From a virus: a stretch of DNA of 64,000 nucleotides. Numbering within the stretch: the stretch's first letter is position 1; each line of letters begins with the position of its first letter. The position numbers and the translations under genes are program-made. The DNA is taken from positions 1-64,000 of the IMG/VR virus record IMGVR_UViG_3300014720_000019, one strand, 5' to 3'. Of the stretch, positions 1 through 64,000 are shown piece after piece. The notes under the pieces were generated by a model. That model had not been told where the DNA came from and did no database searches. It saw nothing but the letters and a program-made list of their open reading frames with translations.

Positions 1-192
1 AATAGTTAAATTAGTTCCAAGGTCATTGTTGATACTCTCAACAGTTTTTGAATGACCAATGAAGCTAATAACATCAGCATCATCTAGATAAGATAACACA
101 GTCTCTTTACTAGCATAACTAATAAAGATATCCCTATCTTCTTTGGTCCCCTGAAGAGACTTAGGAAGACTATTTAAGAATAGAATACGCAT
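1..192 (-). CDS. DUF1874/AcrIII-1-like cyclic oligoadenylate ring nuclease (5' part; runs off window start)
   Basis: Not in ORF track. Manual translation from ATG at 192 (GGAG upstream): MRILFLNSLPKSLQGTKEDRDIFISYASKETVLSYLDDADVISFIGHSKTVESINNDLGTNLTI; LNS..., S-x-IGH (His47) and IN..LG pattern match the family. Confidence 0.75.
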   Translation of the reverse strand, partial: MRILFLNSLPKSLQGTKEDRDIFISYASKETVLSYLDDADVISFIGHSKTVESINNDLGTNLTI

Positions 193-202
193 TTATTTAC
201 TC

Positions 203-562
203 CTAAAATCCAGGAACCATCATCAAGAAGTCAATCAAGTCTTCCTTAGAAGACATGTTACTGACACTTAACATGCCAGATATATCATCCATACACCAAG
301 ATGACCAACTGCCATCTTGACACAAGTACGCCTCTACTGAGTAGCCCTTGATAAAGACTACTTCAAAGACCTCTTCAATATAGGTCTCAAGCTCCTTTAA
401 AGCCAAAGGATGCTCAGCAGCAACCTCAGCTTTAATTGCATCTAGAGTCCCACTAATAACCCACTGACCAGGGCCAGCTTTAATAGGGGTTAGAGATAGA
501 GCAACAGGTGCTGCCTCACACCCTGGGATAGAACAGTTCCAATCCATTAAACAATAATACAT
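203..562 (-). CDS. Hypothetical protein (acidic, Cys/Trp-containing)
   Basis: 119-aa ORF with AGGAGG ribosome-binding site; co-oriented with cluster. Confidence 0.8.
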   Translation of the reverse strand: MYYCLMDWNCSIPGCEAAPVALSLTPIKAGPGQWVISGTLDAIKAEVAAEHPLALKELETYIEEVFEVVFIKGYSVEAYLCQDGSWSSWCMDDISGMLSVSNMSSKEDLIDFLMMVPGF

Positions 563-772
563 AATTGCCTCCTACAGCAATAAACTTATTAAATTGTAAA
601 ATAAATACTTTAAGCAGTAATGTGTTAAGTATATTACAACTTAACACATTACAACATGTACCACCTGAGCCCCACTGAACCAAATCAGTTTATCCTTAAT
701 TCAATGCATGTTGTATTTCTACAACTACAAAGAGGGATCATTTATTTATTAAAAAGTCCTTTCGTTTGACTA

Positions 773-877
773 TCAGGCCCAACGGTCATAGTTGTCCCAA
801 TATTCAAACGCCGTCTCAAAGTCAATATTCTCCAACTCTAATTCGGTTTTATATAAAGTCAGATCTGTTGCCAACAT
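773..877 (-). CDS. Small acidic peptide (34 aa)
   Basis: MLATDLTLYKTELELENIDFETAFEYWDNYDRWA; GAGGGG upstream; GGCCCTTTT element copy at 934-948. Confidence 0.5.
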   Translation of the reverse strand: MLATDLTLYKTELELENIDFETAFEYWDNYDRWA

Positions 878-933
878 ACAAGTATCCCCTCTATATTTAC
901 AAACAAAACAACATCCATCACCTCTTGGCACCT

Positions 934-948
934 CTAATGAAAAGGGCC
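934..948 (-). promoter_or_regulatory. Variant copy of early-cluster element (GGCCCTTTTCATTAG)
   Basis: Plus strand ctaatgaaaagggcc. Confidence 0.45.
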
Positions 949-1175
949 AGCTACTACTTTGAATGTGTAGGCTGTGGGTTTAGTTGTTGTTATATAAAAA
1001 CAATGTAGACAATACATATTTATACTGTCTACATTATTGGCTTTTGTTAAGTTCAGGTGGTCCCACCCTAGCTTACACGTTACTACTTCAGCACATGTCT
1101 GTCCTACTGTCCTGTTGTAGGTGAGCTAATATAATCCATAACATCTGACATGACATTATGGATTATATTGGACAA

Positions 1176-1970
1176 TTATACTACAGCCTTCTTAGAGCGT
1201 GTAGTTTTAGCTGGTTGCTCAGCGCCTGCAACACTAGCACTCATAGCACTAGTAGCAGGTGCTTGTTGTGCAGTTTGATTGTTGCGCCATTGTTGAAGAC
1301 CAGCTTCTTGCTTACGGCGATGCAAAGCAGCAGACTTAGCAAGTCTAGTCTTAAATGCTTCCGCATCAAGACCCTTGTGGGGATTTTTAGCTAGAGGGTC
1401 CCAACTTGTTTCTGAGCCTATAATCAAATGGCTTTCAATATAGAATTTGAAAGCATCTTCTTTTACAGTCTCATAGCCAGCAGGAATTGCTTCTCCTCTA
1501 ACTACAACGATCTCATGTCCATCAGCATTGACTGCCAATCTACCATTAACACCATCAAGATTCATGATAGTATCAATCTCAATCATTGGATATTTATCCT
1601 CAGATTGAAAGTAAGATTGTGGAATAAAGACACTGACCTTGAAAGCACCCATGCCCTTGCTTCTGAGTCTATTCACAGTATTGACCGATTCATAAGACCA
1701 AGCTGTGAACTCTGACTCTAGCTCCTGTGGCAAAGGGGAAGCACCATTCTCAGTACTAGCCAAACGGCAGCTAGTAAGATAGAAACCCTGAGACTGAGTG
1801 AAGGGTGCATTTCGGTTGAAGAAAACATCAAAAATGTAGCCTGGTTGAGCTAGCATCTCTTTCTGTTTAGCCAACTTAGCGGCCTTCTTTGCCTCCTTAG
1901 CCTGCTCAATAGCTGACTCCTCAGCAATCTGAGAATCAAGGTTTTGCAATGCTTGAGCGATTAGTGACAT
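1176..1970 (-). CDS. Hypothetical early protein with Ala/Lys-rich termini
   Basis: 264-aa ORF, codon usage like neighbours. Confidence 0.85.
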   Translation of the reverse strand: MSLIAQALQNLDSQIAEESAIEQAKEAKKAAKLAKQKEMLAQPGYIFDVFFNRNAPFTQSQGFYLTSCRLASTENGASPLPQELESEFTAWSYESVNTVNRLRSKGMGAFKVSVFIPQSYFQSEDKYPMIEIDTIMNLDGVNGRLAVNADGHEIVVVRGEAIPAGYETVKEDAFKFYIESHLIIGSETSWDPLAKNPHKGLDAEAFKTRLAKSAALHRRKQEAGLQQWRNNQTAQQAPATSAMSASVAGAEQPAKTTRSKKAVV

Positions 1971-2040
1971 AGTATTTTTGTCCTTAATTAATAAACAACT
2001 TACACTTTTAGCAATAGGTTAGTATCACCTACATGCTATT

Positions 2041-2111
2041 AGTAATAAGTAAGTATATATTAGTTATATCTAATACATAGTTACATACTTCAGTAATAAG
2101 TAAGTATATAT
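2041..2111. repeat. 20-bp direct repeat AGTAATAAGTAAGTATATAT x2
   Basis: Copies at 2041-2060 and 2092-2111. Confidence 0.85.
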
Positions 2112-2327
2112 AAGAAAAAGAAGACAACGAAGTTGTTCAAAACTTAGGGAGGAACCTAGCATTATTGTTTACTTATATATGCTACTGGAGTTGCAATCAT
2201 ATATTAGCTATTAGTAATTATATAAGTGTTCACCTAAGCTACTTACGTTATATAACCACTAATAATTGCTAATATAAATGCAATTTTTCACTATAATGTT
2301 CAACTAAACTTGCTAGTATTAATAGCT

Positions 2328-2352
2328 AATAAAAGGGGCCAATTAAGGCCCC
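2328..2352 (-). terminator. GGGGCC/GGCCCC hairpin + T-tract after RNAP gene (copy of early-cluster element)
   Basis: aataaaaggggccaattaaggcccc directly after stop at 2361. Confidence 0.75.
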
Positions 2353-2360
2353 AGTTATTA

Positions 2361-5300
2361 CTAGATAGAAGCTAATAAGACTTTATTAGCTTGCATCATA
2401 AAGTTGATGCCATTTCTATACATCTTATTCATCCAGCCATCTTGAGGAAGAAGCTTAGTATGATATTCATGCTTAGAAACAAGCTTCAAACAAGACATAT
2501 ATTCAGTGAACTCATCACCCTCTTCAACACTGATCAACTCAAGACCAGTAGAAGGATCAAAGCCTCTACCCATATGTCTAAACATACCAATCATTGCAAT
2601 TCTGCAAAGCTTAAAGTCATCCACCTTCTCAATCTGTTCAATGGTCAACTCATTCCTGTCCAACTTGCCATAACGCATTCTATAGTAGTTAAAGTCACAG
2701 ATGATCTCCATAACTTGCTGCCAATCAGAATCCTTAGTAGGCAAGTCTAATGCATCAAGCATATATTCAATAGCATCATATAGAACAACATTCTTGTCAT
2801 CCTTCACAGCAATTCTAGGAAGAATAGAACCATCTTCAGCCTTAGCATATGCATACAACGGACCGTTAGGAACCTTATCATACATAACAAGGCTAGCAGC
2901 TCTCAACACTTCAAAGAACTCAGCAGCTTTAGCACTATAGCCAGATAGACCAAGACCTTCATAGATCAAAGTCCAAATGACTAAAATAGCCTTCTCCAAT
3001 AAGTCCATTCTAGTAAAAGACTCATCATAAGACTTAACAGCAGCCCAGCAAGTAATAGCACTTGCAATACCATAGCCAGTACCAACAGAGTACATGTAGT
3101 GATTACTAGTCTTAACATGAATACCCGCTAGCCCAACATGACCATACTCAGTGTTAAATGCAAACTCCTCAACATCCTCATGAGGCAAGAAAGAAGCATA
3201 AGCAAACCCAGCAGGTCTAATCAATTTCTTCTTAGCAGGAGACTCAATAAAGTCACTGAAGGGCAGCTTAGAACTGGCATAAACAGTCTTATAACCAGTG
3301 AGACCTACAATAGACTTGTTAGCAGCAATAGCATCAGCAATAGTCAACCCTCTAATAGAACAGTTGATCAAGCCAATACCATCACCATCAGAGTCACCGC
3401 TATTACCTTGAGCCCAAATACAAGGAAGAATACCAACATGACTTGGTTCAATCTCATTAGTAATAACAAGCTTACACATAGCTGGCATAAACATAGGAAT
3501 CCGTACAGCAGCAACAATAGTACCATTAAGCAAAGAAGGATCAAAGTACTTAACCTCATAGCCTTCTGCTTTCAAGTTCTTAGTGCTAACTTCAATGCAA
3601 TGCTCGGGCATTACAAAGTTAGTCTTGTAATCATCCTTGTTGTCAAAGTACTTAGTAACAAGATACTTCTCATTCCAAGTCTTATCAGCATTCTTAGCCA
3701 ACAACTTAGCCATACCACAGTCAGGATTGACCAAAGCTTTAGGCAACCCATCAGTATCAGGAATCAAAGACAAGTTGTACACAGTTCTAACCTTGCCGTT
3801 GACAAGACACTTAGAACTTCTAGACAACTTCTTAATAATACCCTTGCTTTGTAGACCAGCAATCAACCAGCCCCTTAAGCTATTAGAAAGCTTAAGAACA
3901 GTAGCGTTAATCTTACTGTCAATACCACTAATGCCTATGGTTCTAACGGGATCAGCAAAGAATCTAATAGCGCCTACAATCTCTTGAGAGATTTGATCAG
4001 CAGTACCACCGATAAAGGTCATGGTCTTATTAACTGTAGACCAATCAATGAGCAACTTAGAGTTGTTAGATTGACCATTAGAAGTGATCATCAGACCATC
4101 AGGAAAGATCTTTGCCATAATATTACAAACTTGTCTATCGTCCTTACCGTTGAGATTAGGAATGATAGCTTGAAATGCCTTCAATTGTTCAGTGTCTTGA
4201 GCATTAAAGACATAGGTCTCATCATAGATCTCATAACTAGCCATGTCTAATAGACCTTGCAAAGCTTGTCTAATAGGTAAGGCTTCAGAGTATAAAGCCT
4301 CTACAAGCTTAGGACTAATCAATGACATACCCGCCATCATCTCAGGAGTAAGATTAGACTCGCCAACAGACTCATCAGCAGTAGAAATCTCAAAGTTCAA
4401 TGGCATATAACCAACAAGAACTTCAATGTCTTCTTCCACAACAACAGCACCCTTGCCAAGGTCTTCAACAAGCCGCCACTTAAAGTCAAATCCATTGCCA
4501 GTATTAACATCATAACCAGCAGAAATAGCAGACTCCAGAGCAAATTCATAGTGCGTTTTAGGCATAGTAACTTGCACTTTCATCTTCTCAGTAGTCTTAT
4601 TAACCCATTCAGATACAACGTTCTTGGGATTCATCAAGTCAGACTTCTTGACCTTACCATTGTTGTAAGTAATCACCATTCTACAACCATCATTATCACC
4701 TTCAACAATAGCAGTTTTGATGCTTGCATTAGAATTAGCAAACATTACAAGTTCTGCAACATTGCCCTTTCTAGTCTCATTGTTGTAAATGATATCAGCA
4801 GGATAGCCAACCTCATTACCATTAGCATCAAACCACTTGTAGTTAGGAGAAACAACCGTAGTAGCTTTGAGGCCAGCAGTTCTGAACTTAGCAAATTGGA
4901 CTTGCTTTACAGCCTTCACCTTCAATTGAATCTTGCAGTGACTAGGGCGATAACCATTCTTGCTCATCTTAGGAGGCTTAACCTTGTAACCAGTTACAAT
5001 AAAGAACTGATTATGAGTGTTGTTAGTAAACAATGGCTTGATGTTGCCACTACCATAATCAAACACAGCAATAGTCTCGCCAGGGCCAAACACCTTGTCT
5101 TGAGGAATAGCTTCCAATACATTCTCAATGTCATTCAAGAACATAAAGAAGTTAGCATGGTCTTTAGTAATACCAGAGTTGTACTTCTCCCACACTTCAC
5201 CAGTACAATCATTGAAGTTAATCAACGTAGGAATAGACTTGTCTAAGCCATAGTAAGCAGCATACTCAGGATTCATAACAGCAACACCACTGCCACTAGA

Positions 5301-6572
5301 GATGCTACCATCAGTCAATGCAATCTTGACCATCTGACCTTCCATCATACATGCCTTACCAGTAGACATGATCTTAGTGCCAAACTTAGATTCAACCCTA
5401 GTAGAAGATAGAGTACCATCAGGATTAGTCTGACACAAATCAGAGCCTTGATATTTGAAAGACTGAGTGATTCTATTCAACATCTTGGCACCAACTTCAA
5501 TGACCTTAGTCTTCTTGTTGGCTTTAGCACCAGTATCATTGATGGTAAATTGACCCTTCTGAGTCTTAGTAGATCCATCCTTGCTCTTATAAGAAACAGT
5601 ACCACCAAAGATACCACAAGCATTAGCAGCATCATCATTGTATACAGTCTTAGAACCAACCTTATCCATAAGAATAGTGTTGCCCCATTCAACTTTAGCA
5701 GTCTTGATCTTGCCGTTGGTCATAGCATAGAAGGGAAAGCCCATGATTTGTCTGCCAGGATTATACATAAACTTTACACCCTTAGCTTGGCCCTTCTTCA
5801 AGTACTTGTTGCTATCATTGGCAACAACACCATAGTTCTGCTCTTCATCCCACAAAGCAGGAATAGAGTTGATGATACCTTCACCCTTCCATAGACCATC
5901 ATGACCAAGCTTTACAATCTCAGCACCTAGCAAGAACAGGAAGCCAGAAGTACCAACAGTTATTGCATCAATGGCAACTCGCTTAGTAGCTTGTTTAGTA
6001 GTATTACCAACCGTAAATTCACCAGTTGCAAAGTCAAGTTCCAAACCACCATAGTTAGCAGCATATGTGACTTTAGTACCTTCCAACTCGATACCATAGC
6101 TCAAATAGCTAAACATCTTAGCTAGAACATCTGGAGACAGAGCAGATAGTTTAGCAGCTACTTGAGCCATAACAAAGTTAGGAAGATCATCATGCTTAAC
6201 AGCAAGAACACCTTCCAAGTCTTCAACAGACGCATCTACAAAGTAGACAAGATCATCTTCAAGGAGATCATGATAAGACATATCTTCAATAGGAAGATAA
6301 CCATCAGATGTAGTCATGCTACCAAATCCTTTAACCACACCTGAAGCTGCCATCACACAACCACAAGCATGAAGATAAGTCAACAGAGGACTTACATTAA
6401 GCTTAGAAGGACCTGAGGGTAATACATAGTTGAGTTCTTGAGTCTCAATTGCAAGGCTAATGTTTTCAGAGGCAAGGTAGTTAGCTAGATCAATGTGAAG
6501 ATCATTGTCTTCATCAACTTGGAAGTTGAGAAGGAATGATAGAGTTGCTTCAAGGCCTTTTAGATTGGACAT
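2361..6572 (-). CDS. Single-chain two-barrel (double-psi beta-barrel) DNA-dependent RNA polymerase, probably non-virion
   Basis: 1403 aa; beta-like motifs AKFRTAGLKATT and PADIIYN, then beta'-like VRIPM and catalytic GDSDGD (3381-3395) in canonical order. Confidence 0.8.
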   Translation of the reverse strand: MSNLKGLEATLSFLLNFQVDEDNDLHIDLANYLASENISLAIETQELNYVLPSGPSKLNVSPLLTYLHACGCVMAASGVVKGFGSMTTSDGYLPIEDMSYHDLLEDDLVYFVDASVEDLEGVLAVKHDDLPNFVMAQVAAKLSALSPDVLAKMFSYLSYGIELEGTKVTYAANYGGLELDFATGEFTVGNTTKQATKRVAIDAITVGTSGFLFLLGAEIVKLGHDGLWKGEGIINSIPALWDEEQNYGVVANDSNKYLKKGQAKGVKFMYNPGRQIMGFPFYAMTNGKIKTAKVEWGNTILMDKVGSKTVYNDDAANACGIFGGTVSYKSKDGSTKTQKGQFTINDTGAKANKKTKVIEVGAKMLNRITQSFKYQGSDLCQTNPDGTLSSTRVESKFGTKIMSTGKACMMEGQMVKIALTDGSISSGSGVAVMNPEYAAYYGLDKSIPTLINFNDCTGEVWEKYNSGITKDHANFFMFLNDIENVLEAIPQDKVFGPGETIAVFDYGSGNIKPLFTNNTHNQFFIVTGYKVKPPKMSKNGYRPSHCKIQLKVKAVKQVQFAKFRTAGLKATTVVSPNYKWFDANGNEVGYPADIIYNNETRKGNVAELVMFANSNASIKTAIVEGDNDGCRMVITYNNGKVKKSDLMNPKNVVSEWVNKTTEKMKVQVTMPKTHYEFALESAISAGYDVNTGNGFDFKWRLVEDLGKGAVVVEEDIEVLVGYMPLNFEISTADESVGESNLTPEMMAGMSLISPKLVEALYSEALPIRQALQGLLDMASYEIYDETYVFNAQDTEQLKAFQAIIPNLNGKDDRQVCNIMAKIFPDGLMITSNGQSNNSKLLIDWSTVNKTMTFIGGTADQISQEIVGAIRFFADPVRTIGISGIDSKINATVLKLSNSLRGWLIAGLQSKGIIKKLSRSSKCLVNGKVRTVYNLSLIPDTDGLPKALVNPDCGMAKLLAKNADKTWNEKYLVTKYFDNKDDYKTNFVMPEHCIEVSTKNLKAEGYEVKYFDPSLLNGTIVAAVRIPMFMPAMCKLVITNEIEPSHVGILPCIWAQGNSGDSDGDGIGLINCSIRGLTIADAIAANKSIVGLTGYKTVYASSKLPFSDFIESPAKKKLIRPAGFAYASFLPHEDVEEFAFNTEYGHVGLAGIHVKTSNHYMYSVGTGYGIASAITCWAAVKSYDESFTRMDLLEKAILVIWTLIYEGLGLSGYSAKAAEFFEVLRAASLVMYDKVPNGPLYAYAKAEDGSILPRIAVKDDKNVVLYDAIEYMLDALDLPTKDSDWQQVMEIICDFNYYRMRYGKLDRNELTIEQIEKVDDFKLCRIAMIGMFRHMGRGFDPSTGLELISVEEGDEFTEYMSCLKLVSKHEYHTKLLPQDGWMNKMYRNGINFMMQANKVLLASI

Positions 6573-6582
6573 AATAGTTGAT

Positions 6583-6651
6583 AGTGAGTTTGCTTAATGT
6601 TTATTGTACTTACATAAGTACAATAAAAGGGGCTTTATTGCCCCTTTTATT
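6583..6651 (-). promoter_or_regulatory. Early-cluster element upstream of RNAP gene
   Basis: GGGGC/GCCCC hairpin with TTTTATT, overlapping TTATTGTACTTA/TAAGTACAATAA hairpin, AACTCACT at 6583-6590. Confidence 0.7.
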
Positions 6652-6660
6652 AATCAGCTA

Positions 6661-7842
6661 CTAAACCATAGAAGACCTTCTAGGAGAAGATGCTTTAGGC
6701 TCATCAACAGTAGTCTCAACAGACTGTTGTTGTACTGTTGTCTTAGCAGTGTTAACTGCACCTGCCATACCCTTAATGTTGATAACATCATTAGTGTACT
6801 CAACATCAGAATACTTGTCTTGCATATCCATTAGATATGCCTTGCAAGTTAATAAAGACCAGCCAGGGAACTGAGTAGATTTAGCAAGCTCTTGAAGTTT
6901 AGCTTCAACAAACTTGTTCCACTTGCCAGCTTCCAGTTCAGCTTCAAATGCAGTTTTGGCATTAGCAACCGCTTTATTACCAAACTGATTCTTAGCCTCG
7001 ACCTGCTTCTTCATACCATCAACAGAACCAGTGCCATTGATCTTCTTCTGTAGATTAATAACAGAAGAAACAGAAGAAGAGAAACTGCTAACTGCAATCT
7101 CATTCTTGTACTTAGGTGTGTAGAAAACACCTTCATTCCAAGTAGCTGCAACAACAACAGTTTCAAAGAAACGACCATAGACAGGTTCACCATCTTTAGG
7201 CTTTAACACCTCAACAATATCACTGCACTTAGCAGTGCCATTAGGGTTAGCGCTGAGAACAAAGAAGATGCTCAAGCTTTTAACTTGACCAGCAAGAGTC
7301 TTAGCACCCAACTGTTGAACAAAAGACTTGTCCCAATGAGCACAGTTAAACTCAAATACAATCTCACCACCAACATTATTGTCAGCAGCAATTGCTTGCC
7401 AAGCTTCAAAGTCAATATTCTCATTGACAACAACAGACTGCATAAGAGCCTTCTTAGCAGTGTCATTCAGCATTGGCAAGCGCTGTTGCAACTCTGCCAA
7501 TTCATCATCCTCACAATCTACCAACTTGTAGACAGTAGTAGTACCTTCAGTGATGTATTTAGGCTCACCATCCTTCAAAGTGTAACCCATTGGCATGAAC
7601 TTCATGAAAGCACGATCACCTTCATTAGTAGAAGTAAAAGCACCACCAATGGTCTTCAATGCAGATTTAGGACCAAATGCAACCTTCTGAGAGAAGTTTA
7701 CATTGACAGAATAGACTTTATGACCATTCAGCACAGCTTCATAGACCTCGTCCATTGAACCAAAGTTCAAAGACTTCTTAGGCTTAGAAGTAGCCTTGGT
7801 TTCAGACGCGTTATTAGAAGCAGCCTTGTTAAATAAAGACAT
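6661..7842 (-). CDS. Hypothetical protein immediately upstream of RNAP
   Basis: 393-aa ORF with highly biased codons; no motif recognised. Confidence 0.85.
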   Translation of the reverse strand: MSLFNKAASNNASETKATSKPKKSLNFGSMDEVYEAVLNGHKVYSVNVNFSQKVAFGPKSALKTIGGAFTSTNEGDRAFMKFMPMGYTLKDGEPKYITEGTTTVYKLVDCEDDELAELQQRLPMLNDTAKKALMQSVVVNENIDFEAWQAIAADNNVGGEIVFEFNCAHWDKSFVQQLGAKTLAGQVKSLSIFFVLSANPNGTAKCSDIVEVLKPKDGEPVYGRFFETVVVAATWNEGVFYTPKYKNEIAVSSFSSSVSSVINLQKKINGTGSVDGMKKQVEAKNQFGNKAVANAKTAFEAELEAGKWNKFVEAKLQELAKSTQFPGWSLLTCKAYLMDMQDKYSDVEYTNDVINIKGMAGAVNTAKTTVQQQSVETTVDEPKASSPRRSSMV

Positions 7843-7858
7843 AATAATATTCTCCGTT

Positions 7859-7922
7859 GGCCCTTTTGTTTAATAAAGTGAGTTTTGGGCCTAAATAAAA
7901 GGGCCAGACACGGCCCTTTTAT
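7859..7922 (-). promoter_or_regulatory. Early-cluster double-hairpin element
   Basis: Minus: GGCCCTTTTATTTA GGCCC AAAACTCACTTTATTAAACAAAA GGGCC ... ATG. Confidence 0.75.
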
Positions 7923-8061
7923 TATAATTGATTACTATAAACTCAGGGAGTATTTATAGTAATCAATAATGTATTAGTCTATTGAAGATGTTTAGGAATA
8001 ATAAGCTTATTCTGTTTACAGAAGGTATAAAGATCAACTTTATCACCATTTACTGTCCACT

Positions 8062-9552
8062 TTAAACCTTCTTCTTAAGTACAGGTTTAGCAGCAACCTT
8101 TAAGTACTTAAAGCCGTTAGGGTCATCTGCTATATAATTGATATAGGGATTATTAGCGCCCTTTCTACCCCCATAATTCCTCAAGAAGAAAATACCTTTA
8201 ACTTTAGGAAGTTTGCCCTCCTCTTCAATTAAAGTTAGACCTGCCTTTTTAGCAGCTTCTATATAGGGAGCATACTTAGTAAGACTCTCTGCTAACACCG
8301 CAGCTTGTCTCTCCTTTTCAGCTTTATTCCTAGCAGCAATGTCAGCCTTCTTCTTAGCTTCTGCTTCTTTAGCTTTCCTATTCTTATCAAGACAAGATTG
8401 AATCTCCTGTCTAATAAGATTAAGATTATAAGCATCATCTACTGGCATATAGAAATACACATTATCCCCATATTCATCCTTATAAGATGCCAAGTATTTA
8501 CCTTGAGTATACTTCCAACTATCAAAAGTAACTCCTAATGAGTTGGCCACAGAATGAGCCCAATTATCACATTGGTGTTCCATTCTGTATAGCCAAGGAA
8601 TATACTCTGTAGCTTTTGGGTTCTCAGAATTATATAGAATTATATCTTTATAATTCTCCTTAACCCAAGCATCAAGAGTATAAACACTAACAGCATATTT
8701 ATACTCTTGATTATACTGTTTATAGAAGTGATAATCATTAAAAACCTCTAACTTTAACTTGTTGATATAAGCTTCAGCCTTTTCAAGACTATCAACAATA
8801 AAAGTTGTATCTTTATTGATTACAGATCCATCTTTTAACTTCAAGACCTTCTTTTGAAAAGTCTTAATATAAGTTTCACTAAAGCTTGTAAAAGCGTCAG
8901 CAAAACCATCCCCAGATGAACCTCCATATTTTTCAGTAACTTTACAGGAGGAAGGAGTATCAATACATAATATTGCTCCACTAAAGTGCTCATCAACTAT
9001 AGCTTGATAATCCTTCCATACTTGAGGATACCAGTCTTTATCAAGCATTATCTCTTTAGCCTGAGCAATTAAAGCCGCTTTAGTATCAGCTTCATCTTTA
9101 ATAGCTTTCAACCTCAAAGCTTCAGCCTCTTCTTTGGCTTTAATAGCAGCTTGCTTCTCCTGCTCTTCTTTATATAGAGCATCAACAAGAGACTTATCTT
9201 CAACGTATGTCTGCCACACCAATTCAGACTCATGTTGAAGAAACCACTCTTCAAACCTTATATTCTCCTCATCTTCATCAAAGAAGAACCAACCATACTC
9301 ATCAGAGTCATAGGCTGTATGCTCTAAATGTGAAGGTATATTAGCATAGATGCTACCATCTTCTAGCTTATATAGAGTATAAGTACCCACATCAATCATT
9401 GTTTTGAGTGCTTTATTAGCATCTTTAACAATGATACTTGCTTGTTGCCATTCACCCTCAACAGTGATATAGCAAGTTACATTTTTGATATTAATCATAG
9501 AATTAATCTCCATAAACTTAGGTTCTAATATAGTAGTAATACTATCTATCAA
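8062..9552 (-). CDS. Hypothetical protein with coiled-coil segments
   Basis: 496-aa ORF; start uncertain. Confidence 0.85.
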   Translation of the reverse strand: MIDSITTILEPKFMEINSMINIKNVTCYITVEGEWQQASIIVKDANKALKTMIDVGTYTLYKLEDGSIYANIPSHLEHTAYDSDEYGWFFFDEDEENIRFEEWFLQHESELVWQTYVEDKSLVDALYKEEQEKQAAIKAKEEAEALRLKAIKDEADTKAALIAQAKEIMLDKDWYPQVWKDYQAIVDEHFSGAILCIDTPSSCKVTEKYGGSSGDGFADAFTSFSETYIKTFQKKVLKLKDGSVINKDTTFIVDSLEKAEAYINKLKLEVFNDYHFYKQYNQEYKYAVSVYTLDAWVKENYKDIILYNSENPKATEYIPWLYRMEHQCDNWAHSVANSLGVTFDSWKYTQGKYLASYKDEYGDNVYFYMPVDDAYNLNLIRQEIQSCLDKNRKAKEAEAKKKADIAARNKAEKERQAAVLAESLTKYAPYIEAAKKAGLTLIEEEGKLPKVKGIFFLRNYGGRKGANNPYINYIADDPNGFKYLKVAAKPVLKKKV

Positions 9553-9588
9553 AGTACTAATAACTATACTATTATTATCTATAATCTA

Positions 9589-10965
9589 TTATGACAATTG
9601 GCCTTCAAAGTTAGAGATCTCAGTGTTAAGATCTCTAATAGCCAACATAATGTCATGGTTAGACATGCCAGAAGCTCTCTTAGCAAGAGGAGTCTTTAGC
9701 TCTTCTTTGTACTTCTTAATAGCATCTTTAAAGCCATTAATAGTACGTCTTACTTGAGCCTTCTTATCAGCCTTTACAGACTCAATGTAAGACATAACAG
9801 CTTCTAGCTCTCTCTTAAAGACAGCATAGAACTTCCTAGTAGCTCTTAAAGCCTCTTCATACTTACCAGCGTCATAGAGCGCTTGGCAGTTATCAACTAA
9901 CTGCTTGTAAGTGTTGAAGTGGGCTTTATGATTGCTATTTAAATCACCACCTTCTTGTAAGAATGCTTCCACATCTCTTACAACTTGTTTGGCATTAGCC
10001 AAGTACTTAGCAGTTTCCTGCTTAGCCTTGTTAGCCTTTGCCCTAGCTAGATCTGCTTGCTTCTTAGCCTGCTCAGCTTTATAGAGCTCAACAGCCTTAG
10101 CAGCACGTTCTGCCTTAGCCTTTGCTTCAGCCTCTTCAGCTAGTTTAGCAGCAACAATAGCTGCTTGTTTAGCTGCTTCTGCTTCAGCCTTGGCAGTTGC
10201 CAACATAGTAGTAACGTTACTACTATCAAAGGGAAGTGCTAACTCGTCTAGCACTTCTTGTAACAAGACTGGCTTAGCAGCTTCAAAGCCACTAGCCAAG
10301 TCCCTCTCATAGACTTGAACTTCTTGGTCTGCCCAAGCATTCAAGTCTTGATTTACCTGAGCCTTAATAGACTCAAACTCATCAACAACTACACTAATAG
10401 TTGCTTTGAGTTCTGCTTTATATGACTCATACTGAGCCACATAAGCAGCATGAATCTCACTCTTTCTCTCAAAGATGAGATCAGCAACAGCCCCCTTCTG
10501 TTGCTCATAGAAGGTCTTATACATAGCCTTCTTCAAAGCATCTTTCAATGCCTTATTACTATCATCAACAACAGTATTAATGATAGGATCTACAGCCTTG
10601 TTAGGCTTAGGAGCAAACTGGTCAGCTTTGGTGCCAGTATTGCCCTTAACAACAGGCTTAGTGTTAACAGAAGGAGCGACCTTCTTTGCAGCTCTAGGCT
10701 TTTGTACAAACTTTTGGGCATTATCCCAAGTTGGTTCCACCAAGTCTGTAGGGATTAAACCTACAAAGACTAAAAGTGCAATCTTCTTAGCTTGAACAGC
10801 CTTGAAGACTGACTTAGCCTTCTTAGCTTTAGCAGACTTGTTAGCAGTCTTAGCTGCTTGTTTAGCAGCTTTAGCAAGACGTGCAGCATTGGCCTTAGCC
10901 TTTTCTGCTTCAGACATACGATTTCCAACTTGACCAGCCTTCTTAATTTTAGCCATGATACTCAA
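9589..10965 (-). CDS. Ala/Lys-rich coiled-coil protein with histone-H1-like basic N-terminus
   Basis: 458 aa; real start probably ATG at 10956 (MAKIKK). Confidence 0.85.
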   Translation of the reverse strand: MSIMAKIKKAGQVGNRMSEAEKAKANAARLAKAAKQAAKTANKSAKAKKAKSVFKAVQAKKIALLVFVGLIPTDLVEPTWDNAQKFVQKPRAAKKVAPSVNTKPVVKGNTGTKADQFAPKPNKAVDPIINTVVDDSNKALKDALKKAMYKTFYEQQKGAVADLIFERKSEIHAAYVAQYESYKAELKATISVVVDEFESIKAQVNQDLNAWADQEVQVYERDLASGFEAAKPVLLQEVLDELALPFDSSNVTTMLATAKAEAEAAKQAAIVAAKLAEEAEAKAKAERAAKAVELYKAEQAKKQADLARAKANKAKQETAKYLANAKQVVRDVEAFLQEGGDLNSNHKAHFNTYKQLVDNCQALYDAGKYEEALRATRKFYAVFKRELEAVMSYIESVKADKKAQVRRTINGFKDAIKKYKEELKTPLAKRASGMSNHDIMLAIRDLNTEISNFEGQLS

Positions 10966-10967
10966 AT

Positions 10968-11030
10968 ACCCCTGTATTATATAAGTGAGTTGTTAGGGGT
11001 CTCCTAAATAAAAGGGCCAGACAAGACCCT
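10968..11030 (-). promoter_or_regulatory. Early-cluster double-hairpin element
   Basis: Minus: GGCCCTTTTATTTAGGAG ACCCCT AACAACTCACTTATATAATAC AGGGGT. Confidence 0.75.
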
Positions 11031-11555
11031 TCTAAGTAGTTATTATTTATACTAGTTGTAACATCTCCAGCTATATTATTCAATTTGTATGTGGTAAACA
11101 ACATCTTATAAACTTAACTATAAGAATGTGCAGTCTCGCAGCACACATGGTTATTGTTATTGATGATATAAGGATCAACAGCCACAGATTCAAAGTAGGT
11201 ATAACCCACATTACCTTTAAGGAAAAAGCAATATAACCCCTCTAATTGTTCTCTTCTTGAGGATGAAGGAGAGCCACATTATTGCCCTGTCATCTACTTG
11301 TGTTGGGTCTATCAGTCTCTTAGATGCATTGCACTGATCTGTCACACCATACACACTAAAAGGGCCTGCTAGTTAATAGCAAGTAGTAGATGCAATAAGA
11401 GGTAACTCTCATTGTTGTAGTATTCAGTCTTCTTTATACTCATATATAGTCCTACTAGCTTCTACCAGTAACAAGCGGTTAACCTGTTAAAGTACTAATG
11501 TAGATAGCATCCATATATGGGTCCTGCCTATTATCATGTGCAGTTTATATCTTGT

Positions 11556-11590
11556 TAATAAAAAGGGCCATAGGATAGGCCCTTTTTATA
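11556..11590 (-). terminator. GGGCC/GGCCC hairpin with T-tracts (element copy)
   Basis: taataaaaagggccataggataggccctttttata right after stop at 11595. Confidence 0.75.
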
Positions 11591-11594
11591 TTAT

Positions 11595-12011
11595 TTAATC
11601 ATAGTCAGAGTAATCAAACTCCTCCTCTTCTTCTTCCTCAACCAAAGGAGGTGGTGAGATTTTCCATTTATTAGAGTCCTTATAAATAGACTCCATACCC
11701 AGAAGAGCCGCCCAATCTTTTCTCCTATCAGTATAGTGATCCTTTGAAAAGATATCACACTGAACAGAGAATCCAAGATTAAGTATATCTTGGATAATAC
11801 CTCTAGTTGCTCTAAAAGCAGAGAGGATAGTACTCTTGCTTGGACTGGTAGAGTCATCTTTATAATAACTCTCTTTATACTTGACACTGAGAGTCATTGT
11901 ACCCTCATTTACAATATAAACATGAAGATCTTCATGCTTATATACAGTATATACAGCTTTATAATCAAAGCTGTAAGAATTTAAAGCAGAAAGGAATTCT
12001 TGATAAGACAT
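11595..12011 (-). CDS. Hypothetical protein with acidic C-terminal tail
   Basis: 138 aa ending EEEEEEEFDYSDYD. Confidence 0.85.
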   Translation of the reverse strand: MSYQEFLSALNSYSFDYKAVYTVYKHEDLHVYIVNEGTMTLSVKYKESYYKDDSTSPSKSTILSAFRATRGIIQDILNLGFSVQCDIFSKDHYTDRRKDWAALLGMESIYKDSNKWKISPPPLVEEEEEEEFDYSDYD

Positions 12012-12023
12012 AGTTATTTACCT

Positions 12024-12062
12024 AGCACTTGTGAATTTAATTTTGTGCCAAATAAAAGGGCC
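12024..12062 (-). promoter_or_regulatory. Early-cluster element
   Basis: Minus: GGCCCTTTTATTT GGCAC AAAATTAAATTCACAA GTGCT. Confidence 0.65.
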
Positions 12063-12168
12063 TGTCATGCCATAAAATTGTTTTAAATAAATAAACATAG
12101 GGATAGGGAGCAAAGATCTCCCTTAGATGTAAGCGGGCCCCCAGCTCTACAAATGGTGATAAATCTAC

Positions 12169-12194
12169 TAAATAAAAGGGCCATTACTGACCCT
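12169..12194 (-). promoter_or_regulatory. Early-cluster element copy not followed by an ORF
   Basis: Plus taaataaaagggccattactgaccc. Confidence 0.6.
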
Positions 12195-12287
12195 ATATAT
12201 TTAAACTTCTATATCTCTTACTGGCTAGTTCATCCAGTGACTTCTATATTTTAATTGGCTCATCCATCCAATAACAAAGCAAAAGAA

Positions 12288-12764
12288 CTACTTAATCTTC
12301 TTGTTAGCAAGAAGTCTAGCAATTCTCTCCTTAGCAGCTTTTGCAGCCAGGTGAGAAGATAGTGCAGCATCAAGATGAGACTGTTTAGTAGCAGCCACTT
12401 GATCTGCAAGAAGACCTTCTGCTTCCATAGTAGAAACAAGAGACTCAATTGCTTGAGCCTTTTGCTCTACAAGATTAGCAGCATATGCTGCGTCTTGTGC
12501 CATGAAAGCAAAGGTTTGCACCTCAGCTTTAGCAGAGTTGTACTGGTGATTGACAACAGCCTCTGTTTCCAAAAGCTCCTGATACTCATCAGACAAACCA
12601 GCATCTTCTAACAACTGATCCTCTGCATCAGCACGTTGAGCCAATAAAGCAGATCTAGCTTCTTTAGCCTCTTGTTCTGCTTTAACCTTAGCCGCCTTTT
12701 GAGCAGCTTCAGTTTGAACAGATTGAGCAGAGATGGAAGCCAAGTATTCAGTAAATAGAGACAT
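12288..12764 (-). CDS. Ala-rich coiled-coil protein
   Basis: 158-aa ORF, AAGGA upstream. Confidence 0.85.
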   Translation of the reverse strand: MSLFTEYLASISAQSVQTEAAQKAAKVKAEQEAKEARSALLAQRADAEDQLLEDAGLSDEYQELLETEAVVNHQYNSAKAEVQTFAFMAQDAAYAANLVEQKAQAIESLVSTMEAEGLLADQVAATKQSHLDAALSSHLAAKAAKERIARLLANKKIK

Positions 12765-12778
12765 GATAGTTTCCTTAA

Positions 12779-12834
12779 CCTAGAACTAATTAGTGAGTTA
12801 TCTAGGATAAGTAAAAGGGCCAAATTAATGACCC
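12779..12834 (-). promoter_or_regulatory. Early-cluster double-hairpin element
   Basis: Minus: GGCCCTTTTACTTAT CCTAGA TAACTCACTAATTAGT TCTAGG. Confidence 0.75.
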
Positions 12835-12850
12835 AATTACTTAAAGAAGA

Positions 12851-13195
12851 TTAAGGATTATTCTTCTTGTTTTTTGCTTGTCTAGCAAGTCTTACAGCAG
12901 CAACAGCAGCTTTAGGATCTGCCATCATGCTGTTAAACACAGCAAAGTTCTTATCTGCTTCCTCAGCAAGATCCTCTGCATCAGCAAGATCTTCAGCAAT
13001 CTTAATTGCCATAGATGTTGCATCAAAAGCAGCAGCTTCAGAGTTAAGCTGTTTAATCAAAGCAACCTTTTTAGCTACTTCTTTCATACGCTCAACTTCT
13101 GAAGCTCTAGCCTTAGCTTCAGCCAACAATTGATCCTCATAAGAGACCTCAACTGTTGCTTTAGCTGCTGGGAACAACCAACTAAACCAAGACAT
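12851..13195 (-). CDS. Ala-rich coiled-coil protein with aromatic amphipathic N-terminus (MSWFSWLF)
   Basis: 114-aa ORF, AAGGA upstream. Confidence 0.85.
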   Translation of the reverse strand: MSWFSWLFPAAKATVEVSYEDQLLAEAKARASEVERMKEVAKKVALIKQLNSEAAAFDATSMAIKIAEDLADAEDLAEEADKNFAVFNSMMADPKAAVAAVRLARQAKNKKNNP

Positions 13196-13208
13196 AGATT
13201 ATCCTTTC

Positions 13209-13262
13209 CCTAGTACTGAATGACTTATACCTAGGATAAATAAAAGGGCCAATAAAGGCCCT
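13209..13262 (-). promoter_or_regulatory. Early-cluster double-hairpin element
   Basis: Minus: GGCCCTTTTATTTAT CCTAG GTATAAGTCATTCAGTA CTAGG. Confidence 0.7.
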
Positions 13263-13268
13263 AATTAT

Positions 13269-13592
13269 TTAGTTAATATACTTCTTGTAAGGAGGTGGAT
13301 AACCCTCATTATAAGAATTGAAGACATCATTAAGTATATTAATATACTTAATATCAACAGAGTCAAAGTCTTGCTTAACTCTAATCATAATCTCTGAACG
13401 TAGCTCCATAAGAAGCACATAGAGATCATAAACTTGAGAGCTATTACAAGTCTTTCTACAGTAGTAATCCAACTGTACATCTGCCACTGCTACAGAGTGA
13501 TAGTTAAGTTGTCTAGCAACATATCTAAGTAGCTTGCTAGAATTAGCACACCACTCAGACATCTTTCTAGAACTCATATCAATAATAGCCAT
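13269..13592 (-). CDS. Hypothetical protein
   Basis: 107-aa ORF, AAGGA upstream. Confidence 0.8.
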   Translation of the reverse strand: MAIIDMSSRKMSEWCANSSKLLRYVARQLNYHSVAVADVQLDYYCRKTCNSSQVYDLYVLLMELRSEIMIRVKQDFDSVDIKYINILNDVFNSYNEGYPPPYKKYIN

Positions 13593-13607
13593 GATATTTT
13601 CCTTTTA

Positions 13608-13666
13608 CTACAGGCATAAAGGCATCCTATAGCTAAATAAAAGGGCCCAACTTAATGAGCCCTTTA
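13608..13666 (-). promoter_or_regulatory. Early-cluster double-hairpin element
   Basis: Minus: GGGCCCTTTTATTTAG CTATAGG ATGCCTTTATG CCTGTAG. Confidence 0.7.
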
Positions 13667-13668
13667 TA

Positions 13669-14085
13669 TTAGATTAGAGAGATAGGATCACCATCTGTAT
13701 CTCCTAAATTGGAATAGGTATCTCTATACCAATCATAAAGAAGATCTTGATAGGATTCTGGGTCAATATCCTGTAAATCCTCTTCAGAGAGACCAAGATC
13801 AGGATGTCCATTGATAGATATATATCTATCAATGAATAGATCAATAGAAGACTTTTTAAACTCTACATTAGAGTAGAGTCCTGCATCTAAAACATAATCC
13901 CAAATGCAGTTAACCTCAGAAGAAGCACCTACAAAGCAATAGTCCTTGTGGATCTCAAGACCCAACATAAAGAATATATCTTCATCATAAACATATCCTT
14001 CATGATAGCTACCATCAACAACAAACATGCTGTTGTCAATAGCAAAAGAAGTATTGTAAGAAACAACAACTGTATTAGAAGACAT
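13669..14085 (-). CDS. Highly acidic hypothetical protein
   Basis: 138 aa, Asp/Glu/Tyr-rich. Confidence 0.85.
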   Translation of the reverse strand: MSSNTVVVSYNTSFAIDNSMFVVDGSYHEGYVYDEDIFFMLGLEIHKDYCFVGASSEVNCIWDYVLDAGLYSNVEFKKSSIDLFIDRYISINGHPDLGLSEEDLQDIDPESYQDLLYDWYRDTYSNLGDTDGDPISLI

Positions 14086-14096
14086 AACATTTACCT

Positions 14097-14148
14097 AGCC
14101 TGTATAAAGTAATTTAGGCCAAATAAAAGGGCCTATTACTAAGCCCCT
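14097..14148 (-). promoter_or_regulatory. Early-cluster double-hairpin element
   Basis: Minus: GGCCCTTTTATTT GGCCT AAATTACTTTATAC AGGCT. Confidence 0.7.
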
Positions 14149-14159
14149 AACAATATCAA

Positions 14160-14336
14160 TTACTTCTTCAATATATTCAAATAAAACCTTGCTTGACTAC
14201 CAGTTAAACCTTTATCATTCTTATGCTTATTAGCATATTGGTTAGTAGTCATACCTGCTCTTTTAGCCTTTGCAGACAAGGCACCAGGTCTTTTAATAGC
14301 CTTGTCAACATCCAATTTATTATTATCTTTAGCCAT
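14160..14336 (-). CDS. Small basic protein (58 aa)
   Basis: Not in ORF track: MAKDNNKLDVDKAIKRPGALSAKAKRAGMTTNQYANKHKNDKGLTGSQARFYLNILKK; flanked by element copies. Confidence 0.75.
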   Translation of the reverse strand: MAKDNNKLDVDKAIKRPGALSAKAKRAGMTTNQYANKHKNDKGLTGSQARFYLNILKK

Positions 14337-14382
14337 AGTATTACTGTATAAACATAGACAATATATACAGTAATATATGAGT

Positions 14383-14412
14383 TAATAAAAGGGCCAATTA
14401 AGACCCTTTTAT
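14383..14412 (-). terminator. GGGCC hairpin/T-tract (element copy)
   Basis: taataaaagggccaattaagacccttttat. Confidence 0.7.
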
Positions 14413-14423
14413 ATTAGAGATGA

Positions 14424-15062
14424 CTAGTCTCTTGGATAGTTTAATATCCAATCTTTGAAGAGCCGCCACTCTTCTTTATCTTTAGCAATCCAAAGGTCTA
14501 TACCTTCATCATGCTCATCATATTGTTCTAACGCACTAAAGCCAGTATCAACTAGTCTAATAGTGCATCCAACACCACTATCATGTCTTACCAACATGAT
14601 GTTATTGAATAACACATCATCAGACATGTTATTCTTCTTGACCATAGACGGCCTTCTAATGTCACCATGAGCCCAGCCACTAGCCCATAGTTCTTCTAGT
14701 TGAGACTCAGCCACATCAATAGCAGCTTCAATCTCATTCCTACTGAAGGCAGTAGGAAGACATGGATATAGTCTCTCCATAGCAATAATATATCCCACCT
14801 CCTCAATGTGGAAGTGATCCACATACTTCACTACTAAAGAATTAATCTTGTTAGCCCATTGCATAGCTAACAACTCTGCTGGGACAAAGCCATCCTTGTT
14901 AGTTTCCCAGCAAACTAACAATTCATTATCAAAGTCATCTTGTGACAGAGACTTAATAACAGTATGCTCACTAAGAGCATACACGGACCCAGTAAAGCCA
15001 CTGGACAGTAATTGAGCCTCTGGAAACTCAGAAGCAATAACAGTCTTAATAGAAATACCCAT
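14424..15062 (-). CDS. Ser/Thr protein kinase-like protein (minimal PKL fold)
   Basis: SGFTGSVY loop, VIK lysine, MERL hinge, HGDI...NIML catalytic loop, LVDTG. Confidence 0.85.
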   Translation of the reverse strand: MGISIKTVIASEFPEAQLLSSGFTGSVYALSEHTVIKSLSQDDFDNELLVCWETNKDGFVPAELLAMQWANKINSLVVKYVDHFHIEEVGYIIAMERLYPCLPTAFSRNEIEAAIDVAESQLEELWASGWAHGDIRRPSMVKKNNMSDDVLFNNIMLVRHDSGVGCTIRLVDTGFSALEQYDEHDEGIDLWIAKDKEEWRLFKDWILNYPRD

Positions 15063-15073
15063 GATATTAATAC

Positions 15074-15150
15074 TGCTGCATTGGTAATATATAGTGAGTT
15101 ATATGCAGCACATCTCCTAATAAAAAGGGCCTATTACAGCCCTTTTATTA
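15074..15150 (-). promoter_or_regulatory. Early-cluster double-hairpin element
   Basis: Minus: GGCCCTTTTTATTAGGAGATG TGCTGCAT ATAACTCACTATATATTACCA ATGCAGCA. Confidence 0.75.
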
Positions 15151-16026
15151 TTAGTTAATAAGATTATCCTCATCATCAACTAACACTAAACTATCTGGAT
15201 CTCCATACCAAATAGCAGGTTCCTCATTTTCATCAAGGAACTCAAGACAGCATTCAACTGCCTTTTGATAATAACCAGGTACAGACCTAGTTACTTCCCA
15301 CTGCTTAAGAAAGGAGGAGTATGTCAGAGGAAGATCCTCTTTATCAGAGGTAAAGATACCTCTGATATCATAGAAGGCAGTAGTACCTTCTGGTAAGAAA
15401 AGATCAGGTGGTCCCTCCCAATGTATTCTTACATCATCCAATTCACGAAAGAGATAACTGCCTAATACACTGGCAGTCCACCCATCAATTCTACCAGCAT
15501 TAAAGAGCCTATGAACTAAGCTCTCAAACTGATTTATCATCTCCTGAGAGTAGTTATACCTACCCTCGTTAGAGTGAGTGACCCTTCTAAAGAGTCTTAA
15601 CAAACTAGGTGGAATAATAGGTTCATTACCTCCCTCCCACCTAGTTCTTGTATAAGGTAGACCAGTATGAAGATATAGAATACCTTCATCTTGGTCTTCA
15701 TCTTGGGTGTCCTGACCCCAAGAACCAGTGAGATATATTTCAATCTCATTGGTCTCTTTGTATACCCTCCACTGAGTGTACTGATCAGGATGATACCCAA
15801 GTGCCAATCTTGGTTCATCCTTATACTCATCAGGAGTCTTACATCCTTCAAGCCATGTAGCTTGAGAGAACAGCTCCTGTGGCCAGTTGCACATGTGAGA
15901 ACACAATAGAGTGCCCTCCTCACCTGTCTCCTTGTCTCTTACCAAGACAAGGTTGTTAAATACATCTTCTGATGTATTAACATCAGAAGAAAGAATAACA
16001 AAGCGGCGAGTAGTAGAATTAGACAT
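15151..16026 (-). CDS. Hypothetical acidic protein, first gene of the minus-strand cluster
   Basis: 291-aa ORF. Confidence 0.85.
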   Translation of the reverse strand: MSNSTTRRFVILSSDVNTSEDVFNNLVLVRDKETGEEGTLLCSHMCNWPQELFSQATWLEGCKTPDEYKDEPRLALGYHPDQYTQWRVYKETNEIEIYLTGSWGQDTQDEDQDEGILYLHTGLPYTRTRWEGGNEPIIPPSLLRLFRRVTHSNEGRYNYSQEMINQFESLVHRLFNAGRIDGWTASVLGSYLFRELDDVRIHWEGPPDLFLPEGTTAFYDIRGIFTSDKEDLPLTYSSFLKQWEVTRSVPGYYQKAVECCLEFLDENEEPAIWYGDPDSLVLVDDEDNLIN

Positions 16027-16035
16027 GACATTAAC

Positions 16036-16085
16036 ACAGGATTATATAAAGTGAGTTTTATCCTGTTCTCCTAATAAAAAGGGCC
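16036..16085 (-). promoter_or_regulatory. Early-cluster element heading the cluster
   Basis: Minus: GGCCCTTTTTATTAGGAGA ACAGGAT AAAACTCACTTTATATA ATCCTGT; no adjacent upstream minus-strand gene to terminate. Confidence 0.75.
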
Positions 16086-16414
16086 AATAAGCATAGCCAC
16101 AACATATAATAGTGTTAATTGTAAAAACAATTTGCACACAGGGTAGGGGGGTATACACTGCTACTATATAACCCTCACAAACCCGCAACTGTACCTTCAA
16201 AAACAAAGCTTTTCACATTTAATTAAGTATTTAATAATCATCTACATGTACATTCAAAACTAAAGCTTCTTCATATAATATTTAGTATTAATATTAGTAT
16301 TAATTATTTAATATTATTGCAATCACTATTATTGTTTGATATAATAAATACCAACCAATACTATATTTATTATTACTACTAACCCTATACAATAACTAAC
16401 TACTTATATTAACT

Positions 16415-17584
16415 GTGAAGATAAACGCCACACTCTACTTACACAATAGTTCACTAGCCCGTCTATATTATTCCATTAGAAGCATGGATAAGAGAGGGGC
16501 GGGTTGGATTATGTGTAAGCTAGATAAGCTAGTTAAAGTTAGTGGTCTCTCTACAACAAGTGTATATAGAGTATTAACACAGTTACAAGATAACAAGTGG
16601 TTGTATTCTTATGAGTTAAAGGGCAACAATAGTAATAACAAAGGCTATGTTTATATTAAGTATGTGTCTGATAGAAACATAGTTAAAGATAAGATAAACA
16701 CTAACAACTCTTTATATATTGTGGCCCCTCTTAAACTACTTAGAGACAAGAAAGCTATAAAGGCTAGATGTTACTTAGGTGAGATGAATAGGGCCCAGTC
16801 TATAGTAGAGAGCAAGCTATCATATAGCATTGGCAAGAGAAAGATAAGTGGTGAGCTACTCTCCTTATCAACTATTAAGAAGGAGAACAAACAACTAGTT
16901 AAAGGTAGAGCTAACAAGGGTAAAGTTACCCCTCTGGATAGACCTAGTTATGACATTGTTTACCCTTCTAACAATAGTAATAACAGCAGTGATATAAACC
17001 CTGTTTTATCTAATACAACTAGTACTAAACAACAACATATAAGCTACGCAATTAAAGGTCAGCGTGGTGTGAAGATTGTTAATAGTACTAAGTATAAGGT
17101 AGCAGCAATAACATCACAAACACTAGCTAAAAAGCTTTGTGTAAACAGAAGAACAGTTGACAAGTACTTACAACAGTTTAAAGCTAATAGAGTTAAGTTA
17201 TACAAGAGGGTCTCCCTATTAGAAGCCACAACAGAGGCACCTTATGTGTTGTGGGACATAGATGAAGATAGAGGCATATGTGATGCATATAGACCTCTAC
17301 CTTTTATCTATACAAAGAATGTTCTTCACACACATCAAAGAGACTTGATCAAAAGGCCTCTTATCTCATACTTAAATGATGACCAATTAGAAGTGGCAAA
17401 ACTATGTGCCATTACTAAGGGTTACTCATATGACAATGAGGGTGCTGAAACCTATTTAAAGAAGACAGGGTTATCCCGCTTTAGAAGAAATACAAACTCT
17501 ATTAGTGATAAACCTCTTAAGTACAATCCCCATTACTTATATAAAGGTCAACTAACAACAGAGCCAGAGGATGTATATTTCTAA
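16415..17584 (+). CDS. Basic DNA-binding protein with two helix-turn-helix motifs
   Basis: LDKLVKVSGLSTTSVYRVLTQL and SQTLAKKLCVNRRTVDKYL. Confidence 0.65.
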   Translation: MKINATLYLHNSSLARLYYSIRSMDKRGAGWIMCKLDKLVKVSGLSTTSVYRVLTQLQDNKWLYSYELKGNNSNNKGYVYIKYVSDRNIVKDKINTNNSLYIVAPLKLLRDKKAIKARCYLGEMNRAQSIVESKLSYSIGKRKISGELLSLSTIKKENKQLVKGRANKGKVTPLDRPSYDIVYPSNNSNNSSDINPVLSNTTSTKQQHISYAIKGQRGVKIVNSTKYKVAAITSQTLAKKLCVNRRTVDKYLQQFKANRVKLYKRVSLLEATTEAPYVLWDIDEDRGICDAYRPLPFIYTKNVLHTHQRDLIKRPLISYLNDDQLEVAKLCAITKGYSYDNEGAETYLKKTGLSRFRRNTNSISDKPLKYNPHYLYKGQLTTEPEDVYF

Positions 17585-17694
17585 TAACAAGTGTTTTATT
17601 AATATAAAGGATTGACCTTTATATGGCACTAAAATAAGAAAGTAGTAATTACAGCTTTAAGCCTAAACAAACTAAATAATACTTCTAACAACAA

Positions 17695-17745
17695 CAACAA
17701 CTTGTACTGTGTAAACACCCTATAAAACACAGTACAAGTTGTTGT
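17695..17745. other. Long perfect inverted repeat (hairpin)
   Basis: aacaacttgtactgtg ... cacagtacaagttgtt. Confidence 0.8.
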
Positions 17746-17810
17746 TTATTTTATTATTAGTGATACTATATAACTATACTAATAACAAGTAACTAACAAT
17801 AACTATAACT

Positions 17811-18230
17811 ATGGGTAAATTTTATGAGTTAACAGAGGCTAAGTTAGCAGAAGATAAAGAGTTACTAAACAGTAATAAACACGCTGATATACTAAGACAA
17901 GAGATATTATCAGATGATGAATTAGACAACTGTACTAATGATGACACTGCTAACAATCTAGCTAAAGTATTTGATGATATAAACAAGTATACAAAGTACT
18001 ACATACCCACATCATACAGTGGTAACAATAAACTATACAATGACTATGTAAGAAAGTTTCTTACTAGGCGCGCCCAACAAATATTCAATTCACCCAAGGT
18101 ACTAATATATGCTCAAGTTCCTCAGAAACTTCAAGGAGTTATGTTTGCTTTTAGCCCAAGTAAATATAGAAAGGCAATCAAAAGTCTTTTTAGTAGAGTC
18201 ACCTCATTTGATATTGACTCTCAACCCTAA
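17811..18230 (+). CDS. Hypothetical protein
   Basis: 139-aa ORF. Confidence 0.75.
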   Translation: MGKFYELTEAKLAEDKELLNSNKHADILRQEILSDDELDNCTNDDTANNLAKVFDDINKYTKYYIPTSYSGNNKLYNDYVRKFLTRRAQQIFNSPKVLIYAQVPQKLQGVMFAFSPSKYRKAIKSLFSRVTSFDIDSQP

Positions 18231-18435
18231 AGTATTCTTAATAGGCTCCACTTTAGAACAGGCCCAACAAATAGAAGAACTAATAGATTTATATGGAGAT
18301 GATTGGTCTCAAGTGTATAAGGATCTAATCACTAAGAAGACATTAGAAAGCACTTATACAAAGGATGTAAAAGAAGTATGTACTAATAATATAACACCTT
18401 GTAAATGTAGGGATAAACATAATGTTTGCGGCTAG
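18109..18435 (+). CDS. Hypothetical protein (start probably near 18214)
   Basis: Fills gap before PAAR gene; 5' part overlaps previous ORF. Confidence 0.5.
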   Translation: MLKFLRNFKELCLLLAQVNIERQSKVFLVESPHLILTLNPKVFLIGSTLEQAQQIEELIDLYGDDWSQVYKDLITKKTLESTYTKDVKEVCTNNITPCKCRDKHNVCG

Positions 18436-18718
18436 GATATTAGACACATGTTGTGGATTAATAGGCCCCTCTTGTGGATCATGTGGAGGGCCTTTTTCAT
18501 ATGGATGTGGCGCACCAATATGCACAGGATCATCTACATTTATAGTAGACACATTACCAGTAGCAAGACTAACAGATTTAACTTATGTTGGACCCATCAT
18601 ATCAACCACCAACACAACAGTATTAGCAGACAACTTACCAATTGCCACATTACTAGATACTACCTCATGTGGCTACATACAACAAACAACTAATACAACA
18701 TTTCTAGTACTTAGTTAA
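18422..18718 (+). CDS. PAAR-repeat spike-tip protein
   Basis: 98 aa with three PAAR-like motifs (FAAR, PVAR, PIAT), Cys residues, TGSSTFIV strand. Confidence 0.8.
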   Translation: MFAARILDTCCGLIGPSCGSCGGPFSYGCGAPICTGSSTFIVDTLPVARLTDLTYVGPIISTTNTTVLADNLPIATLLDTTSCGYIQQTTNTTFLVLS

Positions 18719-18747
18719 GGAATACACATACTTATATAAAGAACAAT

Positions 18748-19569
18748 ATGACCACAATATACACACCAATACCACAAACAATATCTAAATTTATTCCTGG
18801 TCTAAATAAACAACAAGTAGTATCAACTCAAACAGTTAATAATAACAAACAAATAACATATAGAAGTTTTAAAGTATACTCATTTCCTAATATTAATGCT
18901 AAGAACATAAGATTAGTAGATCTAGGTTATTACAGTCCTGTTTACAAATCATCATCTTATTATGAGATAACACAAGAGTTTATTATTGATACCTACTCAT
19001 CAACACAAGAACTAATAAACAACAAAGTACAGCCCTCATTTTACACATGGGAACAAACAACAACACATTTAAATTATATAAGACAGCTTGCTAACACAGA
19101 AGCTCTTAAAGTTACATGGACACCCCCTATAACACAAGAACAAATACAACAATTAGAAACGCCTCTTACACCACAGCAACTAGAACAATACTTACAACCA
19201 TTTAGCATACAAGTAGGAGATGTGTATGGGGTGTCAATACCGTCTAATTGTACAGTGCTTGAGCCTCTTAATTTAGATGCAAACCTACTAATAAATGTTA
19301 ACACTATAAAGATAAAACCTCTAGCTTTACAGCCTTTAATATTCTCTTTTAGAGGAGTAGAAGTTATATCATATGAGTTACCAATAAAATCCATCACTGA
19401 TAATCCTAAACTAACATATGCAAAAACACTATTAGACCCACCAAAAGTGCCTCCTAATGTTAGTGGTATATATACAGATTTCCCCTCATTAGATGAGACT
19501 CCTCTAAACAACTATAGTCAGAGAAGAAACAGAACAACCTCTATAATAGCTACACCTACAACAACATAG
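18748..19569 (+). CDS. Hypothetical (possibly baseplate-related) protein
   Basis: 273-aa ORF following PAAR. Confidence 0.75.
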   Translation: MTTIYTPIPQTISKFIPGLNKQQVVSTQTVNNNKQITYRSFKVYSFPNINAKNIRLVDLGYYSPVYKSSSYYEITQEFIIDTYSSTQELINNKVQPSFYTWEQTTTHLNYIRQLANTEALKVTWTPPITQEQIQQLETPLTPQQLEQYLQPFSIQVGDVYGVSIPSNCTVLEPLNLDANLLINVNTIKIKPLALQPLIFSFRGVEVISYELPIKSITDNPKLTYAKTLLDPPKVPPNVSGIYTDFPSLDETPLNNYSQRRNRTTSIIATPTTT

Positions 19570-19573
19570 TTTT

Positions 19574-20059
19574 ATGAATGAAGAGTCCTTGTTATTAAAT
19601 CCCATAGACAATGATTTTAAAGACTACAAGTATCACACAGAAACAGTAGAGCAGTTATCACTATTCCCCAACTACAAGTTTGTAGATCCTAATCCTGAGT
19701 ACATACCTCCCAAATATGATGGTAGATACAAGAGAAAGAGGAAGGTACTAGCCCTAATTAACCCTGCTATATACAGACAGATATATCACAAGAAGACATA
19801 TAGAAATGACAAGTCAATTACTATTCCTATCAACTTATACAACAATCTAATAACACTTAACCCTTACAGAAACAATCCAAGAGTAATAATATACTTTTTA
19901 TATAACTATTACATCCTATCTAAGCCCATATATTTAAAAGAGCTAAGAGATAGGATAAAGACAAGAGTAAAAGAGGGGCCAGACTTTGTATTTCTATTAG
20001 AACTAAGAAGGCTATATTATGACTTAGAACAAATATTAAAACAGACTAAATACTTATAA
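19574..20059 (+). CDS. Hypothetical basic protein
   Basis: 161-aa ORF. Confidence 0.75.
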   Translation: MNEESLLLNPIDNDFKDYKYHTETVEQLSLFPNYKFVDPNPEYIPPKYDGRYKRKRKVLALINPAIYRQIYHKKTYRNDKSITIPINLYNNLITLNPYRNNPRVIIYFLYNYYILSKPIYLKELRDRIKTRVKEGPDFVFLLELRRLYYDLEQILKQTKYL

Positions 20060-20098
20060 ACACAGATTAAATTAAAACATATTATACAAACTAAACAA

Positions 20099-20452
20099 AT
20101 GAGACAAGGCTATCTAATAATAGAAACACCAACGGATGAAGAAGACATATCATCCATCAAACAACTAATAGAAGATGATGAGGATTGTGATGATGTTACA
20201 ATTGAAGAGCAAGGAAACAAGTTAGTACTTTGTATTCAATATGAGGACATAGAAGAGGTAGCACAGATAGCCTCTAATATAATTTATAATTGCATCAGTA
20301 CAGGTATATACAACATACATATAAACTACTGTGGAAAAGAGACTAACACCTATACAAATAGAAATACTAAAGGAGCATATAGCAGTCTATCAAGTAACAA
20401 CGGTAGAGGCACCTCCTTTGATAGTTATATCAGAAGCTCACTCACTATATAA
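20099..20452 (+). CDS. Hypothetical acidic protein
   Basis: 117-aa ORF. Confidence 0.7.
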   Translation: MRQGYLIIETPTDEEDISSIKQLIEDDEDCDDVTIEEQGNKLVLCIQYEDIEEVAQIASNIIYNCISTGIYNIHINYCGKETNTYTNRNTKGAYSSLSSNNGRGTSFDSYIRSSLTI

Positions 20453-20636
20453 GAATAAACAATGGGGCCATATAAACTTACCCGCTAATGTAGACTTATT
20501 TGAAGTAAGAGTGACTATATACACAATACATGGAGAACATATAGAAATGGCATCAGAGATATGTAATAAGACAACAGTAAAGAACAGATTAAACTACATA
20601 CCACTTAAACTAAAGGCTCAACTAGTATCAATCTAG
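20331..20636 (+). CDS. Hypothetical protein
   Basis: 101-aa ORF with GTG start, overlapping the previous ORF. Confidence 0.6.
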   Translation: MEKRLTPIQIEILKEHIAVYQVTTVEAPPLIVISEAHSLYKNKQWGHINLPANVDLFEVRVTIYTIHGEHIEMASEICNKTTVKNRLNYIPLKLKAQLVSI

Positions 20637-20646
20637 TTGAGCCTTT
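20612..20646. terminator. Bidirectional terminator-like hairpin between convergent genes
   Basis: aaaggctcaactag...ctagttgagccttt. Confidence 0.7.
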
Positions 20647-20678
20647 CAGTATTAATAATCTTATAATTACCTACAATA

Positions 20679-20876
20679 CTACTCATAAACAACCTTGCCA
20701 ATACTATAATCAAACACCCTATATTTGCCCCTTCTATTAGTCTTTGTATTATATTTATAGAAGCCTTCAACTAACTCAATAAGACCATCTATATTGTGAT
20801 TACCAATATTATCATGTGCTAACCAATGACCCTCATATAGTTCTTGCACTTTATACATAACCTTCTTGTCCTCCAA
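20679..20876 (-). CDS. Small hypothetical protein
   Basis: 65 aa, overlaps stop of giant gene. Confidence 0.6.
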   Translation of the reverse strand: MEDKKVMYKVQELYEGHWLAHDNIGNHNIDGLIELVEGFYKYNTKTNRRGKYRVFDYSIGKVVYE

Positions 20877-23800
20877 CTAAATACGTCTCATTATTACCAT
20901 CCCACATCCTTTCAATGTCATTATCTGTGACCCAAACACCAATAACAATAGGAGGTATATCCAACTTATCATCAAACTCAACAAAGCCACTACCTTGTGG
21001 ATCTCTTTCAGCCTCAGCAATAGCAATACCACTATCAATCATACTACTGTTTAGACCATCAATCATCTTATTTAAGCTAGTATCACCCTGATTAAACTTA
21101 TTTCTAGCAATGCCTCCTACATTTTGAAATACACTATCCAACATGTTAGCAACAATCGCACCAACAAAGCTACCTAATATAGCACTAGTACCACTCTCCA
21201 TAATAGGAACATTATTCTTAACAAGAGGCGCTACTATATTCCTATTAAATATATCTGTTAGCTTAGGAGTGACATAACTACCAACTAATCCCATTGACAA
21301 TTCAGTGCTAACACCCTTAGCAACACTAACAGTCCAATCCTCGTTAGGATCATTATAAGCCTTACTTCTAAATATGGCCCCAGCAACATTAGCAGGTCCT
21401 TTACCATGAGGCATGTTAAAGCCCATCAAACTAATAGTACTGCCAATAATACCTGCTGGATCTAAACCCGCTTCATCCTTACTAGTACCATATATAGCAC
21501 CACCTATTAAACTCAATAAGGCAGGACCAACAATATTAAAAGCACCATCAGCAACTTTACCCTTCAACTGAGCAACAGTAGTACCATCATTACCTCTATA
21601 AACTTGTTGTGGTTTAAAGTAGTCTTTATTCTCAGTCAACCCACCTAACAAGTCATTAGTTATTATGTTATCAATAATCTCTTTTCTATCTGGCTCAGAA
21701 TATCCAACACCACTATAAGCATTTTCAATCTCAGCTCTAATCTTCTTATGTTGAATGTTAGATATGTCACCACTAGCACTCATAGCAGCAGCCACCTCAC
21801 TAATAGCTTGCAGTTTAAATCCCTGACTAGTTTTCTTAGTTTGTCTCTCAATCAAATCACCAACCTTCTCTTTATAAGACAAAGTATCCCCCAAGCCAAT
21901 CTCATGAGTAATTTCAATCTGTCTAAGATGTTTAAACATGTCACCCATCTCTCTAGCACTATCCTCATCACCGCTAAAGTTAGATAACATCTTAGCCATA
22001 GCATCAGCATTAGTCATATTAGGATCATGAACAGCTTTAAACAATCTAGTCATAACATTATTACCTTCAGTGCCCAACTTACCTTGTGCTGCCAACCTAT
22101 AAGCCGCATTAAACAAGTCACTACCTAATAAGTTAGTACCACTCTCATAAAACTTACCACTAATGTTACCCTGCATGGTTTGAGCCGCCTTATTAATATG
22201 GACAAACCTATCTAAACCATTACCATAATCACCCATTAACGTTTTAGTTTGAGTGATACTAGTATGATGAGTTAATAGTAACAGTGAAGCAGTAGTTAGA
22301 CCATTACTACCTTCTCTAACAGTGTTTAAACTGCTAACATCTATGCCTTTAATATCACCACCTAAATGATCACTTAACATGGTAGTAAAGACCCCACCAT
22401 CATTAAATCTAATCATCTCAGCAGCAAACTTATTCATCTGATCAGCTAACAACTTATTTCTATGACTGTCAGACATGTTACCCTTATCATTGAAGTGATT
22501 AACACTATCAACAACATTGAACAACTCATTAACACTTCTAACAGCAGTATTATCCTTATCTCTACCCATAGCTTGTTCTGCCAATACCAACATAGTTCCT
22601 CTAACATTGGTATCACCTAAGAAGCCATATAAGCCTTGAGCAACAACACTTTCTAAAGCTCTATTACTGACCGCCTTATTACTAACTTTTAATCTCTTAT
22701 TACCTCTATCATCCTTATCTAGTGTAATCTCACCAAAGTTCTTCTCAAAGTTAAACATGGTGGTAATACTTCTAAGACCACTAGCAACCTTATATCTAAT
22801 AAGAGCATCCTCACTACCATCTGTTAGACTCTCAGCAACAAGTCTCTCATTACTACCTTCTAATAGACCATATTCAACCGCATCACCATACTTACCAGTA
22901 CCTCTAGTAATCATCATATTTAAGTCCATTAGAGCCTTCATACCACCACCAGGACCAATACTGGAAGCCATACTGTCAATTATCTCCTTCCTCTTAACCT
23001 CATCAGCACCAACATACTCTTGACTCTTCATCTCCAAACTAGCCATAACAGACTTAGAATCACCCTTTAGCTTAATACTATCTCTAAGCATTTGTTGTAT
23101 GGCTTCATTCCAACCCTGTAACTTCTGAGCCTTATTATAAGCATTTCTCAACTTACCAACAAAGTCAGTACCTTTACCACTACCATTACTATTAATTAGA
23201 TTGCCAGTACTACCATCAACGTCAGTCATATTCATCTGTTGTTCTATCTGATCAAATTGACCCTCTAACATGTGATGTAAGCTTACAATAGGACTATCAG
23301 CAACAAAGGTGCCTAACAACGTATTATAAGTTCTACCTAGCACATCATTACCCGCTTTACCCAACGTCCTAGTAAGAACATCATAGGTGCTATCTTCAAT
23401 GCCAATGCCTAAGCCACTGCCCATAACCTTCTTCAAAGCATCATTACTCTTACTAGTAGCATCTAACTTAGCAACTAATCTACTAAAGTATGTAGTAGCA
23501 TCCACCGCATTATCACTATTATTAATACTATTACTACTATCTTGTAACTCCTCCCAAGACTTCCTCATAGCATCCTTTAAAGTGTCATTCAACTCACCCT
23601 GCAAGCTACTATCATAGGTATTACTAAGCTCTGACATGAAGAGCGCCTTATAAATGCTATCAGCGTGTTTACTATCATCCATCTTATCAATAAACTCACC
23701 AATAGACTTCTTATCAAATATAAGACCAGTAGCAGTGCCACTACCCTTTGTAACATTTAACAAGTTATCTACAGCAGTTGTCATATAACTACTAACACCT

Positions 23801-26800
23801 TGTAGACCGCCATATAAACCTCTACCTTGTTCAAGCATCACAGCCATAGAACTGATATCTATTGTCTTATCTCTAAAGCCCCCCTCACTAGCACCTACAA
23901 AGAACCTACTATCAACGCCCATATAAGAGGCCACATCTTTTGCCATCTTAGCCTGATTAGTACTACTAGTAACATCAAGTTGTAAGCCCTTTAAAGCTAA
24001 AGCATCATTTACTAGTTGCTTCTCATCCTTAGCAATAGCCTTTTGTATCTTACTATAATCATCAGTAGACATCATTCTATTAACAAGTTTATCCTTATTA
24101 ACCTTAATAGATAGCTCCATATCATTGATGCTATTCATCTTCTCAGTGATCTTATGTAACAGAGTTATATAGTTATCACCATCAAAGTCACCAAGATTAC
24201 TAGTAAGAAAGGATAGACCATTAAACATTGCTAGACTCTTACTTCTATCAACGTCAAACTTAACAATATTATTAGCCTCATCAACCTTAATATTGTCAAC
24301 CATCTTATTAAACTCATCCACACCTCTAATGCTCATCAGCGTTGCTAGATGTGGCTCCGTTGAACCAAAAGGAGCAGATCTCCAGCTTTGATTCTGCATA
24401 TTATCTAATTGACTAAACCTGTTATAGGCCATACCAACTTCCATCAAAGCATAGTGTAAGAACTGAGTACTAGTATTACCCTTATTCTTATAATCATTAA
24501 CCTGATCTCTTATACTTGTTAGATGACCAATAAGGGTGCCACTAGTATTAGTACCAACACCCAACAATTTTCTATTAAACTGTGTTAAATACTCTTCTTG
24601 TCTAGATCTTGGCTTCTTATTGTCCTTAGCAGTTGGAGCAAAGTTATCAATGAAGTCACCTAACAGATCAATCCTCTTAGTTATATACTCACTAACAAAT
24701 GAGGCCTTCTCTTCAAAGGTTGCACTAGTATCATTTAACAAGTCTCTAATGCTAGTAGTAGCTTGTTGGTATACTGTGTGCTTACCTCTCATAGCACCTT
24801 CTAATTCTTTACCATACTGATTAATAAGATCTAATCCCATGCTATAGTCTCTATTTGGTCCATTATGAATAAAGTCTCTAATCTCATGATTATTGCCAAG
24901 ATAGACCGCCTCTTGAAACTTATTTTTCTTCATCCACTTATTAATATCACCAACAACAGATGGCTTCTCAATCTTAATCTTTGCAAACTGTAAGTTAGCC
25001 AATACATAACTAGCAACGTATGCCTGATCATATGCACCAGTATTATCCAACTCCGCTCTAACTCTATCCCTAGACTCTCTAGCATTCTTAATAGCAGCGT
25101 CAATCCATTTAGTATCAATGGGCTGTCCCTTCTGTGCCCTGTTAACCAACTCATGAGCATGAGCAATAGTACCAATTCTATGTTGTAGTTCTAATGAGGC
25201 AAGATTAGACATACCTCTTACTAGCATTTGTCTTTGATAGTCTAATACAGTACCTAATGATTTAGTAAACTCACCAACTAACTTATCCTTGTTATACTTA
25301 CTAATATCACCAGTCAGCTTATCACCCATATTGACATAATTAAGATGCGCCTCAGCAGTGACATTAAACAGTTGTTGTCTAATATAAGCAACACCCTCTG
25401 GAGCCCCATATCTCTCATTAACAAATTGAGGCATAACGTTCATGTTAGCAGCTATAGACATATTAGGAATAGGAGTACTAACATAACCATCAAACTCAGT
25501 CCCATGACCCGCCATAGCCTTCTGTACTAAGGTGTCACTACTAGCTTGAATAATGCTTGTCATCAACTCATCACCTAAGTTATAAAACTTATTAAGCATT
25601 AGAGTTTCTTCTCTACTCAAATTAACATTAAACATGACACTACCATTCTGCGCCTTTTTAGCCTTACTCAGTTTAATTAGTAAATCATTCTCAGCAGTAC
25701 CAGGAGTAAAGTAGCTATACATGTTAATACTTCTACCAACGATCTCACTAACAAAGTCACCAAAGCTGCTACCAATTTGATTTAACAACTCAGCACCAGG
25801 CATAAACATATACTTACTTCTAGTACTGCTAAACACATAGTTATAATCACCAGTAGCACTATCCATCATAGGATCACCTATAACTTCAGGCATTAGTATA
25901 TTGGCAGTAGTATTACCCATTTCCATCAACATCTTTAGCTTGGGTTGAGTAATATCAGTACCCATACCTTTACTCTGTTCCAAGTTATATCTAATAGCTT
26001 CTCTCTTTAAATCTTCAACAATACTAATAGCAACATTCTTAGTTCTAACAGTATAGCTATTAGGATCATCCATCTTATTATTTAAAACCTTATCAGCATA
26101 CACCGCCTCAGCCAGTGTCATACTGCCTTCTATAAAGTATTGTTCAGCTTTACTAGCATCAAAGCCCTCTCTAATACTAGCCTTATATATCTTCTTATAT
26201 TCACTCATTAGCTGCTTACTATTACTATCAGCGCTATAGTAAACACCTAAGAACTTCTTACCATAGAAGCCACTAACAATGGTTTGATCTAAAGCATCAA
26301 CAGCATTAATACTGTCTAAGTACTCCTTACTATCGGCCATACCAACACTAATAGCACCAATATCACTAGCAGCAAATATAGTGCCTAAGACATAGGCTAA
26401 GTTACCCTTATTACCAGTTCTAGTAAACTGTTTAGTCTGAGCTTCTAATGGTGTCAATAGATGTTGTATTTCCGTCTTAGCTCTTAAGTTTTTACCTAGG
26501 GGATCTTTATTAGCAGAGGGTAAAACATTAATAGCAAGAGCAACAGCATAGTTCTGTTGTAAGTATATCCCCATCATCTCAGCCAACTTATCCTTCTCTT
26601 GATTAGACATGTTAAAGGCATTACTCTGACCACCCAAAGCAGCAGCAATTTCAACCAATGGATCATTAGTCTGTCTACCAATTAACTTGCCTTCATCATC
26701 TCTAATACCCATCTTAAATAGCCAATCAGTGACAACACTAATATCACCCTTTTGATTCTTCAATTGACCAAACATGTCAATAGCAGTTAACAGTGCTGTT

Positions 26801-29800
26801 ACACCCTTGGTATACATGTCACTACTATTAATAACATAAGCCTTATCTTTACTAGAAGAGTCATACAAGACATCACTAACATATCTTTGTAATAGCTCGT
26901 CCAAATTACCACCACCAGTTGTCAACGCCTCATTAATAGCATTAGTCAACTCACCATTATTCATAATGAACTGAGGAATTGAACCAAATATATTATCCTT
27001 AGAACCACTCTTATTACCCTTAAGAATGTTTTGCATCTCCAACATTCTCAGATATGTGCCATACTGACCACTTAAAGCTTCTCTATGATATGCTTTAACA
27101 GCCTTATCATTTCTCTGTCTAGCATCTCTATCTTCAATTCTATTACCCTTATTATCAAACATGCTTTTAGTTATGTCTAAACCAAACTGACTAACTAAAG
27201 CCATAGCTAACATCTTCTTATCCTGTCTAACTAAAACTTCAGCCACTCTTTGTTTAGCCCCATTAACTTCAACATCCCTTGTTAATAGAACACCACCATG
27301 ACCAACAAAGAAGCCACTCTTTAAGTTATTAGGATTAACAAGACCATACACATCAGACAAGCCAACATTCATCTTATTAAAACTACTAACACCAACTGTT
27401 GACTTATCAGTGCTATAACCCAATGCTTGTTTAAATGAGCTATACAACTTACTAAACTGACCACCATCTAAGAAGGCAGCAACACCCTTAAACAACAAAG
27501 CAGCAGCAGTACCTTCTTGTCTTCTACTACTACCAGCTCTAATCATATTCAAAGGAGTAACTTCAAAGACAATCTCATTAGTAGGACCACTTCCACCCTC
27601 TCTAACCTTAGCCTTTAATATATATTGAACTGAATCCTCACCAGGTCTATTACTAGTAGATCTTTGTTTAACACTAGCAACAGGCTTACCAAATAGACTA
27701 AAGTTTTCTATTTGACCTATCAAGTAATCACTAGAACCAGTACCACCAACATAGGTGTTACCAATTACTCTATTACCTCTACTATCTTCTGTGTATTGAA
27801 CAACCTTGTTATATATTCTATCATATATAAAGGTGTCTCCATCCTTAATAACAAAGCCATCACTAGCCAGTTGTTCTCCACTCAATCTAACCTCACCAAC
27901 ATACGTTCTAGTATCAAGCATACTAGCCTTAATACCAGTAGTAGTTGGACTAGGAGCCGCCGCATAATACTTAGTTCTAAAGTTAGGATTAAGATAAAAA
28001 TGATCACTGTAGCCACCATTCAACTGTAATATCATAAACTGTGGCTTATCTCTTCTACCTCCAATCATACTACCCAACTCATTAGGATTGGTCATACTTT
28101 GATTGATCATTTTTAATCTAAACATATAGTTGAGGGCCATCCTACTCTCCTCATCTAGCTCCTGATCAAACTGACTAAACAGCTCTCTTCTCTGCTCAAC
28201 AACATTATTATAAGCACTCTCACTTAACACTGATCTAACATCAGTGTCAAACATAGTACCAAGGTTTACCTCCTCAGCACTTAAATAATTCTGTATAAAC
28301 TTCTTAGCTTGGTCATCCTTATCACTATTACCTAATAAACCAACCAACCTATCAACATAGCTCTTAACAAGTCTCTGTTTATCCCTCTTAAAACTACTTA
28401 GAGTTTCACCAGTTAATAATGTATTAGCAGCCTCCTCACTAACCTCATACAACAATCTACTACCTAGTGCATTCTTAATACGCTGTGCAATCTGTGCTGG
28501 CTTATTAGGATCTAAGTTAAACAGTATGCCCTTATCATCCTCCTTCATACCAAGTTCTTGCATGATATAACCAGCATCAACATCACCAAACTTAGCCTTT
28601 AATCTTTGCTTACTTATGAGAGTACCAATACCAGTACCTTCTAATATCTCAACACTATTTCTATCAGTTGGAAACTTATTTCTAATACCAAATGTCTCTA
28701 ATTGGTATCCATCTTTACTTTGAGTTGAAACGCCCTCAGCAACACCACTTAAATAGTATCTAGGACTGCCCTCCATATCAACGCCAAAGCCACTATAGAC
28801 ATCAACATCTCTTGCAAATGTTCTAGCCCATCTAAGTATTCCCATCAACTCATTACCACTAGATTGAGCCATCTTAATCATATCAATGGCTCTATTATTA
28901 CCACTATCCAAGCTATATAGCTGATTCTTACTAGCAGCAACACCCGCTCCATAAGTAATAGCTTGGTGAAAGCCTAAGAATGGTTCTAACATCGTTCTTG
29001 ATAGCTCTCTCATCTGACTATTTAAATCATTCTCAATGTTAAAACCACTATTACTTCTAAGAACTTCTAGTGATAGATCTTCATAGCCTTGCTGACCTAA
29101 TAGACTACCTAACTGACCAATAACTCTTTCAACATCACTACCACTACTAGCACTTCTTAGAGCCTCTACTTGTTTTATTAATACTAATCTACTATAAGGA
29201 TCAATACCAGCCATAGCTCTAGTATTATCAAGATAGCTAACACCCATAGTATTAAATCTACCTTCTAACTCACTAGCTAATCTCTTGTGTTCTCCCCTTT
29301 CAAATAAGTAGTTACTATACTCACTACTATTAGTATAAGCACCACCTCTCATACTACTAAGAACATCTCTCTTAATACCTAGGATAGAAGTAGTAAAATC
29401 AAACACAAGACTAACTCTATCAGCCTCACCAACCCCAACCAATCTACTAGCTGGATTAGTAATACCTTGTCTATATGCCATCTCCCCAATCATAGTTGCA
29501 AAGATGCTAGTAGTATTATCAATGCTAGACATCTCCACTGATTGACCAGTGTTTAGTTGGCCCTTTGTAAACATCCAATCAATAGCTTGACCACTATTAT
29601 TAGTAAAGTTGCTATTGTATATCAACTTACCTTCCTTCTGGAAGAAAACAGGACCAGGTTGATTGTTAGTACCTTGTAACATGCCCAACGTATATGTCAA
29701 TCTACCAGTACTTAGATTCATACCTAACATGCCACCAACATTAATACTAACTTCCAACATTAAAGGGGTGCCAAATCTATCATACTTTCTAGTAATAGAC

Positions 29801-32622
29801 ATAGCATCACCTAAGCCTTTACTCATCTCTTTAAGGCTCGCTTCTAGTCTTAATAAATCCTTACTATTACCCTGTTTAGCCCAATATGGTAAACCCTCTA
29901 TTGATGGCATAATATCATTAGTAACTCTATTGCCATAAGTTAGTTGGTTATATGACATTATGACCGCCTTATTTAACTCTTTAGTCTCATATAACTCCTC
30001 CTCTAACAACATAGAGTTCTCATTATTTATAAATCTAATAGCATTTAAGTTATCTAAATAATCCTGATCAGCTTGATTTCTAATAGAAGAGCCAACCCTT
30101 CTACCTTCACTCTCAAATATCTCTCTATTAGTAAAGACAACACCCATCTCATCACTAACATATGGATCATTATCATTACCCATTAAATATCTACCATTTA
30201 AGCCAACACCCATGTTAGACATAGACAAGTTAGCACTACCAGTGTAGCTAGCAATTTGACTAAATCCCTTACTCTCTCTCTTATAAGCAGTAAAAGACTT
30301 ACTATGTTGTCTAGGCACATTAGCACCAGTAATATTACCACTTGCTATTGCCAATACTTGATAAGCAGTTAGATCATTACCATTACTACTATTAATACCT
30401 AACCTAGCATTCAACTTATTAACTTTATCACTTAAAGTATCAGTACTACTAGTAACACTACTAACAAAGCCCCTGATAGACCCACCGTAATCACTAACAA
30501 AGCGGCCATCTAAAGCCATATTAATATAATCCCAAGTAGGCTCAATCACTTGAGATGTAAAGTTCTTATTATCAACAACAATCTTAGTTAGACCCAATGC
30601 AACCATAGCAAAGTTCTTCTTCTGCATAGCTTTATACATATCATACTTAGCATCTTGTCTAGTTCTAAAGCCACTATCACTGTCAAAGGTATTCCTATCA
30701 AAGGTGCCCATCTCACCCCTTTCAAAGTTATTCTTATTAGGTTTATTAGGATCATCTTTATCCACGTATCCTCTATAACCTAAGTGATTAACATGTAAGA
30801 AGTAAGCTTGGTCTAACACCATATTCATTCTAAGATCACCAGTGTATTTACCCACATGATCAAATAAGGTGCCACCAACCTCATTACCAACAGTTCTATC
30901 TAAATAGTCAATAGTAGCCTTCAATGTATACATAATGTCAGTGGCATACTTAATATTAGATTGAGTGCTTCTACTTCTAAGTTGATTCTCCTCCTTCTGA
31001 GCTTCAACTACTTGGTTATACATTAATGCTGATAGATATTGTTTATAGTCATTAGCCTTTTGATCTCTTAATCTTTGAGGATCAAAGTCTTTAGACAATG
31101 TTCTAAATCTTTCTTGCTGCATAAAGAATCTACCAGCAAAACCATTATTACTATAATCTCCAAGTCTTGATCCATTTATGAAGCCCTTACTTGATTCTTC
31201 TAAATACCATCTTCTTTCTTGTATTAATTTATCATTCCTCTTAAACATGACCATCATTTCAAAGTTGGAGCCAGCTTTAAACACAGAATCACCAACAGGA
31301 CTAGTTAAGTTAATACTACCTAAAGATGCAAACTGATTAGTTAGATATACCTTCCTGTGATGAGCGGGGCCAGCATATGTAAAGTTAAAAGCAGCATTAG
31401 CAATAGCCTCAGCTTCTACTCTATCTTTATACTTATTAGTAGACACCCACTCATCTACTATCTGATCTCTTAATCTTTTTAACTTTTGTATCTCTAATAT
31501 ATTAGGACCAAAGATAGCAGCACCAGTACCATCATCACTTGGAATAGGAGTACCAACAGTCACATTAATCTTAAAATTAGTATTATTATTTACAACTAAC
31601 TCTCTATAAATCTTACTAACAACAACATCACTGATAGCCTTATTTTGATACTGAAACGTATCAATAGTAATAAAGTCTTTAGCACTCTCAAACATAGCAA
31701 CAAAGGGTAATATACCAGGTCTTGTTTGATACTTAACATCATCTAATATTGTCTCTGCTTTCTGTTTATAACTCTTTTCAATACTAACATCAATAGACTT
31801 AGTAAGACGTTTAGCTCTACTAACCCCACCACCAGTCAACTCATTAGTCATAGATCTAACTCTAACAAAGTCTAGATCAGTAATAGTTTGACCAGCACCT
31901 CTCCTTCTATTATTAAATCTATTCTGATTAAAAGCACTAATATCATCTCCTGTAGCACCATTTTTAATAGTAGGAACAAGACCTCCACCAAACAAGTCAC
32001 TATCAACTAATCTAGCTAATGTCTCTTGACCTCTAGCCTCTAACCCTTTCTTATCTTCACTAGGTCTAAGCCTATTAAAAGCAGAAGCATAGTTATAAGC
32101 TTGATTTATATAATAGTTATCAATCTTGTTAGTACTATTATTACCTAAATACATGCCTTGTTGTCTTAAAGCATCTCCAAATATATTCTCAAATACAGTT
32201 TGACTGGCATAAGCTTTAGTCTCAGTAGGATCAATTCTATAAGCCTCACCCATTAGAAACTTAAGACTATTTCTACTGTCTTTCAAGTTATTACTCATAC
32301 TAGTATCAAACTCACTAAAAGTCCTACTAGTAACCGTTTGACTAATACCATATACAAGTCTATTATCAAAAGCTATGCCTTTATTTGATTGATCAACACC
32401 ATACAGACCATTAGATATGTCATTATTCATACCTAAAGCTCTTTGCCAATCAGTATTATCTAAGGCCGCCTCATTACTAAAGCCTTCACTGTTATATAAA
32501 TTAAAACTAACAGCAGTACCTAAAGCACTTTTATTACCTTGTTGTATGTTATTGTATAAACCACTAACAGCCTCTCTTCTAGACTCTAAATGGTATTCAG
32601 TATTTGAGAAATAACTTGACAT
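20851..32622 (-). CDS. Giant multidomain protein: tandem PLD-like domains + two-barrel RNA polymerase (candidate virion RNAP, possibly tape-measure fusion)
   Basis: HRKVYLTNQFASLGSINL and HSKSF...YTGSANLS PLD motifs; GGYSDHFYLNP, FKGV, GLVNPNNLK, WRSAP, NLGDFDGDN (24175-24189), LGRTYN, RDSIKLKG; Gly-rich hydrophobic C-terminal segments. Confidence 0.75.
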   Translation of the reverse strand: MSSYFSNTEYHLESRREAVSGLYNNIQQGNKSALGTAVSFNLYNSEGFSNEAALDNTDWQRALGMNNDISNGLYGVDQSNKGIAFDNRLVYGISQTVTSRTFSEFDTSMSNNLKDSRNSLKFLMGEAYRIDPTETKAYASQTVFENIFGDALRQQGMYLGNNSTNKIDNYYINQAYNYASAFNRLRPSEDKKGLEARGQETLARLVDSDLFGGGLVPTIKNGATGDDISAFNQNRFNNRRRGAGQTITDLDFVRVRSMTNELTGGGVSRAKRLTKSIDVSIEKSYKQKAETILDDVKYQTRPGILPFVAMFESAKDFITIDTFQYQNKAISDVVVSKIYRELVVNNNTNFKINVTVGTPIPSDDGTGAAIFGPNILEIQKLKRLRDQIVDEWVSTNKYKDRVEAEAIANAAFNFTYAGPAHHRKVYLTNQFASLGSINLTSPVGDSVFKAGSNFEMMVMFKRNDKLIQERRWYLEESSKGFINGSRLGDYSNNGFAGRFFMQQERFRTLSKDFDPQRLRDQKANDYKQYLSALMYNQVVEAQKEENQLRSRSTQSNIKYATDIMYTLKATIDYLDRTVGNEVGGTLFDHVGKYTGDLRMNMVLDQAYFLHVNHLGYRGYVDKDDPNKPNKNNFERGEMGTFDRNTFDSDSGFRTRQDAKYDMYKAMQKKNFAMVALGLTKIVVDNKNFTSQVIEPTWDYINMALDGRFVSDYGGSIRGFVSSVTSSTDTLSDKVNKLNARLGINSSNGNDLTAYQVLAIASGNITGANVPRQHSKSFTAYKRESKGFSQIASYTGSANLSMSNMGVGLNGRYLMGNDNDPYVSDEMGVVFTNREIFESEGRRVGSSIRNQADQDYLDNLNAIRFINNENSMLLEEELYETKELNKAVIMSYNQLTYGNRVTNDIMPSIEGLPYWAKQGNSKDLLRLEASLKEMSKGLGDAMSITRKYDRFGTPLMLEVSINVGGMLGMNLSTGRLTYTLGMLQGTNNQPGPVFFQKEGKLIYNSNFTNNSGQAIDWMFTKGQLNTGQSVEMSSIDNTTSIFATMIGEMAYRQGITNPASRLVGVGEADRVSLVFDFTTSILGIKRDVLSSMRGGAYTNSSEYSNYLFERGEHKRLASELEGRFNTMGVSYLDNTRAMAGIDPYSRLVLIKQVEALRSASSGSDVERVIGQLGSLLGQQGYEDLSLEVLRSNSGFNIENDLNSQMRELSRTMLEPFLGFHQAITYGAGVAASKNQLYSLDSGNNRAIDMIKMAQSSGNELMGILRWARTFARDVDVYSGFGVDMEGSPRYYLSGVAEGVSTQSKDGYQLETFGIRNKFPTDRNSVEILEGTGIGTLISKQRLKAKFGDVDAGYIMQELGMKEDDKGILFNLDPNKPAQIAQRIKNALGSRLLYEVSEEAANTLLTGETLSSFKRDKQRLVKSYVDRLVGLLGNSDKDDQAKKFIQNYLSAEEVNLGTMFDTDVRSVLSESAYNNVVEQRRELFSQFDQELDEESRMALNYMFRLKMINQSMTNPNELGSMIGGRRDKPQFMILQLNGGYSDHFYLNPNFRTKYYAAAPSPTTTGIKASMLDTRTYVGEVRLSGEQLASDGFVIKDGDTFIYDRIYNKVVQYTEDSRGNRVIGNTYVGGTGSSDYLIGQIENFSLFGKPVASVKQRSTSNRPGEDSVQYILKAKVREGGSGPTNEIVFEVTPLNMIRAGSSRRQEGTAAALLFKGVAAFLDGGQFSKLYSSFKQALGYSTDKSTVGVSSFNKMNVGLSDVYGLVNPNNLKSGFFVGHGGVLLTRDVEVNGAKQRVAEVLVRQDKKMLAMALVSQFGLDITKSMFDNKGNRIEDRDARQRNDKAVKAYHREALSGQYGTYLRMLEMQNILKGNKSGSKDNIFGSIPQFIMNNGELTNAINEALTTGGGNLDELLQRYVSDVLYDSSSKDKAYVINSSDMYTKGVTALLTAIDMFGQLKNQKGDISVVTDWLFKMGIRDDEGKLIGRQTNDPLVEIAAALGGQSNAFNMSNQEKDKLAEMMGIYLQQNYAVALAINVLPSANKDPLGKNLRAKTEIQHLLTPLEAQTKQFTRTGNKGNLAYVLGTIFAASDIGAISVGMADSKEYLDSINAVDALDQTIVSGFYGKKFLGVYYSADSNSKQLMSEYKKIYKASIREGFDASKAEQYFIEGSMTLAEAVYADKVLNNKMDDPNSYTVRTKNVAISIVEDLKREAIRYNLEQSKGMGTDITQPKLKMLMEMGNTTANILMPEVIGDPMMDSATGDYNYVFSSTRSKYMFMPGAELLNQIGSSFGDFVSEIVGRSINMYSYFTPGTAENDLLIKLSKAKKAQNGSVMFNVNLSREETLMLNKFYNLGDELMTSIIQASSDTLVQKAMAGHGTEFDGYVSTPIPNMSIAANMNVMPQFVNERYGAPEGVAYIRQQLFNVTAEAHLNYVNMGDKLTGDISKYNKDKLVGEFTKSLGTVLDYQRQMLVRGMSNLASLELQHRIGTIAHAHELVNRAQKGQPIDTKWIDAAIKNARESRDRVRAELDNTGAYDQAYVASYVLANLQFAKIKIEKPSVVGDINKWMKKNKFQEAVYLGNNHEIRDFIHNGPNRDYSMGLDLINQYGKELEGAMRGKHTVYQQATTSIRDLLNDTSATFEEKASFVSEYITKRIDLLGDFIDNFAPTAKDNKKPRSRQEEYLTQFNRKLLGVGTNTSGTLIGHLTSIRDQVNDYKNKGNTSTQFLHYALMEVGMAYNRFSQLDNMQNQSWRSAPFGSTEPHLATLMSIRGVDEFNKMVDNIKVDEANNIVKFDVDRSKSLAMFNGLSFLTSNLGDFDGDNYITLLHKITEKMNSINDMELSIKVNKDKLVNRMMSTDDYSKIQKAIAKDEKQLVNDALALKGLQLDVTSSTNQAKMAKDVASYMGVDSRFFVGASEGGFRDKTIDISSMAVMLEQGRGLYGGLQGVSSYMTTAVDNLLNVTKGSGTATGLIFDKKSIGEFIDKMDDSKHADSIYKALFMSELSNTYDSSLQGELNDTLKDAMRKSWEELQDSSNSINNSDNAVDATTYFSRLVAKLDATSKSNDALKKVMGSGLGIGIEDSTYDVLTRTLGKAGNDVLGRTYNTLLGTFVADSPIVSLHHMLEGQFDQIEQQMNMTDVDGSTGNLINSNGSGKGTDFVGKLRNAYNKAQKLQGWNEAIQQMLRDSIKLKGDSKSVMASLEMKSQEYVGADEVKRKEIIDSMASSIGPGGGMKALMDLNMMITRGTGKYGDAVEYGLLEGSNERLVAESLTDGSEDALIRYKVASGLRSITTMFNFEKNFGEITLDKDDRGNKRLKVSNKAVSNRALESVVAQGLYGFLGDTNVRGTMLVLAEQAMGRDKDNTAVRSVNELFNVVDSVNHFNDKGNMSDSHRNKLLADQMNKFAAEMIRFNDGGVFTTMLSDHLGGDIKGIDVSSLNTVREGSNGLTTASLLLLTHHTSITQTKTLMGDYGNGLDRFVHINKAAQTMQGNISGKFYESGTNLLGSDLFNAAYRLAAQGKLGTEGNNVMTRLFKAVHDPNMTNADAMAKMLSNFSGDEDSAREMGDMFKHLRQIEITHEIGLGDTLSYKEKVGDLIERQTKKTSQGFKLQAISEVAAAMSASGDISNIQHKKIRAEIENAYSGVGYSEPDRKEIIDNIITNDLLGGLTENKDYFKPQQVYRGNDGTTVAQLKGKVADGAFNIVGPALLSLIGGAIYGTSKDEAGLDPAGIIGSTISLMGFNMPHGKGPANVAGAIFRSKAYNDPNEDWTVSVAKGVSTELSMGLVGSYVTPKLTDIFNRNIVAPLVKNNVPIMESGTSAILGSFVGAIVANMLDSVFQNVGGIARNKFNQGDTSLNKMIDGLNSSMIDSGIAIAEAERDPQGSGFVEFDDKLDIPPIVIGVWVTDNDIERMWDGNNETYLVGGQEGYV

Positions 32623-32757
32623 TTAGTTGCTTACTATTTATATTTGACTATTATTACTTTCAATAGTAATATGATTACAAATAACAATAAAACATAAGTA
32701 AGCACTTAACTTATATATGTTTATATAAAGTATTAACAACTAATAACAACAAATTAA

Positions 32758-33165
32758 ATGAGTACAGCATCTACCGTATTTGAGATCAAATTACCTTCTG
32801 AGACCATTATCTCTTTTAGAACACCAACATACAGAGACAGACAAGTAGCAACTAAGAGATGGAGACAACAACAAACTGAAGTAGGCTGGGCATTAGAAGA
32901 GCTATTAGCTTTCTCTATGTTACAAGCAGTTAATGGTCAGCCCATTCAAGCCGCCTTAGATCTAGATATCATTGAACAAGTATCTGACTGGTCAATGAAG
33001 GATGTATCATACTACTTAGAAGTATTCTTTGCAATTGCATTCACAGATGATGTTGCTAAGCAAAGAGCACAAGCAGAAGCAAAGGCATTACTTGAGGGAA
33101 AGTCAGTAGTGAAATCACAGGTCTCACCTACTACTTCAGCCCCTACTACTACTATAACCGCCTAA
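32758..33165 (+). CDS. Tail assembly chaperone (lambda gpG-like)
   Basis: 135 aa, KLPS...FRTPTYRD pattern; G GGA AAG slippery heptamer near 3' end. Confidence 0.7.
   Translation: MSTASTVFEIKLPSETIISFRTPTYRDRQVATKRWRQQQTEVGWALEELLAFSMLQAVNGQPIQAALDLDIIEQVSDWSMKDVSYYLEVFFAIAFTDDVAKQRAQAEAKALLEGKSVVKSQVSPTTSAPTTTITA
33096..33102 (+). other. Programmed -1 ribosomal frameshift site (G GGA AAG)
   Basis: In X XXY YYZ phase with the 32758 ORF; -1 frame has no stop from 33096 into the 33183 ORF. Confidence 0.8.
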
Positions 33166-33182
33166 CACAACATGCTATACAG

Positions 33183-33587
33183 TTGGCACTTTTATATAAG
33201 ATGCCAACTGTAATAACATATAGCCATATAATCAACTATGATATAAATCCCTCTGAAAAGTATTACAGAGATATACCACTATCAGAAGAGTTTATATATC
33301 TTAGAGAGGCCTTCTTTGAAGAGAACGCTAAGAGGTTCATAGAAGCCTATAACATAAATAACTTCATACAAATAAGTGAGGCGTGTGATATACCATATGG
33401 TAATAACTGGTTAGACTTTGATGAGATTGAGAGAAGAGCTTTTGAAATAGCAATTAACAAGCTAAACATTGAAAGACACAAAGCATCTCAAGCTGAGAAG
33501 GAAGAATTAAAGAAACAATTTGAATCCTTTAAGCCTCACAAGTCTGGCTTTAGTGACATACCAATGCCCAGTATAAGATTTAATTAA
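33183..33587 (+). CDS. Tail assembly chaperone C-terminal part (gpT-like), probably made as a ~276-aa frameshift fusion
   Basis: Weak TTG start; in -1 frame from slippery site. Confidence 0.7.
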   Translation: MALLYKMPTVITYSHIINYDINPSEKYYRDIPLSEEFIYLREAFFEENAKRFIEAYNINNFIQISEACDIPYGNNWLDFDEIERRAFEIAINKLNIERHKASQAEKEELKKQFESFKPHKSGFSDIPMPSIRFN

Positions 33588-33590
33588 AAC

Positions 33591-35042
33591 ATGGCACAAA
33601 CAACAAAACCAACTAATAAAGCTGGTGCCTCAACATCATTATCTCAACCAAGATCTGCTGAGATAAACATATCTAAATACAAGACAAATCCCCCATTACT
33701 AGTAGTGGGTGATAACAAGGTACGTCCTAACACATATAAGCAGTTAGGACGTGCCACATCATTTGTTAGTAATGGAGATTCATTGTATGTAAACACGGGG
33801 CCACATCCCTATCAACTAGCAGTATGGGATTACATTAGAAAGAAGGAGCCAATCATATCAGATGGGCTTGATAAGATGACCTTATCAGTACTAGCTAAGA
33901 TTGGCGCTTATAATCATAAGAATAAAGACATAAGAGCATTTGTAAAAGCCAATTTAAAGAATAAAGTTAGGGCTTGGATTGAGAATATAACCTATACAAT
34001 GTTATGGTCTGGCAAGTCAGTATCAGAGATTATATGGGAGAGAAGATATGACAAAGATGGCACCCCTCAACTATGGGTAAAAGATCTAATCAACTATCAC
34101 ACATCACAAATAATATTAAGACTGAATAACTATGGAACACTTACACATGGAGAGCAAGTATTAAACAGTCAATTCAACACTGGAGTGTGGGTACCAAGAC
34201 CAATACTAACAGAGAATAATAAAGCATATAAAGTTGATAGAAATTGCACTGGATCACATGTAAGATTGCCAAAAGACAAAGTAGTATTAGCTTCATACAA
34301 AGATGAGGGTAACAATCCACATGGAACACCCGCCTTATATGCAGCAGTAGACTTCTCCTTATACAAGGAAGCCTTTAAAGATATGTACTCAGTTGCTCTT
34401 GACAGATATGGCACCCCTCTAATGTACTTTATAGTTCCAGCAACACAAACAACTGAGGACATAGAAGACATTGATGGCACTGTTAGAAAGAAGATGTTTA
34501 GAGAGGCCTTACAAGAAGAGGTACAATCACTATCAAGTGGCTCTGTATTAATACTTGAGAGACAAGGTAATAAAGACGCACCAGAGCCTAAAGTAGAAGC
34601 ATTAACAACAGGTAATAACTTTGGTGATTCATTCATTAATGCTATGAACCTAATGGATCAGAACATGTTACATGCTTTAGGTATACCCAATCTAATCATT
34701 AGAGATGAAGGTAGAGGTCTAGGCAGTGGTGGATCATCTGAGAGACAACTAGAAATATTTGACATGGTAATAACACAGATTGCCATTAAAGTAACACAAG
34801 TGTTATTAGAACAAGTAGTAGGACCACTTATCGGATATAACTTTAGTTCTGTATTAGTACCAGACGCTGATGATTATGGTGAGTTTGCTATTAAACCTAT
34901 GAGATATGTTGATTATAAAGTAATGTCTGACAGTACTAAAGTATTAACAGAGGCAGGAGTAATACAACCAATGACTAATAAGAAGGATAAAATGTTTATT
35001 AGAAATCAACTAGGAATACCCAATGAAGACGAGGATGAATAG
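33591..35042 (+). CDS. Portal protein (DUF935/Mu gp29-like)
   Basis: 483 aa; GKSVSEIIW, GNNPHGTPAL, LDRYGTP, LIGYNF patterns. Confidence 0.85.
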   Translation: MAQTTKPTNKAGASTSLSQPRSAEINISKYKTNPPLLVVGDNKVRPNTYKQLGRATSFVSNGDSLYVNTGPHPYQLAVWDYIRKKEPIISDGLDKMTLSVLAKIGAYNHKNKDIRAFVKANLKNKVRAWIENITYTMLWSGKSVSEIIWERRYDKDGTPQLWVKDLINYHTSQIILRLNNYGTLTHGEQVLNSQFNTGVWVPRPILTENNKAYKVDRNCTGSHVRLPKDKVVLASYKDEGNNPHGTPALYAAVDFSLYKEAFKDMYSVALDRYGTPLMYFIVPATQTTEDIEDIDGTVRKKMFREALQEEVQSLSSGSVLILERQGNKDAPEPKVEALTTGNNFGDSFINAMNLMDQNMLHALGIPNLIIRDEGRGLGSGGSSERQLEIFDMVITQIAIKVTQVLLEQVVGPLIGYNFSSVLVPDADDYGEFAIKPMRYVDYKVMSDSTKVLTEAGVIQPMTNKKDKMFIRNQLGIPNEDEDE

Positions 35043-35045
35043 ATA

Positions 35046-35390
35046 ATGTCTACAACAACACATACAGTAGAAGAAATAACACAACAAATACAAGGTTTAT
35101 TCTTTATTGAAGACAATATAAGCTTTACTATTAAAGATAAAACAAAGGGCCAATTCCCTAACTTTGAAACAGACAAACTAACTCTACAACTATTTGATAT
35201 TGATGGTAATTTATATATAAATCCAATAACATCAAAGCTACTTAAAGTTAATACAAATATATGCATCTATATACCTTATGCAGATACAGTATTAACATTT
35301 AAAATAAAACATCCATATACTGATATAAACCTTTTACATGGAGAAGAAGTAGAGATTGAATCATATAACATATATCAAGGTATAGACTAA
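35046..35390 (+). CDS. Hypothetical protein
   Basis: 114-aa ORF in operon. Confidence 0.75.
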   Translation: MSTTTHTVEEITQQIQGLFFIEDNISFTIKDKTKGQFPNFETDKLTLQLFDIDGNLYINPITSKLLKVNTNICIYIPYADTVLTFKIKHPYTDINLLHGEEVEIESYNIYQGID

Positions 35391-37765
35391 TGACAATAGC
35401 ACATAAAGACGTACAACCTACTGACAATCATCACCCTTATAGATGGGTATTTAACAATGCAACTGAGAGACTTGCACTAACATCTATTAACTCATCAGAG
35501 TTATATAAGAGGGCCTTACAGTTAGATAATGAGAAAGAGTATACACTTATATCTGTATCACCTATTAGATGGAAGGAGTATGGAACAACTAATTCAATAC
35601 CAGTAACAACTGTTGCTAGACTTAATCCAAGTCCTATTGTTACTGTTACAGCAGGTCTATCATTAGAAAACACATACTCATGTTTAAACATAACATCAAC
35701 GGCTGATGTAACACTAATATCAACGCCCAATATAAGAGCGCCACTCAACAACGCACAAGAGCTAACAATTCTTAATGTTGGTAATTATAATATAACCTTT
35801 CAATCAGAAGAAGATCTAACAGATTCATTGTTAGTACAAACGTTTACACTAACACCTACTAATAGAATTGCAAAGCTAATATATCTAAAACCTATTAACA
35901 GATGGTATAAATATACAGATGCCGTTGTTAGTTTTGTGTCTAGTTTTAACAATAGAACAGGAGCTATAACACTTAATAACAGTGATATAACAACCGCCTT
36001 ATCATATACACCCTATAATGCAGCCAATCCTAATAACTACATATCATCTAACCAAACAATAACCTTATCAGGGGCCATAACAGGTAGTGGAGCTACAGCA
36101 ATAACAACAACAATACCAGACAACTCTATAACTACAGCTAAACTAGCAGACAACTCTGTTACAACTGCAAAAATTATTGATGATTCTATAACTACAGCTA
36201 AACTAGCAGACAACTCTGTTGCTCTAACAAAACTATCAACACAGCCTAATAACACCTTTCTTGCTAATAATAGTGGTAGTAATAGCTCCCCTATAGCTAT
36301 AACAACAGCACAAGCAAAGACTCTATTAAACATAACAACATCAGATGTTACTGGACTAGGATCATTAGCCTCATTATCATCTGTTGATCTATCAACATCA
36401 AATGCCACAGGTGTATTGGCTGCTGCTAGATTTCCAGCATTAACTGGAGACATAACAACTACTGCTGGATCACTAACAACCACCTTATCTAACACTGGTG
36501 TAGCTGCTGGTTCATATACAATTGTTAATGCTACAGTAGATAGTAAAGGTAGAATAACAGCTATTAGCAATGGTAGTAATATCGTTGCTGATGATTCAAT
36601 CACTGAGGCGAAGCTTGCCAGTAATGCTGTGACAACCGCGAAGATTGCTGATGGTTCAATAACTACAGCTAAGCTAGCAGACAGCTCTATTACAACTGCC
36701 AAAATTGCTTGGAGTGAGCAGTCGCTTGGTTATCGGAATGTTGTCATCAACGGTGCGATGCAGGTACATCAAAGAGGAACATCAACGGCGAGCATCACGG
36801 GCGGCGGCTTAGGCGCATATTACACGGCTGACCGCTATTTGGCTGATGTCGTAAATGTTGGCGCTTGGACTCAAACAGTTGAGAATGATGCGCCGACAGG
36901 TTCAGGTTTCCGTAAATCGTTGAAGATGACTTGCACTACGGCTGACACATCTCTCGCCACAACCGACCGACTTATCATTCAACATAGGTTAGAGGGTCAA
37001 AACCTTCAACAGTTTCTAAAAGGTACTGCGTCCGCCAAAGCATTTTCTTTGACATTTTGGGTGAAGGGAAGCACCACTGGAACGTACATTGCGGAACTTG
37101 AAGACACTGACAACAACAGACAAGTTTCCGCTTCTTACACAATAAACGCCGCCAATACTTGGGAAAAGAAAACGATCACTTTCCCAGCCGATACGACAGG
37201 CGCATTCGACAACGACAACGCTACGTCTCTTGGATTGTATTTTTGGCTTGCTGCTGGACCATCACTTACTTCTGGCACACTGCAAACAACTTGGGGTACG
37301 ACGACCGCTAATCGTGCTGTCGGTCAAACGAACCTTGCTGGCGCGACAGACCGTGCATGGCAAATCACTGGTGTGCAGTTGGAGGCTGGGTCGGTGGCGA
37401 CACCGTTTGAGTTTGAGGACTACGGAACAACACTTGCAAAATGTCAGAGGTATTTCCTCGTCGCAGGTAATGGTTCTGTTGGCATCTTTAATGGTAGCAG
37501 TACTGCGAGATTTAATGTGCGATTCCCAACCCCGATGAGAGCCGCGCCCAGTATCACCGCTGTTGCAGCCCCGAATGCTTTAAACCCAACGGTTGCCGAA
37601 TCACAAACAGGGTCACAAACAACCGATTTTATCGCGACCGCAGCGGGTGGACTCGTTACAACTCTTGCCGCATCCAAAATCCAGCTTGGAGGTTTTTCAT
37701 CGGCAACCGACGGTCGTTCCACCAGTCTGTTGAATGATTGCCTCAACTTTTCTGCGGAATTGTGA
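35390..37765 (+). CDS. Tail fibre protein
   Basis: VSSFNNRTGAITL, DNSITTAKLA repeats, VDSKGRIT, distal RNVVINGAMQVHQRG...QLEAGSVATPFE...CQRYF module. Confidence 0.85.
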   Translation: MTIAHKDVQPTDNHHPYRWVFNNATERLALTSINSSELYKRALQLDNEKEYTLISVSPIRWKEYGTTNSIPVTTVARLNPSPIVTVTAGLSLENTYSCLNITSTADVTLISTPNIRAPLNNAQELTILNVGNYNITFQSEEDLTDSLLVQTFTLTPTNRIAKLIYLKPINRWYKYTDAVVSFVSSFNNRTGAITLNNSDITTALSYTPYNAANPNNYISSNQTITLSGAITGSGATAITTTIPDNSITTAKLADNSVTTAKIIDDSITTAKLADNSVALTKLSTQPNNTFLANNSGSNSSPIAITTAQAKTLLNITTSDVTGLGSLASLSSVDLSTSNATGVLAAARFPALTGDITTTAGSLTTTLSNTGVAAGSYTIVNATVDSKGRITAISNGSNIVADDSITEAKLASNAVTTAKIADGSITTAKLADSSITTAKIAWSEQSLGYRNVVINGAMQVHQRGTSTASITGGGLGAYYTADRYLADVVNVGAWTQTVENDAPTGSGFRKSLKMTCTTADTSLATTDRLIIQHRLEGQNLQQFLKGTASAKAFSLTFWVKGSTTGTYIAELEDTDNNRQVSASYTINAANTWEKKTITFPADTTGAFDNDNATSLGLYFWLAAGPSLTSGTLQTTWGTTTANRAVGQTNLAGATDRAWQITGVQLEAGSVATPFEFEDYGTTLAKCQRYFLVAGNGSVGIFNGSSTARFNVRFPTPMRAAPSITAVAAPNALNPTVAESQTGSQTTDFIATAAGGLVTTLAASKIQLGGFSSATDGRSTSLLNDCLNFSAEL
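36118..36710 (+). repeat. Two blocks of 10-aa D-x-S-I/V-TTAK-L/I repeats
   Basis: Blocks at ~36118-36235 and ~36590-36710. Confidence 0.85.
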
Positions 37766-37767
37766 TG

Positions 37768-37869
37768 TCATTTACCAATGATAGATAATACACTGGCGCA
37801 CATTTAGGGATTGAAACATGACAACCTTTTATCATTTACCAGTGATAGATAAATACACTGGCGCACATT
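37768..37869 (+). repeat. ~38-bp imperfect direct repeat
   Basis: tcatttaccaatgatagataatacactggcgcacatt vs tcatttaccagtgatagataaatacactggcgcacatt. Confidence 0.85.
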
Positions 37870-38009
37870 CAGGAATCATTATTGTGATGTTATCAAATAA
37901 CACGGTATGGCATATTTCACCAGACCCAGCGAACACTGATTATCAGGCGTATCTTGCTTGGGTAGCGGAAGGTAACACCGCTGAAGAATGGAACCCCGAT
38001 GCCGATTGA
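37818..38009 (+). CDS. Small tail-fibre-associated protein
   Basis: PDPANTDYQAYLAWVAEGNT motif typical of genes after phage tail fibres. Confidence 0.75.
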   Translation: MTTFYHLPVIDKYTGAHSGIIIVMLSNNTVWHISPDPANTDYQAYLAWVAEGNTAEEWNPDAD

Positions 38010-38076
38010 ACAGATTGTCGCTAAGTACGTTCCTGAAGACCGTACATTTCGTAACGCATGGGAGTATACCGAATGA
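37999..38076 (+). pseudogene. Internally deleted remnant of a tail-associated gene
   Basis: MPIEQIVAKYVPEDRTFRNAWEYTE; DRTFRNAWE ending usually found on a longer protein; ATGA-coupled to next gene. Confidence 0.5.
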
Positions 38077-38303
38077 TTACAATTAACCTAGACAAGGCAA
38101 AGCTTATCGCCCATGATAAGCGACGTGCTGCTCGTGCTGAAGAATTTAAGCCTTATGATGAGGCGATCGCCAAAAGGCTTCCAGACAAAGATGTGAGTGA
38201 CGCTGAGAGCGCACGGCTAGCGATTCGGGCTAAGTATGCCGCGCTTCAAATCCAAATGGATGAGGCGCAAAATGTTGATGAATTAAAGGAGTTGCTGCCA
38301 TAA
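38073..38303 (+). CDS. Tail-fibre-associated/assembly protein
   Basis: MITINLDKAKLIAHDKRRAARAEEF...; start moved from 38058 to ATG 38073 (ATGA overlap). Confidence 0.75.
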   Translation: MITINLDKAKLIAHDKRRAARAEEFKPYDEAIAKRLPDKDVSDAESARLAIRAKYAALQIQMDEAQNVDELKELLP

Positions 38304-38592
38304 CCATATAACCCCTATAAACGGAGGAAACCCTAATCAAGCAATACAAATAAAATCTCAAGATGTATCAAGTCAATGGACTACAGGTGGGGCTACAAAT
38401 ATTTCTGTTTTAGTAGCCCCACCTACAGGTGTATTTTCTCATTTCAGCAATAGTATCCAAAGAACTATAAACGCTACCAATATTACTGATGGGGGGTGGG
38501 GGTATTAACACTAGGTAGATTAGCTGTTTATAGGGAGCCTATAGATGATAGATTTTGTGAACTTATTGTAACTTAATAAAAAATCATAATTT

Positions 38593-38623
38593 AAAGAGGT
38601 TATATAATTATATAACCTCTTTT
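38593..38623. terminator. Terminator hairpin between convergent genes
   Basis: aaagaggttatataattatataacctcttttt. Confidence 0.7.
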
Positions 38624-39024
38624 TAATCTCTAGTCATATGTAATAAATTAACCTGCTTTCTTCTAAATCCTTGATACCAGTCTCTAAAGAGCATATGCTT
38701 ACAAGGATTAAATCTATCAGCACAACTGCAACTATTACCATTTACAAAGTATGTATCACCCTTATTATTACTAACAACAAACGTGTCATCTAATGCATTA
38801 ACCACAATATATCCCTCACTTATTAGTTGACCAGCAATAGTATTTCTAATAACATCCTGTGCATTGTCAATAGGAGGAACTTTATGTATTTTATTATTAA
38901 CCTCATAGAACAAAAAGCCTTTATCCTCCCCTTCAACTTTAATTTGTACATTCTTAATATAACCATCTCTAATAACTTTACAGATATAGTCATTAATAGC
39001 CAAGAATAACATTGGGTTTTTCAT
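38623..39024 (-). CDS. SWIM zinc-finger protein
   Basis: CSCADRFNPCKH. Confidence 0.8.
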   Translation of the reverse strand: MKNPMLFLAINDYICKVIRDGYIKNVQIKVEGEDKGFLFYEVNNKIHKVPPIDNAQDVIRNTIAGQLISEGYIVVNALDDTFVVSNNKGDTYFVNGNSCSCADRFNPCKHMLFRDWYQGFRRKQVNLLHMTRD

Positions 39025-39587
39025 TAAACGCCTTCTGGTATATTACTAATAAAATCATCATACAACATTAACATACTTGCTATTATGTCATTATTAAAGT
39101 CAGAGATACATATAGAATGTTCAAATACAGACTGACTACCAAACTTAATAGTAGTATAATCAGATATAACACTACGGTTCAATGCATCTTTTATAATTAC
39201 ATCATATCTAATATTATAATTTTGCATTAAAGTATTTAGATTAAAATCATAAATACCACAGTGTAGATTAACTTTGGCGATCTTTAATTTATTAAAAATC
39301 TTCTTATTAACTCTATTAGAGATATAACTATGTCTATTATTTAATGTACCTAATTTATATTTATCAATAATATTTACAATGTATGTATATATAAATATAA
39401 GACTCATATTATTAAAGGACTTTGTATTGTATTCGTCTTTAGTACTTATAATAATATTGCTAGTATCTCTGACACCATCAATCCCAAATAAATAGTATAT
39501 AAATGCTTTTGAATATAAACTATCAACAAAATTATAACAATTAATTGAAGACAAAAAATCAATTTCCCATCTATTTATATTTTCCAT
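39024..39587 (-). CDS. Hypothetical protein (very AT-rich)
   Basis: 187-aa ORF. Confidence 0.7.
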   Translation of the reverse strand: MENINRWEIDFLSSINCYNFVDSLYSKAFIYYLFGIDGVRDTSNIIISTKDEYNTKSFNNMSLIFIYTYIVNIIDKYKLGTLNNRHSYISNRVNKKIFNKLKIAKVNLHCGIYDFNLNTLMQNYNIRYDVIIKDALNRSVISDYTTIKFGSQSVFEHSICISDFNNDIIASMLMLYDDFISNIPEGV

Positions 39588-39589
39588 AT

Positions 39590-40174
39590 CTATTCAAACT
39601 CATTAGGCATAAGATCAACAAACCAATCATATATAATGAATAAATTGCCAAGTAAATCATTAAAGTTTTCAATGTTGTATATTCTATTAAACCCACCAAC
39701 TTTAACCTTATAGTTAAAGTTAATTTTATAGGCTAATGTTTTAGACATATCACCATCAAAGATAATAAATCTTTTTATTAGTTTCTTTTGTAGGGGATTA
39801 AGTGTATATACAACCTCAAACGTTTTAATGTTAGATTTTGGTCCTCCTTTGTATAACCTATTAACATTATCAATGTTGATATGCTTACTAGGAATATTAA
39901 TTAAATGAGAGGGATTAAACAAATGTAAAAGCAAATTAGCCGTTTCAAATATAGTCAATAGAAATAAACTATCATCAATTGGAGAGTTACTATCCCAAGG
40001 AAAGAACAACTCTCTTATAAATACATACCTATAATCTCCAGTAAATATATCATCATTAACAGTCTTTGACATTAGAAAGGCTTCTTGCTTATCACTTAAC
40101 AGGTACAATTCTTTATTAGGGGTTCTACTAAGATCCATTATATGTTTACCCATGTAACTAACTTTTAAATACAA
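39590..40174 (-). CDS. Hypothetical protein (very AT-rich)
   Basis: 194-aa ORF; start uncertain. Confidence 0.7.
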   Translation of the reverse strand: MYLKVSYMGKHIMDLSRTPNKELYLLSDKQEAFLMSKTVNDDIFTGDYRYVFIRELFFPWDSNSPIDDSLFLLTIFETANLLLHLFNPSHLINIPSKHINIDNVNRLYKGGPKSNIKTFEVVYTLNPLQKKLIKRFIIFDGDMSKTLAYKINFNYKVKVGGFNRIYNIENFNDLLGNLFIIYDWFVDLMPNEFE

Positions 40175-40181
40175 AAAAAAT

Positions 40182-40206
40182 ATAAGGGGCTAACTAAAGC
40201 CCCTTA
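40182..40206 (-). terminator. Terminator after dps
   Basis: ataaggggctaactaaagccccttat with T-run on minus strand. Confidence 0.7.
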
Positions 40207-40236
40207 TTAACTAATAAAATATTATTCACACAATGT

Positions 40237-40725
40237 CTAAATATTACTTTGATTCAAATATATTAACTTATCAATAACGGCACAATGCTCCTGTAATATG
40301 TTACTTGTTGTTTCATCCATAGAGCTAAGTTCTGTTATAACTGAGTATAAATAACTTCTAATAGTTCTTAGGCAATACAGAACAATATTCAAGTTACCAT
40401 TTAAATCATTAGTAATAGACGCTGCATCCTTTAACAACGTATTAGCAGATGCAAACTTTAGATTAGCTCTAGCAGGAGCCCCAAATGCTCTTATTCTTTC
40501 ACCCAAAGGATCAATTAAATTATTAATAGTTCCTAATGTATCATCAAAGAGCTCATGCATACTAATAAAGCCTTTACCCTCACTATTCCAATGCGCCTCT
40601 AATATTTGTCCATGAGCATCAATATAAGTTGCTATTAAAACATATAGTATAGATACAACTTTAGCCTTAACATCATCTGATAAAGGGTGTTGCTTTGTAA
40701 ATGTTATATTTAGTGTTTCTTCCAT
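40237..40725 (-). CDS. dps: Dps/ferritin-like DNA protection protein
   Basis: AHWNSEGKGFISMHELFDD and DPLGERIRAFG signatures. Confidence 0.88.
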   Translation of the reverse strand: MEETLNITFTKQHPLSDDVKAKVVSILYVLIATYIDAHGQILEAHWNSEGKGFISMHELFDDTLGTINNLIDPLGERIRAFGAPARANLKFASANTLLKDAASITNDLNGNLNIVLYCLRTIRSYLYSVITELSSMDETTSNILQEHCAVIDKLIYLNQSNI

Positions 40726-40876
40726 TGTTATTTACTACTATTATTTGTATACTGTATTAATTATATACGTATATACAAAACAATATATGTTCATATATAG
40801 TATATAAATGCCTACAAATATATATTAAATAATAATAGTATTAATCCTATAAAATGTAATACAACATATCTAAGTA

Positions 40877-42133
40877 ATGCAGTATCCTGTATTAAACAAA
40901 GACTCAATTGCAGCTAACATAACAGAGACAAAAGCAAAGATACCTTTACTTATTAAGGGTAATTGGCATGTACCTGGTTTTGGCTTAATGTCTGTTACTG
41001 ATGAGTATATTGATACTTTAACTGATAACTTCAAACAAGATGTACTAGGATTTAAACCCTATGCAACATTAGGTCATCCAACTGACTCACCTGATCCAGC
41101 ATCAATTGATGGAGAGAGAAAAAGAGGAGACTTAGAAGATCTAGTTAAAGAAGGAGAGATTTTATATGGCATATACAATATTAATAAAGAGACATATGAT
41201 CTACTTAGAAATGGTGATTATGAATATAGCTCTCCTGAGATTCAACAAAACTTTAAGGATAAACAGACAGGCAAAGTAATAGGACCAACCCTCCTAAGAA
41301 CCGCTCTAACAAACGCCCCTTTTATGCCATTTGGTGATAGTAAAGCAGTACTTTTATCACAGAAGGGAAATGAGACAATTCTTCCTTCAATGTTTATAAA
41401 ATTATCAACAACTATTGATCAAGAGCAAATAGAAACTTCAGTTGAAGATACAATTAAAGAACCCATAACTGAAGCATTAGTAGAAGAAACATTAATACCC
41501 CTAACAACAATAGAAACAAAGATGACCTTACAAGAAGAAGTAAAAGCTCCTGAGAGCTCTAAAAATGAATCTACTTCTATTGACTTAGAAGCCATTCTAA
41601 ACAGAGTAGTAGAATCACAACAAAAGACGATTGCAAGCACCATTGAAGCAGTAACAACTAAGTTCAATGAAAGCTTAGAAGCTATTAACGCTAAGACCAC
41701 AGAAGCAGTAACAGCAGCTTTAACTAAAGTAGATGAGCTATCTAGTAAAGTAGAAGGACTAGCAACAAAAGCACAGGAAATTGATAAGACTAGTCAATTT
41801 ATTACTGCGTTATCTTCTAGTGAAAAGGCTAAAGAGCTAAACTACAAACTTAACTCATTATTTGAGACACAGAGAGTAAGTCCTGCTGCTATTTCATTAG
41901 CAAAGTCTATTGTTACTAGCACGGATGCTAACTCTGTTGTTAAACTATCTAGCAAAGCAGGTGATAAGGAGTTATCCTTAGAAGACTCTATCATTGAACT
42001 AGTAAAACTAAGTGCTAATATCATGCCAGAAGTTGAACAAACTGGTGCTACTGGTGAGGCCAAAAAAGAATCCTACATTAATAGTTTGATTCAGTCTAAC
42101 CTAGAAAAAGTAAAAGCAAAAGCCAGTAAATAA
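40877..42133 (+). CDS. Prohead protease/scaffold (Mu I-like)
   Basis: LGH, YEYSSPEI, GPTLLRTALTNAPF; helical C-terminal scaffold; directly before capsid gene. Confidence 0.85.
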   Translation: MQYPVLNKDSIAANITETKAKIPLLIKGNWHVPGFGLMSVTDEYIDTLTDNFKQDVLGFKPYATLGHPTDSPDPASIDGERKRGDLEDLVKEGEILYGIYNINKETYDLLRNGDYEYSSPEIQQNFKDKQTGKVIGPTLLRTALTNAPFMPFGDSKAVLLSQKGNETILPSMFIKLSTTIDQEQIETSVEDTIKEPITEALVEETLIPLTTIETKMTLQEEVKAPESSKNESTSIDLEAILNRVVESQQKTIASTIEAVTTKFNESLEAINAKTTEAVTAALTKVDELSSKVEGLATKAQEIDKTSQFITALSSSEKAKELNYKLNSLFETQRVSPAAISLAKSIVTSTDANSVVKLSSKAGDKELSLEDSIIELVKLSANIMPEVEQTGATGEAKKESYINSLIQSNLEKVKAKASK

Positions 42134-42177
42134 TAACAAATAATATATAAATCAAATAATAAAGAGAACAAATAATA

Positions 42178-43497
42178 ATGGCATTACAACAAGTTCCATC
42201 TTTTAACATGGATGCATATGCATCCCCTTGGGAGACAGTCAGTACTAGCGAGAAGCCAGGTGTACCTTCATACCTAGAACTAGCTAAGTCTTTTCTTCCT
42301 TTGGTAGGATCAACCCCCCTTAAAGAGTTGTTTCCCGATCAAACTATTAAGCAACCAATTGTTGCTATAGAGCAGCGCTTTGAAACTAGTGGCACCTTGT
42401 TCACACCTGTCAAGTTTGGTGAGCCTGATCAACTACTTGGCATTGCACAATACACCACTCAAAGACGTTATGTTCAACCCTTATATATGAGAGGATCTCA
42501 TTATATTAGTTGGGGTGATGTTAATATGAGAATCAAAGATGACACCTTAAACGACTTTGAAGATCCACAAGCATATGTTGCTAGACAAGTTGAGAAGCTA
42601 GTAGAAGCACATAACTTGACATGGGACGTATATAGAGGTCTAACACTATTAGGTGGTATTAACTACACTGATCCTAGAAGTGGTCAAGCAGTACAAGTTA
42701 GCTCTCAAATCCCTGCTCACAACTTCTGGTCTTACAACAATGTTAGTGGCTATAGAGGTAGAAATGAGGCCAATCTATTCAGAGGATTGATTGACTATAA
42801 TACTCCTCAAGCCTCTACTAGTGGTGTTCCTTGGACTGAACCAGACGCTGCAATTGTATCCTGCATTCAGAAGTTTGTTTATTGGTTTAAAACCACTAAT
42901 AAGACCAAAGTAACCGCCATGTATATTCATCCTGATCTTAAGATGATCATCAGTGAAAACAATGAGATCAAGATGCAAACTGGGGGCCTTATTCCTAGAT
43001 TAGGCGCTAAAACAGGTGACAAGCAAGTATTGATTAATAACACTGGTGGCGGCTACCAAATTGAATCTGATGTACTAAGTGCTAATATGGTAGGTTCTAT
43101 TGGTGTCGGTCCAGAAGGTATTGTATCAATTGCTGGTATTCCTATCAGAACCGTTGAAACTTGGTATAGAGATCCAGTTGATGGTGTCAGAAAGTATCTA
43201 TGGCCTAGAAACAAGGTTGTATTTGTATCTGAAGCTGCACCTAATGGTAGCTATGAAGCACCTGGCAGAACTCAATATTGTGTATCAGAAGAAAGCGGTG
43301 GTGAGCCTGGATTGTGGATGAGAGAACAAAGAGATACTCCTATTCCTTCTGCGCCTGGTATGTATGTACAAATGGGCAATGCTGGTCTACCTTATCTCCT
43401 ATATCCTCATAGAGTTGCTCACATGAAGGTAGCTGAAATTCAAGATATTAATACTAGAATTGGGGTCCTTGGGGACTTGCAATATGGAAGTTTGTAA
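42178..43497 (+). CDS. Major capsid protein
   Basis: 439 aa, strongly biased codons, after protease; capsid-E-like C-terminal motifs. Confidence 0.85.
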   Translation: MALQQVPSFNMDAYASPWETVSTSEKPGVPSYLELAKSFLPLVGSTPLKELFPDQTIKQPIVAIEQRFETSGTLFTPVKFGEPDQLLGIAQYTTQRRYVQPLYMRGSHYISWGDVNMRIKDDTLNDFEDPQAYVARQVEKLVEAHNLTWDVYRGLTLLGGINYTDPRSGQAVQVSSQIPAHNFWSYNNVSGYRGRNEANLFRGLIDYNTPQASTSGVPWTEPDAAIVSCIQKFVYWFKTTNKTKVTAMYIHPDLKMIISENNEIKMQTGGLIPRLGAKTGDKQVLINNTGGGYQIESDVLSANMVGSIGVGPEGIVSIAGIPIRTVETWYRDPVDGVRKYLWPRNKVVFVSEAAPNGSYEAPGRTQYCVSEESGGEPGLWMREQRDTPIPSAPGMYVQMGNAGLPYLLYPHRVAHMKVAEIQDINTRIGVLGDLQYGSL

Positions 43498-43531
43498 GAG
43501 CACCAATTAATTAAATAAACTTTATATTAAT

Positions 43532-43565
43532 AAAAAGAGGCTAGATTATTTTCTAGCCTCTTTTT
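43532..43565. terminator. Bidirectional terminator after capsid gene
   Basis: aaaaagaggctaga...tctagcctcttttt. Confidence 0.8.
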
Positions 43566-43570
43566 ATTAT

Positions 43571-44479
43571 TTATTTAATCTTAATTTTATATCCAGACCA
43601 ACCTTTATAATAAGAACCCTTTTCAATTAAATCATGAATAGATTGCTTACTTATATTATTATCTTTACAAAATGTAGTAAGATCCCTAAATATATACTCA
43701 TTACCACTATTATCTTTTATATGATACTCAAATAATCTCCCCCTTTTTGGGCCATTTTTAGCAGTCTCACTTATTATTATATCTTTATCTTTATTTATAT
43801 CAACTTTATATCCAGACCAACCTTTATAAAAAGTACCTTTATTAATCATATTACCTAAATGAGTCCTACTTAAATTGTGTAGATTACAAAACTCAGTTAA
43901 GTTATTAAATACATATTGATTACCTTCTAAGTCAGTTACATGATACTCAAACTCTATTCTTGTTCCAAGTCTTTTAATATCATGTTTAGCCTCTTTAAGA
44001 GGTATTTTTCTAACTGCTTTAGAAGGTTTATTAGTTCTACTTGTAATTAGTCTTTGTTTATCTTCGTCACTCATTTTTCTACCTTTAGCAGCCTCACTAA
44101 TTTTCTTTCTAGCCTCTTCACTATGAGTTTTACCAGACATATAATTTGTACTAGCAGAAGGATTAATATTATAACCATAGTCCCTATCCCAACTCTTATA
44201 ATAGTCCATCCAATATTGTTCTCTTGCTGTTAACAGAGCAATATTATCAGACCCATCTTCTAACTTTGGCACCACCTCTAACACTTCAAATATAAAGTCC
44301 TCTTCACCATATTTATTGAAGGCCTTCTGAAGATAATCATTATCATGTTGATTCCTTCTTAGATTTAGTAGGTGGTCCCCTTTTCTACCATTAAGATATA
44401 CTGTTTGACCAATATATCTTTTACCTGTTGTTTTATTGGTTATAGAGTATATACCAGCTACCTTATTTCTTGTTCTCAT
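43571..44479 (-). CDS. GIY-YIG homing endonuclease with NUMOD3 and duplicated C-terminal DNA-binding repeat
   Basis: AGIYSITNKTTGKRYIGQT, HSEEARKKISEA, two ...FC...KGWSGYK repeats. Confidence 0.92.
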   Translation of the reverse strand: MRTRNKVAGIYSITNKTTGKRYIGQTVYLNGRKGDHLLNLRRNQHDNDYLQKAFNKYGEEDFIFEVLEVVPKLEDGSDNIALLTAREQYWMDYYKSWDRDYGYNINPSASTNYMSGKTHSEEARKKISEAAKGRKMSDEDKQRLITSRTNKPSKAVRKIPLKEAKHDIKRLGTRIEFEYHVTDLEGNQYVFNNLTEFCNLHNLSRTHLGNMINKGTFYKGWSGYKVDINKDKDIIISETAKNGPKRGRLFEYHIKDNSGNEYIFRDLTTFCKDNNISKQSIHDLIEKGSYYKGWSGYKIKIK

Positions 44480-44523
44480 ACATTGTTATAAGTATAAATA
44501 TAAACACTTAAACAACAGATTAA

Positions 44524-44799
44524 TCATCTCCAACTAATATTAAGACTAAACACATCTTTATATATAACTACATACCCATTTTTACTTAGCTCTTTCTCTA
44601 TATATTCAACATTAGATATAAAGGGTATAACAACATCTGTATAACCATTAGTAGCTCTTTGTCTAATCATATCAGCAACCTTTTGTAACTCTTCATCCCT
44701 ATCAACATTATTGGCCAACCTATTAGCCTCTTTAGCATTTAATAATGGCAATACAACTTGCTCTTTATTCTGTGTATTATTCTGTGGTTTAGTGTTCAT
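44524..44799 (-). CDS. Hypothetical protein
   Basis: 91-aa ORF. Confidence 0.7.
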   Translation of the reverse strand: MNTKPQNNTQNKEQVVLPLLNAKEANRLANNVDRDEELQKVADMIRQRATNGYTDVVIPFISNVEYIEKELSKNGYVVIYKDVFSLNISWR

Positions 44800-44932
44800 A
44801 TAACTCCTATATACGTGCCTACTTTGTTATTTAAAGGCCTACATTATATATGACATTGTATTATATATTTATAGACAAAATAAGGTAAGTAGAATAACTT
44901 ACTAGACAAATAATAAGAGAGAAATAATAATA

Positions 44933-46087
44933 ATGGGATTGTATCAAGTTAATCAAGTCCTTAAAGGCGCTAGAAATAGTGGTGGTCTAAAGACTTATAA
45001 TCAAGCATCAGTAGTAGAGAAGCCAGTAGCAGCTATCTCTGGTACAACTATTACATTTACTGGAGGCAACCTTGAAGTAGAAGGTAAGTTGTATGGACTA
45101 TCCACCTTTGACTTTGCACCTTTTGCTGCATTGTTAAAAGCATCAACAACCTATGTACTAAGTGCTGTTCCTTCCTTTGTTGAACCTGCTGATAAGACAG
45201 CCGCACAAACTGCTGGTGTTAACTACACAGTTAGCCAAACTAGTCTTGGTGAGTCAGTATTAGCTTACTTCTTAAATCCTGCTGCTGAGACTCAAATTAA
45301 TGCGTTAGGTGGCTATTTAGCAGTAACTGAAAGAGTACAAGCTGGCACTGCAACTGAAGCAGATTTTAGAGCATTTTCTTTCTACTCCAGTGAAAGAGAC
45401 AAGCTAGCAGATCCTAGATACACTGGTCAAAGATTACCTATTAGTGGTTTGAAGTATGTACTAACAGAAGTAACACCACAAGATAACTCTAGTAAGGCTA
45501 ATGCTCTAGCAACCTTCACAGCTAATGACTTTGCTAAGTTTAGAGCAACCCAAGGTGACATTCCTGCTGAGTTAAAAGTACTAGCAACTGCTGCTGCTGT
45601 TACCGCATATGAGACACCTGGCAAGACATTCTTGTGTAAGAGAATCTTTGGCTATACATCATTAAACAATGCTAATGCTAATATTGGTGGTGTTGAAGTT
45701 GGCGTATATAACATTACAACTGGTGCATTGTTACCTACTCCTTTCACCAATCCAACTGACATTATTACTGGTGCAGCATTGTCTGGTTTAACACACTTTG
45801 TAGTGTATGAGTTCTACTACCCATCATACATTGAACCTGGTAATGAGGGCTTCAAAGATAGACCTTTAAATATCCTCTCTGTAAGAGAAGCAAGTGGTCT
45901 TGGTAGAATCAATCCAATCTACTTAGATAATCCTTTCAACATTCAAAGATCCGCTCTAATGCAAGCTAAAGCTAGACCATCTTTAACTCTATATAACAAC
46001 CCTTGTGATCTTGTTAAAGTTACAGTTTCTAGCTTAGGTCCAGTAGTTCTTAGCAATCTTGTTCCTGTTTATGATACACTTATCTAA
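44933..46087 (+). CDS. Virion structural protein (head decoration candidate)
   Basis: 384 aa, capsid-like codon bias, position after capsid gene. Confidence 0.6.
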   Translation: MGLYQVNQVLKGARNSGGLKTYNQASVVEKPVAAISGTTITFTGGNLEVEGKLYGLSTFDFAPFAALLKASTTYVLSAVPSFVEPADKTAAQTAGVNYTVSQTSLGESVLAYFLNPAAETQINALGGYLAVTERVQAGTATEADFRAFSFYSSERDKLADPRYTGQRLPISGLKYVLTEVTPQDNSSKANALATFTANDFAKFRATQGDIPAELKVLATAAAVTAYETPGKTFLCKRIFGYTSLNNANANIGGVEVGVYNITTGALLPTPFTNPTDIITGAALSGLTHFVVYEFYYPSYIEPGNEGFKDRPLNILSVREASGLGRINPIYLDNPFNIQRSALMQAKARPSLTLYNNPCDLVKVTVSSLGPVVLSNLVPVYDTLI

Positions 46088-46123
46088 TTAAGTAGATAAC
46101 TAACAAAGGTATAAAAACAAGAC

Positions 46124-46801
46124 ATGTTTGATCCAACTATTAGAGTAAGAGTTATAGCTGATTTCAAATACAAAGATATGTACTACTTAACTGCTGGTAC
46201 ATATCTTAGTTTTGATCTATATGACAGCACAAAGATTGCTGAGCTAATCAGTCTATATAACCCACAGTATGAATATAGGGAGCACATTGAGTTACCAGCA
46301 AGAGACAGTCTTCCTTATCATGTTAAGAATCAGTTAGAAGAGACCTACACCTCTAACAAACCAGCAGACGCTAATGAGTATCTACCAAAGAGTGACGTGC
46401 CATTCTATGAAGTAGGTGGTGAAACCTTCTCACCTTATGGCATATCACCATATGAAGAAGACAAGCCAGTTGTAGCCCTTGCTGATAACACATATGAGCC
46501 AGAAGTAACAGAGCCTAAGTTCCCTGAGATTCAGCCTTCAGTATTAGAGGGAAAAGTAGTAATCAAAGAAGAAGTAACTGAATCTACTGACGTTGCAAAA
46601 GACTATGAATATGTAATAGAAGAAGCACCTAAACAAGCTTACAGTGAACTAACAACCGTTATATTAAATTCAACAGAGGATGAGTTAGAGGCTAGATCAG
46701 CCTCTGACATTAAAAAGGCAGTATTAGAATTTGATCCAAGTTATGACTATACAAATAAGAAAGAAGCTATCAAGTACATCTTATCTAGAACAGAACAATA
46801 A
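46124..46801 (+). CDS. Acidic head-associated protein with C-terminal HeH-like motif
   Basis: Ends SASDIKKAVLEFDPSYDYTNKKEAIKYIL. Confidence 0.55.
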   Translation: MFDPTIRVRVIADFKYKDMYYLTAGTYLSFDLYDSTKIAELISLYNPQYEYREHIELPARDSLPYHVKNQLEETYTSNKPADANEYLPKSDVPFYEVGGETFSPYGISPYEEDKPVVALADNTYEPEVTEPKFPEIQPSVLEGKVVIKEEVTESTDVAKDYEYVIEEAPKQAYSELTTVILNSTEDELEARSASDIKKAVLEFDPSYDYTNKKEAIKYILSRTEQ

Positions 46802-46804
46802 CAA

Positions 46805-48727
46805 ATGAACTTTGCACAAGACATACAGAGTAGTCTTGATACAACTAATTTCATAAAGCTAGTAAGGCCTCTATGTGTGCTAACACAAGGGGCCTCCTTT
46901 ATAGCTGATACTGACATTATCTTTCAAGGGCTACAACAGTTTAATAACATAGGACTTGTATTATCTGCTGCTAAAGATAAAGATAATACACAACTATTTA
47001 AGACACCAACAACATATCAAGCGGTATTAAATCTAATAACAAACTCTGAGTATAGTAGTGGTCTTATTAATGTAGCAGCAGAGTTAACAGCAGCAAACAT
47101 CATTAGATCATTACCTCTTAATGACTCATTAAAGTTAATTGAAAGGGGTAACACATTAGAACAAAGAGCCTATTCAAATTTAGATAGAATTATATTCTTA
47201 TATACTAATAACAACAGTACTACAACTAATAGTAGTAAAACATCAAAAGAGTATTTCTTCTTTGCACCTGAATTAGACAAAACAACAATACCAGCATCAG
47301 CATTTGATGTTGGATTAGAGACTGATATTGTATCTATTGATAATGTTAAGGTTGTCCCATCTATAACAGTTGATCCTAATCATATAGCCTTTATATATTT
47401 CAACATATTAAAGTCAGAACCAGGCACACCACCTCTATTAAATGAAGGGGCCACGCAAGTATTTAATGGAGAGACAATAGAGAATATAGTATTTAGACTT
47501 ACATCTGATATAAATGCTTTATGTACTAGTGTTTATACAACTGGTACTCAAGTATATCCATATTCAAATCTAATAGCAGCACCTACTAGAACCACTGATA
47601 ATATTACAAACATAAGTCTTAAAAAGAAGGATTTATACCCTCTAACAACAACATTTAAGAATAAAACTGCTAGATTTAATACATCTCTTTACAGTGTTTA
47701 TATTGAATTTACAGCTAGAAGATTATCTACACTAATAGCAAGTGAAGCCATCATTGTTAGACCTATAACTATACATAAGGGTATTTTAATTACTGGATAT
47801 GTTGGTACTTACAATAGCAGTACAACATACATCAATAACAACGTTGTTATATATAACAATAATGCTTATAGATGTATTGTATCTAATAGTATTAACATTG
47901 ATCCAACCAATACTACTAATTGGTTATTATTAGATCTATCAACTATTACTTATACAAGTAGTAATTTAGTTAATAACAAGAATAACTATTTATATGACTA
48001 CATAAATGGATTAGTAGTAGGAGTACAAAGTACAACCTCATTACTATATCAATCCTTACAACCAAAGGGCCCTTTATCAGCCATAATTGATGTTAATAAA
48101 GGTGTCACATCAACTGCATCTTCAACCACAACAAACAAGACAATAGATCACAAGGTTGAGATAGATACATTCTACTTTGGTGTAGTTGATAGTAGTAATC
48201 CACAATGCACACAAGCTGGTAAGTTACTATTTAGAATATCAACGTTATCTAATGATGTGCCTTGGATACCTATTAACATAATAGTTGGTGATAAACCAGA
48301 AGATGTAGCATTTAAGCTAGTACAAAAGCTATTAGAGTATAGGGTAGCAGATGATACTCATGTTGTAGGAGCACAGATATACAACAATGCAGTCTATATT
48401 AATGCATATAAGATATCTAATCCAGAAGTAAAAGTAGTAGTAGATGTTAAGTTTGAAGGGGTAGGGGGTATAACTGTTGCTGCCTATTATCACTTAGAAG
48501 CACCACAATCAACAGCATATAACACCTCACCAAGATCAGTTGCAGTAACAACAATACTAAGAATTACTAACAATCCCCCATCTGACAGCAACATTAATAA
48601 AGGCGCATCAACTGTTGACATTGGTAAAAGAGGCAATAGTAAGATGAGTAAAGTTAGAGATAAGATTGGAACACTAAACGATGTAACAGGATCACAATAT
48701 GTATGGAATAGATCAAGTATGTATTAA
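46805..48727 (+). CDS. Neck/head-tail adaptor-like protein with inserted carbohydrate-binding-like module
   Basis: Position; YNSSTTY...VVIYNNNAYRCI...P...W motif. Confidence 0.55.
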   Translation: MNFAQDIQSSLDTTNFIKLVRPLCVLTQGASFIADTDIIFQGLQQFNNIGLVLSAAKDKDNTQLFKTPTTYQAVLNLITNSEYSSGLINVAAELTAANIIRSLPLNDSLKLIERGNTLEQRAYSNLDRIIFLYTNNNSTTTNSSKTSKEYFFFAPELDKTTIPASAFDVGLETDIVSIDNVKVVPSITVDPNHIAFIYFNILKSEPGTPPLLNEGATQVFNGETIENIVFRLTSDINALCTSVYTTGTQVYPYSNLIAAPTRTTDNITNISLKKKDLYPLTTTFKNKTARFNTSLYSVYIEFTARRLSTLIASEAIIVRPITIHKGILITGYVGTYNSSTTYINNNVVIYNNNAYRCIVSNSINIDPTNTTNWLLLDLSTITYTSSNLVNNKNNYLYDYINGLVVGVQSTTSLLYQSLQPKGPLSAIIDVNKGVTSTASSTTTNKTIDHKVEIDTFYFGVVDSSNPQCTQAGKLLFRISTLSNDVPWIPINIIVGDKPEDVAFKLVQKLLEYRVADDTHVVGAQIYNNAVYINAYKISNPEVKVVVDVKFEGVGGITVAAYYHLEAPQSTAYNTSPRSVAVTTILRITNNPPSDSNINKGASTVDIGKRGNSKMSKVRDKIGTLNDVTGSQYVWNRSSMY

Positions 48728-49373
48728 CGTTGCTACACAGATAGCAAGTCACCCTTTGATATTAGCCAATCTAATAACAAATCCAATAACTGGAGAGAAG
48801 GTGCCAATTACTAATTACAGATTATATGGTGGGATTGAAACATCAAGTAACACTTTAACATGCGCTGTATATCCAGCACCAATAACATCATTAACAGCAA
48901 AAGAGCCAACATCACAGACAGCCAGTGTTATATATAGACCATATACATTAGGGCAAGAACAAGATGAAGTAATGTTTATGATTCATATAAGCTTTTACTA
49001 TAACAGTGTTACTGCTGGCTCCCAATCAACACCACTAATAATTCAAAATGTGCCTACACAATTACCTATAAATAATGATGAAATACTAATAGAAAATAGT
49101 AGAACATTAGAACTATATACAGATGTGTCTATGCATATATTAAGTCAATGCATTGAACTGTTAAGACTAATAATATATGACATTAAGATAGATGATTTAA
49201 ACACAAAGATTGAAGTACTTAGATCCTCATTTGTAGGAGGTGAGTGGGAGAGATCTCCCTACTTTAAAGAGGTTGTAACAGCCTGTCTAGTAACAACATT
49301 TCCTCCTAAAGCATCAAAACTAAGCACTAACATACAAAACATACAATATACAATACAGGATAATAATCAGTGA
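48699..49373 (+). CDS. Tail completion/terminator-like protein
   Basis: 224 aa directly before sheath. Confidence 0.5.
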   Translation: MYGIDQVCINVATQIASHPLILANLITNPITGEKVPITNYRLYGGIETSSNTLTCAVYPAPITSLTAKEPTSQTASVIYRPYTLGQEQDEVMFMIHISFYYNSVTAGSQSTPLIIQNVPTQLPINNDEILIENSRTLELYTDVSMHILSQCIELLRLIIYDIKIDDLNTKIEVLRSSFVGGEWERSPYFKEVVTACLVTTFPPKASKLSTNIQNIQYTIQDNNQ

Positions 49374-52132
49374 GAATCCCAGAAGTAATATTTAATGAGA
49401 CACCATCATTAGGTGCCCCTATAAACACCTCAGCAGCTAATAGAGTTGCCATTATTGGTGAGTTTACAAAGGGCCCTTTAAACACAGTACTTCTTTCAGA
49501 CTTTAAAGACTTTGCAAGAATATATGGATATGATACAGGTGTTGCCAATCAATCCTTTCAAGCAGCATATGATCAAGGTGCTAGAGAGTTTGGTATTAAG
49601 AGAGTTATTGGTAAACCAGTAGCACCAAAGATTGATTTATTGATTGGTGGAGTTGCTACAAAGGCTAACAATCTAACAATTAATTTAAAGTTTATTGGTC
49701 AACCAGTAAGCACTGCTACTAGTTACATTGAAACGTTTATAGTATCATCTGGCAGTTATACTGGAACAGCAGATAAGAGATACTTGTTTAAAATAACACA
49801 GGGGCCAATCACTCTAAATGCTACATACAATCAAGCAACATCTGCTACTACTATTACAACATCTATTGCTAATGCTGAGAAGGTTGTAATTGGATCTAAG
49901 ATTGTAAGTACTGAGTCAGGAGTATTAACAGCACCTACAACTACAACTGTAACAGCCGTTGATCCTCTAACTGGTGTAATAACATTATCAGCACCGTTAG
50001 TAACAGTAGTTGCTGGTTATGGCAGCTTTACACTTACTAATAAAGCAACATTAAAATGGGTTGTATTACCCATAACTCAATACCCATTTGCTACTAACTT
50101 ACCTATTGTTACTTGGGGTAATGATAGTGCTGATATTCCAACATATGTTGACACTACTGGAGCAACTATAAGTGGTGCTGTCTTAGGATCAACATTAGAT
50201 CTAACAACTGATGCTGGTGTATTCAAGTCAATAGCAGAAGGTATATCTCTTAAGTTTAGTACAACTGGAGTACCCATTGAGTTATATCCTGGTGAACAGT
50301 TTACTGTTAGAGTTAACTCAACTGAGTATTCAGTACCAGTTGCACAAGGTGCTACAGCATCAGATGTTATTAACAACATACAAGACTTAGTAGGCGGTGT
50401 AACCCCTATTGGTATTATTGACAGACTGCCAAATGAACAAGGTGCAAGACTATTCTTATCAGAGGATATTATCAACCAACCAACTGAGTTTTTTGATCTA
50501 GATGAGCCTGACAGAGTAACAATTGCAAGTGGCTATAGCTTATGGGTTGACTTAGATGAGGCAGACGGCCAAGTAGTTACTACAGGTTCAGCAACATCTG
50601 GCTCCACATCATTGACCGTAGCAGATGCAACTAACATATCTATTGATTCAATTGTTACTGGTACTAGCATCAGTCAAGGCACTACTGTTATTAGTAAATC
50701 TGGCAATGTATTAACTTTAAGTGATCCAGTTGCTGCTAACATTGTTGGCGCATCTATTACATTCTCCAACCTAAATGGTATTAACTTTAGTAACTATACA
50801 AGCCTAAATAAGACTGGTTTCTCAGCAACATCAAACAATGCTAGAAATGCCTTCTTAACAACATACACTGCTGATGGGTTTCCTCTCATTAGATTCACAG
50901 CTATTAGTCCTGGTCAATGGGGTAATAACTTAGCACTTACAATTAATAGCACAGGTAATAGTAAGTTTACAGTTGTAATTGAAGATAAGAATGACAATAC
51001 AAATGATAAGCAGATTGAATCATTTAGTGTTGACTTGTCTAGAGACGTAGCAGCAGATGGATCAATCACATCAATTGCATCTAGTTATGTCATTGCTGAC
51101 TATCTACCAGTGTCAACAGGTAGTAATTTATTCCCATCACAAATTGTAACAAGAACACCACAAAGATTAGCACCAGCTAACCTATTTATTACTGATACAA
51201 ATGACATTAGACATATTAATTATGTTGGTAATTCTAAGCTTACTAACTTGTTCTTGAAGAAGGGCTATGATGGTCCCCTACCAACAGAGAATGACTATGT
51301 ATCCGCAGTGAGATCATTGGCAGAACAAAGAGTTAACTTTATTGTTGTTGCTAGTGAGTTAGGTGCTAGGACAAGTGTAAGACAAGCACAGTTAGCAGTG
51401 GCTAATAACAGTGGTGAGTTAGAAGGTAGAAAGATTGCAATCTTAACCTCTACTAGAAGCCTAACACCTGGTTTAGCAAGAGTTGAGACTGCTGGTATTA
51501 ACACTGAAAGAGGTGTATATGTAGCAGGTTGGGCAACCTATGGTGGCTCTACTAATACTGGCAGATTCAGCGTTCCATTGTCTGCATTCTATGCAGGTAA
51601 GTTGAGCTATATTCCTGAGAACATAAGCCCTGCTGCTAGAAGAAGTGCTGGCTCTATTCAAGGTGTAATTGAGACTGACTTAGATGGTTACATATCTACT
51701 AGTGCCAAGCAACAATTCATTGATGCTAAGGTTGATATGATTGCTATTGACCCCGCCTTAGATGGTTATTATGTAATACAAGGTAGAACACTAACAAATG
51801 TTACTGGTAAGGATAACATCAATCTAGTTAGAATTAATGACAGGATTAGAAGAGACTTGTATACTAACTTACAAAGCTATAAAGGTGAGACAAACTCTAG
51901 AGTTATTAGAGGACAAATAGCCTCTGCTATATCAGCTTATATGACATTACTACAAAGAAGTGGTTATATTAGTTCCTACAATCAGCCAGTAATTGATGAG
52001 ACTAATAACCCTGCTAGTGCATACTTTACTGGCACCTTAAATATAGCCTTATCATACACACCAATATATCCAATTGGCTTAATTGTGATTACATTAACCA
52101 GAGATGTATCTGGTAGCGTTCAAATAGGTTAA
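49370..52132 (+). CDS. Contractile tail sheath protein
   Basis: AIIGEFTKGPLN, SPGQWGNNL, C-terminal INLVRINDRI...LSYTPIYP. Confidence 0.92.
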   Translation: MRIPEVIFNETPSLGAPINTSAANRVAIIGEFTKGPLNTVLLSDFKDFARIYGYDTGVANQSFQAAYDQGAREFGIKRVIGKPVAPKIDLLIGGVATKANNLTINLKFIGQPVSTATSYIETFIVSSGSYTGTADKRYLFKITQGPITLNATYNQATSATTITTSIANAEKVVIGSKIVSTESGVLTAPTTTTVTAVDPLTGVITLSAPLVTVVAGYGSFTLTNKATLKWVVLPITQYPFATNLPIVTWGNDSADIPTYVDTTGATISGAVLGSTLDLTTDAGVFKSIAEGISLKFSTTGVPIELYPGEQFTVRVNSTEYSVPVAQGATASDVINNIQDLVGGVTPIGIIDRLPNEQGARLFLSEDIINQPTEFFDLDEPDRVTIASGYSLWVDLDEADGQVVTTGSATSGSTSLTVADATNISIDSIVTGTSISQGTTVISKSGNVLTLSDPVAANIVGASITFSNLNGINFSNYTSLNKTGFSATSNNARNAFLTTYTADGFPLIRFTAISPGQWGNNLALTINSTGNSKFTVVIEDKNDNTNDKQIESFSVDLSRDVAADGSITSIASSYVIADYLPVSTGSNLFPSQIVTRTPQRLAPANLFITDTNDIRHINYVGNSKLTNLFLKKGYDGPLPTENDYVSAVRSLAEQRVNFIVVASELGARTSVRQAQLAVANNSGELEGRKIAILTSTRSLTPGLARVETAGINTERGVYVAGWATYGGSTNTGRFSVPLSAFYAGKLSYIPENISPAARRSAGSIQGVIETDLDGYISTSAKQQFIDAKVDMIAIDPALDGYYVIQGRTLTNVTGKDNINLVRINDRIRRDLYTNLQSYKGETNSRVIRGQIASAISAYMTLLQRSGYISSYNQPVIDETNNPASAYFTGTLNIALSYTPIYPIGLIVITLTRDVSGSVQIG

Positions 52133-52152
52133 TAATACAGAGTAAACAATAA

Positions 52153-52968
52153 ATGTTAGACATATATAAAGCGCCAGTTAATAATGTAATATTAGATCCC
52201 ATTCAAGGCTTTGACATTGCTGCTTGGTTACAAGACTCAGCAACAGGTCAGATAGCCTTGTTTGGTGACTTTCAATCTATTACATTAACTATTAGAGATA
52301 GTACTGAAACATATTTACCATTAGGTACAAGATTCCCAGTTTATCTAAATGGTGAAGTTCAAATAGCTTTTGTTATTGAGCAAGGTCTAGTTGATATGAA
52401 CTTCATGCAAAGAACCTTTGGCGTTCAGAACATGGTAAGAGAGCAACTAGTAACAAGAGGCCCTAGATTCCAACTAACCTTTGATGCTAATGCTTATGAA
52501 CTAGCACAGAATTACATTGGACAAGGAACCACAGCCCCAGGCATTCAATATAGAGGTGGTGGAACTTCATTCAATCAGATTGTAGGTGGTTCTAATGCCA
52601 GCTTTGCAATAAACAATTTAACACTTGATCCATCAGCTACTAACGCTTCAAGTGGCATTAACAATCAAGCTTTACCAATCACACAAGGTAGATATGAGTT
52701 ACAACGCTGTAAGATTGACTCTCTATCAGTTGGTATCATGCCTGGTAGAAGGGTAATTGCACAACGTTGGGAGGGAGTAGCAGAAGGTATTAGATTTATA
52801 CCTCAGTCACTTCAAGACTTTAGAAGTCAAAATGGTGGTAGAAGTCCAGCCTTTAATGCTCCTAGTGGCACCGCTCTTAGCTCCAATTCTAATATTCCTC
52901 TAACATCTGGTGGTTTAAGACCTCAAGTATTTGGTGGAGCAGGTGGTGGACAAAGCCCAACTATCTAA
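52153..52968 (+). CDS. Tail tube protein
   Basis: Directly after sheath; beta-rich. Confidence 0.75.
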   Translation: MLDIYKAPVNNVILDPIQGFDIAAWLQDSATGQIALFGDFQSITLTIRDSTETYLPLGTRFPVYLNGEVQIAFVIEQGLVDMNFMQRTFGVQNMVREQLVTRGPRFQLTFDANAYELAQNYIGQGTTAPGIQYRGGGTSFNQIVGGSNASFAINNLTLDPSATNASSGINNQALPITQGRYELQRCKIDSLSVGIMPGRRVIAQRWEGVAEGIRFIPQSLQDFRSQNGGRSPAFNAPSGTALSSNSNIPLTSGGLRPQVFGGAGGGQSPTI

Positions 52969-52994
52969 ATAAAACAAACAAACAAACTTATAAA

Positions 52995-53045
52995 CAAAAT
53001 AAAACAGTGTTATTATTAAAAGTAGTAACACTGTTTTATTTTGTT
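52995..53045 (+). terminator. Long AT-rich hairpin after tube gene
   Basis: aacaaaataaaacagtgtta...taacactgttttattttgtt. Confidence 0.6.
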
Positions 53046-53054
53046 TAATTAACT

Positions 53055-53513
53055 ATGAATATTAATACAGATAGAAAGATTATTGTATATACAAATATAA
53101 ATGACAAGATTGATATTGTGGGCAGTTTTAATGTATTATCTGTAACACTAAGATCTGCTAATAAACAAGATCAATTATATTATAAAAACGATAATTATAT
53201 TCCTCTAATAGGAGAAGATATAGTTGCATTTGTATTAGAAGATGGATATTTAGATGTAGAGTATAATTATAGTTTTAAAGTAGTAAATGGAGAAATTATT
53301 AGATCACCTAGGTTTAATATAACTTTTAACTCCTCACCACTAAATCTAGCAACATTTAAACCATTAAATAATAACAAAGGTAGATATGAACTAAGAAGGT
53401 GTAAGTTCGGTAGTTTTATTAATGGTAACTTAGAAGGTGTATCTGATCATTTAAAATATATAGAAGATGAAACAGTAGAACAATTTATAGAAAGGGCCAA
53501 ATCTAATGACTGA
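53055..53513 (+). CDS. Tail tube paralogue 2
   Basis: Shares AFVLEDG, RSPRFNITFN, GRYELRRCK with tube protein. Confidence 0.7.
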   Translation: MNINTDRKIIVYTNINDKIDIVGSFNVLSVTLRSANKQDQLYYKNDNYIPLIGEDIVAFVLEDGYLDVEYNYSFKVVNGEIIRSPRFNITFNSSPLNLATFKPLNNNKGRYELRRCKFGSFINGNLEGVSDHLKYIEDETVEQFIERAKSND

Positions 53514-53946
53514 ACAAATAAAAGATCCAAGAACAAGTTGGGAGATATATGGTTATACAACAGACCCAACAAACAATAAACAGGAGGTTGTTTTATATGG
53601 TATGGAGTTTAAGTTAGACCAACTAAATAAAACAATAACAATAGAGAGATGTTTAGTATCACAAGATATATTAAAACACTTTAAGGTTAAGAGAGAAGAC
53701 TCTGAACAAATAAGTAACCCACCATTATTTACACTTACAACTGAACAGTATTATGTAGAAGATCTTAGAGGCTCTATTATAAATGGTAGGTATGAACTAA
53801 CTAACTGTAAGATAAAGATACATAAAGTGTCTTTAATGCCTGGTAGAAGGGTTATAGCTTATGATGTTACTTGTACTTATGATGAGATGATATATTATAA
53901 AGAATCAGTTGAAACCTTTATTGATGAGATATTAGCCATTAATTAA
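53506..53946 (+). CDS. Tail tube paralogue 3
   Basis: Shares GRYELTNCKI and MPGRRVIA with tube protein. Confidence 0.7.
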   Translation: MTEQIKDPRTSWEIYGYTTDPTNNKQEVVLYGMEFKLDQLNKTITIERCLVSQDILKHFKVKREDSEQISNPPLFTLTTEQYYVEDLRGSIINGRYELTNCKIKIHKVSLMPGRRVIAYDVTCTYDEMIYYKESVETFIDEILAIN

Positions 53947-54036
53947 GCACACAATATATAACTTATAAAGACTGTACTATATACTAATAAGTACAGTCTT
54001 TTTACATATAAACATATACAACTAATAGGAGAATAG

Positions 54037-56583
54037 ATGGCTAAGTATTATGAGGATGCAGCATCAACACCAGTGTTTGCAGTCACCTTTGTAAGTAATA
54101 GAGATGGCATTGTTAATAGCACAGATGGACAAGTAACAACTAGTAATAATACTAATACAAACACACAAAATAGCAATCAAGCTAAATCAATAGAAGATAT
54201 AACTAACGCAGATTATAAATTCTCTAGTGATAGCATTAAACAGGGTTACTTAGTAAAAGTTGATAGAGTAAATAGGTTTAAGTCTCAGGTTATTGATCAA
54301 TTTAAAAGACAGGGAAGAACAGTAACATCTAACTTTAAATATGTAGCAGGTCTTACACCAGAGATTGAGGAATTTCAAGGCTTTTCTTTAGATGATTTAA
54401 GAGCTGATTTATTTACATATGTTGATACTAATATGAAAGGTTATTTACCTAGTAACGTTACTGCTGCTACTGCGGTTGAACAAGATATAAAATCTAATAC
54501 AGCATCAAAGATAAAAGACACTGAATACTTAATCTACTCTAACTTACCCATTGTTAATGTTGGTGGGTCTGACTTATCACAGCAATCTAATTGGTACCTA
54601 ACAGAAGCAGAGGTAGAGCTAACTAGAGATTGGCCCATTTGTAAGGCTAAGTTAGTAGTAACTTGTAAGCTTAATGATGATGGCACTATACCCTCTATAG
54701 TAGAGGTTGAGAAGGGCTTTACATATGGTAGAGAAAACAATCAATTAACACTATTAAAGAACAATGAAGGCCGCCTCTTATCAGCAGATGATGAAGTAAG
54801 AATATATGCTGGATATAAGAGTGAACCCTGTATAAGTATGAATGACTTAGACGACTATCCTTATAGCTTTTCTACACTAAAAACAAATAAACTTGATCCA
54901 GAGAAGGACAAAGATACTATTAAAGAAGTACAATCTTTACAAAAACAAAAAGAGGCAATACAAGATGAAATAAACAAATTATATAGTATAAACTTACCCT
55001 TTATTGGAGATGCAAAAGGCAGAGAGTTATTTGGTAATAATGAAAAGTTATTAAAGGATTTAAATACTAAACTACAAGAGCTTGAGCTTCAGATTAATAA
55101 CTTACAAAGAGATAAAGGTATTCAAAAAGCAGATTATACAGCAGATAAAGACAAACTAGCTCCTATATTCTGGGGATTCATAGACACTGTTGACTTCATT
55201 GGCAGTGCTAATTCAATACAAATCATATACAACTTAAGAGATAGAAGTAGAATACTAGCTGACACTAAGCTTATAACACTACCCTATTTAAATGAGAATA
55301 AGGGTGAAAGAGGTACCTTTGAAGGGCTTAGACATAAGACATTAGAAGGTGTATATAGAGCTGCTAATGGTGGCATATATCTTGATAATAATTATAAGTC
55401 AGCATCAGGATTAGAATGGAGAAAGGGCTTTAATGTTGGAGAGGTCATAACATTATATGATAATAAGATTGACTTAAATGATCCTGATAAGAAGAGAAGG
55501 ATTAATGATCAAACTGCTACCATACAAGAGATATATACAGACGCATTAGCAGAGCAAAGAATTAAGTATGCAGCAGCAATAGAAGATCCTAGTAGATGGG
55601 TAATAGCTAATACATTCTTATCATCAACTGATATTAGTAGTAACAATTATAATGACTATGATCCTTTGTTTCATATATGGACATTAATGCCGCCCCTTGT
55701 AAGTGGTAGTGGTGCTACTAACATGCAAATAATTAATAAGAGTCCGTTTGAGATATTAGGTTATATGCAAGTAACAGAGGTTATGCCTATTGACTGCTAT
55801 GCATCACATGTTAATGGGCATTTTATATTTGGCCCAAGGATACTTGATACTAGTGGCTTAGATGATCCAGATAGAGGTAATAGAACGTACTTCTTCTTTG
55901 ACTGTTTTGACAAGTTACCAGAGTCAAGATCATTGATTAAAAACATAAGAGTACAAACAAGTACTATTGGTGTTTATAACAGATTTACAGTGGCTAGTGC
56001 TGACTTTAACAATGCTACTAACGCATCACTTGGGGACCTATTAAGTATTGTTGATATTACACCTGTTAATACTAGAAATAGAAAGGTGCCAATCAAGCAA
56101 CATATTATAACTGATCCTAAGATTGCAAAGGAGAATAATAAAGAAGGGGCAGCACAAGCCTTAGCACTAACAACAGCATCTAACATGGCTAGAGACAATA
56201 CTACAATCATATTTAAAGTGTTAGGTGATTCATCCTTCTGTCCAGGTGAAGCTGTTAGAGTGTTTAACACTGTACTTCATAGTAAGAATGTATTTACATT
56301 TAATGGTCAAACAGCAACATCATCTGCCTTCTTAAAAACCTTATACGACAAAGTAGAAGAGCTAAAGAAGAAGAATGGTGTTAAACAAGTTGATGGTAAC
56401 AAGAAGATTGCTAACTTATCTCAAGTGCTAGAGGAGATTAGAAACAATAGTGGCGCTCTTACTGATGATTTAAACAACGCATTACCAATGTATAAAGTAA
56501 GAGCCATTACACACTCATTAAAAGCAACAGGTGCTGATGCTGGCTTCATTACAAAGATAGTAGCCATTGCTGACATTATATAA
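54037..56583 (+). CDS. Baseplate hub protein (gp27/gpD-like)
   Basis: DEVRIYAGY, PIFWGFIDTV, LRDRSRILAD, VLGDSSFCPGEAVRV, YKVRAITHS motifs. Confidence 0.7.
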   Translation: MAKYYEDAASTPVFAVTFVSNRDGIVNSTDGQVTTSNNTNTNTQNSNQAKSIEDITNADYKFSSDSIKQGYLVKVDRVNRFKSQVIDQFKRQGRTVTSNFKYVAGLTPEIEEFQGFSLDDLRADLFTYVDTNMKGYLPSNVTAATAVEQDIKSNTASKIKDTEYLIYSNLPIVNVGGSDLSQQSNWYLTEAEVELTRDWPICKAKLVVTCKLNDDGTIPSIVEVEKGFTYGRENNQLTLLKNNEGRLLSADDEVRIYAGYKSEPCISMNDLDDYPYSFSTLKTNKLDPEKDKDTIKEVQSLQKQKEAIQDEINKLYSINLPFIGDAKGRELFGNNEKLLKDLNTKLQELELQINNLQRDKGIQKADYTADKDKLAPIFWGFIDTVDFIGSANSIQIIYNLRDRSRILADTKLITLPYLNENKGERGTFEGLRHKTLEGVYRAANGGIYLDNNYKSASGLEWRKGFNVGEVITLYDNKIDLNDPDKKRRINDQTATIQEIYTDALAEQRIKYAAAIEDPSRWVIANTFLSSTDISSNNYNDYDPLFHIWTLMPPLVSGSGATNMQIINKSPFEILGYMQVTEVMPIDCYASHVNGHFIFGPRILDTSGLDDPDRGNRTYFFFDCFDKLPESRSLIKNIRVQTSTIGVYNRFTVASADFNNATNASLGDLLSIVDITPVNTRNRKVPIKQHIITDPKIAKENNKEGAAQALALTTASNMARDNTTIIFKVLGDSSFCPGEAVRVFNTVLHSKNVFTFNGQTATSSAFLKTLYDKVEELKKKNGVKQVDGNKKIANLSQVLEEIRNNSGALTDDLNNALPMYKVRAITHSLKATGADAGFITKIVAIADII

Positions 56584-56678
56584 AGTACAACAGTAATAAG
56601 AACAATATAAGTAGTATTAACACATGTTTATATATAACAACTATGTGTTAATACTACAACAAATAATAAATAAAACAT

Positions 56679-57866
56679 ATGCTAGAAAACCCCTTATACA
56701 ATCCTGGTGGATACTTTACAAACCTACAATCATTTGCTGCCATATCTAACAATTGGACATCAATTGGAGAGATAGTTAACTTAACAGATGATGGTGAGTA
56801 TCAGAGCCACTTAATACAAAGATATGATGTGCAAGTATATAACATGGGAGGAATGATAGTTAAGGGTTGTATACCAGTAACTAATAACTTCAGTGGTAAC
56901 GGTGTAGGTGAATATGCAACTTATAAGGTGGGTGATGCGGTTATAGTCACATCACTATATGGTAGTTATGACAGCGTTGTAATATTGGGTGCTGTATCAC
57001 TTCCTGGTAACATGGATGTCTTCATGGGTAAAGACACAGAGAGATATAAGTTAAGACAACTACAAGCTGATAATACATACGCACCACAGCCTCTAATAAC
57101 ACCTGATAGAGCACAAAACCCATCAGCCAATAAGATAGCTATTACATCTACTCAGATGGATAAAGATAGTTATAAGAATACAGACTTATTAAAATCATCC
57201 AGTGATAGAGTGTCACTTGTTAGAGAACAAGGACTACCTAATGGCATTGAAGTTGATAGTGGATTAGGTGACAAGGGTACATACTTTAGAGGTGTTGAGT
57301 ATAAGTATATAAATGGTAACTACTATCAAATTGTGGTAGCTGATAAGGAGGACAAATGTGCTAAATCAACTAAGGTTGCAATGGTAGCATTAGACAAGGC
57401 TAAGAAGCTAAAAGAGTTAGGCGGTCAACCTAGAAATAGTAACAGTTTAATTGATACTAGATATAGAGCAGAACAATATCAAAGACTACATGATATAGCA
57501 TTAGAGACTGCTAAGAAATGTAATACAAAGGCAATAGCAACTAAGCAAGCAATTAATAATGTAACAACTACAAACACTCCTACAAGTGGCACCAAAGTAC
57601 CAGCTAACTACAAACCTAATGAGAGTAAGTTAGATGTTAAAACATCAGAGCCAAGATTAACACTAACTAGAGATCAAGTTATAGGGTTTGTATCTAATAA
57701 GCAATGGAATAATAGTTTACCTAAAGATCAAGAGATAGCCGCTATAAGAACTTTATATTTATACTATGGATTAAAAGATGATACAAAAGGACAAGTGACT
57801 CAACCTCTAATTGATAAGATATTAGCAGATCCTGACTATGCAACTTATAAAAAGACTAATAAATAG
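56679..57866 (+). CDS. Baseplate spike N-terminal (gpV/gp5 OB-fold-like) protein
   Basis: GVGEYATYKVGDAVIV...VVILGAV pattern; follows hub. Confidence 0.65.
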   Translation: MLENPLYNPGGYFTNLQSFAAISNNWTSIGEIVNLTDDGEYQSHLIQRYDVQVYNMGGMIVKGCIPVTNNFSGNGVGEYATYKVGDAVIVTSLYGSYDSVVILGAVSLPGNMDVFMGKDTERYKLRQLQADNTYAPQPLITPDRAQNPSANKIAITSTQMDKDSYKNTDLLKSSSDRVSLVREQGLPNGIEVDSGLGDKGTYFRGVEYKYINGNYYQIVVADKEDKCAKSTKVAMVALDKAKKLKELGGQPRNSNSLIDTRYRAEQYQRLHDIALETAKKCNTKAIATKQAINNVTTTNTPTSGTKVPANYKPNESKLDVKTSEPRLTLTRDQVIGFVSNKQWNNSLPKDQEIAAIRTLYLYYGLKDDTKGQVTQPLIDKILADPDYATYKKTNK

Positions 57867-58293
57867 AGTAACAAATAACATGTTTATAGTAGTACTACAT
57901 CAAACAACATCAAGTGCTAAAGACTTCTTACAAGCAGCACCAACAGCGCCATTCTCATATCATTTATTCATTGATATTAATGGTAATACAACATACTTAG
58001 TTGAATCATCTAGACAAGCAAAAGCCTGTGCTAATTGTCTAGTAGATGGTATAACTAATGTGGATCAACAATCATATCAGATATGTTTTGAGTCAACAGA
58101 TGGCACCTTATCAGGCCCTCAATATATGTCACTTGGTTATATATTATCTCTATTAGATATAAGACTTAATAATGTATATATACACTCAGAGATATCACCA
58201 TCTAATGACTTGAAGCTAATTGATAAGGATAAGATTATAAAGGCTTATAATAAGTTCTTACCTAACAAGACTATATATACAGGATTAGAGTAA
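57838..58293 (+). CDS. N-acetylmuramoyl-L-alanine amidase-like protein
   Basis: IVVLHQT, SYHLFIDING, YIHSEI; real start probably ATG 57880. Confidence 0.7.
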   Translation: MQLIKRLINRVTNNMFIVVLHQTTSSAKDFLQAAPTAPFSYHLFIDINGNTTYLVESSRQAKACANCLVDGITNVDQQSYQICFESTDGTLSGPQYMSLGYILSLLDIRLNNVYIHSEISPSNDLKLIDKDKIIKAYNKFLPNKTIYTGLE

Positions 58294-59435
58294 TGGCTAG
58301 AACAAGAAAAGACTATGAGGCCCTATTAACTAACACCAATGTTGTTGCATACTTAAATGCTATTAGCAAAGTAGAAGCACCTACATACTATACTGCTAAT
58401 GGTGGAACAACATATGTACCAACAAGTCCTGCTCATCCAAATGTAATTATTCCACCTGGAACATCAGCAGCATTTGGTAGATATCAATTTGTGCCTGGAA
58501 CGTGGAGTGAAATACAAGCTGGATTAGGACCTTTAGATATAAGAAAACCAAGAGATCAAGATATAGCTGCATTATATAGAATGGATTCTCTTAGGGGTAC
58601 ATTAGATAATGTGATAGCTGGTAATTGCATTGCAACACTTGATAGTAACTCAGAAGAATGGGCAGCACTGCCTAACTCTTCTTCTGGCTTTGCTTATAAG
58701 GGTCAAGGTAGTCAATATGATGCTCAATCATTTTGTAAGTTAGTTGATAGTTTAAAAGGAACAACATTACCAGGAGGGCCTCTTGTTAACAACAACACAC
58801 CCACCCTATCTAACAGTAATACTAACAACAACTTAAGTAATCAAGGTAGTACCAACTTTGCAGATATAACATGTCCACCTATTAAAGAGGATGATTTATA
58901 TAGAGCTAACTTTCAAATAAGTAATCCAGGATGTAAGATAACAGGTTTAATACAACCATTAACAGGAGGATCAACTAATGGGGCCACAGTTAGAAGTAAT
59001 AGTGTAACTAATAGTGGTGTTGGCTTCTCTATTAATAAGCAAGGCTTTGGTAGTTGTACCAGTCTAAGAAGTCCATGTAACTTATCGGAGGTTGTATTTA
59101 CATCTGGTTATGGGTGGAGATGGGGTAGAATGCATAATGGAGTTGACTTAGCAGGGCCAATTGACACACCAATATATGCAGCATCTAATGGTAAGGTTAT
59201 ATTTGCTGGTTGGCAAGATGGATATGGTAATAGAATAGAGATTATGAGTCCTGAGAACATAAGAACAACATATAGCCACTTAGAAGCTTTTAAATGTGTA
59301 GAAGGACAGCAAGTACAAGTAGGACAACAGATTGGTGACATGGGTAGTACTGGCTTTTCAACTGGACCACATTTACACTTTGAAGTTGACTTAGGTGCTG
59401 GTTATATTGATCCACAAGAATGTATTAGATTCTAA
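58293..59435 (+). CDS. Lambda-type lysozyme fused to M23 peptidase
   Basis: AAFGRYQF..TW, QDIAAL, EWAALP; HNGVD, YSHL, STGPHLHFEV. Confidence 0.9.
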   Translation: MARTRKDYEALLTNTNVVAYLNAISKVEAPTYYTANGGTTYVPTSPAHPNVIIPPGTSAAFGRYQFVPGTWSEIQAGLGPLDIRKPRDQDIAALYRMDSLRGTLDNVIAGNCIATLDSNSEEWAALPNSSSGFAYKGQGSQYDAQSFCKLVDSLKGTTLPGGPLVNNNTPTLSNSNTNNNLSNQGSTNFADITCPPIKEDDLYRANFQISNPGCKITGLIQPLTGGSTNGATVRSNSVTNSGVGFSINKQGFGSCTSLRSPCNLSEVVFTSGYGWRWGRMHNGVDLAGPIDTPIYAASNGKVIFAGWQDGYGNRIEIMSPENIRTTYSHLEAFKCVEGQQVQVGQQIGDMGSTGFSTGPHLHFEVDLGAGYIDPQECIRF

Positions 59436-59477
59436 TAATAATTAATAATAACTAATTAATAATAACTAATAATAACA

Positions 59478-59984
59478 ATGAACTACATAGAAACAGAAGC
59501 ATATTCTAACTGTTGTACTGAGTGGCAGTTTTATTACAATAAGATATTAGGAGACGCTGGCATAACACCTCTTAAAAGAGACCTAATAACCTATCTTATA
59601 ACTCCTACATATTATAATGACAACACTGTCTATTTTGATTATAGAGGCTCTATAATCAACACTCTTATAACATCTAATATTACTAATTATAAGACTGCTT
59701 CATCTTATGTATTACAAATGAAACAAGATGAGGATAATTATATATTTAACACCTATCCAACTAAGAATGAATACTCAATATATGATGTTATATTCTTAGT
59801 TGCTAGGATTAATAACTGGTCAATAGATGGTCAACTGTTATTAGATATAAGGGCCACTCAATACAATACAAATTTAATAATAACTAATAAGTATGAAGCA
59901 TTAAAACAATTAGATATATATTTAAATACAAATATAGCTGACACTTTATTTGGCTTATATCAAAGAACATACATAATAAGATAA
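59478..59984 (+). CDS. Hypothetical protein
   Basis: 168-aa ORF. Confidence 0.7.
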   Translation: MNYIETEAYSNCCTEWQFYYNKILGDAGITPLKRDLITYLITPTYYNDNTVYFDYRGSIINTLITSNITNYKTASSYVLQMKQDEDNYIFNTYPTKNEYSIYDVIFLVARINNWSIDGQLLLDIRATQYNTNLIITNKYEALKQLDIYLNTNIADTLFGLYQRTYIIR

Positions 59985-59988
59985 CAAC

Positions 59989-61014
59989 ATGTATAAACAG
60001 ATAAACGTATTACCAATAAACATTAATAATCTAAGTAATGATCAAAAGGTTATAGTCAATGATTTAGCTATAACAATGAATCAATCATCTAATAACTTGT
60101 ATAAACTATTAACACTATTTAATGAAGCAACAACAACTATTGGTTTATACAAGCTTATATATAAGTTAGAAGAGATACTAATAACATTAAATATTATAAA
60201 TACTATTGATTCTAATACATATGATATTAGAGAACAATCAATAGGTAATAAGGAGTTACTATCTATTAAAGAGCATTCAATTAGAATGTTTAACAATGAG
60301 AGAAGTTGGATAACAAGCTATGGATCATTGGGTTATTATCTAGGTTTTATAACTACTAAGAATGCATCATACTTATCACCATCAGAGCAGTCATATTATT
60401 CTTGTCTATCACTCATTAAGTTATATTCTAATTACAATGACTTAGGACAAGCAATACAACAAGATGATAAACAGTATGATGAGTTTATATATAAATACAT
60501 ATCAACTGTCATTAATAGGCAACCAGATGTAGCCACAGTTATTAGACATTTAAAGATATTACATAATTACAACTTGTCCAAATACGGGGCCATTTATCTA
60601 CTAACTAATTTTAAACAAAGACAACATATAGACTTTATATTTCAAACAATATCTATCAACTATATGTACTTCTTAAGAGATGTATATAAAGCTATAAAAG
60701 AGGGTGAGTTAGTTATTAATGATATACCACTAGAAGAGACTTTAATAGACCCAGTAGAAAGCTTATATAAGTATAATGATGAGTTGATAGGACCAGGAGG
60801 TATTAATACTCTTACAGTCCTACTAGCATCTAGTCTAATAAGAAGGGCTCATTATTTATGTAATAGAAACTATATAGACAACATAGATAGAATAAATAAT
60901 CTAATAATAAAGGCCACATCTTTACTATTGTTTAGTCCTATAACTAAATCAATAGGAGAAGAGATAAGTCAAATAATAACAAGGGAGATACCAATATATG
61001 ACAACAACATTTAG
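59989..61014 (+). CDS. Hypothetical protein
   Basis: 341-aa ORF. Confidence 0.75.
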   Translation: MYKQINVLPININNLSNDQKVIVNDLAITMNQSSNNLYKLLTLFNEATTTIGLYKLIYKLEEILITLNIINTIDSNTYDIREQSIGNKELLSIKEHSIRMFNNERSWITSYGSLGYYLGFITTKNASYLSPSEQSYYSCLSLIKLYSNYNDLGQAIQQDDKQYDEFIYKYISTVINRQPDVATVIRHLKILHNYNLSKYGAIYLLTNFKQRQHIDFIFQTISINYMYFLRDVYKAIKEGELVINDIPLEETLIDPVESLYKYNDELIGPGGINTLTVLLASSLIRRAHYLCNRNYIDNIDRINNLIIKATSLLLFSPITKSIGEEISQIITREIPIYDNNI

Positions 61015-64000
61015 TGAACTAGACAAGCCAACAATACAATTAGATCAACTAGATAAAGTAACCTTTGATGGTACTGTCTACAATGAAGTTACTAAGTCTG
61101 CTGATAATATTTTAGCAACAACACAATTAAACAGTAATTTATCCTATGACAACTTCTTATTACACTCATCTAAAGAGTGGTTATCAACATTAGAAGATAT
61201 AACATCAGATCTTGTTAAAGAGACTAAAGACACATCTGATAGGATTAAACAACAAAATAAAGTAATAGATGGCATCAATAAAGCAGCCCCAGATGCAGCC
61301 CCATTTAAAGACACATCTGCTAAGCTGCAAGAAGGAGTTAAAGACTTATCAGAGAGTAGCAAAGCAATGGCACAAGTATATGATTATACAGGTGCTATTA
61401 ACTTCATATCAAGTACAAGTGTTAACACAGTTGCTGGCTCCATTGTTAGTACTAGTGACCTAGGTATGTTTAATAGAAGCCCCTCTATTACAAACATTGC
61501 TAATACAAAGGTAGATAAGATATCAACCTCCTTTCAATTTAGTGACACATCATTAACACAAGATGACAAACATATAACAATTACCAATCAAAGAACTATT
61601 AGTGCTAGTGATGACAATAAGGTTGTATCTAATACCACATCAACTACATCATCTGATAATAAGACAACTGCTGTTAACAGTCATCAAGTAGTAACTAATG
61701 AGCAAGCTTTATATAATAACACAACAACAGTAGTAGCTAAGGAGGCTGCTATATTTGGTAGTGGAGGACCAACAACAGTAATAGGACAAACAGGTATAAC
61801 AATAGCTGCTGGTCAAACAAATAAGACAACAGCATCAGGCGCATCAACAGACCCAGCACCAACTGAGATATTACCAGAATTACCACCTCCTAATATTGAA
61901 TTATTATCAATAGGAGATATAACATCAAAGGCTAATGGTAGCTGCATTACAAGTGGAGATACAATTGGTAATAACTGTAATAAGTTTGGAGTCATATCAA
62001 TTGACAACACTCAATCTTCAACAACAACAGCTATTACAAGTAAGGCTCAAACGGTAGTTACTAGTGATGCTTTAACATATAATGGCACACAAAACACTGG
62101 CATACTAGTAACACCTACTGCCATATTAGCAGGTACAGGATTAGCACCACTAATACCAATACTAGGAGAAGTATTACCACCAATTATTATTGACTTGCCA
62201 GAGTTACCAGAGTTTCCATTTGGCAGTTTAGCAGACTTCTTATCTAAGTGTTTACCATTCAATATTGCCACACCAACTACTATTAATAATAATAGTAGTA
62301 CTACTAACACAGATATAACCACAAGTGTTGGTAATGGAGAAATAATAACCAGCCCTGTTCTTAATCCTGCTGAGCCTCCACCATTAGAAGTTGCACCAGA
62401 ACCTCCATTAGTTGTATTAGAGCCGCAGTCTAGTACACAACCAACCACACCAACATTAGATGAGCCAGTTGATATATCATTAGAAGATCCATTAGTACAA
62501 CCAAGTAAGACATCTGAGCCTGCTAGCAATAAACAAGTAAAAGCTAATAAGACTGATAGAGCAGTTGATGAGGCACCAGTTCAATCTAACCAAACAAAGA
62601 ACAAACAACATAATACCAAAGGTGTAGTAATAGCTGCTTCTCAATTAGGCATATTACATCCTGTATTACAAAGACCAGAGGATGTTATTAATCCTAATAA
62701 AAACACCACACAATCTACATCTATAGTGCCTGAGATATCACCACAACTAACATATGGTGAGTCATTAAAGTCAATAACAAACTTACAACAATTTGAAGTT
62801 GTTCAGTCATTTAGTAAAGACATTAGACCTTTTATAACAGGTAATTATAGTGACTTTACAAAGGCAATTGCAATAGTAGAAACAAGTGGAATAACTATTA
62901 GTACTGACTACCCAACAACCATTAATAATATATTATCTGATAAGTCTATAGTTAATCAGATACAGACATTTATTAACACTAAAAGACCAATTGGACAGGG
63001 AGGACAACAGCCACCAAACATACAAGATGATATATCTAATCCTATATCAGATCTTAATAGTGGTGGCAATAACTTTAGAACGCCTGCTACACCTGGACAA
63101 GGCATATTAGATACTATGACAGTATTAGGTGAACCATCAACTACAACTAAAATGTCTATACTAAGAACAACTCCTGGTTGGTTTAGTAATAATGATCAAA
63201 TAGCTAACATTGATCCTAATACTGTAACTGACTTTAAGTTTGGGGATGAACTAATTGATAATGCTAACTTAGCTGGCATATCAGAGTTATTAAATAACAA
63301 GTATGTAGATACTATTAAAGGATTAATACCAGATTCTAAGATACAATCAGCCCTCTCATTAACACAAGATATAGCTGCTGGCAGAATAACAACACCACAA
63401 GAGTATGCAAGAGCTATTGCTAATGTAGCAGGAGGAGAAATAGCAACATACATAACATATGCTGAGCAAGCATTTAACATATATCAACAAGTAGAACAGG
63501 GCAACTATACAGCACTATTAGATATACCAGGAGTATCTAATGTATTAGGCAGTAAAGGCACAGCAGTAGCATCAAAGGTGTTATCTCTAATAAGTAAGAA
63601 GAACATAACTGATAAGGATATATATGATGTAGCTGGTAGTATATTCACAGCATTAACAGGCATTGGAATACCCTTATTAGATGAGCTAGCTAAACTACTA
63701 GGATGTATTGACTCATTAAAACAAACAGAGCCCTTTCTACAATCAATATCTAACCCAGACTTACAAGACATTATTGATTATCTACCTAGAATAATACAAT
63801 CAGCAAAAGATAATAATGTTGTATTAAATATAAACCCTGATAACTCTAGAATAATACAATCAGCAAAGGATAATAATGTTGTATTAAATATAAACCCTGA
63901 TAACTGTGGTCAAGTAATAGAGTTATCAGCAGAAGAAGCAACTATAACTGTAATAGAGATTGGGCCATCATATATTAAGTTCAAGTTAGATAGTAGAGAT
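60998..64000 (+). CDS. Large Thr/Ser-rich structural protein (spike beta-helix-like region), truncated by window end
   Basis: ATG at 60998 (MTTTFSELDKPT...), GGAG upstream; absent from ORF track consistent with no stop before window end. Confidence 0.7.
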   Translation, partial: MTTTFSELDKPTIQLDQLDKVTFDGTVYNEVTKSADNILATTQLNSNLSYDNFLLHSSKEWLSTLEDITSDLVKETKDTSDRIKQQNKVIDGINKAAPDAAPFKDTSAKLQEGVKDLSESSKAMAQVYDYTGAINFISSTSVNTVAGSIVSTSDLGMFNRSPSITNIANTKVDKISTSFQFSDTSLTQDDKHITITNQRTISASDDNKVVSNTTSTTSSDNKTTAVNSHQVVTNEQALYNNTTTVVAKEAAIFGSGGPTTVIGQTGITIAAGQTNKTTASGASTDPAPTEILPELPPPNIELLSIGDITSKANGSCITSGDTIGNNCNKFGVISIDNTQSSTTTAITSKAQTVVTSDALTYNGTQNTGILVTPTAILAGTGLAPLIPILGEVLPPIIIDLPELPEFPFGSLADFLSKCLPFNIATPTTINNNSSTTNTDITTSVGNGEIITSPVLNPAEPPPLEVAPEPPLVVLEPQSSTQPTTPTLDEPVDISLEDPLVQPSKTSEPASNKQVKANKTDRAVDEAPVQSNQTKNKQHNTKGVVIAASQLGILHPVLQRPEDVINPNKNTTQSTSIVPEISPQLTYGESLKSITNLQQFEVVQSFSKDIRPFITGNYSDFTKAIAIVETSGITISTDYPTTINNILSDKSIVNQIQTFINTKRPIGQGGQQPPNIQDDISNPISDLNSGGNNFRTPATPGQGILDTMTVLGEPSTTTKMSILRTTPGWFSNNDQIANIDPNTVTDFKFGDELIDNANLAGISELLNNKYVDTIKGLIPDSKIQSALSLTQDIAAGRITTPQEYARAIANVAGGEIATYITYAEQAFNIYQQVEQGNYTALLDIPGVSNVLGSKGTAVASKVLSLISKKNITDKDIYDVAGSIFTALTGIGIPLLDELAKLLGCIDSLKQTEPFLQSISNPDLQDIIDYLPRIIQSAKDNNVVLNINPDNSRIIQSAKDNNVVLNINPDNCGQVIELSAEEATITVIEIGPSYIKFKLDSRD
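63786..63905 (+). repeat. 60-bp in-frame tandem duplication
   Basis: ctagaataatacaatcagcaaa(a/g)gataataatgttgtattaaatataaaccctgataact x2, one mismatch. Confidence 0.9.

Follow-up and report, generated by a model that had tools for sequence, protein, structure and literature searches.

A repeated hairpin and U-tract element between the genes of a Ma-LMM01-like phage is probably a family of short intrinsic terminators within a composite intergenic cassette

The cassettes reported here are, on our best reading by analogy, most like the promoter-early stem-loop (PeSL) cassettes of T4-type myoviruses (Arbiol 2010, PMC2839356; Comeau 2014, PMC4122927). The stem-loop consensus of phage nt-1, A3-4 G3-loop-C3 T3-4, is nearly the same as the element here, and both kinds of cassette are concentrated in hyperplastic small-ORFan regions that differ between close relatives and form shared homology between unrelated genes. 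They differ in that the present phage is Ma-LMM01-like and not T4-like; its cassettes show no consistent −35/−10 pair for the strong sigma-70-type promoter that accompanies the stem-loop in a PeSL cassette; the stem-loop is succeeded by another hairpin, in the leader, which covaries and has a conserved AAACTCAY loop; and putative recombination at the cassettes is read here from shuffled gene order. Canonical intrinsic terminators share with the element a GC-rich stem with basal G/C pairs, a loop of 4–8 nt, an immediate U-tract and a position after the stop codon, and bidirectional terminators share its upstream A-tract, which turns five of the copies here into perfect palindromes. In contrast to the canonical form, the stems here are at the short end (5–7 bp) and a single sequence family recurs 16 times in 16 kb. 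Thermus phage P23-45 has two-barrel RNA polymerases and small pre-early genes each with an AT-rich promoter, and seven terminator sites in its pre-early region have a common conserved 26-nt motif (Chaban 2024, PMC10770324). No hairpin with a U-tract is described for that motif, and polymerase activity has been shown for P23-45, whereas here it is presumed. On the coding strand, the early promoters of phage N4 also read as a short GC hairpin, TTTT and the start site (PMC4496689), but in N4 it is the template strand that forms the active hairpin, the 3-nt loop is conserved and each genome has three copies, none of which holds for the present element; the N4 promoters are also read by a T7-like enzyme.

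The window, that is the whole stretch of DNA analysed, comprises the first 64,000 nucleotides of virus record IMGVR_UViG_3300014720_000019 (107,115 bp, ∼59% complete), which comes from an uncultured phage related to Microcystis phage Ma-LMM01. A first-pass annotation had described a conserved element repeated in one orientation, and the minus strand indeed reads GGCCCTTTT or GCCCCTTTT at all 16 positions that it listed. These GGCCCTTTT(ATT) copies lie at 937–16098, with the T-run always on the gene (minus) strand; TTTT is present in 16/16, usually as UUUUAUUU. A search for AATAAAAGGGCC with at most one mismatch gave 16 matches against 0.34 expected, a number reached in 0/100 shuffles. The full-genome motif scan suggested by the same annotation places 14 of the 15 minus-strand occurrences of GGCCCTTTT in the record within the cluster span (940–16077); the 15th falls within a plus-strand gene, and the few plus-strand matches are due to three perfect palindromes (6640, 7912 and 11578). 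The copies, with the position of the core of each, are as follows.

Copy 1, 16073..16098, minus strand, core 16085: weak hairpin GGCUA-7nt-UGGCC, then C and UUUUUAUU; −5.8 kcal/mol, z −0.85.
Copy 2, 15119..15150, minus strand, core 15131: AAAAGGGCU-guaaua-GGCCCUUUUU, directly past the stop of the 291-aa gene; −12.4 kcal/mol.
Copy 3, 14384..14414, minus strand, core 14395: GGGUC-uuaauu-GGCCC and UUUUAUU, with a U.G wobble pair; −14.5 kcal/mol, z −4.2.
Copy 4, 14122..14148, minus strand, core 14133: GGGCUUA-guaa-UAGGCCC and UUUUAUU; −12.3 kcal/mol.
Copy 5, 13636..13665, minus strand, core 13647: GGGCUCA-uuaagu-UGGGCCC and UUUUAUU; −15.4 kcal/mol.
Copy 6, 13239..13262, minus strand, core 13250: AGGGCC-uuuauu-GGCCCU and UUUAUU; −12.1 kcal/mol.
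Copy 7, 12810..12834, minus strand, core 12821: GGGUCA-uuaauu-UGGCCC and UUUUACU; −9.7 kcal/mol.
Copy 8, 12171..12194, minus strand, core 12182: GGGUCA-guaa-UGGCCC and UUUUAUU, 105 nt past the stop of the 158-aa gene; −10.4 kcal/mol.
Copy 9, 12051..12071, minus strand, core 12062: GGCCCUUUUAUU with a partner of 3 bp only; −2.9 kcal/mol, z 0.1.
Copy 10, 11557..11589, minus strand, core 11569: perfect 12-bp palindrome AAAAAGGGCC-8nt-GGCCCUUUUU, directly past the stop of the 138-aa gene; −18 kcal/mol.
Copy 11, 11355..11383, minus strand, core 11366: different 7-bp stem CUUGCUA-uuaac-UAGCAGG, then CCCUUUUAG, within the conserved non-coding region.
Copy 12, 11007..11034, minus strand, core 11018: GGGUC-uugucu-GGCCC and UUUUAUU, closing the conserved non-coding region; −13.8 kcal/mol.
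Copy 13, 7894..7923, minus strand, core 7905: perfect palindrome AAUAAAAGGGCC-6nt-GGCCCUUUUAUU, 62 nt before the 393-aa gene; −17.2 kcal/mol, z −5.2.
Copy 14, 6622..6651, minus strand, core 6633: AAUAAAAGGGGC-6nt-GCCCCUUUUAUU, between the 393-aa and 1403-aa genes; −17.2 kcal/mol.
Copy 15, 2328..2352, minus strand, core 2339: GGGGCC-uuaauu-GGCCCC and UUUUAUU, directly past the stop of the 1403-aa gene; −14.5 kcal/mol.
Copy 16, 937..948, minus strand, core 948: GGCCCUUUUCAU, no hairpin partner; −0.1 kcal/mol.

Twelve of the sixteen copies make up the 3' arm and U-tract of a 5–7 bp GC hairpin (up to 12 bp with an A/U extension), with folding energies of −9.7 to −18 kcal/mol and at least four U residues directly after the stem, so that the earlier description of many copies as terminator-like stands. 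In the 13 copies whose 5–7 bp stem ends at the GGCCC arm, weak copy 1 included, 0–1 nt separate the stem from the T-run, and in copy 11 the distance is 3 nt; the loops are variable (4–8 nt). Ten copies start 18–29 nt past a stop codon, three further copies bound or sit within a conserved non-coding region, and all are co-oriented with the genes. The partner arm is weak in the copies at 16073 and 12051, is missing at 937 and is replaced by another stem at 11355, again in line with what had been noted. Each of the three hairpin-poor copies precedes an ORF at a distance that would suit a promoter: copy 1, which heads the cluster, is 58 nt upstream of the start of the 291-aa gene, copy 9 is 50 nt upstream of the 138-aa gene, behind a conserved non-coding block, and copy 16 is followed after 27 nt, at 918, by the start of a 19-codon ORF whose ribosome-binding site (GAGGTG) is strong. 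The orthologous cassette of copy 1 in locus L147 has a full hairpin, GGGCTAG-atat-CTAGCCC.

A GC stem-loop in the sense RNA, a U-tract directly 3' of the stem and a co-oriented position at the 3' end of units are the features of an intrinsic terminator, and we consider it probable that GGCCCTTTTATT is the 3' arm and U-tract of a family of short Rho-independent terminator or attenuator hairpins that forms the first half of a composite cassette. The hairpin would fold in sense RNA from the minus-strand cluster (16026–2361) and would end the transcript of the preceding gene or non-coding unit. As had been proposed, the elements divide this cluster into units close to gene size, and nearly every gene in it is closed by such a predicted hairpin. 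RNA 3' ends are expected at the elements; their formation and its efficiency are inferred from the sequence. Taken by itself, such an element would be nothing unusual, an ordinary terminator family. Against this reading, the remaining terminator-like intergenic hairpins of the same genome (about six) have different, longer stems, which sets the cluster copies apart as a distinct sequence family. More than 119 other viral contigs hold an exact AGGGCC-N4-6-GGCCCTTTTATT, mostly one per contig, which fits a generic terminator solution.

The short stems (5–6 bp) and interrupted U-tracts could also mean that a hairpin-insensitive polymerase reads through these sites, and that the hairpins protect 3' ends left by a cut in an AU-rich linker. 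Early mRNAs of T7, processed by RNase III, and the 3' inverted repeats of chloroplast mRNAs offer parallels; a single-stranded AU-rich linker does lie between the two hairpins of each cassette, and a polymerase-like gene sits behind about ten such elements. An invariant T-run directly adjoining the stem base, with GGG/CCC pairs beside it, is, however, a requirement of termination that mere stability would not impose, and neither a processing enzyme nor a cleavage site was identified. We regard processing without termination as improbable.

The strand on which the hairpin acts can be read from its mismatches. Among 44 hairpins from the window and seven relatives, the internal non-Watson–Crick pairs on the sense strand are 24 G.U against one A.C (p ∼1.5e-6); the window alone gives six against none. 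A G-to-A change in the 3' arm (GACCC) is seen only with a compensating T in the 5' arm. Together, these observations indicate that the hairpin acts in the sense-strand RNA, and RNA pairing rules account for a conserved 3' arm beside a variable 5' arm. That pattern had been correctly seen earlier but had been taken as the mark of a promoter or a dual terminator/promoter. The promoter reading of the GGCCCTTTTATT word is not supported: the hairpin is kept at the RNA level, the 3' arm changes when compensated, relatives keep only the GC stem, CCC and T-run, and the exact hairpin recurs in the viral contigs mentioned above.

A hairpin in the sense-strand RNA also argues against a promoter of the N4 type, in which a DNA hairpin extruded on the template strand would be read by an injected virion RNA polymerase, with four template A residues as a ruler to the start site. 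Besides the resemblance to the N4 early promoters, a giant protein of 3923 aa encoded at 20851–32622, possibly virion-borne, could supply such an enzyme. On the template strand, though, six of 11 window hairpins would have an A.C mismatch in the 5-bp stem; the loops are variable and of 4–8 nt, against the conserved 3-nt loop; and the 16 copies follow stop codons, against a few at operon heads. No T7-like polymerase domain (PF00940) was found in the record (∼59% complete), in the records of four relatives or in Ma-LMM01, a weak absence since the control genomes gave no signal either. A promoter of this type is very improbable. A T7-like promoter was considered as well: the downstream AACTCACTATA resembles positions −10 to −1 of the T7 promoter, but PF00940 was not found in those records and the start codon follows at variable distances (10–34 nt). 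A palindromic site for a dimeric protein was rejected, since the two arms, GGGTC and GGCCC, are asymmetric.

The terminator hairpin is followed by a second structured half. The intergenic cassette of 73–88 nt runs from the stop codon through the terminator hairpin, U-tract, leader hairpin and ribosome-binding site to the start codon. This layout is conserved in relatives.

Leader hairpins, 6583..16057, minus strand: second half of the cassette, with covarying stems of 5–11 bp and an AT-rich loop of 11–23 nt.

The leader motif is AAACTCAY..TATATAAT. The sequence AACTCACT lies within the leader loop at 16050, 15093, 12792, 10984 and 7877, and just downstream of the hairpin at 6583. The leader hairpins start no more than 10 nt past the T-run, and G.U pairs occur in some of them, so the mRNA must have its 5' end at the T-run or further upstream. 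In the terminator reading, the next gene might be transcribed by partial read-through or from a promoter in the leader, possibly the AAACTCAY..TATATAAT motif. A known RNA family or ribozyme was rejected: a search of Rfam at E values up to 1 gave noise only, there was no tRNA, and the sense strand held no complement of the loop motif.

The position of the leader hairpins would suit an element that both terminates and initiates, the RNA hairpin stopping the upstream gene while the double-stranded GGCCC and T-run, with the following TAG or AGGAG, form the upstream part of a promoter that starts in or just after the T-run and is used by a phage two-barrel RNA polymerase or by the host polymerase. 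The hairpin-poor copies retain the word and precede ORFs, and copies 12051 and 16073 are weak in the sister phage G002 too, yet keep GGCCCTTTT(T)ATT exactly; this points either to selection for the sequence as such or to concerted evolution of the copies. L147 shares a stretch of 20/20 identical nucleotides, GCCCTTTTTATTAGGAGAAC, despite an identity of only 53% between the proteins. Just 8–44 nt lie between the element and the following start codon in L141, a marine relative, which would leave no room for a separate promoter if the terminators are efficient. Some known PeSL classes have a stem-loop that overlaps the promoter (PMC2839356), and a candidate phage RNA polymerase gene lies inside the cluster. 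Directly after copy 11569 comes a conserved sigma-70-like site, TTAACA-17-GATAAT (11558–11530), its −35 element abutting the T-run. The −35/−10 geometry downstream of the copies is not consistent, however; a consensus scan and manual alignment found this pair after copy 11569 only. The wider family conserves nothing past CCC and the T-run, the tails being TTTTATTTAG here, TTATTTTGTA in L141 and TTTTTCYTTYTAGTG in Ma-LMM01, whose genome (NC_008562) has five hairpins with this tail at about 43.8–51.3 kb; the compensated change in the 3' arm speaks against a fixed promoter word; and recombination among copies can maintain identity within a genome. We hold a dual role to be unlikely. If it were true, each small gene of Ma-LMM01-like phages would be an autonomous, portable transcription unit, and one compact signal would do two jobs, the promoter half serving a phage-encoded single-chain two-barrel RNA polymerase. 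Two simpler signals were set aside: a sigma-70 promoter on the T-run, since −35-like hexamers occur at the T-run end but a −10 at 16–18 nt only after copy 11569, and a start signal in the conserved TAG that follows the T-run, since this phage and Ma-LMM01 have that TAG and L141, L146 and L151 lack it.

That copies 10 to 12 are gene-less is explained by a conserved non-coding region, which also holds the sigma-70-like site mentioned above.

Conserved non-coding region, 10966..11594, minus strand: 77% identity to G002, with indels that are not multiples of 3.

Copies 11569, 11366 and 11018 bound, or sit inside, ∼560 nt of non-coding sequence that three phages conserve. The stem of copy 11 shows compensatory changes in G002 and L148, and copy 12 lies ∼52 nt upstream of the annotated start of the 458-aa gene.

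The gene cluster itself is hyperplastic and fast-evolving. G002 has homologues of only six of its 14 genes (26–53% identity), in shuffled order, while the capsid protein is 90% identical; this is the kind of ORFan region in which PeSL cassettes occur. Besides homologous genes and conserved non-coding blocks, the short DNA matches between the cluster and G002 are terminators between unrelated genes, and by analogy with the PeSL cassettes the repeated cassettes may be recombination linkers that shuffle genes. PeSL-like portable cassettes would then be present outside the T4-type phages. Loci with a homologue of the large protein have arrays of other stems (GGGCTAG/CTAGCCC, TAAGGGCC-ttcg-GGCCCTTA and GGGAG/CTCCC); what the elements of relatives have in common is no more than a GC stem, CCC and a T-run, and without exception they run in the direction of the genes. 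The element provides a map, bounding about a dozen gene-sized units and conserved non-coding RNAs in a fast-evolving region with a candidate RNA polymerase, and precise sites at which to read the transcription organization of a group that includes the cultured Ma-LMM01 and has so far been taken to depend wholly on the host polymerase.

1403-aa gene, 2361..6572, minus strand: homologue of Ma-LMM01 gp064 and candidate single-chain two-barrel RNA polymerase.

In the Ma-LMM01 expression table, which is without end-mapping resolution, gp063–gp054 are early and gp064–gp067 belong to class B5. The phage-encoded RNA polymerase invoked by the first-pass annotation is plausible, with the 1403-aa protein as the candidate; use of the repeated word as its promoter is the part that lacks support. 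Searching viral contigs with the single protein gave no match, nor did a sequence search of its family against the PDB. The protein has invariant N.GD.DGD and R.P motifs, and its best 50 fold matches are all largest subunits of RNA polymerases.

The motif scan returned 16 matches to the element, GGCCCTTTT or a near variant, against 0.34 expected, and all 16 of the positions listed in the first-pass annotation bear GGCCCTTTT or GCCCCTTTT on the minus strand. Across the whole record (107,115 bp, 34% GC, estimated completeness ∼59%; the window is its first 64 kb), 14 of the 15 minus-strand copies of GGCCCTTTT lie within 940–16077, so the element is real, of a single orientation and confined to the cluster. 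The genes from 16026 to 203 are all on the minus strand. Proteins encoded by the record include a tail sheath, a portal protein and a major capsid protein, the last with 43% identity to its counterpart in Microcystis phage Ma-LMM01. In 12 copies the coding strand reads (A-rich)-GGGYC-loop of 4–8 nt-GGCCC-UUUUAUU, with folding energies of −9.7 to −18 kcal/mol; at most four of 200 shuffles fold equally well for 11 of these 12 strong copies, and 11 of 200 for copy 6. The hairpin starts 18–29 nt past the stop codon in ten copies, and the next start codon is 47–68 nt away in 11. The short intergenic regions (73–88 nt) are all built alike: the stop codon is followed by the hairpin and its U-tract, then by a second hairpin, whose stems differ (covarying) and whose loop is AT-rich, and lastly by a ribosome-binding site and the start codon. 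About six other intergenic terminator-like hairpins occur in the rest of the genome, all with different, longer stems. The element is probably a set of related hairpins serving as intrinsic terminators or attenuators, a further example of a known signal type and of modest interest as such. Two small ORFs in the cluster are unannotated: one of 28 codons (7963–8049, minus), upstream of the copy at 7905, and one of 19 codons (859–918, minus), which has a strong GAGGTG ribosome-binding site and lies 27 nt past the hairpin-less copy at 948.

In the window plus seven related loci, 44 hairpins were scored for transition-type mispairs within the stem, with neither type favoured. The sense strand shows 24 G.T mispairs and one A.C (six and none in the window alone); the p of ∼1.5e-6 for 24 versus 1 is an upper bound on significance, as the copies are not evolutionarily independent. 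RNA tolerates a G.U pair, the opposite-strand mirror of which is an A.C mismatch. The hairpin is thus kept for the sense transcript, and neither for the template strand nor as a double-stranded palindrome. Pairing in a GGGCC/GGCCC stem survives a single change near the loop only if it is C to T in the 5′ arm, which leaves the 5′ arm variable (GGGTC, GGGCT) and the 3′ arm constant. Where the 3′ arm is altered (GACCC), it is paired with a matching 5′-arm T, at 4476 in L140 and at 5564 and 7674 in L141, both loci of relatives. The constancy of the 3′ arm, which had been taken to indicate a promoter, is accounted for by RNA pairing rules instead; the element itself as a promoter is unsupported, since the hairpin is maintained for the sense RNA and the 3′ arm changes when compensated.

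Similar arrays are found in relatives. The sister phage G002, whose capsid protein is 90% identical, has nine copies of GGCCCTTTT with the same orientation and cassette layout (a terminator hairpin and a leader hairpin between genes). The loci surrounding distant homologues of the 1403-amino-acid cluster protein carry like arrays with other stems:

L141/L154, 2880–7700, a marine relative (large protein ∼25% identical): twelve TAAGGGCC-ttcg-GGCCCTTA-TTTTGTA, near-identical UUCG-tetraloop terminators between consecutive small genes
L146, L147 and L151: stems GGGCTAG/CTAGCCC
Ma-LMM01, L004 21228–29615 (record ∼43.2–51.6 kb): five hairpins, then TTTTTCYTTYTAGTG

The Ma-LMM01 hairpins lie upstream of gp066 (two), gp065, gp064 and gp063 and have a conserved tail, CCCTTTTTCYTTYTAGTG. 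Common to all loci are only a GC stem ending in CCC and a T-run, co-oriented with the genes. The exact form AGGGCC-N4-6-GGCCCTTTTATT occurs in >119 other viral contigs, mostly with one match per contig, and appears to be a generic terminator solution.

Six of the 14 cluster genes have homologues in the G002 cluster (26–53% identity), and the 291- and 212-amino-acid genes are relocated there with their order swapped. Once homologous genes and two conserved non-coding blocks are set aside, the remaining short matches are terminators between otherwise unrelated genes (up to 97% identity over 34 nt). A like pattern is on record for the promoter-early stem-loop (PeSL) cassettes of T4-type phages; transcription termination by their stem-loops has been demonstrated, and modular shuffling through their conserved sequence has been proposed (PMC2839356, PMC4122927). 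In this Ma-LMM01-like phage the element hairpin forms the opening half of PeSL-like cassettes, which lie in a hyperplastic gene cluster.

The partner arm is indeed poor in some copies: those at 16073 and 12051 fold with −5.8 and −2.9 kcal/mol, that at 937 has no fold, and that at 11355, counted among the four weak copies, has an alternative 7 bp stem. It is improbable, in our estimate, that the element both terminates and overlaps a promoter, although several observations lean that way. The copies at 12051 and 16073 are hairpin-poor in G002 too, with the word kept exactly; three poor copies each lie 27–58 nt ahead of an ORF; and GCCCTTTTTATTAGGAGAAC is unchanged in L147 though the downstream proteins are just 53% identical. 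Leader hairpins begin within 10 nt of the T-run, which means that the next message has its 5′ end in the T-run or upstream of it, and the L141/L154 terminators leave merely 8–44 nt ahead of the next start codon. The retained word, ORF spacing and tight leaders are compatible both with leaky terminators that allow read-through and with an overlapping promoter. The word could also be preserved without promoter function, by concerted evolution if the 16 copies recombine with one another. The copy at 16073, at the head of the cluster, reads as a decayed form of the full hairpin cassette that precedes the orthologous gene in L147. An N4-type promoter is on paper likewise 'hairpin plus TTTT' (PMC4496689), but it requires a template-strand stem with a conserved 3 nt loop, whereas the stems here are sense-strand with loops of 4–8 nt, and this candidate was ruled against.

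The copies at 11569, 11366 and 11018 border or lie within a ∼560 nt region (10966–11594, minus) that is 77% identical to G002 and conserved in L148 too; the lengths of its indels do not keep to multiples of three, which marks it as non-coding. The 11366 stem has compensatory changes across these three phages, and a conserved sigma-70-like TTAACA-17-GATAAT (11558–11530) directly follows copy 11569. Conservation of the non-coding region and the covarying stem indicate that these gene-less copies most likely end non-coding RNAs; the region is a probable source of one or two small RNAs. It is also the best-conserved DNA in the whole cluster. A second conserved non-coding block (12003–12116, minus; 76% identity with G002) contains TTTGCTCCCTATCCCTAT and lies between the terminator copies at 12182 and 12062.

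A likelier promoter candidate than the element is the contiguous AAACTCAY-N2-4-TATATAAT, which is part of the leader-hairpin loop in five copies and lies just past the hairpin at 6583; in intergenic DNA it is restricted to this cluster, and it recurs in G002, L144 and L147. ACTCACTAT is found ∼25 nt upstream of Ma-LMM01 gp063, the first gene of an experimentally early block, but is only a lead as a promoter signal because the 8-mer is not enriched genome-wide in Ma-LMM01. Cassettes with AAACTCAY..TATATAAT in the loop have a start codon without an adjoining ribosome-binding site and an invariant AGGAG just upstream of the hairpin:

Window 16027–16072
Window 15063–15118
Window 10966–11006
L147 120–180

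The stems of orthologous cassettes covary (TGCTGCAT/ATGCAGCA versus AACTGCAT/ATGCAGTT). As an alternative to the promoter reading, AGGAG could be a split ribosome-binding site, brought near the start codon by the hairpin, an arrangement described for T4 genes 38 and 25.

A phage-encoded RNA polymerase, which the first-pass annotation had invoked, is plausible but unproven. No T7-like RNA polymerase domain was found in this record, four related virus records or Ma-LMM01, and control genomes gave no signal either. The 1403-amino-acid protein (2361–6572, minus) is a homologue of Ma-LMM01 gp064, for which no paper naming it as an RNA polymerase was found in the literature searched. R.P.. and N.GD.DGD are invariant across 20 homologues, and the 50 best PDB matches of a predicted model of residues 850–1350 (pLDDT 69.5) are all RNA polymerase largest subunits, with weak E-values (∼3e-3) and probabilities of up to 1.0. 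The motifs and fold matches make this protein a plausible candidate polymerase. Between the cluster and the plus-strand gene for an HTH protein (16415–17584) is a divergent control region (16086–16414) with two ∼25 nt direct repeats (GAARAGCTTTRGTTTTGAAKGTACA); it also contains a C-rich block (CCCCCCTACCCTGTGTGCA), which G002 shares.

Follow-up and report, generated by a model that had tools for sequence, protein, structure and literature searches.

A predicted single-chain two-barrel RNA polymerase and a candidate injected polymerase in a relative of the Microcystis phage Ma-LMM01

Main finding

The phage analyzed in this study may supply its own transcription enzymes: on balance, the best overall explanation is that P0001 is a two-barrel enzyme and that P0002, a giant protein linked to the head genes, is a probable injected polymerase. 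The phage group of Ma-LMM01 has been stated to be without an RNA polymerase and reliant on host sigma70 throughout, and this premise underlies the published account of why Ma-LMM01 barely disturbs host transcription (PMC9927357, PMC5780444). Ma-LMM01 itself encodes homologues of both proteins: gp064 (of P0001) and gp080 (of P0002). The first-pass annotation, which had described the pair as lying outside the known lineages, was correct with respect to published work, but the presence of the pair in Ma-LMM01 restricts this statement.

The window (64,000 nucleotides, the whole stretch of DNA that was analyzed) makes up the first 64 kb of a fragment of 107 kb (~59% complete) from a freshwater myovirus that is kin of Ma-LMM01. 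A search of sequencing runs gave no RNA run among the matches; the DNA matches were lake-water metagenomes, possibly including the source sample.

Predicted fold and active site of P0001

The following features were assigned to P0001:

2361..6572, minus strand: P0001, 1403 aa, predicted single-chain two-barrel RNA polymerase and candidate non-virion enzyme (AF2 model and structure matches)
4782..4889, minus strand: beta-like barrel (DPBB-B) of P0001, K562-x-R564-x-x-G-x-K569 and DIIYN 593-597 (invariant residues, model strands)
3378..3503, minus strand: beta'-like barrel (DPBB-A) of P0001, R1024-I-P1026 and G1059-DSDGD-G1065 (invariant; match to Rpb1)

The AF2 model of residues 204-1403 had a pLDDT of 90.9 and a pTM of 0.89. 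Nearly all of its best 50 Foldseek matches in the PDB were RNAP beta/Rpb2, beta', QDE-1, and poxvirus RNAP (E 1e-4 to 3e-3), and matches in BFVD included crAss-like giant proteins together with giant-virus and poxvirus RNAPs. By VIA-align, the model was superimposed on RDR2 (Z 12.4 over 484 residues), QDE-1 (Z 12.2-12.4, ~436 residues spanning model 41-1200), P23-45 gp96 (Z 11.1), P74-26 gp62, the gp64 homologue (Z 10.8, 411/592 residues aligned), and Rpb1 (Z ~10.7, model 706-1185); matches less than one Z unit apart are regarded as tied, Rpb1 and gp96 among them. The proposal that this 1403-aa protein is a single-chain two-barrel RNA polymerase was thus supported by the AF2 confidence, Foldseek, and VIA-align (Z 10.5-12.4). 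The two-barrel fold of P0001 is almost certain, and the protein is probably an active DNA-dependent RNA polymerase.

The ORFs and motifs quoted in the first-pass annotation were all present and conserved beyond chance in homologues; the motif positions in P0001 are KFRTAGLK 562-569, DIIYN 593-597, RIP 1024-1026, and GDSDGDG 1059-1065. K562, R564, K569, R1024, P1026, and G1059-G1065 were invariant across ten homologues (alignment A1, 23-76% identity), and K359, K366, and K399 (model numbering) in 58 sequences of the family. The DPBB-B segment corresponds to strands E359-370 and E391-393 of the AF2 model, while the DSDGD loop sits between helix 847-854 and strand 862-867 (model numbering), and a long bridge-type helix follows the beta'-like barrel. 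The order of the blocks, as read from the sequence, is the same as that of E. coli beta, GDKMAGRHGNKG ... DIVLNP. The catalytic signature of P0001 is K562/R564/K569 from the beta-like barrel and the metal triad D1060/D1062/D1064 from the beta'-like barrel. Serine in place of phenylalanine in DSDGD, previously described as unusual, is indeed present, but it is a trait of the family: GD[SGTAFV]DGD was found in 90 of the 123 members, and the second position of DxDGD was S, G, T, or A in 86 of these 90.

The P0001 family comprises 116 clusters at 50% identity, without annotation or Pfam match. Pfam searches with whole P0001 and P0002 gave no family, including RdRP (PF05183), with E values up to 1, and sequence and profile searches of the PDB with P0001, P0002, and alignments A1, A2, and A5 gave no match. 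A feature search of the ESM Atlas with P0001 led to a viral cluster named RdRP (PF05183) with a score of 0.84, below the threshold, and to no usable match with P0002. The likeness of the P0001 model to PF05183 (RdRP, QDE-1 type) is structural only. P0001 was not alignable in sequence with YonO, gp66, or gp64 outside the motifs.

Giant protein P0002 and its candidate polymerase core

The features of P0002 and its neighborhood are as follows:

20851..32622, minus strand: P0002, 3923 aa, giant multidomain, head-linked protein and candidate virion RNA polymerase (PHROG 31006, function unknown; gp080 homologue)
24175..24381, minus strand: candidate DPBB-A of P0002, R2748-S-A-P2751 and G2811-DFDGD-2816 (invariance, hhalign register)
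27298..27522, minus strand: candidate DPBB-B of P0002, R1701 ... K1712-G-V ... VNPNNLK1768-S ... H1775 (invariance; collinearity by eye)
30298..31359, minus strand: N-terminal PLD-like region of P0002, HxK motifs H422/K424 and H773/K775 (conservation, PLDc_2)
21124..21546, minus strand: hydrophobic, Gly-rich C-terminal segments of P0002, residues 3693-3833 (Kyte-Doolittle)
32758..35042, plus strand: two small ORFs and a Mu-type portal gene, divergent from P0002 (Portal_Mu PF06074, E 7e-24)

P0002 contains a single DFDGD (residues 2812-2816). D-[F/W/Y]-D-G-D was found in one copy per P0002-type protein (3500-4800 aa) in all 28 aligned relatives, and R2748, D2812, D2814, G2815, and D2816 were invariant among them (alignment A7; identity down to ~20%). 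By hhalign, the DPBB-A region matched the beta' part of P0001 (P 3.4e-4), E. coli beta' (P 1.3e-3), and gp96 (P 0.011), all in register, against 0.4-0.6 for the controls; the hhalign probabilities of these polymerase matches were 4-38%. Weak P values are to be expected for P0002 because the proven pair of P0001 and gp96 reaches only P 0.0084. When the whole families of P0001 and P0002 were compared by hhalign, no significant match was obtained, and Pfam gave no match with region 2690-3260 of P0002 and nine relatives.

In the candidate DPBB-B, R1701, K1712, K1768, S1769, and H1775 were invariant in A7. These blocks are collinear with those of P0001 and E. coli beta by eye only (hhalign P 0.33-0.7, not significant), and the P0001 model weakly matched the BFVD model of a gp080 segment carrying beta-like motifs (E 1.9e-3, probability 0.60). 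AF2 prediction of residues 1640-2839 with 18 sequences gave a pLDDT of 50.6, with values under 50 in each candidate barrel. VIA-align of this low-confidence model against 48,161 chains returned generic helical bundles only, a meaningless result.

On the N-terminal side, H422 was invariant and K424, H773, and K775 were kept in at least 90% of A7. PLDc_2 scored 17 bits in P0002 (E 0.0054; Pfam cut-off 27) and 29.2 bits, above the cut-off, in its homologue P0027, and the BFVD name of Ma-LMM01 gp080 is "PLD phosphodiesterase domain-containing protein". Hydrophobicity peaks at the C-terminus were located at 3693-3712 and 3807-3833 (Kyte-Doolittle), and G3707, G3727, and E3774 were invariant in A7.

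The P0002-type gene lies beside an orf32758-like gene and a Mu-type portal gene in 15 of the 17 related viral contigs, and also in Ma-LMM01, and its linkage to portal and capsid genes is kept in two different gene orders. The head module of the window is divergent from P0002 (portal, 33591-35042; major capsid protein, 42178-43497; tail sheath, 49370-52132), with a separate ORF of 3513 aa after the tail genes. The portal match bore out the Mu-like head recognized previously. From these sequence data, packaging of P0002 in the virion appears fairly likely.

A second RNAP in the 3923-aa protein is plausible, short of proof: the conserved DFDGD, the weak in-register profiles, and the linkage to the head module favor it, while the low-confidence fold prediction does not. 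Taken together, the conserved residues and profiles suggest that P0002 probably contains an RNA polymerase core.

The strongest alternative is that only P0001 is a polymerase, and that P0002 is a structural or ejection giant with a PLD-type nuclease, a long helical spacer, and a membrane-active end, in which DFDGD forms a metal loop not concerned with RNA synthesis; D-x-D-G-D also resembles calcium-binding loops. This would agree with the fact that fold prediction produced no barrels, that no single profile method was significant by itself, that the beta-like barrel was undetectable by hhalign, that the PLD motifs and hydrophobic C-terminus are conserved as well as DFDGD, and that one complete genome has the P0002 type but no P0001 type. 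On the other hand, the R-x-x-P ... N-x-G-D-[FWY]-D-G-D-x-hydrophobic strand was in register with three independent polymerases and not with controls, the aromatic second residue is as in canonical beta', and motif-first reasoning was right for crAss gp66 and P23-45 gp96. We consider this alternative unlikely, and retain P0002 as a candidate polymerase.

Of ten related records with a P0002-type gene, only five had a P0001-type gene, and one of the records lacking it is complete; the two genes thus need not occur together.

Repeated cassette in the 1-16 kb cluster

934..16098, minus strand: repeated cassette between minus-strand genes (GC hairpin ending GGCCCTTTTATT(TAG), second hairpin, then start codon)

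The genes of the 1-16 kb cluster had no family matches, and copies of the cassette flank each of them. When up to one mismatch was allowed, GGCCCTTTTNATT was found at 15 sites (0.31 expected), 13 of them on the minus strand and all between 936 and 16085, so that the "element-marked" cluster of the first-pass annotation is real. An exact scan of the 107-kb record placed the AAAGGG[GC]C core mostly in the same cluster. The cassette hairpins are the CCCCTTTTT/GGCCCTTTTATT hairpins. In relatives, the 12-mer GGCCCTTTTATT clusters beside the P0001 homologue in records G001 and G002, and was absent from the complete record G005, which has the P0002 type only. Since the element tracks the P0001-type neighborhood, P0002 is not favored as its reader. 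For the genes beyond 16 kb, a k-mer search of the upstream regions for a second, late promoter motif gave AT-rich leader words only.

The cassette hairpins fit ordinary intrinsic terminators, and it is conceivable that both proteins are polymerases while host RNA polymerase reads the cluster, with the GC hairpins as intrinsic terminators and the AT-rich loops as -10-like boxes; P0001 would then take middle/late genes and P0002 would have other targets, such as a few pre-early genes at the genome end that lies outside the sequenced fragment. Terminator-like sites were enriched (31 vs 9.0 +/- 2.5 in shuffles), the AACTCACT loop motif was not conserved in relatives, and the host polymerase could read the cluster because TATAAT occurs in some second-hairpin loops (at 16057 and 10991). 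Furthermore, the Ma-LMM01 transcriptome paper reported sigma70-like boxes in front of every gene class and host transcripts that hardly changed, and proposed the host polymerase as the reader of phage genes. However, the 12-mer GGCCCTTTTATT is conserved without change in G002 although the giant proteins share only ~24% identity, and a mere hairpin structure would not demand this; the cluster's first gene has a copy of the cassette upstream, at a place that calls for no terminator; and sigma70-like sites were only mildly enriched and not centered on the cassettes. This combined reading is, in our estimation, unlikely.

Possible transcription programme

In the RNA-seq data for Ma-LMM01, gp064 and gp080 were both assigned to class B5 ("middle"); immediately downstream of gp064 are gp054-063, the truly early genes, and gp064 and gp080 rise later. 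This expression pattern agrees with a virion protein made late and a non-virion enzyme active once the early phase is over, and does not itself reveal which genes each enzyme reads.

In the programme that we propose, P0002 would be a packaged and ejected giant consisting of a PLD-type phosphodiesterase/nuclease region, a very divergent two-barrel core, and a hydrophobic C-terminal end; the barrels of the core would be ~1000 residues apart, with a canonical DFDGD. On entry of the DNA, this protein may start transcription of the hairpin-marked 1-16 kb cluster. We infer that P0001 is a DNA-dependent non-virion enzyme, made after infection, for middle and/or late genes. The full cascade suggested previously, in which the injected giant transcribes the early cluster including P0001, and P0001 then the late genes, is possible but doubtful. 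Somewhat more tentative is a general scheme in which Ma-LMM01-type cyanophages would run a largely host-independent cascade of two polymerases: a packaged protein of ~3900 aa (nuclease, polymerase, and membrane parts), ejected with the DNA, would start, a QDE-1-like enzyme would take over, and the strictly conserved GGGCC-loop-GGCCCTTTTATT cassettes would be polymerase-specific start and/or stop signals instead of ordinary terminators.

That P0001 is no transcriptase, but an RNA-dependent RNA polymerase, primase, or PolD-like DNA polymerase with the same two-barrel core, is very improbable: its nearest structural matches, RDR2 and QDE-1, are eukaryotic RNA-dependent enzymes, and the ESM lead was an RdRP cluster, but QDE-1 itself is also DNA-dependent, all studied phage relatives (YonO, gp66, gp64, and gp96) transcribe DNA, Rpb1 and gp96 were among the matches tied within one Z unit, and PolD was absent among the matches listed.

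One phage polymerase, perhaps two, would recast the control of the three temporal classes in phages of bloom cyanobacteria, and gp064 and gp080 of Ma-LMM01 offer a cultured system for direct testing. P0001 also adds its large unannotated family to the single-chain two-barrel polymerases, which bear on the origin of cellular RNA polymerases and may serve as compact transcription enzymes.

Comparison with known systems

The closest parallel is found in the Thermus phage P23-45, whose RNAPs are gp96, a virion enzyme fused to the tape measure, and gp64, a non-virion enzyme (Chaban et al. 2024, PMC10770324). In that phage, the gene for gp64 is transcribed by gp96, and the region that enters first contains a conserved terminator motif (PMC10770324). 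Both phages have two very divergent single-chain two-barrel enzymes (a candidate in the case of P0002), and gp96 is likewise a giant virion-module protein with DFDGD and transmembrane segments, while gp64 is a "hypothetical" protein of moderate size. On the other hand, the tail of the present phage is contractile and its head Mu-type, whereas P23-45 is a siphovirus with an extremely long tail; P0002 adjoins the portal gene, whereas gp96 is in the tape-measure position; and the polymerase-like core of P0002 is central (~1500-3300) and preceded by the PLD-like region, whereas that of gp96 is N-terminal. No sequence similarity was detectable beyond the motifs, and the present proteins are predicted enzymes.

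In the crAss-like phage phi14:2, gp66 (PDB 6VR4) is a giant packaged protein, first recognized by DFDxD, that functions as the virion RNAP for early genes (Drobysheva et al. 2021). This single-chain two-barrel enzyme is related to QDE-1, and crAss-like giants were among the BFVD matches of P0001; 6VR4 was not among the best 50 matches listed for the P0001 model. It differs in its size (2180 aa) and in its phage, a Bacteroidota podovirus without a second phage polymerase. QDE-1 and plant RDR2 resemble P0001 over 430-480 residues aligned across both barrels, in the same order (beta-like first, then the Asp-triad barrel), but function in eukaryotic RNA silencing and thus differ in host, role, and template. 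YonO from the Bacillus prophage SPbeta is comparable to P0001 by description, as a single-chain two-barrel DNA-dependent RNA polymerase of ~100 kDa that needs no factors and was long "hypothetical" (Forrest et al. 2017, PMC5467207); no solved structure of YonO was among the matches listed. The enzymes of phiKZ/AR9 are multisubunit and N4 vRNAP is T7-like, not two-barrel; these phages nevertheless share the proposed order of events, in which an injected polymerase acts first and another phage polymerase takes over, and N4 vRNAP, at ~3500 aa and ejected with the DNA, is comparable to the candidate P0002. If P0002 is confirmed, contractile-tailed phages would join crAss-like podoviruses and Thermus siphoviruses as carriers of a giant injected two-barrel polymerase, here with a domain layout that is new.

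A predicted two-barrel RNA polymerase, P0001

The first-pass annotation had proposed a 1403-aa two-barrel RNA polymerase, and the open reading frame and its quoted motifs were present as described:

2361-6572 (-), P0001, 1403 aa: KFRTAGLK at residues 562-569, DIIYN at 593-597, RIP at 1024-1026, GDSDGDG at 1059-1065

No Pfam family matched P0001, and the PHROG matched was of unknown function. HMMER, run with residues 204-1403 over all of 1.84 billion representatives, detected 116 related clusters, 80 of them at E values up to 1e-10. The AlphaFold2 model, built from a 58-sequence alignment, had a pLDDT of 90.9 and a pTM of 0.89. When this model was searched against the PDB by Foldseek, nearly all of the top 50 matches (E values of 1e-4 to 3e-3) were second-largest or largest RNA polymerase subunits (cellular, plastid, archaeal, or poxvirus) or QDE-1. 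Structural alignment by VIA-align gave Z scores of 12.4 for RDR2 (484 residues), 12.2-12.4 for QDE-1 (~436 residues; model span 41-1200), 11.1 for gp96, the virion RNA polymerase of phage P23-45, 10.8 for P74-26 gp62, a homologue of the non-virion enzyme gp64 (411/592 residues aligned), and ~10.7 for Rpb1 (model residues 650-1185). In BFVD, the model matched the MaMV-DC homologue (E 7.5e-46), crAss-like giant proteins, and giant-virus and poxvirus polymerases. The expected catalytic residues were all invariant: K562, R564, K569, R1024, P1026, and the entire G-DSDGD-G loop. Judged by the predicted structure, P0001 is a two-barrel RNA polymerase, and its assignment as a new family of these enzymes is firm. 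This likeness is invisible to sequence methods alone; hhalign of the β' part gave P values of 0.0084 with gp96 and 0.053 with E. coli β'. The serine of DSDGD, regarded earlier as an unusual substitution for phenylalanine, was indeed found, but is not peculiar to P0001: of the 90 members where the motif could be located, 86 carry S, G, T, or A as the second residue of the triad and three carry F, and the serine is, therefore, a family trait.

Two uncharacterised ~800-aa proteins of Acinetobacter phage vB_AbaM_ME3 (E 6e-9 and 4e-7) and a protein annotated as "minor tail protein" in an uncultured siphovirus (E 4e-6) also matched the P0001 model in BFVD, and may be further unannotated two-barrel polymerases.

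A giant candidate polymerase beside the head genes, P0002

The second enzyme claimed, a DxDGD protein among virion genes, corresponded to a giant open reading frame:

20851-32622 (-), P0002, 3923 aa: single DFDGD at residues 2812-2816
30298-31359, PLD-like region of P0002 (residues 422-775): a conserved pair of HxK motifs, with a weak match to PLDc_2

No Pfam family matched the whole of P0002, and the PHROG matched was of unknown function. The homologues gathered were 3400-4800 aa in length, and, in an alignment of 28 sequences, the invariant or nearly invariant residues formed five groups:

Group 1, H422/K424 and H773/K775: a pair of HxK motifs within the first third of the protein (H422 invariant, the other three residues kept in at least 90% of sequences)
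Group 2, residues 1374-1389: basic block
Group 3, R1701, K1712, K1768, S1769, and H1775
Group 4, R2748 and D2812/D2814/G2815/D2816
Group 5, blocks 3088-3104 and 3177-3186

Every P0002-type giant protein contained one copy of D-[F/W/Y]-D-G-D; the DFDGD members were partly picked by that pattern, while the W and Y variants came via another seed. When cut to domains and compared by hhalign, residues 2720-2850 matched the β' part of P0001 (P 3.4e-4), E. coli β' 340-520 (P 1.3e-3), and gp96 (P 0.011) in a shared register, in which R-S-A-P is paired with R-x-P and DFDGD with the triad; control comparisons with β-type regions gave P values of 0.4-0.6. These profile values are weak, but the proven pair of P0001 and gp96 fares no better. 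Collinear blocks of a candidate β-like barrel were found by eye in residues 1580-1775, where hhalign was not significant. The P0001 model weakly matched the BFVD model of segment 2 of Ma-LMM01 gp080, the P0002 homologue (E 1.9e-3, probability 0.60); by alignment, this segment holds the β-like motifs. AlphaFold2 of residues 1640-2839 reached a pLDDT of only 50.6. On these motifs and profiles, P0002 is a good candidate RNA polymerase, and probably is one. Its N-terminal end may hold a phosphodiesterase or nuclease domain of the phospholipase D type, as suggested by the HxK motifs and by PLDc_2, whose score passes the cut-off in the homologue P0027 and falls short of it in P0002.

The source record is 107,115 bp (estimated to be ~59% complete), and the window is its first 64 kb. 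The portal is of the Mu type (PF06074, E 7e-24); from 32.7 kb on, the plus strand also carries genes for the major capsid protein, tail sheath, and baseplate. The only isolated relatives are the Microcystis phages Ma-LMM01, MaMV-DC, and their kin, and one Microcoleus phage; public runs containing the window DNA were lake-water metagenomes only. Next to the giant gene lay the Mu-type portal and an orf32758-like gene, both in Ma-LMM01 and in 15 of the 17 related viral contigs (the other two had too little flank on the portal side), and most of these loci had the capsid gene there as well. The giant gene was usually divergent from the portal-side genes; at two loci, it was co-directional and directly upstream of them. 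Since this linkage is kept despite the change in orientation and protein identities of ~20-28%, it argues for a role of P0002 in the particle. The C-terminus contains conserved hydrophobic, Gly-rich segments, similar to tape measures and ejection proteins; gp96, too, has transmembrane domains.

Beyond the window, the tail genes are followed by a second giant ORF (3513 aa; 82786-93327 of the wider record), which would suit the tape-measure role better than P0002 does. Directly after the major capsid gene, a gene for a GIY-YIG/HNH-type homing endonuclease (43571-44479 (-); PHROG 314, E 3e-34) has been inserted in the opposite orientation. In the related record G010, a P0001-type module (69771-74387) lies inside a 3260-aa open frame, and a 3906-aa P0002-type protein with DYDGD is also encoded; this phage, thus, appears to carry two giant polymerase-bearing proteins.

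Hairpin cassettes of the marked cluster

934-16098 (- only), regulatory cassette between nearly all cluster genes

After each gene, a GC hairpin with GGCCCTTTTATT(TAG) at its end comes first, then a further hairpin whose stems vary or covary, and the start codon lies 40-60 nt past the first hairpin. The loop is often AACTCACT(T)TATA, and some loops contain TATAAT; that of the copy at 15099 matches the T7 promoter core, ACTCACTATA, probably by chance. The hairpins scored as intrinsic terminators (31 vs. 9.0 ± 2.5 in shuffles). However, one copy (16073-16085) lies upstream of the cluster's first gene, and the GGCCCTTTTATT 12-mer with the two-hairpin layout is clustered next to the P0001 homologue, on the same strand, in two related records (G001:18300-26300 and the distant, complete G002:34000-42700), which suggests that the cassettes are more than intrinsic terminators. 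The AACTCACT loop motif was not kept in G001 or G002. The complete record G005, which has a gene of the P0002 type and none of the P0001 type, lacked the GGCCCTTTTATT element, in what is a small sample of related genomes. An analogous CCCCTTTTTC-TTTTAG element occurs around gp064-gp067 in Ma-LMM01.

Seven 42-bp tandem repeats lie in Ma-LMM01 (12306-12683) exactly between gp064 and the first early gene, gp063. In the window, the plus-strand block, which diverges from the marked cluster, begins with a gene (16415-17584 (+)) for a 389-aa protein that gave two weak helix-turn-helix matches; the region's best σ70-like promoter (TTGCAA-17-TATAAT with TG) precedes this gene, which may encode an early regulator and be transcribed by the host polymerase.

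Proposed transcription programme

A P0002-type virion protein would be made late, and the second enzyme would be active after the early phase. In Ma-LMM01 RNA-seq, gp054-gp063, directly downstream of gp064 (the P0001 homologue), form the early class, while gp064 and gp080 belong to class B5, with gp064 barely detectable at 1 h. These classes fit such an order; they suit host transcription of the early genes, as the Ma-LMM01 paper proposes, equally well. Of 10 related records with a P0002-type gene, 5 also contained a P0001-type gene; the pair is, therefore, common without being obligatory. Of the first-pass annotation, the reading frames and motifs are confirmed and the interpretation is supported in part, with P0001 as a polymerase and P0002 as a good candidate; the two-polymerase programme is inferred.

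Comparison with known systems

In the searchable literature, no paper assigned a polymerase role to gp064, gp080, or their relatives, and published work describes this phage group as lacking an RNA polymerase; one paper reported that host σ70 is used by all Ma-LMM01 classes. For a polymerase-specific conserved terminator motif, P23-45 provides a precedent. The design of a single-chain two-barrel virion enzyme with a non-virion enzyme is already known from P23-45, and the giant packaged form from crAss-like phages.

Follow-up and report, generated by a model that had tools for sequence, protein, structure and literature searches.

In an uncultured phage that is a distant relative of Microcystis phage Ma-LMM01, an array of minus-strand genes is punctuated by pairs of hairpins, of which the second, just ahead of the gene start, often encloses a conserved box. 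The question raised by this locus is whether the second hairpin acts in RNA, as a message leader, or in DNA, as a promoter. We analyzed a 64,000-nt stretch of the phage genome, referred to here as the window, together with related genomes. The label "early" for the gene cluster, which comes from the original prediction, is an assumption.

The box and its hairpins

The exact 8-mer AACTCACT is found nine times in the window, and six of the nine copies are on the minus strand. The count is only mildly unusual (3.7 expected; nine or more in 2 of 100 shuffles), and it is the placement of the copies that is striking. All six minus-strand copies (6583, 7877, 10984, 12792, 15093, and 16050) are intergenic and lie just 5' of ORF starts. 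As RNA the box reads AACUCACU and is followed by an AU-rich stretch, which in DNA is often TATAAT-like. A shorter motif, ACTT followed by 0-2 T and ATA, is ∼2-fold enriched in intergenic DNA but was given no weight because the AT-richness of the spacers may account for the enrichment. Complementarity of the box to 16S rRNA was also considered and dropped, since matches of this length arise readily by chance.

RNA folding of every spacer returned the five predicted hairpins around exact boxes at exactly the predicted positions, and the four degenerate copies of the box also turned out to lie in hairpins. The second hairpins of the window are as follows.

16036-16066, minus strand: second hairpin with box, 7-bp stem, 17-nt loop, before a 291-aa gene starting at 16026
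15074-15110, minus strand: second hairpin with box, 8-bp stem, 21-nt loop, before a 212-aa gene; the ortholog in genome G001 has two compensatory pair changes
12779-12806, minus strand: second hairpin with box, 6-bp stem, before a 158-aa gene
10968-11000, minus strand: second hairpin with box, 6-bp stem, 21-nt loop, before a two-gene unit (ORFs 9589-10956 and 8062-9513)
7859-7891, minus strand: second hairpin with box, 5-bp GC stem, 23-nt loop, before a 393-aa gene; almost the same as positions 84-116 of contig L098
14097-14120, minus strand: second hairpin, degenerate box
13607-13633, minus strand: second hairpin, degenerate loop; G-T wobbles in the stem pair on the sense strand only
13207-13236, minus strand: second hairpin, degenerate box
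12024-12049, minus strand: second hairpin, degenerate box; this stem type recurs in L097 and twice in G001
14339-14375, minus strand: second hairpin, 12-bp stem; the box-like sequence is outside the loop, 5' of the stem

The stems of the five exact-box hairpins are 5-8 bp long and contain Watson-Crick pairs only, and in all five the box starts 1-3 nt past the 5' arm. The loops of box-bearing hairpins are AT-rich and 12-23 nt in length. The distance to the ATG, predicted to be 9-17 nt, is 9-16 nt when measured from the 3' arm. Both box-less hairpins and hairpin-less boxes occur. Individually the hairpins are thermodynamically modest (mean z of -1.26 over 27 spacers), with folding energies of -7 to -11 kcal/mol as RNA and -3.4 to -6.5 kcal/mol as DNA. 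The second hairpin was rejected as an intrinsic terminator on account of its large loop and a 3' arm with no T-run following it.

Comparative analysis indicates that the hairpin/box signal is real and under selection. A stem of at least 5 bp surrounds 9 of the 12 intergenic boxes in four genomes, compared with 11.6% of 568 one-mismatch control sites (binomial p = 6e-7). Because loops of unequal length keep MAFFT from aligning the 3' arms, the test took the form of a descriptor search, with control sites for comparison. Eight different stems are present among the nine box-bearing hairpins of the four genomes. The proposal that selection acts on structure together with loop sequence is borne out by the varied stems of paralogous cassettes, by recurrence of the design with other stems in three related phages, and by two double compensatory changes between the orthologous hairpins at 15074-15110 of the window and 21939-21969 of G001. 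In a second ortholog pair the stem is wholly different.

G-T wobbles that pair on the sense strand only lengthen the main stem in four related second hairpins, and pairing in the related box-less hairpins favors the sense strand. In the adjacent terminators the same test gave 15 G-T against 2 A-C pairs, indicating that the cassette is read as RNA on the sense strand. There was no signal from the box-bearing stems, because their core stems do not contain any wobble pair. Rfam 15 covariance models gave only two chance-level matches in window positions 1-20000 (E = 0.65 and 0.79). No Rfam family matched, and the literature searched gave no description of the element, which had originally been suggested to be a likely undescribed cis-element.

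Cassettes, polymerase genes, and related phages

Immediately 5' of every second hairpin is a T-run-bearing terminator of the RNA type; in 19 of 26 cassettes the second hairpin starts 0-2 nt past the conserved T-run tail. The first hairpin of each cassette has the defining features of an intrinsic terminator, and terminators are enriched (31 found, 9 expected).

7892-7920, minus strand: example of a first hairpin, an RNA-type terminator whose T-run tail adjoins the second hairpin
16083, 15129, 14393, 14131, 13645, 13248, 12819, 12180, 12060, 11567, 11016, 6631, and 2337, minus strand: CCC of the equivalent first hairpins
16067-16072, minus strand: Shine-Dalgarno-like AGGAG 5' of the hairpin; also at 15114-15118 and 11001-11005, with no such motif 3' of these hairpins

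The units are set apart by spacers of 70-90 nt, and in nearly every spacer the two hairpins border a conserved single-stranded U-rich linker. Transcription units, rather than individual genes, carry one element each: almost every unit of the array begins with a hairpin, and the second cistron of the unit at 11016 is without one. This second cistron, together with the single box for a ten-gene operon in Ma-LMM01, led us to reject a per-cistron, RegA-like translational operator. In the first cassette of the array the T-run tail is kept in both G000 and G001 despite a degenerate 5' arm of the terminator, suggesting that the tail has a function of its own. A ribosome-binding motif is found immediately 3' of the second hairpin or, where the 3' motif is absent, immediately 5' of it. 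The four cassettes without a 3' motif are exactly those with AGGAG 5' of the hairpin (Fisher p = 0.012, from three independent cassettes only), and AGGAG matters only if it is transcribed together with the hairpin. A sigma-70 scan detected no consistent hexamer pair at the cassettes.

The box also occurs beside one of two polymerase candidates.

2361-6572, minus strand: candidate single-chain two-barrel RNA polymerase, 1403 aa, DSDGD at residue 1060
6572-6590, minus strand: stand-alone box with no enclosing stem; the last letter of an 18-nt block (6572-6589) is the A of the start codon of the 1403-aa polymerase gene
6607-6620, minus strand: small separate hairpin between the T-run and the stand-alone box
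2217-2231 of the window: stemless box variants
20851-32622, minus strand: candidate virion polymerase, 3923-aa ORF with an invariant DFDGD motif

Labeling of the 1403-aa gene as an RNA polymerase is supported at the level of the predicted fold. Its closest homologs (P0001-P0006) are 79-48% identical. For the 3923-aa ORF the fold around DFDGD was predicted at a pLDDT of 51. The sixth box, expected before the polymerase gene, is indeed present at 6583-6590, where it has no enclosing stem and ends 10 nt from the ATG. Stemless boxes precede the polymerase gene in three phages and gp063 in Ma-LMM01. In L098 the 3' arm of the polymerase-gene version takes in the ATG, and in L097 the box at this gene has decayed and a ribosome-binding motif is found instead.

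Relatives were identified by a scan with the T-run 15-mer, which found one true relative (G001), and by protein-based scans, which found L097, L098, and the distant L128-L130. An exact-pattern scan of IMG/VR for a T-run followed by the box returned 88 contigs with a single match each, which was taken as chance. No cassette or box was detected in L129 and L130, and the Microcoleus phage My-WqHQDG showed neither box enrichment nor a small-polymerase homolog. The box is conserved across phages with proteins that are 25-50% identical. Cassettes recombine at the T-run and cassette-gene pairings vary between genomes; in the chimeric cassette of L098, the terminator corresponds to one window cassette and the second hairpin to a different one. 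In the L128 spacers AAACAC is a possible variant of the box, with 12 of 20 sense copies in 16% of the sequence.

Ma-LMM01 encodes homologs of both large proteins. The 18-nt block at the polymerase gene matches, at 17 of 18 nt, a Ma-LMM01 sequence 22 nt upstream of gp063, the first gene of the earliest operon, and this single box stands ahead of ten genes. The 9-mer is not enriched across the Ma-LMM01 genome (87 one-mismatch matches versus 76 in the control), and so only the site before gp063 counts. At 1 h the RNA level rises 40-80 fold from gp064 to gp063, and besides the terminator the box is the only cassette-type sequence in the spacer between them. The T-run cassettes before gp064-067 are not early, showing that the T-run tail is not by itself an early promoter in Ma-LMM01. 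The T-run is only 20-30 nt from the ATG in Ma-LMM01 and L128.

Leader hairpin or promoter core

On the sequence evidence we tentatively interpret the second hairpin as an mRNA 5'-leader hairpin that displays the box, an assignment to which we give somewhat less than an even chance. A phage promoter core is nearly tied with the leader at a slightly lower probability, half of which belongs to an N4-like single-stranded DNA form.

As a leader, the second hairpin would be the 5'-proximal stem-loop of each array message, folded in RNA with the box shown as its single-stranded loop. Each unit ends in an RNA-type terminator hairpin followed by a U-run. Initiation in or near the T-run tail, or processing there of a longer transcript, may generate the 5' end of the message. 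The stem could shield this end and fix the geometry of the ribosome-binding site, and in four cassettes it could bridge a split ribosome-binding site, as hairpins do in T4 genes 38 and 25. The box in the loop would be bound in trans by a putative factor, which could be an RNA-binding regulator of the phage or the transcribing polymerase itself; this factor would govern whether the next terminator is read through, or whether the unit is translated or stable. At the polymerase gene the box is unstructured, 9-11 nt from the ATG, where a ribosome-binding site would sit. The leader assignment draws on selection for pairing rather than for sequence, pairing on the sense strand, adjacency to the T-run, the T-run tail kept beside a degenerate terminator arm, the placement of AGGAG, the 3' arm that takes in the ATG in L098, and the greater stability of the hairpins as RNA.

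Several features point away from a leader. The T-run cassettes before gp064-067 of Ma-LMM01 are not early; the stretch after the box is often TATAAT-like, as in promoters; the boxes before the polymerase gene and gp063 have no stem; and the minimum distance from box to ATG, 10-12 nt, would suit a start site at the ATG.

Among the promoter readings, an unlikely one is that the box is a single-stranded DNA promoter core for a phage polymerase, with the start site at the loop/3'-arm junction. The AT-rich loop would melt under negative supercoiling and the inverted repeat would extrude as a cruciform or hairpin, as in N4, to be read by a two-barrel enzyme. A conserved loop with covarying stems follows the logic of the N4 promoters (PMC4496689), and the phage encodes both a two-barrel polymerase supported by its predicted fold and the giant ORF with DFDGD. 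In vitro, the virion enzyme of the crAss type is active only on single-stranded DNA, and it has no known promoter motif (10.1101/2020.03.07.982082). A single box per unit and the pure Watson-Crick pairing of the box-bearing core stems would also fit, and a start 10-12 nt past the box would coincide with the polymerase-gene ATG and, in the other cassettes, lie close to the 3' arm. However, loops of 12-23 nt do not have the stability of the N4 triloop, the folding energies as DNA are low, and the G-T pairs of related second hairpins become A-C mismatches on the template strand. The existence of box-less hairpins and hairpin-less boxes also tells against a DNA hairpin promoter, AGGAG 5' of the hairpin would be left untranscribed and unexplained, and the 3923-aa ORF is only a candidate polymerase. 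With the same low probability, the box would be the first defined promoter of a crAss/QDE-1-type single-chain two-barrel polymerase, acting via extruded-hairpin single-stranded DNA and convergent with N4 through an unrelated enzyme; the same box would mark the earliest operon of Ma-LMM01.

Marginally less probable again is an ordinary duplex promoter, made up of the box and the TATAAT-like segment, at which a phage or redirected host polymerase restarts after each terminator. The stems would be secondary; they might fold only in read-through RNA, for instance, or mark where a mobile terminator-promoter cassette ends. Placement between terminator and ribosome-binding site, once per unit, fits the PeSL cassettes of T4-type phages (PMC2839356), and the RNA rise from gp064 to gp063 occurs across a box-holding spacer. 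Stemless variants (2217-2231 and possibly AAACAC in L128), the ribosome-binding motif that appears where the box has decayed (L097, polymerase gene), and cassette recombination at the T-run are also consistent with a duplex promoter. Such a promoter does not account for the compensatory stem changes or the 1-3 nt spacing of the box from the 5' arm, has no consistent sigma-70-type hexamer pair at the cassettes, and implies a leaderless polymerase mRNA.

Processing punctuation, in which a putative endonuclease cuts long array transcripts at the U-rich linker, the products are capped at their 3' and 5' ends by the two hairpins, and the box is either incidental or left over from duplicated cassettes, would suit the two hairpins bordering that linker and the little room left for a separate promoter by the short distance from T-run to ATG in Ma-LMM01 and L128, but it is distinctly improbable, as it leaves unexplained both the stand-alone boxes and conservation of the box across such divergent phages.

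Almost no promoters have been defined for phage single-chain two-barrel polymerases, and the array offers a candidate signal that is compact, repeated, and conserved and that nature has already mutagenized, one box being combined with many stems. Should the hairpin prove to be an RNA leader, it would add a new type of control element, loop-specific and present once per transcription unit. On either reading the cassettes are recombination joints that shuffle genes among these phages. The published transcriptome of Ma-LMM01 was read as purely host-driven, without a phage polymerase; the homologs of the large proteins and the box ahead of its earliest operon make the question testable in culture.

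Comparison with known systems

The early promoters P1-P3 of phage N4 consist of a 5-7 bp stem and a highly stable 3-nt loop within a GC-rich heptamer centered at -11. They fold on the template strand, are extruded by supercoiling with the help of SSB, and are read by a T7-like virion RNA polymerase that is injected (PMC4496689). The second hairpins resemble them in their short inverted repeats, free stem sequence, conserved unpaired bases, and use of structure to display a recognition sequence, as well as in lying upstream of genes in a phage with a giant, probably virion-borne, polymerase-like protein. Nevertheless, membership in the N4 promoter family, to which the original prediction had drawn an analogy, does not hold. 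The loops are AT-rich and of 12-23 nt, not stable loops of 3 nt; the conserved bases fill the loop and do not form a GC-rich heptamer; and the candidate polymerases belong to the two-barrel type. A search with PF00940 for a T7-like polymerase gave no match in G000 or G001 (107 kb and 94 kb), which is a weak negative as control genomes were silent too.

Two copies in the window share a 9-10 nt string with the T7-group promoter core ACTCACTATA, followed by an AT-rich segment. A T7-group promoter (23 bp with a G-rich start, read by a single-subunit polymerase) was rejected, as only the 8-10 nt core is shared, there is no G-rich start, the spacing to the upstream conserved element varies between 20 and 44 nt, and the search for such a polymerase was weakly negative. 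As in Thermus phage P23-45, there are apparently two single-chain two-barrel polymerases, for each of which a short motif of its own is expected (10.1101/2022.12.01.518664). In P23-45 the two promoter motifs come from 5'-end sequencing, and no hairpin has been reported for them, whereas the box described here is defined from sequence.

The PeSL (promoter-early stem-loop) cassettes of T4-type phages contain sigma-70-type promoters and one stem-loop (PMC2839356). Like them, the cassettes described here are compact terminator-plus-start units beside single small genes and serve as recombination joints; unlike them, they have no sigma-70 pattern, and the second hairpin encloses a conserved box.

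Lambda nut boxA/boxB and the T4 gene 43 operator loop are examples of conserved-loop RNA hairpins located close to the start of phage mRNAs. The loops of the second hairpins are much larger, and an N-like or other binding protein would be putative. In general design, the second hairpins appear to be like both systems in combining a variable stem with a conserved loop or box just upstream of a ribosome-binding site and, like nut, are present once per transcript.

Layout of the array cassettes

Nine exact copies of the conserved 8-nt box were found in the window. Six of them are minus-strand copies within 6583-16057; each occupies a spacer immediately 5' of an ORF start, where the original prediction had placed it, and folding returned the hairpins it had proposed at identical coordinates. 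The features considered here are as follows.

6583-16066, minus strand: gene array with cassettes
2361-6572, minus strand: 1403-aa ORF, predicted polymerase
20851-32622: 3923-aa ORF, candidate polymerase
1971-2337: spacer past the polymerase gene; a stemless box variant (2217-2231) includes a perfect TATAAT, and two ~19-nt direct repeats (~2092-2110, ~2041-2059) recall the repeats-then-box order before gp063 of the Microcystis phage Ma-LMM01
7927-7975: perfect 13-bp inverted repeat between the stop of a 483-aa gene and the next cassette's terminator
11020-11590 and 12062-12190, minus strand: two cassette-bounded, ORF-free units, conserved in the related record G001 (~22000-22580, ~23022-23149), candidate non-coding RNAs; the longer has a box-like sequence ~15 nt past its T-run
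16131-16153 and ~16190-16268: C-rich element upstream of the first cassette, conserved in G001 (~25620-25660), and a nearby divergent region with two copies of a ~22-nt direct repeat; this may be the true transcription start of the array

When every minus-strand site with a terminator 3' arm and T-run was printed, about a dozen spacers of the array had a uniform cassette: a GC-rich hairpin with T-run and conserved tail, a second hairpin, a ribosome-binding-like motif and an ATG, mostly within ATGTCT. Nearly all array genes (6661-16026) start with ATGTCT or ATGGCT, encoding Met-Ser or Met-Ala.

The first hairpin has the features of an RNA terminator. A consensus scan found 31 terminators against 9 expected, and the stem is extended by G-T wobbles in 15 cassettes and by the antisense equivalent, A-C, in 2. 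Conservation of the T-run tail exceeds a terminator's needs; in the first cassette of the array, the tail is kept in both the full record (G000) and G001 despite a degenerate terminator 5' arm.

In 19 of 26 cassettes from four genomes, the second hairpin starts 0-2 nt past this tail. The box starts 1-3 nt past the 5' arm; its distance to the 3' arm is less constant, at 5-13 nt. Individual hairpins are weak (mean z-score -1.26, 27 spacers folded). The association of box and stem is strong: a perfect stem of at least 5 bp surrounds 9 of 12 intergenic boxes versus 11.6% of 568 control sites, these being one-mismatch box sites scanned by the same rules (p = 6e-7).

Cassettes in related phages

The phage collection searched contained no close DNA relative. 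Four relatives were compared: the metagenome contigs L097 and L098 (polymerase 45-48% identical), G001 (a 94-kb IMG/VR record; 33%) and L128 (26%). L098 has three boxes, each 3' of a T-run and 5' of an ORF start; two are in hairpins, and the third precedes the polymerase gene and has a stem whose 3' arm includes the ATG. In L097, a new stem of 7 bp forms the hairpin around the box. The array recurs in G001, where some second hairpins have the box and others lack it. L128 (200-7910) has 17 single-gene units with no second hairpin, separated by terminators whose first-hairpin loop is a UUCG tetraloop and by a conserved tail; AAACAC is enriched in its spacers.

Orthologous cassettes were assigned by their downstream proteins. 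For a 212-aa gene (proteins 53% identical), two double changes that preserve pairing separate the hairpins; for a 291-aa gene (45%), the stems are wholly different, with the hairpin and a box-like loop kept. Two paralogous G001 cassettes have a common loop and unrelated stems. These comparisons show selection on pairing and loop sequence, not on stem sequence, in agreement with the selection on structure and loop originally proposed.

The cassette at L098:37-116 is chimeric, joined at the T-run. In comparisons with window cassettes 11016 and 7903 (named by terminator position), it matches one exactly over the terminator and the 35 nt upstream, and its second hairpin is almost identical to the other's. 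Cassettes are exchanged as blocks, because the flanking proteins are only ~30% identical.

RNA leader or promoter

Our preferred, if tentative, reading is that the second hairpin is an RNA leader. Its stems covary, as is normal for RNA; four related second hairpins contain wobbles that pair in the sense strand only; the hairpin abuts the T-run tail at a fixed position; and the hairpins are stabler as RNA than as DNA. The four cassettes without a 3' motif, and no others, have AGGAG 5' of the hairpin (p = 0.012), an arrangement that supports the leader because it is sensible only if the motif is co-transcribed with the hairpin.

Promoter function would suit the site between terminator and ribosome-binding site, the single element for each transcription unit, the AT-rich and often TATAAT-like continuation of the box, the boxes that stand alone in three phages, 10-12 nt away from the polymerase ATG, and the Ma-LMM01 expression and box data below. 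Also in favor of a promoter, L097 has a ribosome-binding motif where its polymerase-gene box has decayed. An N4-like single-stranded DNA promoter, which we consider unlikely, would keep both features within one mechanism and suits an enzyme class with a known preference for single-stranded DNA, but the loops of the array are far from the stable triloops of N4 promoters. An ordinary duplex promoter ranks next and is likewise doubtful. A per-cistron operator is unlikely because, in the two-gene unit behind cassette 11016, neither a cassette nor a box nor a hairpin precedes the second gene. That the hairpins are processing punctuation is improbable.

Candidate polymerases and the Ma-LMM01 locus

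The full IMG/VR virus record is 107 kb (estimated 59% complete), the window being its first 64 kb, and Pfam and PHROG matches are almost absent among the window's proteins. Genes outside the array are packed tightly, and only ~23-30% have a Shine-Dalgarno-like motif versus 53% within it, a scarcity that suggests a host relying little on such motifs.

The 1403-aa ORF has distant homologs (~25% identity) in Ma-LMM01 and its kin and a DSDGD motif at residue 1060. When the C-terminal 844 residues were modeled with AlphaFold (pLDDT 83), the best PDB matches were only largest subunits of multisubunit RNA polymerases, QDE-1 and the phiKZ non-virion polymerase (E-values ~1e-3 to 1e-2; probabilities up to 0.98). 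On this model we accept the ORF as a predicted single-chain two-barrel polymerase, which upholds its original labeling as an RNA polymerase gene. In the 3923-aa ORF, a DFDGD motif is invariant in 13 homologs; relatives occur in the same cyanophages, and the fold prediction has a pLDDT of 51, which leaves the ORF a candidate polymerase.

In Ma-LMM01, the regions considered were L125 (34934-55903) and 59650-61062. The homolog of the smaller, fold-supported polymerase is gp064, and gp064-067 are preceded by T-run cassettes of the same type. The polymerase alone is shared with this locus. The gp064/gp063 spacer contains a cassette as well as 42-bp repeats. It also has an 18-nt block, 22 nt 5' of the gp063 ATG, in which 17 positions agree with window 6572-6589; the last base of the window block is the A of the polymerase ATG. 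Such a match arose anywhere in only 3 of 200 simulated loci, and the 9-mer shows no enrichment elsewhere in the Ma-LMM01 genome. At 1 h, log2 levels are 7.3-7.9 for gp061-063 versus 1.6-2.8 for gp064-067 (PMC5780444, Table S3). Thus, the earliest transcription begins inside this spacer, and the T-run cassette by itself is not an early promoter in Ma-LMM01. The transcriptome study detected no motif specific to the phage and assumed that the host polymerase acts throughout (PMC5780444); it took the phage to lack its own polymerase. Ma-LMM01 has homologs of both large proteins, that of the giant DFDGD protein being another large ORF.

What the first reader, a model, noticed from the sequence alone, without database searches (positions are those of the whole stretch)
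20851..32622. 3923-aa protein fusing tandem PLD (HxK) domains to a two-barrel RNA polymerase
Seen: two PLD-type motifs in the N-terminal ~850 aa (HRKVYLTNQFASLGSINL...NFE at ~31303-31362 and HSKSF...TGSANLS...DE at ~30220-30309). These are followed by RNAP-like motifs in canonical order: GGYSD, FKGV, LVNPN, then RSAP, GDFDGD, LGRTYN, RDSIK. Known: DxDGD is the Mg-binding motif of two-barrel RNAPs; crAss-like phages (phi14:2 gp66) and Thermus phage P23-45 deliver large virion RNAPs; two HxK motifs make one PLD active site. Inference: an injected RNAP carrying its own phosphodiesterase, which could act as a lipase for membrane passage, a nuclease, or a transcript/signal-processing enzyme. I do not know of this fusion being characterised. 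Neither HxK motif has the canonical Asp at +7.
Basis: partly seen in the sequence, partly recalled or inferred. Interest (0 to 1): 0.92.

Follow-up and report, generated by a model that had tools for sequence, protein, structure and literature searches.

The report
Giant phage PLD protein, possible polymerase
A 3,923-residue, cysteine-free protein encoded beside the portal gene of a lake-water relative of Microcystis phage Ma-LMM01 begins with a genuine phospholipase-D-type enzyme domain and carries an invariant RNA-polymerase-type DFDGD loop, but I could not show that it is an RNA polymerase.

Summary

**RNA polymerase half: not confirmed.** The RxxP...P...N.GDFDGD loop is invariant and matches the beta-prime catalytic loop above shuffled controls. 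The fold of residues 2600-3350 failed (pLDDT 58, no barrel). No profile comparison found anything beyond that loop. The proposed beta-like and bridge-helix motifs score no better than shuffled sequence.

**Indirect support for an ejected virion protein.** The position next to the portal gene is conserved. The Ma-LMM01 homologue gp080 is expressed late. There is no cysteine in any of 51 relatives, as in N4 gp50 and P23-45 gp96.

**A second candidate in the window.** The 1403-aa protein at 2361-6572 (Ma-LMM01 gp064 family) carries colinear beta-type and beta-prime-type signatures. This suggests a two-polymerase scheme like that of P23-45.

The scan has already flagged this protein family on other DNA. 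No paper I could search describes it.

The parts
20851..32622 (-). Giant ORF, 3923 aa, no cysteine; homologue of Ma-LMM01 gp080 (PHROG 31006)
31744..32622 (-). N-terminal region, aa 1-293. Conserved only among close relatives; not folded here.
30985..31743 (-). PLD lobe 1 (aa about 294-546), including a low-confidence insert at aa 482-519
31309..31359 (-). HKD motif 1: H422-x-K424-x4-N429-x5-G435-S-x-N438. Asp or Glu replaces N429 in most relatives.
29983..30984 (-). PLD lobe 2 (aa about 547-880)
30232..30306 (-). HKD motif 2: Q-H773-x-K775, then an 18-residue hairpin, then G794-S-A-N797
   Evidence: In the model, strands 496-504 and 507-516 form the longer hairpin.
27295..28032 (-). Conserved central block, aa 1531-1776: GxYSD, RxGEDS, GGGRRxE..LFKGV, NPxNLKS..HG. 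R1701 and K1712 are invariant. Function unknown.
   Evidence: Conservation. No likeness to the E. coli beta barrel above shuffles. No ESM Atlas hit.
24154..24384 (-). Candidate catalytic loop, aa 2747-2823: W-R2748-S-A-P2751-x-G ... (P/G)LS..TSNLG-D2812-F-D2814-G-D2816 followed by a hydrophobic strand
   Evidence: Invariant columns. Matches the beta-prime loop, gp96/gp64 and the 1403-aa protein.
22741..23949 (-). Conserved blocks after the loop, aa 2892-3294: KxVAxYxGID, EQGxGLxGG, LGKTYNTLxGT, LRDSIKxKGD, GPGxGL, FxFEK. Many invariant charged residues.
   Evidence: PHROG 31006 matches aa 2735-3220. The bridge-helix reading is not supported.
21133..21555 (-). C-terminal Gly/Ala-rich hydrophobic helices, aa about 3690-3830: possible membrane or tube-lumen segments
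   Evidence: Kyte-Doolittle peaks at aa 3690 and 3805; conserved in the family consensus.
32758..35042 (+). Divergently transcribed neighbours: small ORFs 32758-33165 and 33183-33587, and the portal gene 33591-35042. The arrangement is conserved in relatives and in Ma-LMM01 (gp081, gp083).
2361..6572 (-). 1403-aa protein of the leftward gene cluster (Ma-LMM01 gp064 family) with colinear beta-type (K562..R564..G..K569; D582.NG..P591.DII.N) and beta-prime-type (R1024-x-P ... G-D1060-S-D-G-D1064) signatures. Candidate non-virion two-barrel RNA polymerase.

Best explanation
The gene encodes a giant multi-enzyme protein that is made late, packed into the virion near the portal, and threaded unfolded through the tail into the cell with the DNA.

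**Shown**
- Its first enzymatic module (aa about 294-880) is a two-HKD PLD-superfamily phosphodiesterase with both catalytic His/Lys pairs intact.

**Inferred**
- The module around aa 2747-3300 holds a three-aspartate Mg2+ site of the kind found in two-barrel nucleotide polymerases. It is most likely a very divergent virion RNA polymerase that starts transcription of the leftward early cluster.
- That cluster includes the 1403-aa candidate second polymerase, as in Thermus phage P23-45 (gp96 then gp64).
- The hydrophobic C-terminus would anchor the protein in the membrane or in the tail channel.
- The PLD module would cut a phosphodiester substrate at entry. My guess is nucleic acid about 50%, membrane phospholipid about 30%, other about 20%.
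For: **PLD module**
- The AlphaFold model of aa 280-880 has pLDDT 79.5 and pTM 0.84.
- All top Foldseek PDB hits are PLD-superfamily.
- The BFVD best hit is Ma-LMM01 gp080, labelled PLD phosphodiesterase.
- PLDc_2 or PLDc is detected in 4 and 3 of 14 distant relatives.
- H/K/GSxN are invariant.

**Polymerase-type loop**
- R2748, P2751, G2753 and G-D-x-D-G-D 2811-2816 are invariant in relatives of 20-25% identity.
- hhalign places the loop on beta-prime HPLVCAAYNADFDGD. P is 0.023 against whole RpoC and 3e-4 in the restricted test, with 0 of 150 shuffles reaching it.
- It also lands on gp96 (P 0.017), gp64 (P 0.012) and the 1403-aa protein's loop (P 0.01).
- The same R-x(1,2)-P ... DxDGD plus hydrophobic strand layout is seen in RpoC, gp96, gp64 and gp66.

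**Virion or ejected status**
- The gene lies head-to-head with the portal operon here, in three IMG/VR relatives and in Ma-LMM01.
- gp080 is silent in the first two samples of the infection series and expressed with structural genes later.
- There are 0 Cys in 3923 aa and in all 51 family members, against 0.73% in 24 other proteins of the contig (about 29 expected).
- N4 gp50 has 0 Cys in 3500 aa, P23-45 gp96 0 in 5002, and crAss gp66 2 in 2180. T7 RNAP has 12 in 883.

**Genome context**
- A second DxDGD protein with both barrel signatures lies in the leftward cluster.
- No T7-type RNAP or sigma factor is found in the 107-kb contig.
- Six leftward genes, including the 1403-aa gene, share one conserved upstream element.
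Against: - The fold of aa 2600-3350 was poor: pLDDT 58.5, pTM 0.38, all helical, and the DFDGD stretch below 50 with no barrel. It matched nothing.
- No Pfam RNA polymerase family hits this protein or 14 diverse relatives.
- Family profiles find no RNA polymerase in the PDB.
- hhalign against the crAss gp66 family, gp96, gp64, RpoB and RpoC finds nothing beyond the 9-28 columns of the loop.
- The proposed beta-like block and bridge helix score no better than shuffles: 87/150 and 73/150 shuffles reach them.
- The RxxP to DFDGD spacing is about 60 residues. It is 35-39 in known enzymes, and the motif there is RxP rather than RxxP.
- Published work on Ma-LMM01 reports sigma-70-like promoters for all gene classes and no phage-specific motif (PMC5780444). 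MaMV-DH01 is described as lacking an RNA polymerase (PMC9927357).
- No virion proteome exists for this group.
Confidence: 0.5

Rival explanations
1. The giant protein is an ejected or internal virion protein whose only conventional enzyme is the PLD domain. On this reading the DFDGD block is a metal-binding or catalytic site of some other function, not a polymerase. Any phage polymerase is the separate 1403-aa protein, or the phage relies on the host enzyme.
For: - Every test beyond the loop itself was negative or uninformative.
- The 1403-aa protein carries much more canonical spacing and both barrel signatures.
- The literature reports sigma-70-like promoters throughout Ma-LMM01 (PMC5780444).
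Against: - Three invariant aspartates in D-x-D-G-D, preceded by invariant R..P and P...N.G and followed by a hydrophobic strand, is the specific beta-prime/RdRP-type signature.
- EF-hand, HAD, Toprim and Pol-beta nucleotidyltransferase patterns do not fit the flanks (read from the sequence).
- Known divergent two-barrel polymerases also lack detectable similarity outside this loop (PMC10770324).
Confidence: 0.35
2. It is the tail tape measure protein carrying enzyme domains, as in P23-45 gp96. Its helical middle and hydrophobic C-terminus would lie in the tail tube.
For: - No recognisable tape measure was found. The 848-aa ORF after the tube genes matches only an unannotated PHROG, and its phage hits are all labelled hypothetical.
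- The protein has long helical regions and a Gly-rich hydrophobic C-terminus.
- A first-reader note proposes a G/GT-like frameshift pair next to it (not tested here).
Against: - The gene sits beside the portal, on the opposite strand. It is about 20 kb from the sheath and tube genes, and this position is conserved.
- An 848-aa ORF occupies the usual tape-measure slot.
- A fully extended 3923 aa would imply a tail of nearly 600 nm. The MaMV-DH01 paper reports 260 nm for that relative (PMC9927357).
Confidence: 0.08
3. It is an N4-type virion RNA polymerase, that is, a T7-like single-subunit enzyme that reads hairpin promoters.
For: - Its size and lack of cysteine resemble N4 gp50.
- The leftward genes are preceded by hairpins whose loop holds AACTCACT(A/T)TATA, which resembles the T7 promoter core ACTCACTATA.
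Against: - hhalign finds no similarity to T7 RNAP or N4 gp50 (P 0.4-0.6).
- Pfam RNA_pol PF00940 is absent.
- N4 gp50 has no DxDxD motif.
Confidence: 0.02

Closest known systems
Microcystis phage Ma-LMM01 gp080 (YP_851094, 3562 aa; PHROG 31006; BFVD/UniProt A0A7J4 'PLD phosphodiesterase domain-containing protein')
   Same: - True homologue: about 25% identity in three colinear pieces.
- Same PLD head, same DFDGD block, same hydrophobic tail.
- Same position next to the portal homologue.
   Different: - Very divergent: the major capsid proteins are only 43% identical.
- gp080 keeps the Asp of HKD motif 1 where this protein has Asn, and gp080 has one Cys.
- gp080 has never been characterised.
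Thermus phage P23-45 gp96 (tape-measure-fused virion two-barrel RNA polymerase) with gp64 (non-virion RNA polymerase); PMC10770324
   Same: - Giant, cysteine-free virion protein with a G-x-DFDGD loop followed by a hydrophobic strand.
- A second, smaller DxDGD protein is encoded elsewhere in the genome.
- There too, similarity to other polymerases is limited to the loop.
   Different: - gp96 is a siphovirus tape measure with the polymerase at its N-terminus and no PLD domain.
- Here the gene lies by the portal of a myovirus, and the loop lies at residue 2812 behind a PLD domain.
- No fold or activity evidence exists for this protein.
crAss-like phage phi14:2 gp66 (virion RNA polymerase, PDB 6VR4)
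   Same: - Large virion-type protein with an RxP ... G-DFDxD loop.
- Some gp66 relatives are fused to other enzyme domains such as helicases.
   Different: - No profile similarity to the gp66 family (probability 0.1).
- gp66 belongs to a podovirus, is 2180 aa and has no PLD domain.
Two-HKD PLD-superfamily enzymes with solved structures (vaccinia F13, phosphatidylserine synthase, bacterial PLD, human PLD3/PLD4 exonucleases, PPK1 C-domains)
   Same: - Both HxK...GSxN motifs are present.
   Different: - 9-16% identity.
- Large inserts: a helical insert between the lobes and a longer hairpin in motif 2.
- Asn replaces the motif-1 Asp, and motif 2 has no Asp.
- Fused to a protein of more than 3000 further residues.
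- The substrate cannot be read from the fold.
Coliphage N4 gp50 virion RNA polymerase
   Same: A 3500-aa, cysteine-free protein that is known to be ejected. It is the precedent for a giant polymerase passing through a tail.
   Different: - Belongs to the T7-like single-subunit fold family.
- No DxDGD motif, no PLD domain, no detectable similarity.

Membership tests
PLD superfamily (two-HKD phosphodiesterases) | Two copies of HxK(x)4D(x)6G(S/T)xN | tested here: met
   - H422/K424 ... G435-S-x-N438 and H773/K775 ... G794-S-x-N797. H, K and N are invariant in the family.
- Deviations: N429 in place of Asp (Asp or Glu in relatives), x5 rather than x6 spacing, an 18-residue spacer and no Asp in motif 2.
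PLD superfamily (two-HKD phosphodiesterases) | Pseudo-symmetric two-lobed alpha/beta PLD fold | tested here: met
   - Model pLDDT 79.5, pTM 0.84.
- Foldseek E 3e-4.
PLD superfamily (two-HKD phosphodiesterases) | Match to Pfam PLDc_2 or PLDc | tested here: inconclusive
   No hit for this protein at E<=1. Among 14 distant relatives, 4 hit PLDc_2 (best 9.2e-7) and 3 hit PLDc.
PLD superfamily (two-HKD phosphodiesterases) | Phosphodiesterase or transphosphatidylase activity through a phospho-histidine intermediate | not testable with these tools
   Needs assays with H422 and H773 mutants.
Two-barrel (double-psi beta-barrel) RNA polymerases | DxDGD Mg2+-binding loop with RxP upstream | tested here: met
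   - G-DFDGD is invariant, and R2748/P2751 are invariant.
- The loop aligns to the beta-prime, gp96 and gp64 loops.
- Deviations: RxxP rather than RxP, and about 60 rather than 35-39 residues upstream.
Two-barrel (double-psi beta-barrel) RNA polymerases | Double-psi beta-barrel fold around the loop (DPBB-A) | tested here: inconclusive
   AlphaFold model of aa 2600-3350: pLDDT 58.5, loop region below 50, no strands. The Foldseek result is meaningless at this confidence.
Two-barrel (double-psi beta-barrel) RNA polymerases | Second barrel (DPBB-B) with conserved Lys/Arg | tested here: inconclusive
   - The conserved block aa 1531-1776 has invariant R1701 and K1712.
- It shows no likeness to the beta barrel above shuffles (87/150) and none to gp64, gp96 or gp66.
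I could not repeat that.
Two-barrel (double-psi beta-barrel) RNA polymerases | Bridge helix and trigger loop after DPBB-A | tested here: inconclusive
   The LGKTYNTLxGT block against the E. coli bridge helix: 73 of 150 shuffles reach the score.
Two-barrel (double-psi beta-barrel) RNA polymerases | Template-dependent RNA synthesis | not testable with these tools
   Needs biochemistry.
Virion-packaged, ejected proteins | Presence in purified virions and entry into the cell | not testable with these tools
   Indirect evidence only:
- portal-adjacent conserved position;
- late expression of gp080;
- no cysteine, as in N4 gp50 and P23-45 gp96.
Tail tape measure proteins | Gene between the tail tube/chaperone genes and the baseplate genes | tested here: not met
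   The gene lies at 20.8-32.6 kb on the minus strand beside the portal. Sheath and tube genes lie at 49-54 kb, followed by an 848-aa ORF.
T7/N4-type single-subunit RNA polymerases | Pfam RNA_pol (PF00940) or profile similarity to T7 RNAP or N4 gp50 | tested here: not met
   No Pfam hit. hhalign P is 0.4-0.6.

The most novel reading that the evidence does not exclude
Ma-LMM01-like freshwater myoviruses are described in print as having no RNA polymerase. On this reading they run a two-polymerase programme like that of P23-45. A cysteine-free, roughly 430-kDa PLD-polymerase fusion would be injected from the virion and read a T7-promoter-like AACTCACT(A/T)TATA element in hairpins ahead of the first genes. 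One of those genes encodes a 1403-aa single-chain two-barrel polymerase that takes over later transcription. The PLD head would be a new accessory activity of an injected polymerase: a nuclease against host nucleic acid, or a lipase for membrane passage.
Probability: 0.35. Interest if true: 0.85.

Novelty: new variant of a known kind. Interest (0 to 1): 0.62.

Why it matters
**If the DFDGD module is a polymerase**
- This would be a fourth independent lineage of giant virion-delivered RNA polymerases, after N4, crAss-like phages and P23-45.
- It would be the first in a contractile-tailed phage and the first fused to a PLD enzyme.
- It would overturn the published view that Microcystis bloom phages depend wholly on host transcription. 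Ma-LMM01 is culturable, so rifampicin, virion proteomics and TSS mapping could test this directly.

**If it is not a polymerase**
- The family is still a rare (38 clusters among 1.84 billion representatives), strictly cysteine-free giant protein with a real PLD enzyme. It is conserved next to the portal.
- It would be a good model for how very large proteins are ejected through a myovirus tail.

Tried and rejected
**Structure prediction**
- AlphaFold of aa 2600-3350 with a 24-row alignment: low confidence. Foldseek on that model returned only helical-repeat noise.
- Complex prediction of aa 1490-1830 with aa 2700-3250: 'no answer', ipSAE 0.00, partner fold uncertain. This is evidence neither way.

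**Sequence and profile searches on the giant protein**
- phmmer and family-profile hmmsearch against PDB sequences: nothing, or coiled-coil matches only.
- Pfam on the protein: none. PF00623, PF00940 and PF04542 on the contig: none.
- ESM Atlas: a weak PLDc_2 lead for the N-terminus (0.89) and no usable hit for aa 1480-1830.

**hhalign of family sub-profiles**
- Against the crAss gp66 family, gp96, the gp64 family, RpoB, RpoC, T7 RNAP and N4 gp50: only the DFDGD loop ever aligned.
- A second colinear match to gp96 about 100 residues after the loop (P 0.077) is too weak to use.

**Searches with limited yield**
- The genome-contig scan for diverse beta-prime sequences returned only sequences 85-100% identical to E. 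coli, mostly proteobacterial, so no useful profile could be built.
- Sequencing runs: the stretch is held by lake-water and freshwater metagenomes; no RNA holder is listed.

**On the 1403-aa protein**
- Pfam and the PDB profile search gave nothing.

**Alternative readings of the DFDGD loop rejected from the flanking residues alone**
- EF-hand: Pro/Asn at position 6 and no acidic residue at position 12.
- HAD DxDGT.
- Toprim.
- Pol-beta nucleotidyltransferase.

Full report
**1. The observation**

The window holds one open frame, 20851-32622 on the minus strand, starting with ATG and 3923 aa long. Pfam finds nothing in the protein. The only PHROG is 31006, of unknown function (E 3.8e-53).

**2. 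What genome this is**

The neighbours include a portal, a major head protein, a tail sheath, tube paralogues, baseplate proteins and a fibre. This is a contractile-tailed phage.
- Its capsid protein is 43% identical to that of Microcystis phage Ma-LMM01 and relatives.
- The giant protein matches Ma-LMM01 gp080 (3562 aa, hypothetical) at about 25% identity in three colinear pieces.
- The contig is 107 kb, estimated 59% complete.
- The DNA is held by lake-water metagenomes.

**3. The family**

A word-index search gave 13 full-length homologues at 46-70% identity. A profile search of 1.84 billion cluster representatives gave only 38 hits, nearly all proteins of 3000-5400 aa. The family is rare and always giant.

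Across relatives at about 21% identity the following stay invariant or nearly so:
- both HxK pairs with their GSxN;
- K1374, N1384, R1701, K1712;
- R2748, P2751, G2753;
- G-D-x-D-G-D 2811-2816;
- a run of charged residues up to aa 3230.

**4. The PLD half**

Residues 280-880, folded with a 20-row alignment, gave pLDDT 79.5 and pTM 0.84.
- All leading Foldseek PDB hits are PLD-superfamily (E from 3e-4).
- In the viral library the best hit is gp080 itself, labelled a PLD phosphodiesterase-domain protein (E 2e-27).
- Four of 14 distant relatives reach PLDc_2 (best E 9.2e-7) and three reach PLDc.

In the model each HxK sits at the start of a beta-hairpin that ends in GSxN. The hairpin of motif 2 is longer, which explains its 18-residue spacing. 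This protein has Asn where relatives keep the motif-1 Asp. Tdp1-type HKN enzymes show that this is compatible with activity (my own knowledge).

The PLD claim is therefore confirmed at the level of fold and motif. The substrate is not determined.

**5. The polymerase half**

What supports it is the loop. Known two-barrel enzymes read h-x-R-x-P, then 35-39 residues, then (T/A)G-x-DxDGD and a hydrophobic strand. This holds for RpoC, gp96, gp64 and gp66. The giant family reads W/F-R-S-x-P-x-G, then about 60 residues, then P-L-S..T-S-N-L-G-DFDGD-x-Y-T-x-I-F. The R, the P and the whole loop are invariant.

hhalign puts the loop on:
- beta-prime HPLVCAAYNADFDGD (P 0.023 over all of RpoC; P 3e-4 in the restricted test, with 0 of 150 shuffles reaching it);
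- gp96 (P 0.017);
- gp64 (P 0.012).

Everything else failed.
- The AlphaFold model of aa 2600-3350 was poor: pLDDT 58.5, all helical, loop below 50. It matched nothing.
- A two-chain prediction of the two putative barrels gave no answer.
- Profiles found no RNA polymerase in Pfam or the PDB.
- There was no similarity to the crAss gp66 family.

The P23-45 paper states that many two-barrel families share no significant similarity beyond the DxDxD region (PMC10770324). These negatives therefore do not exclude a polymerase. They do mean that the claim rests on one loop.

**6. Is it a virion, ejected protein?**

Three indirect lines of evidence bear on this.

First, the arrangement 'giant gene, then divergently a small ORF and the portal' is kept in three IMG/VR relatives and in Ma-LMM01.

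Second, in the Ma-LMM01 infection transcriptome gp080 reads 0, 0, 7.3, 8.5 (log2) across the four samples, in the same class as neighbouring structural genes (supplement of PMC5780444). That is the timing expected of a packaged protein.

Third, cysteine is absent:
- The protein has none in 3923 residues, and neither does any of the 51 family members.
- Twenty-four other proteins of the contig average 0.73%, so about 29 would be expected.
- N4 gp50 has 0 in 3500, P23-45 gp96 0 in 5002 and crAss gp66 2 in 2180, while T7 RNAP has 12 in 883.

Absence of cysteine fits a protein that must travel unfolded through a tail and the periplasm (inference). The C-terminus has Gly/Ala-rich hydrophobic helices.

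**7. A second DxDGD protein**

Scanning the contig for the motif led to the 1403-aa ORF at 2361-6572 (minus strand), the last and largest gene of the leftward cluster. Its homologue is Ma-LMM01 gp064 (1673 aa), next to the published early genes gp054-gp063.

Between the two clades (25-29% identity) the following are conserved:
- R1024-x-P, then 33 residues, then N-x-G-D-x-D-G-D. This is the canonical spacing.
- About 460 residues upstream, K..R..G.K.TT ... D.NG..P.DII.NNE. This parallels the beta-barrel block GDKxxGRHGNKGV ... DENGTPVDIVLNP.

In restricted hhalign tests the beta-type block scores P 6e-4 (0 of 200 shuffles) and the beta-prime loop P 0.02 (2 of 200). Pfam and PDB profiles give nothing. 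gp064 is expressed in the middle class.

This is a candidate non-virion single-chain polymerase. It raises the prior for a virion partner, as in P23-45, phiKZ and N4. Equally, it offers a rival home for 'the' phage polymerase.

**8. Signals in the leftward cluster (part of other findings, only touched here)**
- AACTCACT occurs six times on the minus strand. Each copy lies 10-35 nt before a start codon, including that of the 1403-aa gene, and in most copies sits in the loop of a hairpin whose stem differs between copies.
- With its A/T-rich continuation it reads like the T7 promoter core ACTCACTATA. That may be chance.
- A GGCCCTTTTATT element occurs 16 times (0.34 expected by chance). Terminator-like sites are enriched, 31 against 9.
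- No T7-type polymerase or sigma factor is present in the contig.
- The giant and the 1403-aa families show no similarity to T7 RNAP or N4 gp50.

**9. Verdict**
- Observation: confirmed.
- PLD domain: confirmed.
- Two-barrel polymerase: plausible (about one in two) but unproven.
- Injection: inferred.

The published descriptions of this phage group say it has no RNA polymerase (PMC9927357) and uses sigma-70-like promoters throughout (PMC5780444). No paper I could search mentions the PLD-DFDGD pairing.

The scan itself has flagged this family several times on other DNA. One of those notes reports a beta-subunit-like fold for a homologue. I could not repeat that and do not count it as evidence.

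Noticed in passing
window 2361-6572 (-): The 1403-aa protein (Ma-LMM01 gp064 family, PHROG 30979) has colinear beta-type (K562..R564..G..K569; D582.NG..P591.DII.N) and beta-prime-type (R1024-x-P, 33 aa, N.G-DSDGD) signatures. These are conserved between two clades at 25-29% identity. It is a candidate non-virion single-chain two-barrel RNA polymerase. It has 19 Cys, unlike the giant protein.
   Followed up: partly
window 6583-6590, 7877-7884, 10984-10991, 12792-12799, 15093-15100, 16050-16057 (-): AACTCACT followed by A/T-rich TATA-like sequence lies 10-35 nt before six leftward start codons, in most copies in the loop of a hairpin whose stem differs between copies. The core resembles the T7-group promoter ACTCACTATA. 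It may be the promoter of a phage polymerase or a 5' UTR structure.
   Followed up: partly
window 2328-15149: A GGCCCTTTTATT element (reading the minus strand) occurs 16 times at up to 1 mismatch, against 0.34 expected by chance. It mostly forms the 3' arm and T-tract of intrinsic-terminator-like hairpins between the small leftward genes. Terminator-like sites number 31 against 9 expected.
   Followed up: partly
same contig, outside the window: G000:C1:82786-93327 (+): A second giant ORF of 3513 aa, also with no cysteine. It is rich in Ala/Leu/Gly/Ser/Thr with hydrophobic stretches. It has no similarity to the first giant protein and no DxDxD motif. It may be another ejected protein or the real tape measure.
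   Followed up: partly
window 43571-44479 (-): A homing-endonuclease-like ORF (PHROG 314/7168; GIY-YIG and HNH type families) is inserted on the opposite strand just after the major head protein gene.
   Followed up: no
window 52153-53946 (+): Three consecutive ORFs all match the same unannotated PHROG 34837: a 271-aa full match and two weak partial matches of about 150 aa each. They look like a tube-type gene followed by two degenerate copies.
   Followed up: no
window 58293-59435 (+): A 380-aa baseplate-region protein has a C-terminal M23-type metallopeptidase domain (PHROG 28672; many endolysin and tape-measure peptidase families). It is probably the cell-wall-piercing enzyme of the tail.
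   Followed up: no
loci L109 (N4 gp50), L088 (P23-45 gp96), P0052 (crAss gp66): The experimentally established giant virion RNA polymerases are also free or nearly free of cysteine (0/3500, 0/5002, 2/2180). T7 RNAP has 12 in 883. This may be a general mark of proteins ejected through phage tails.
   Followed up: partly
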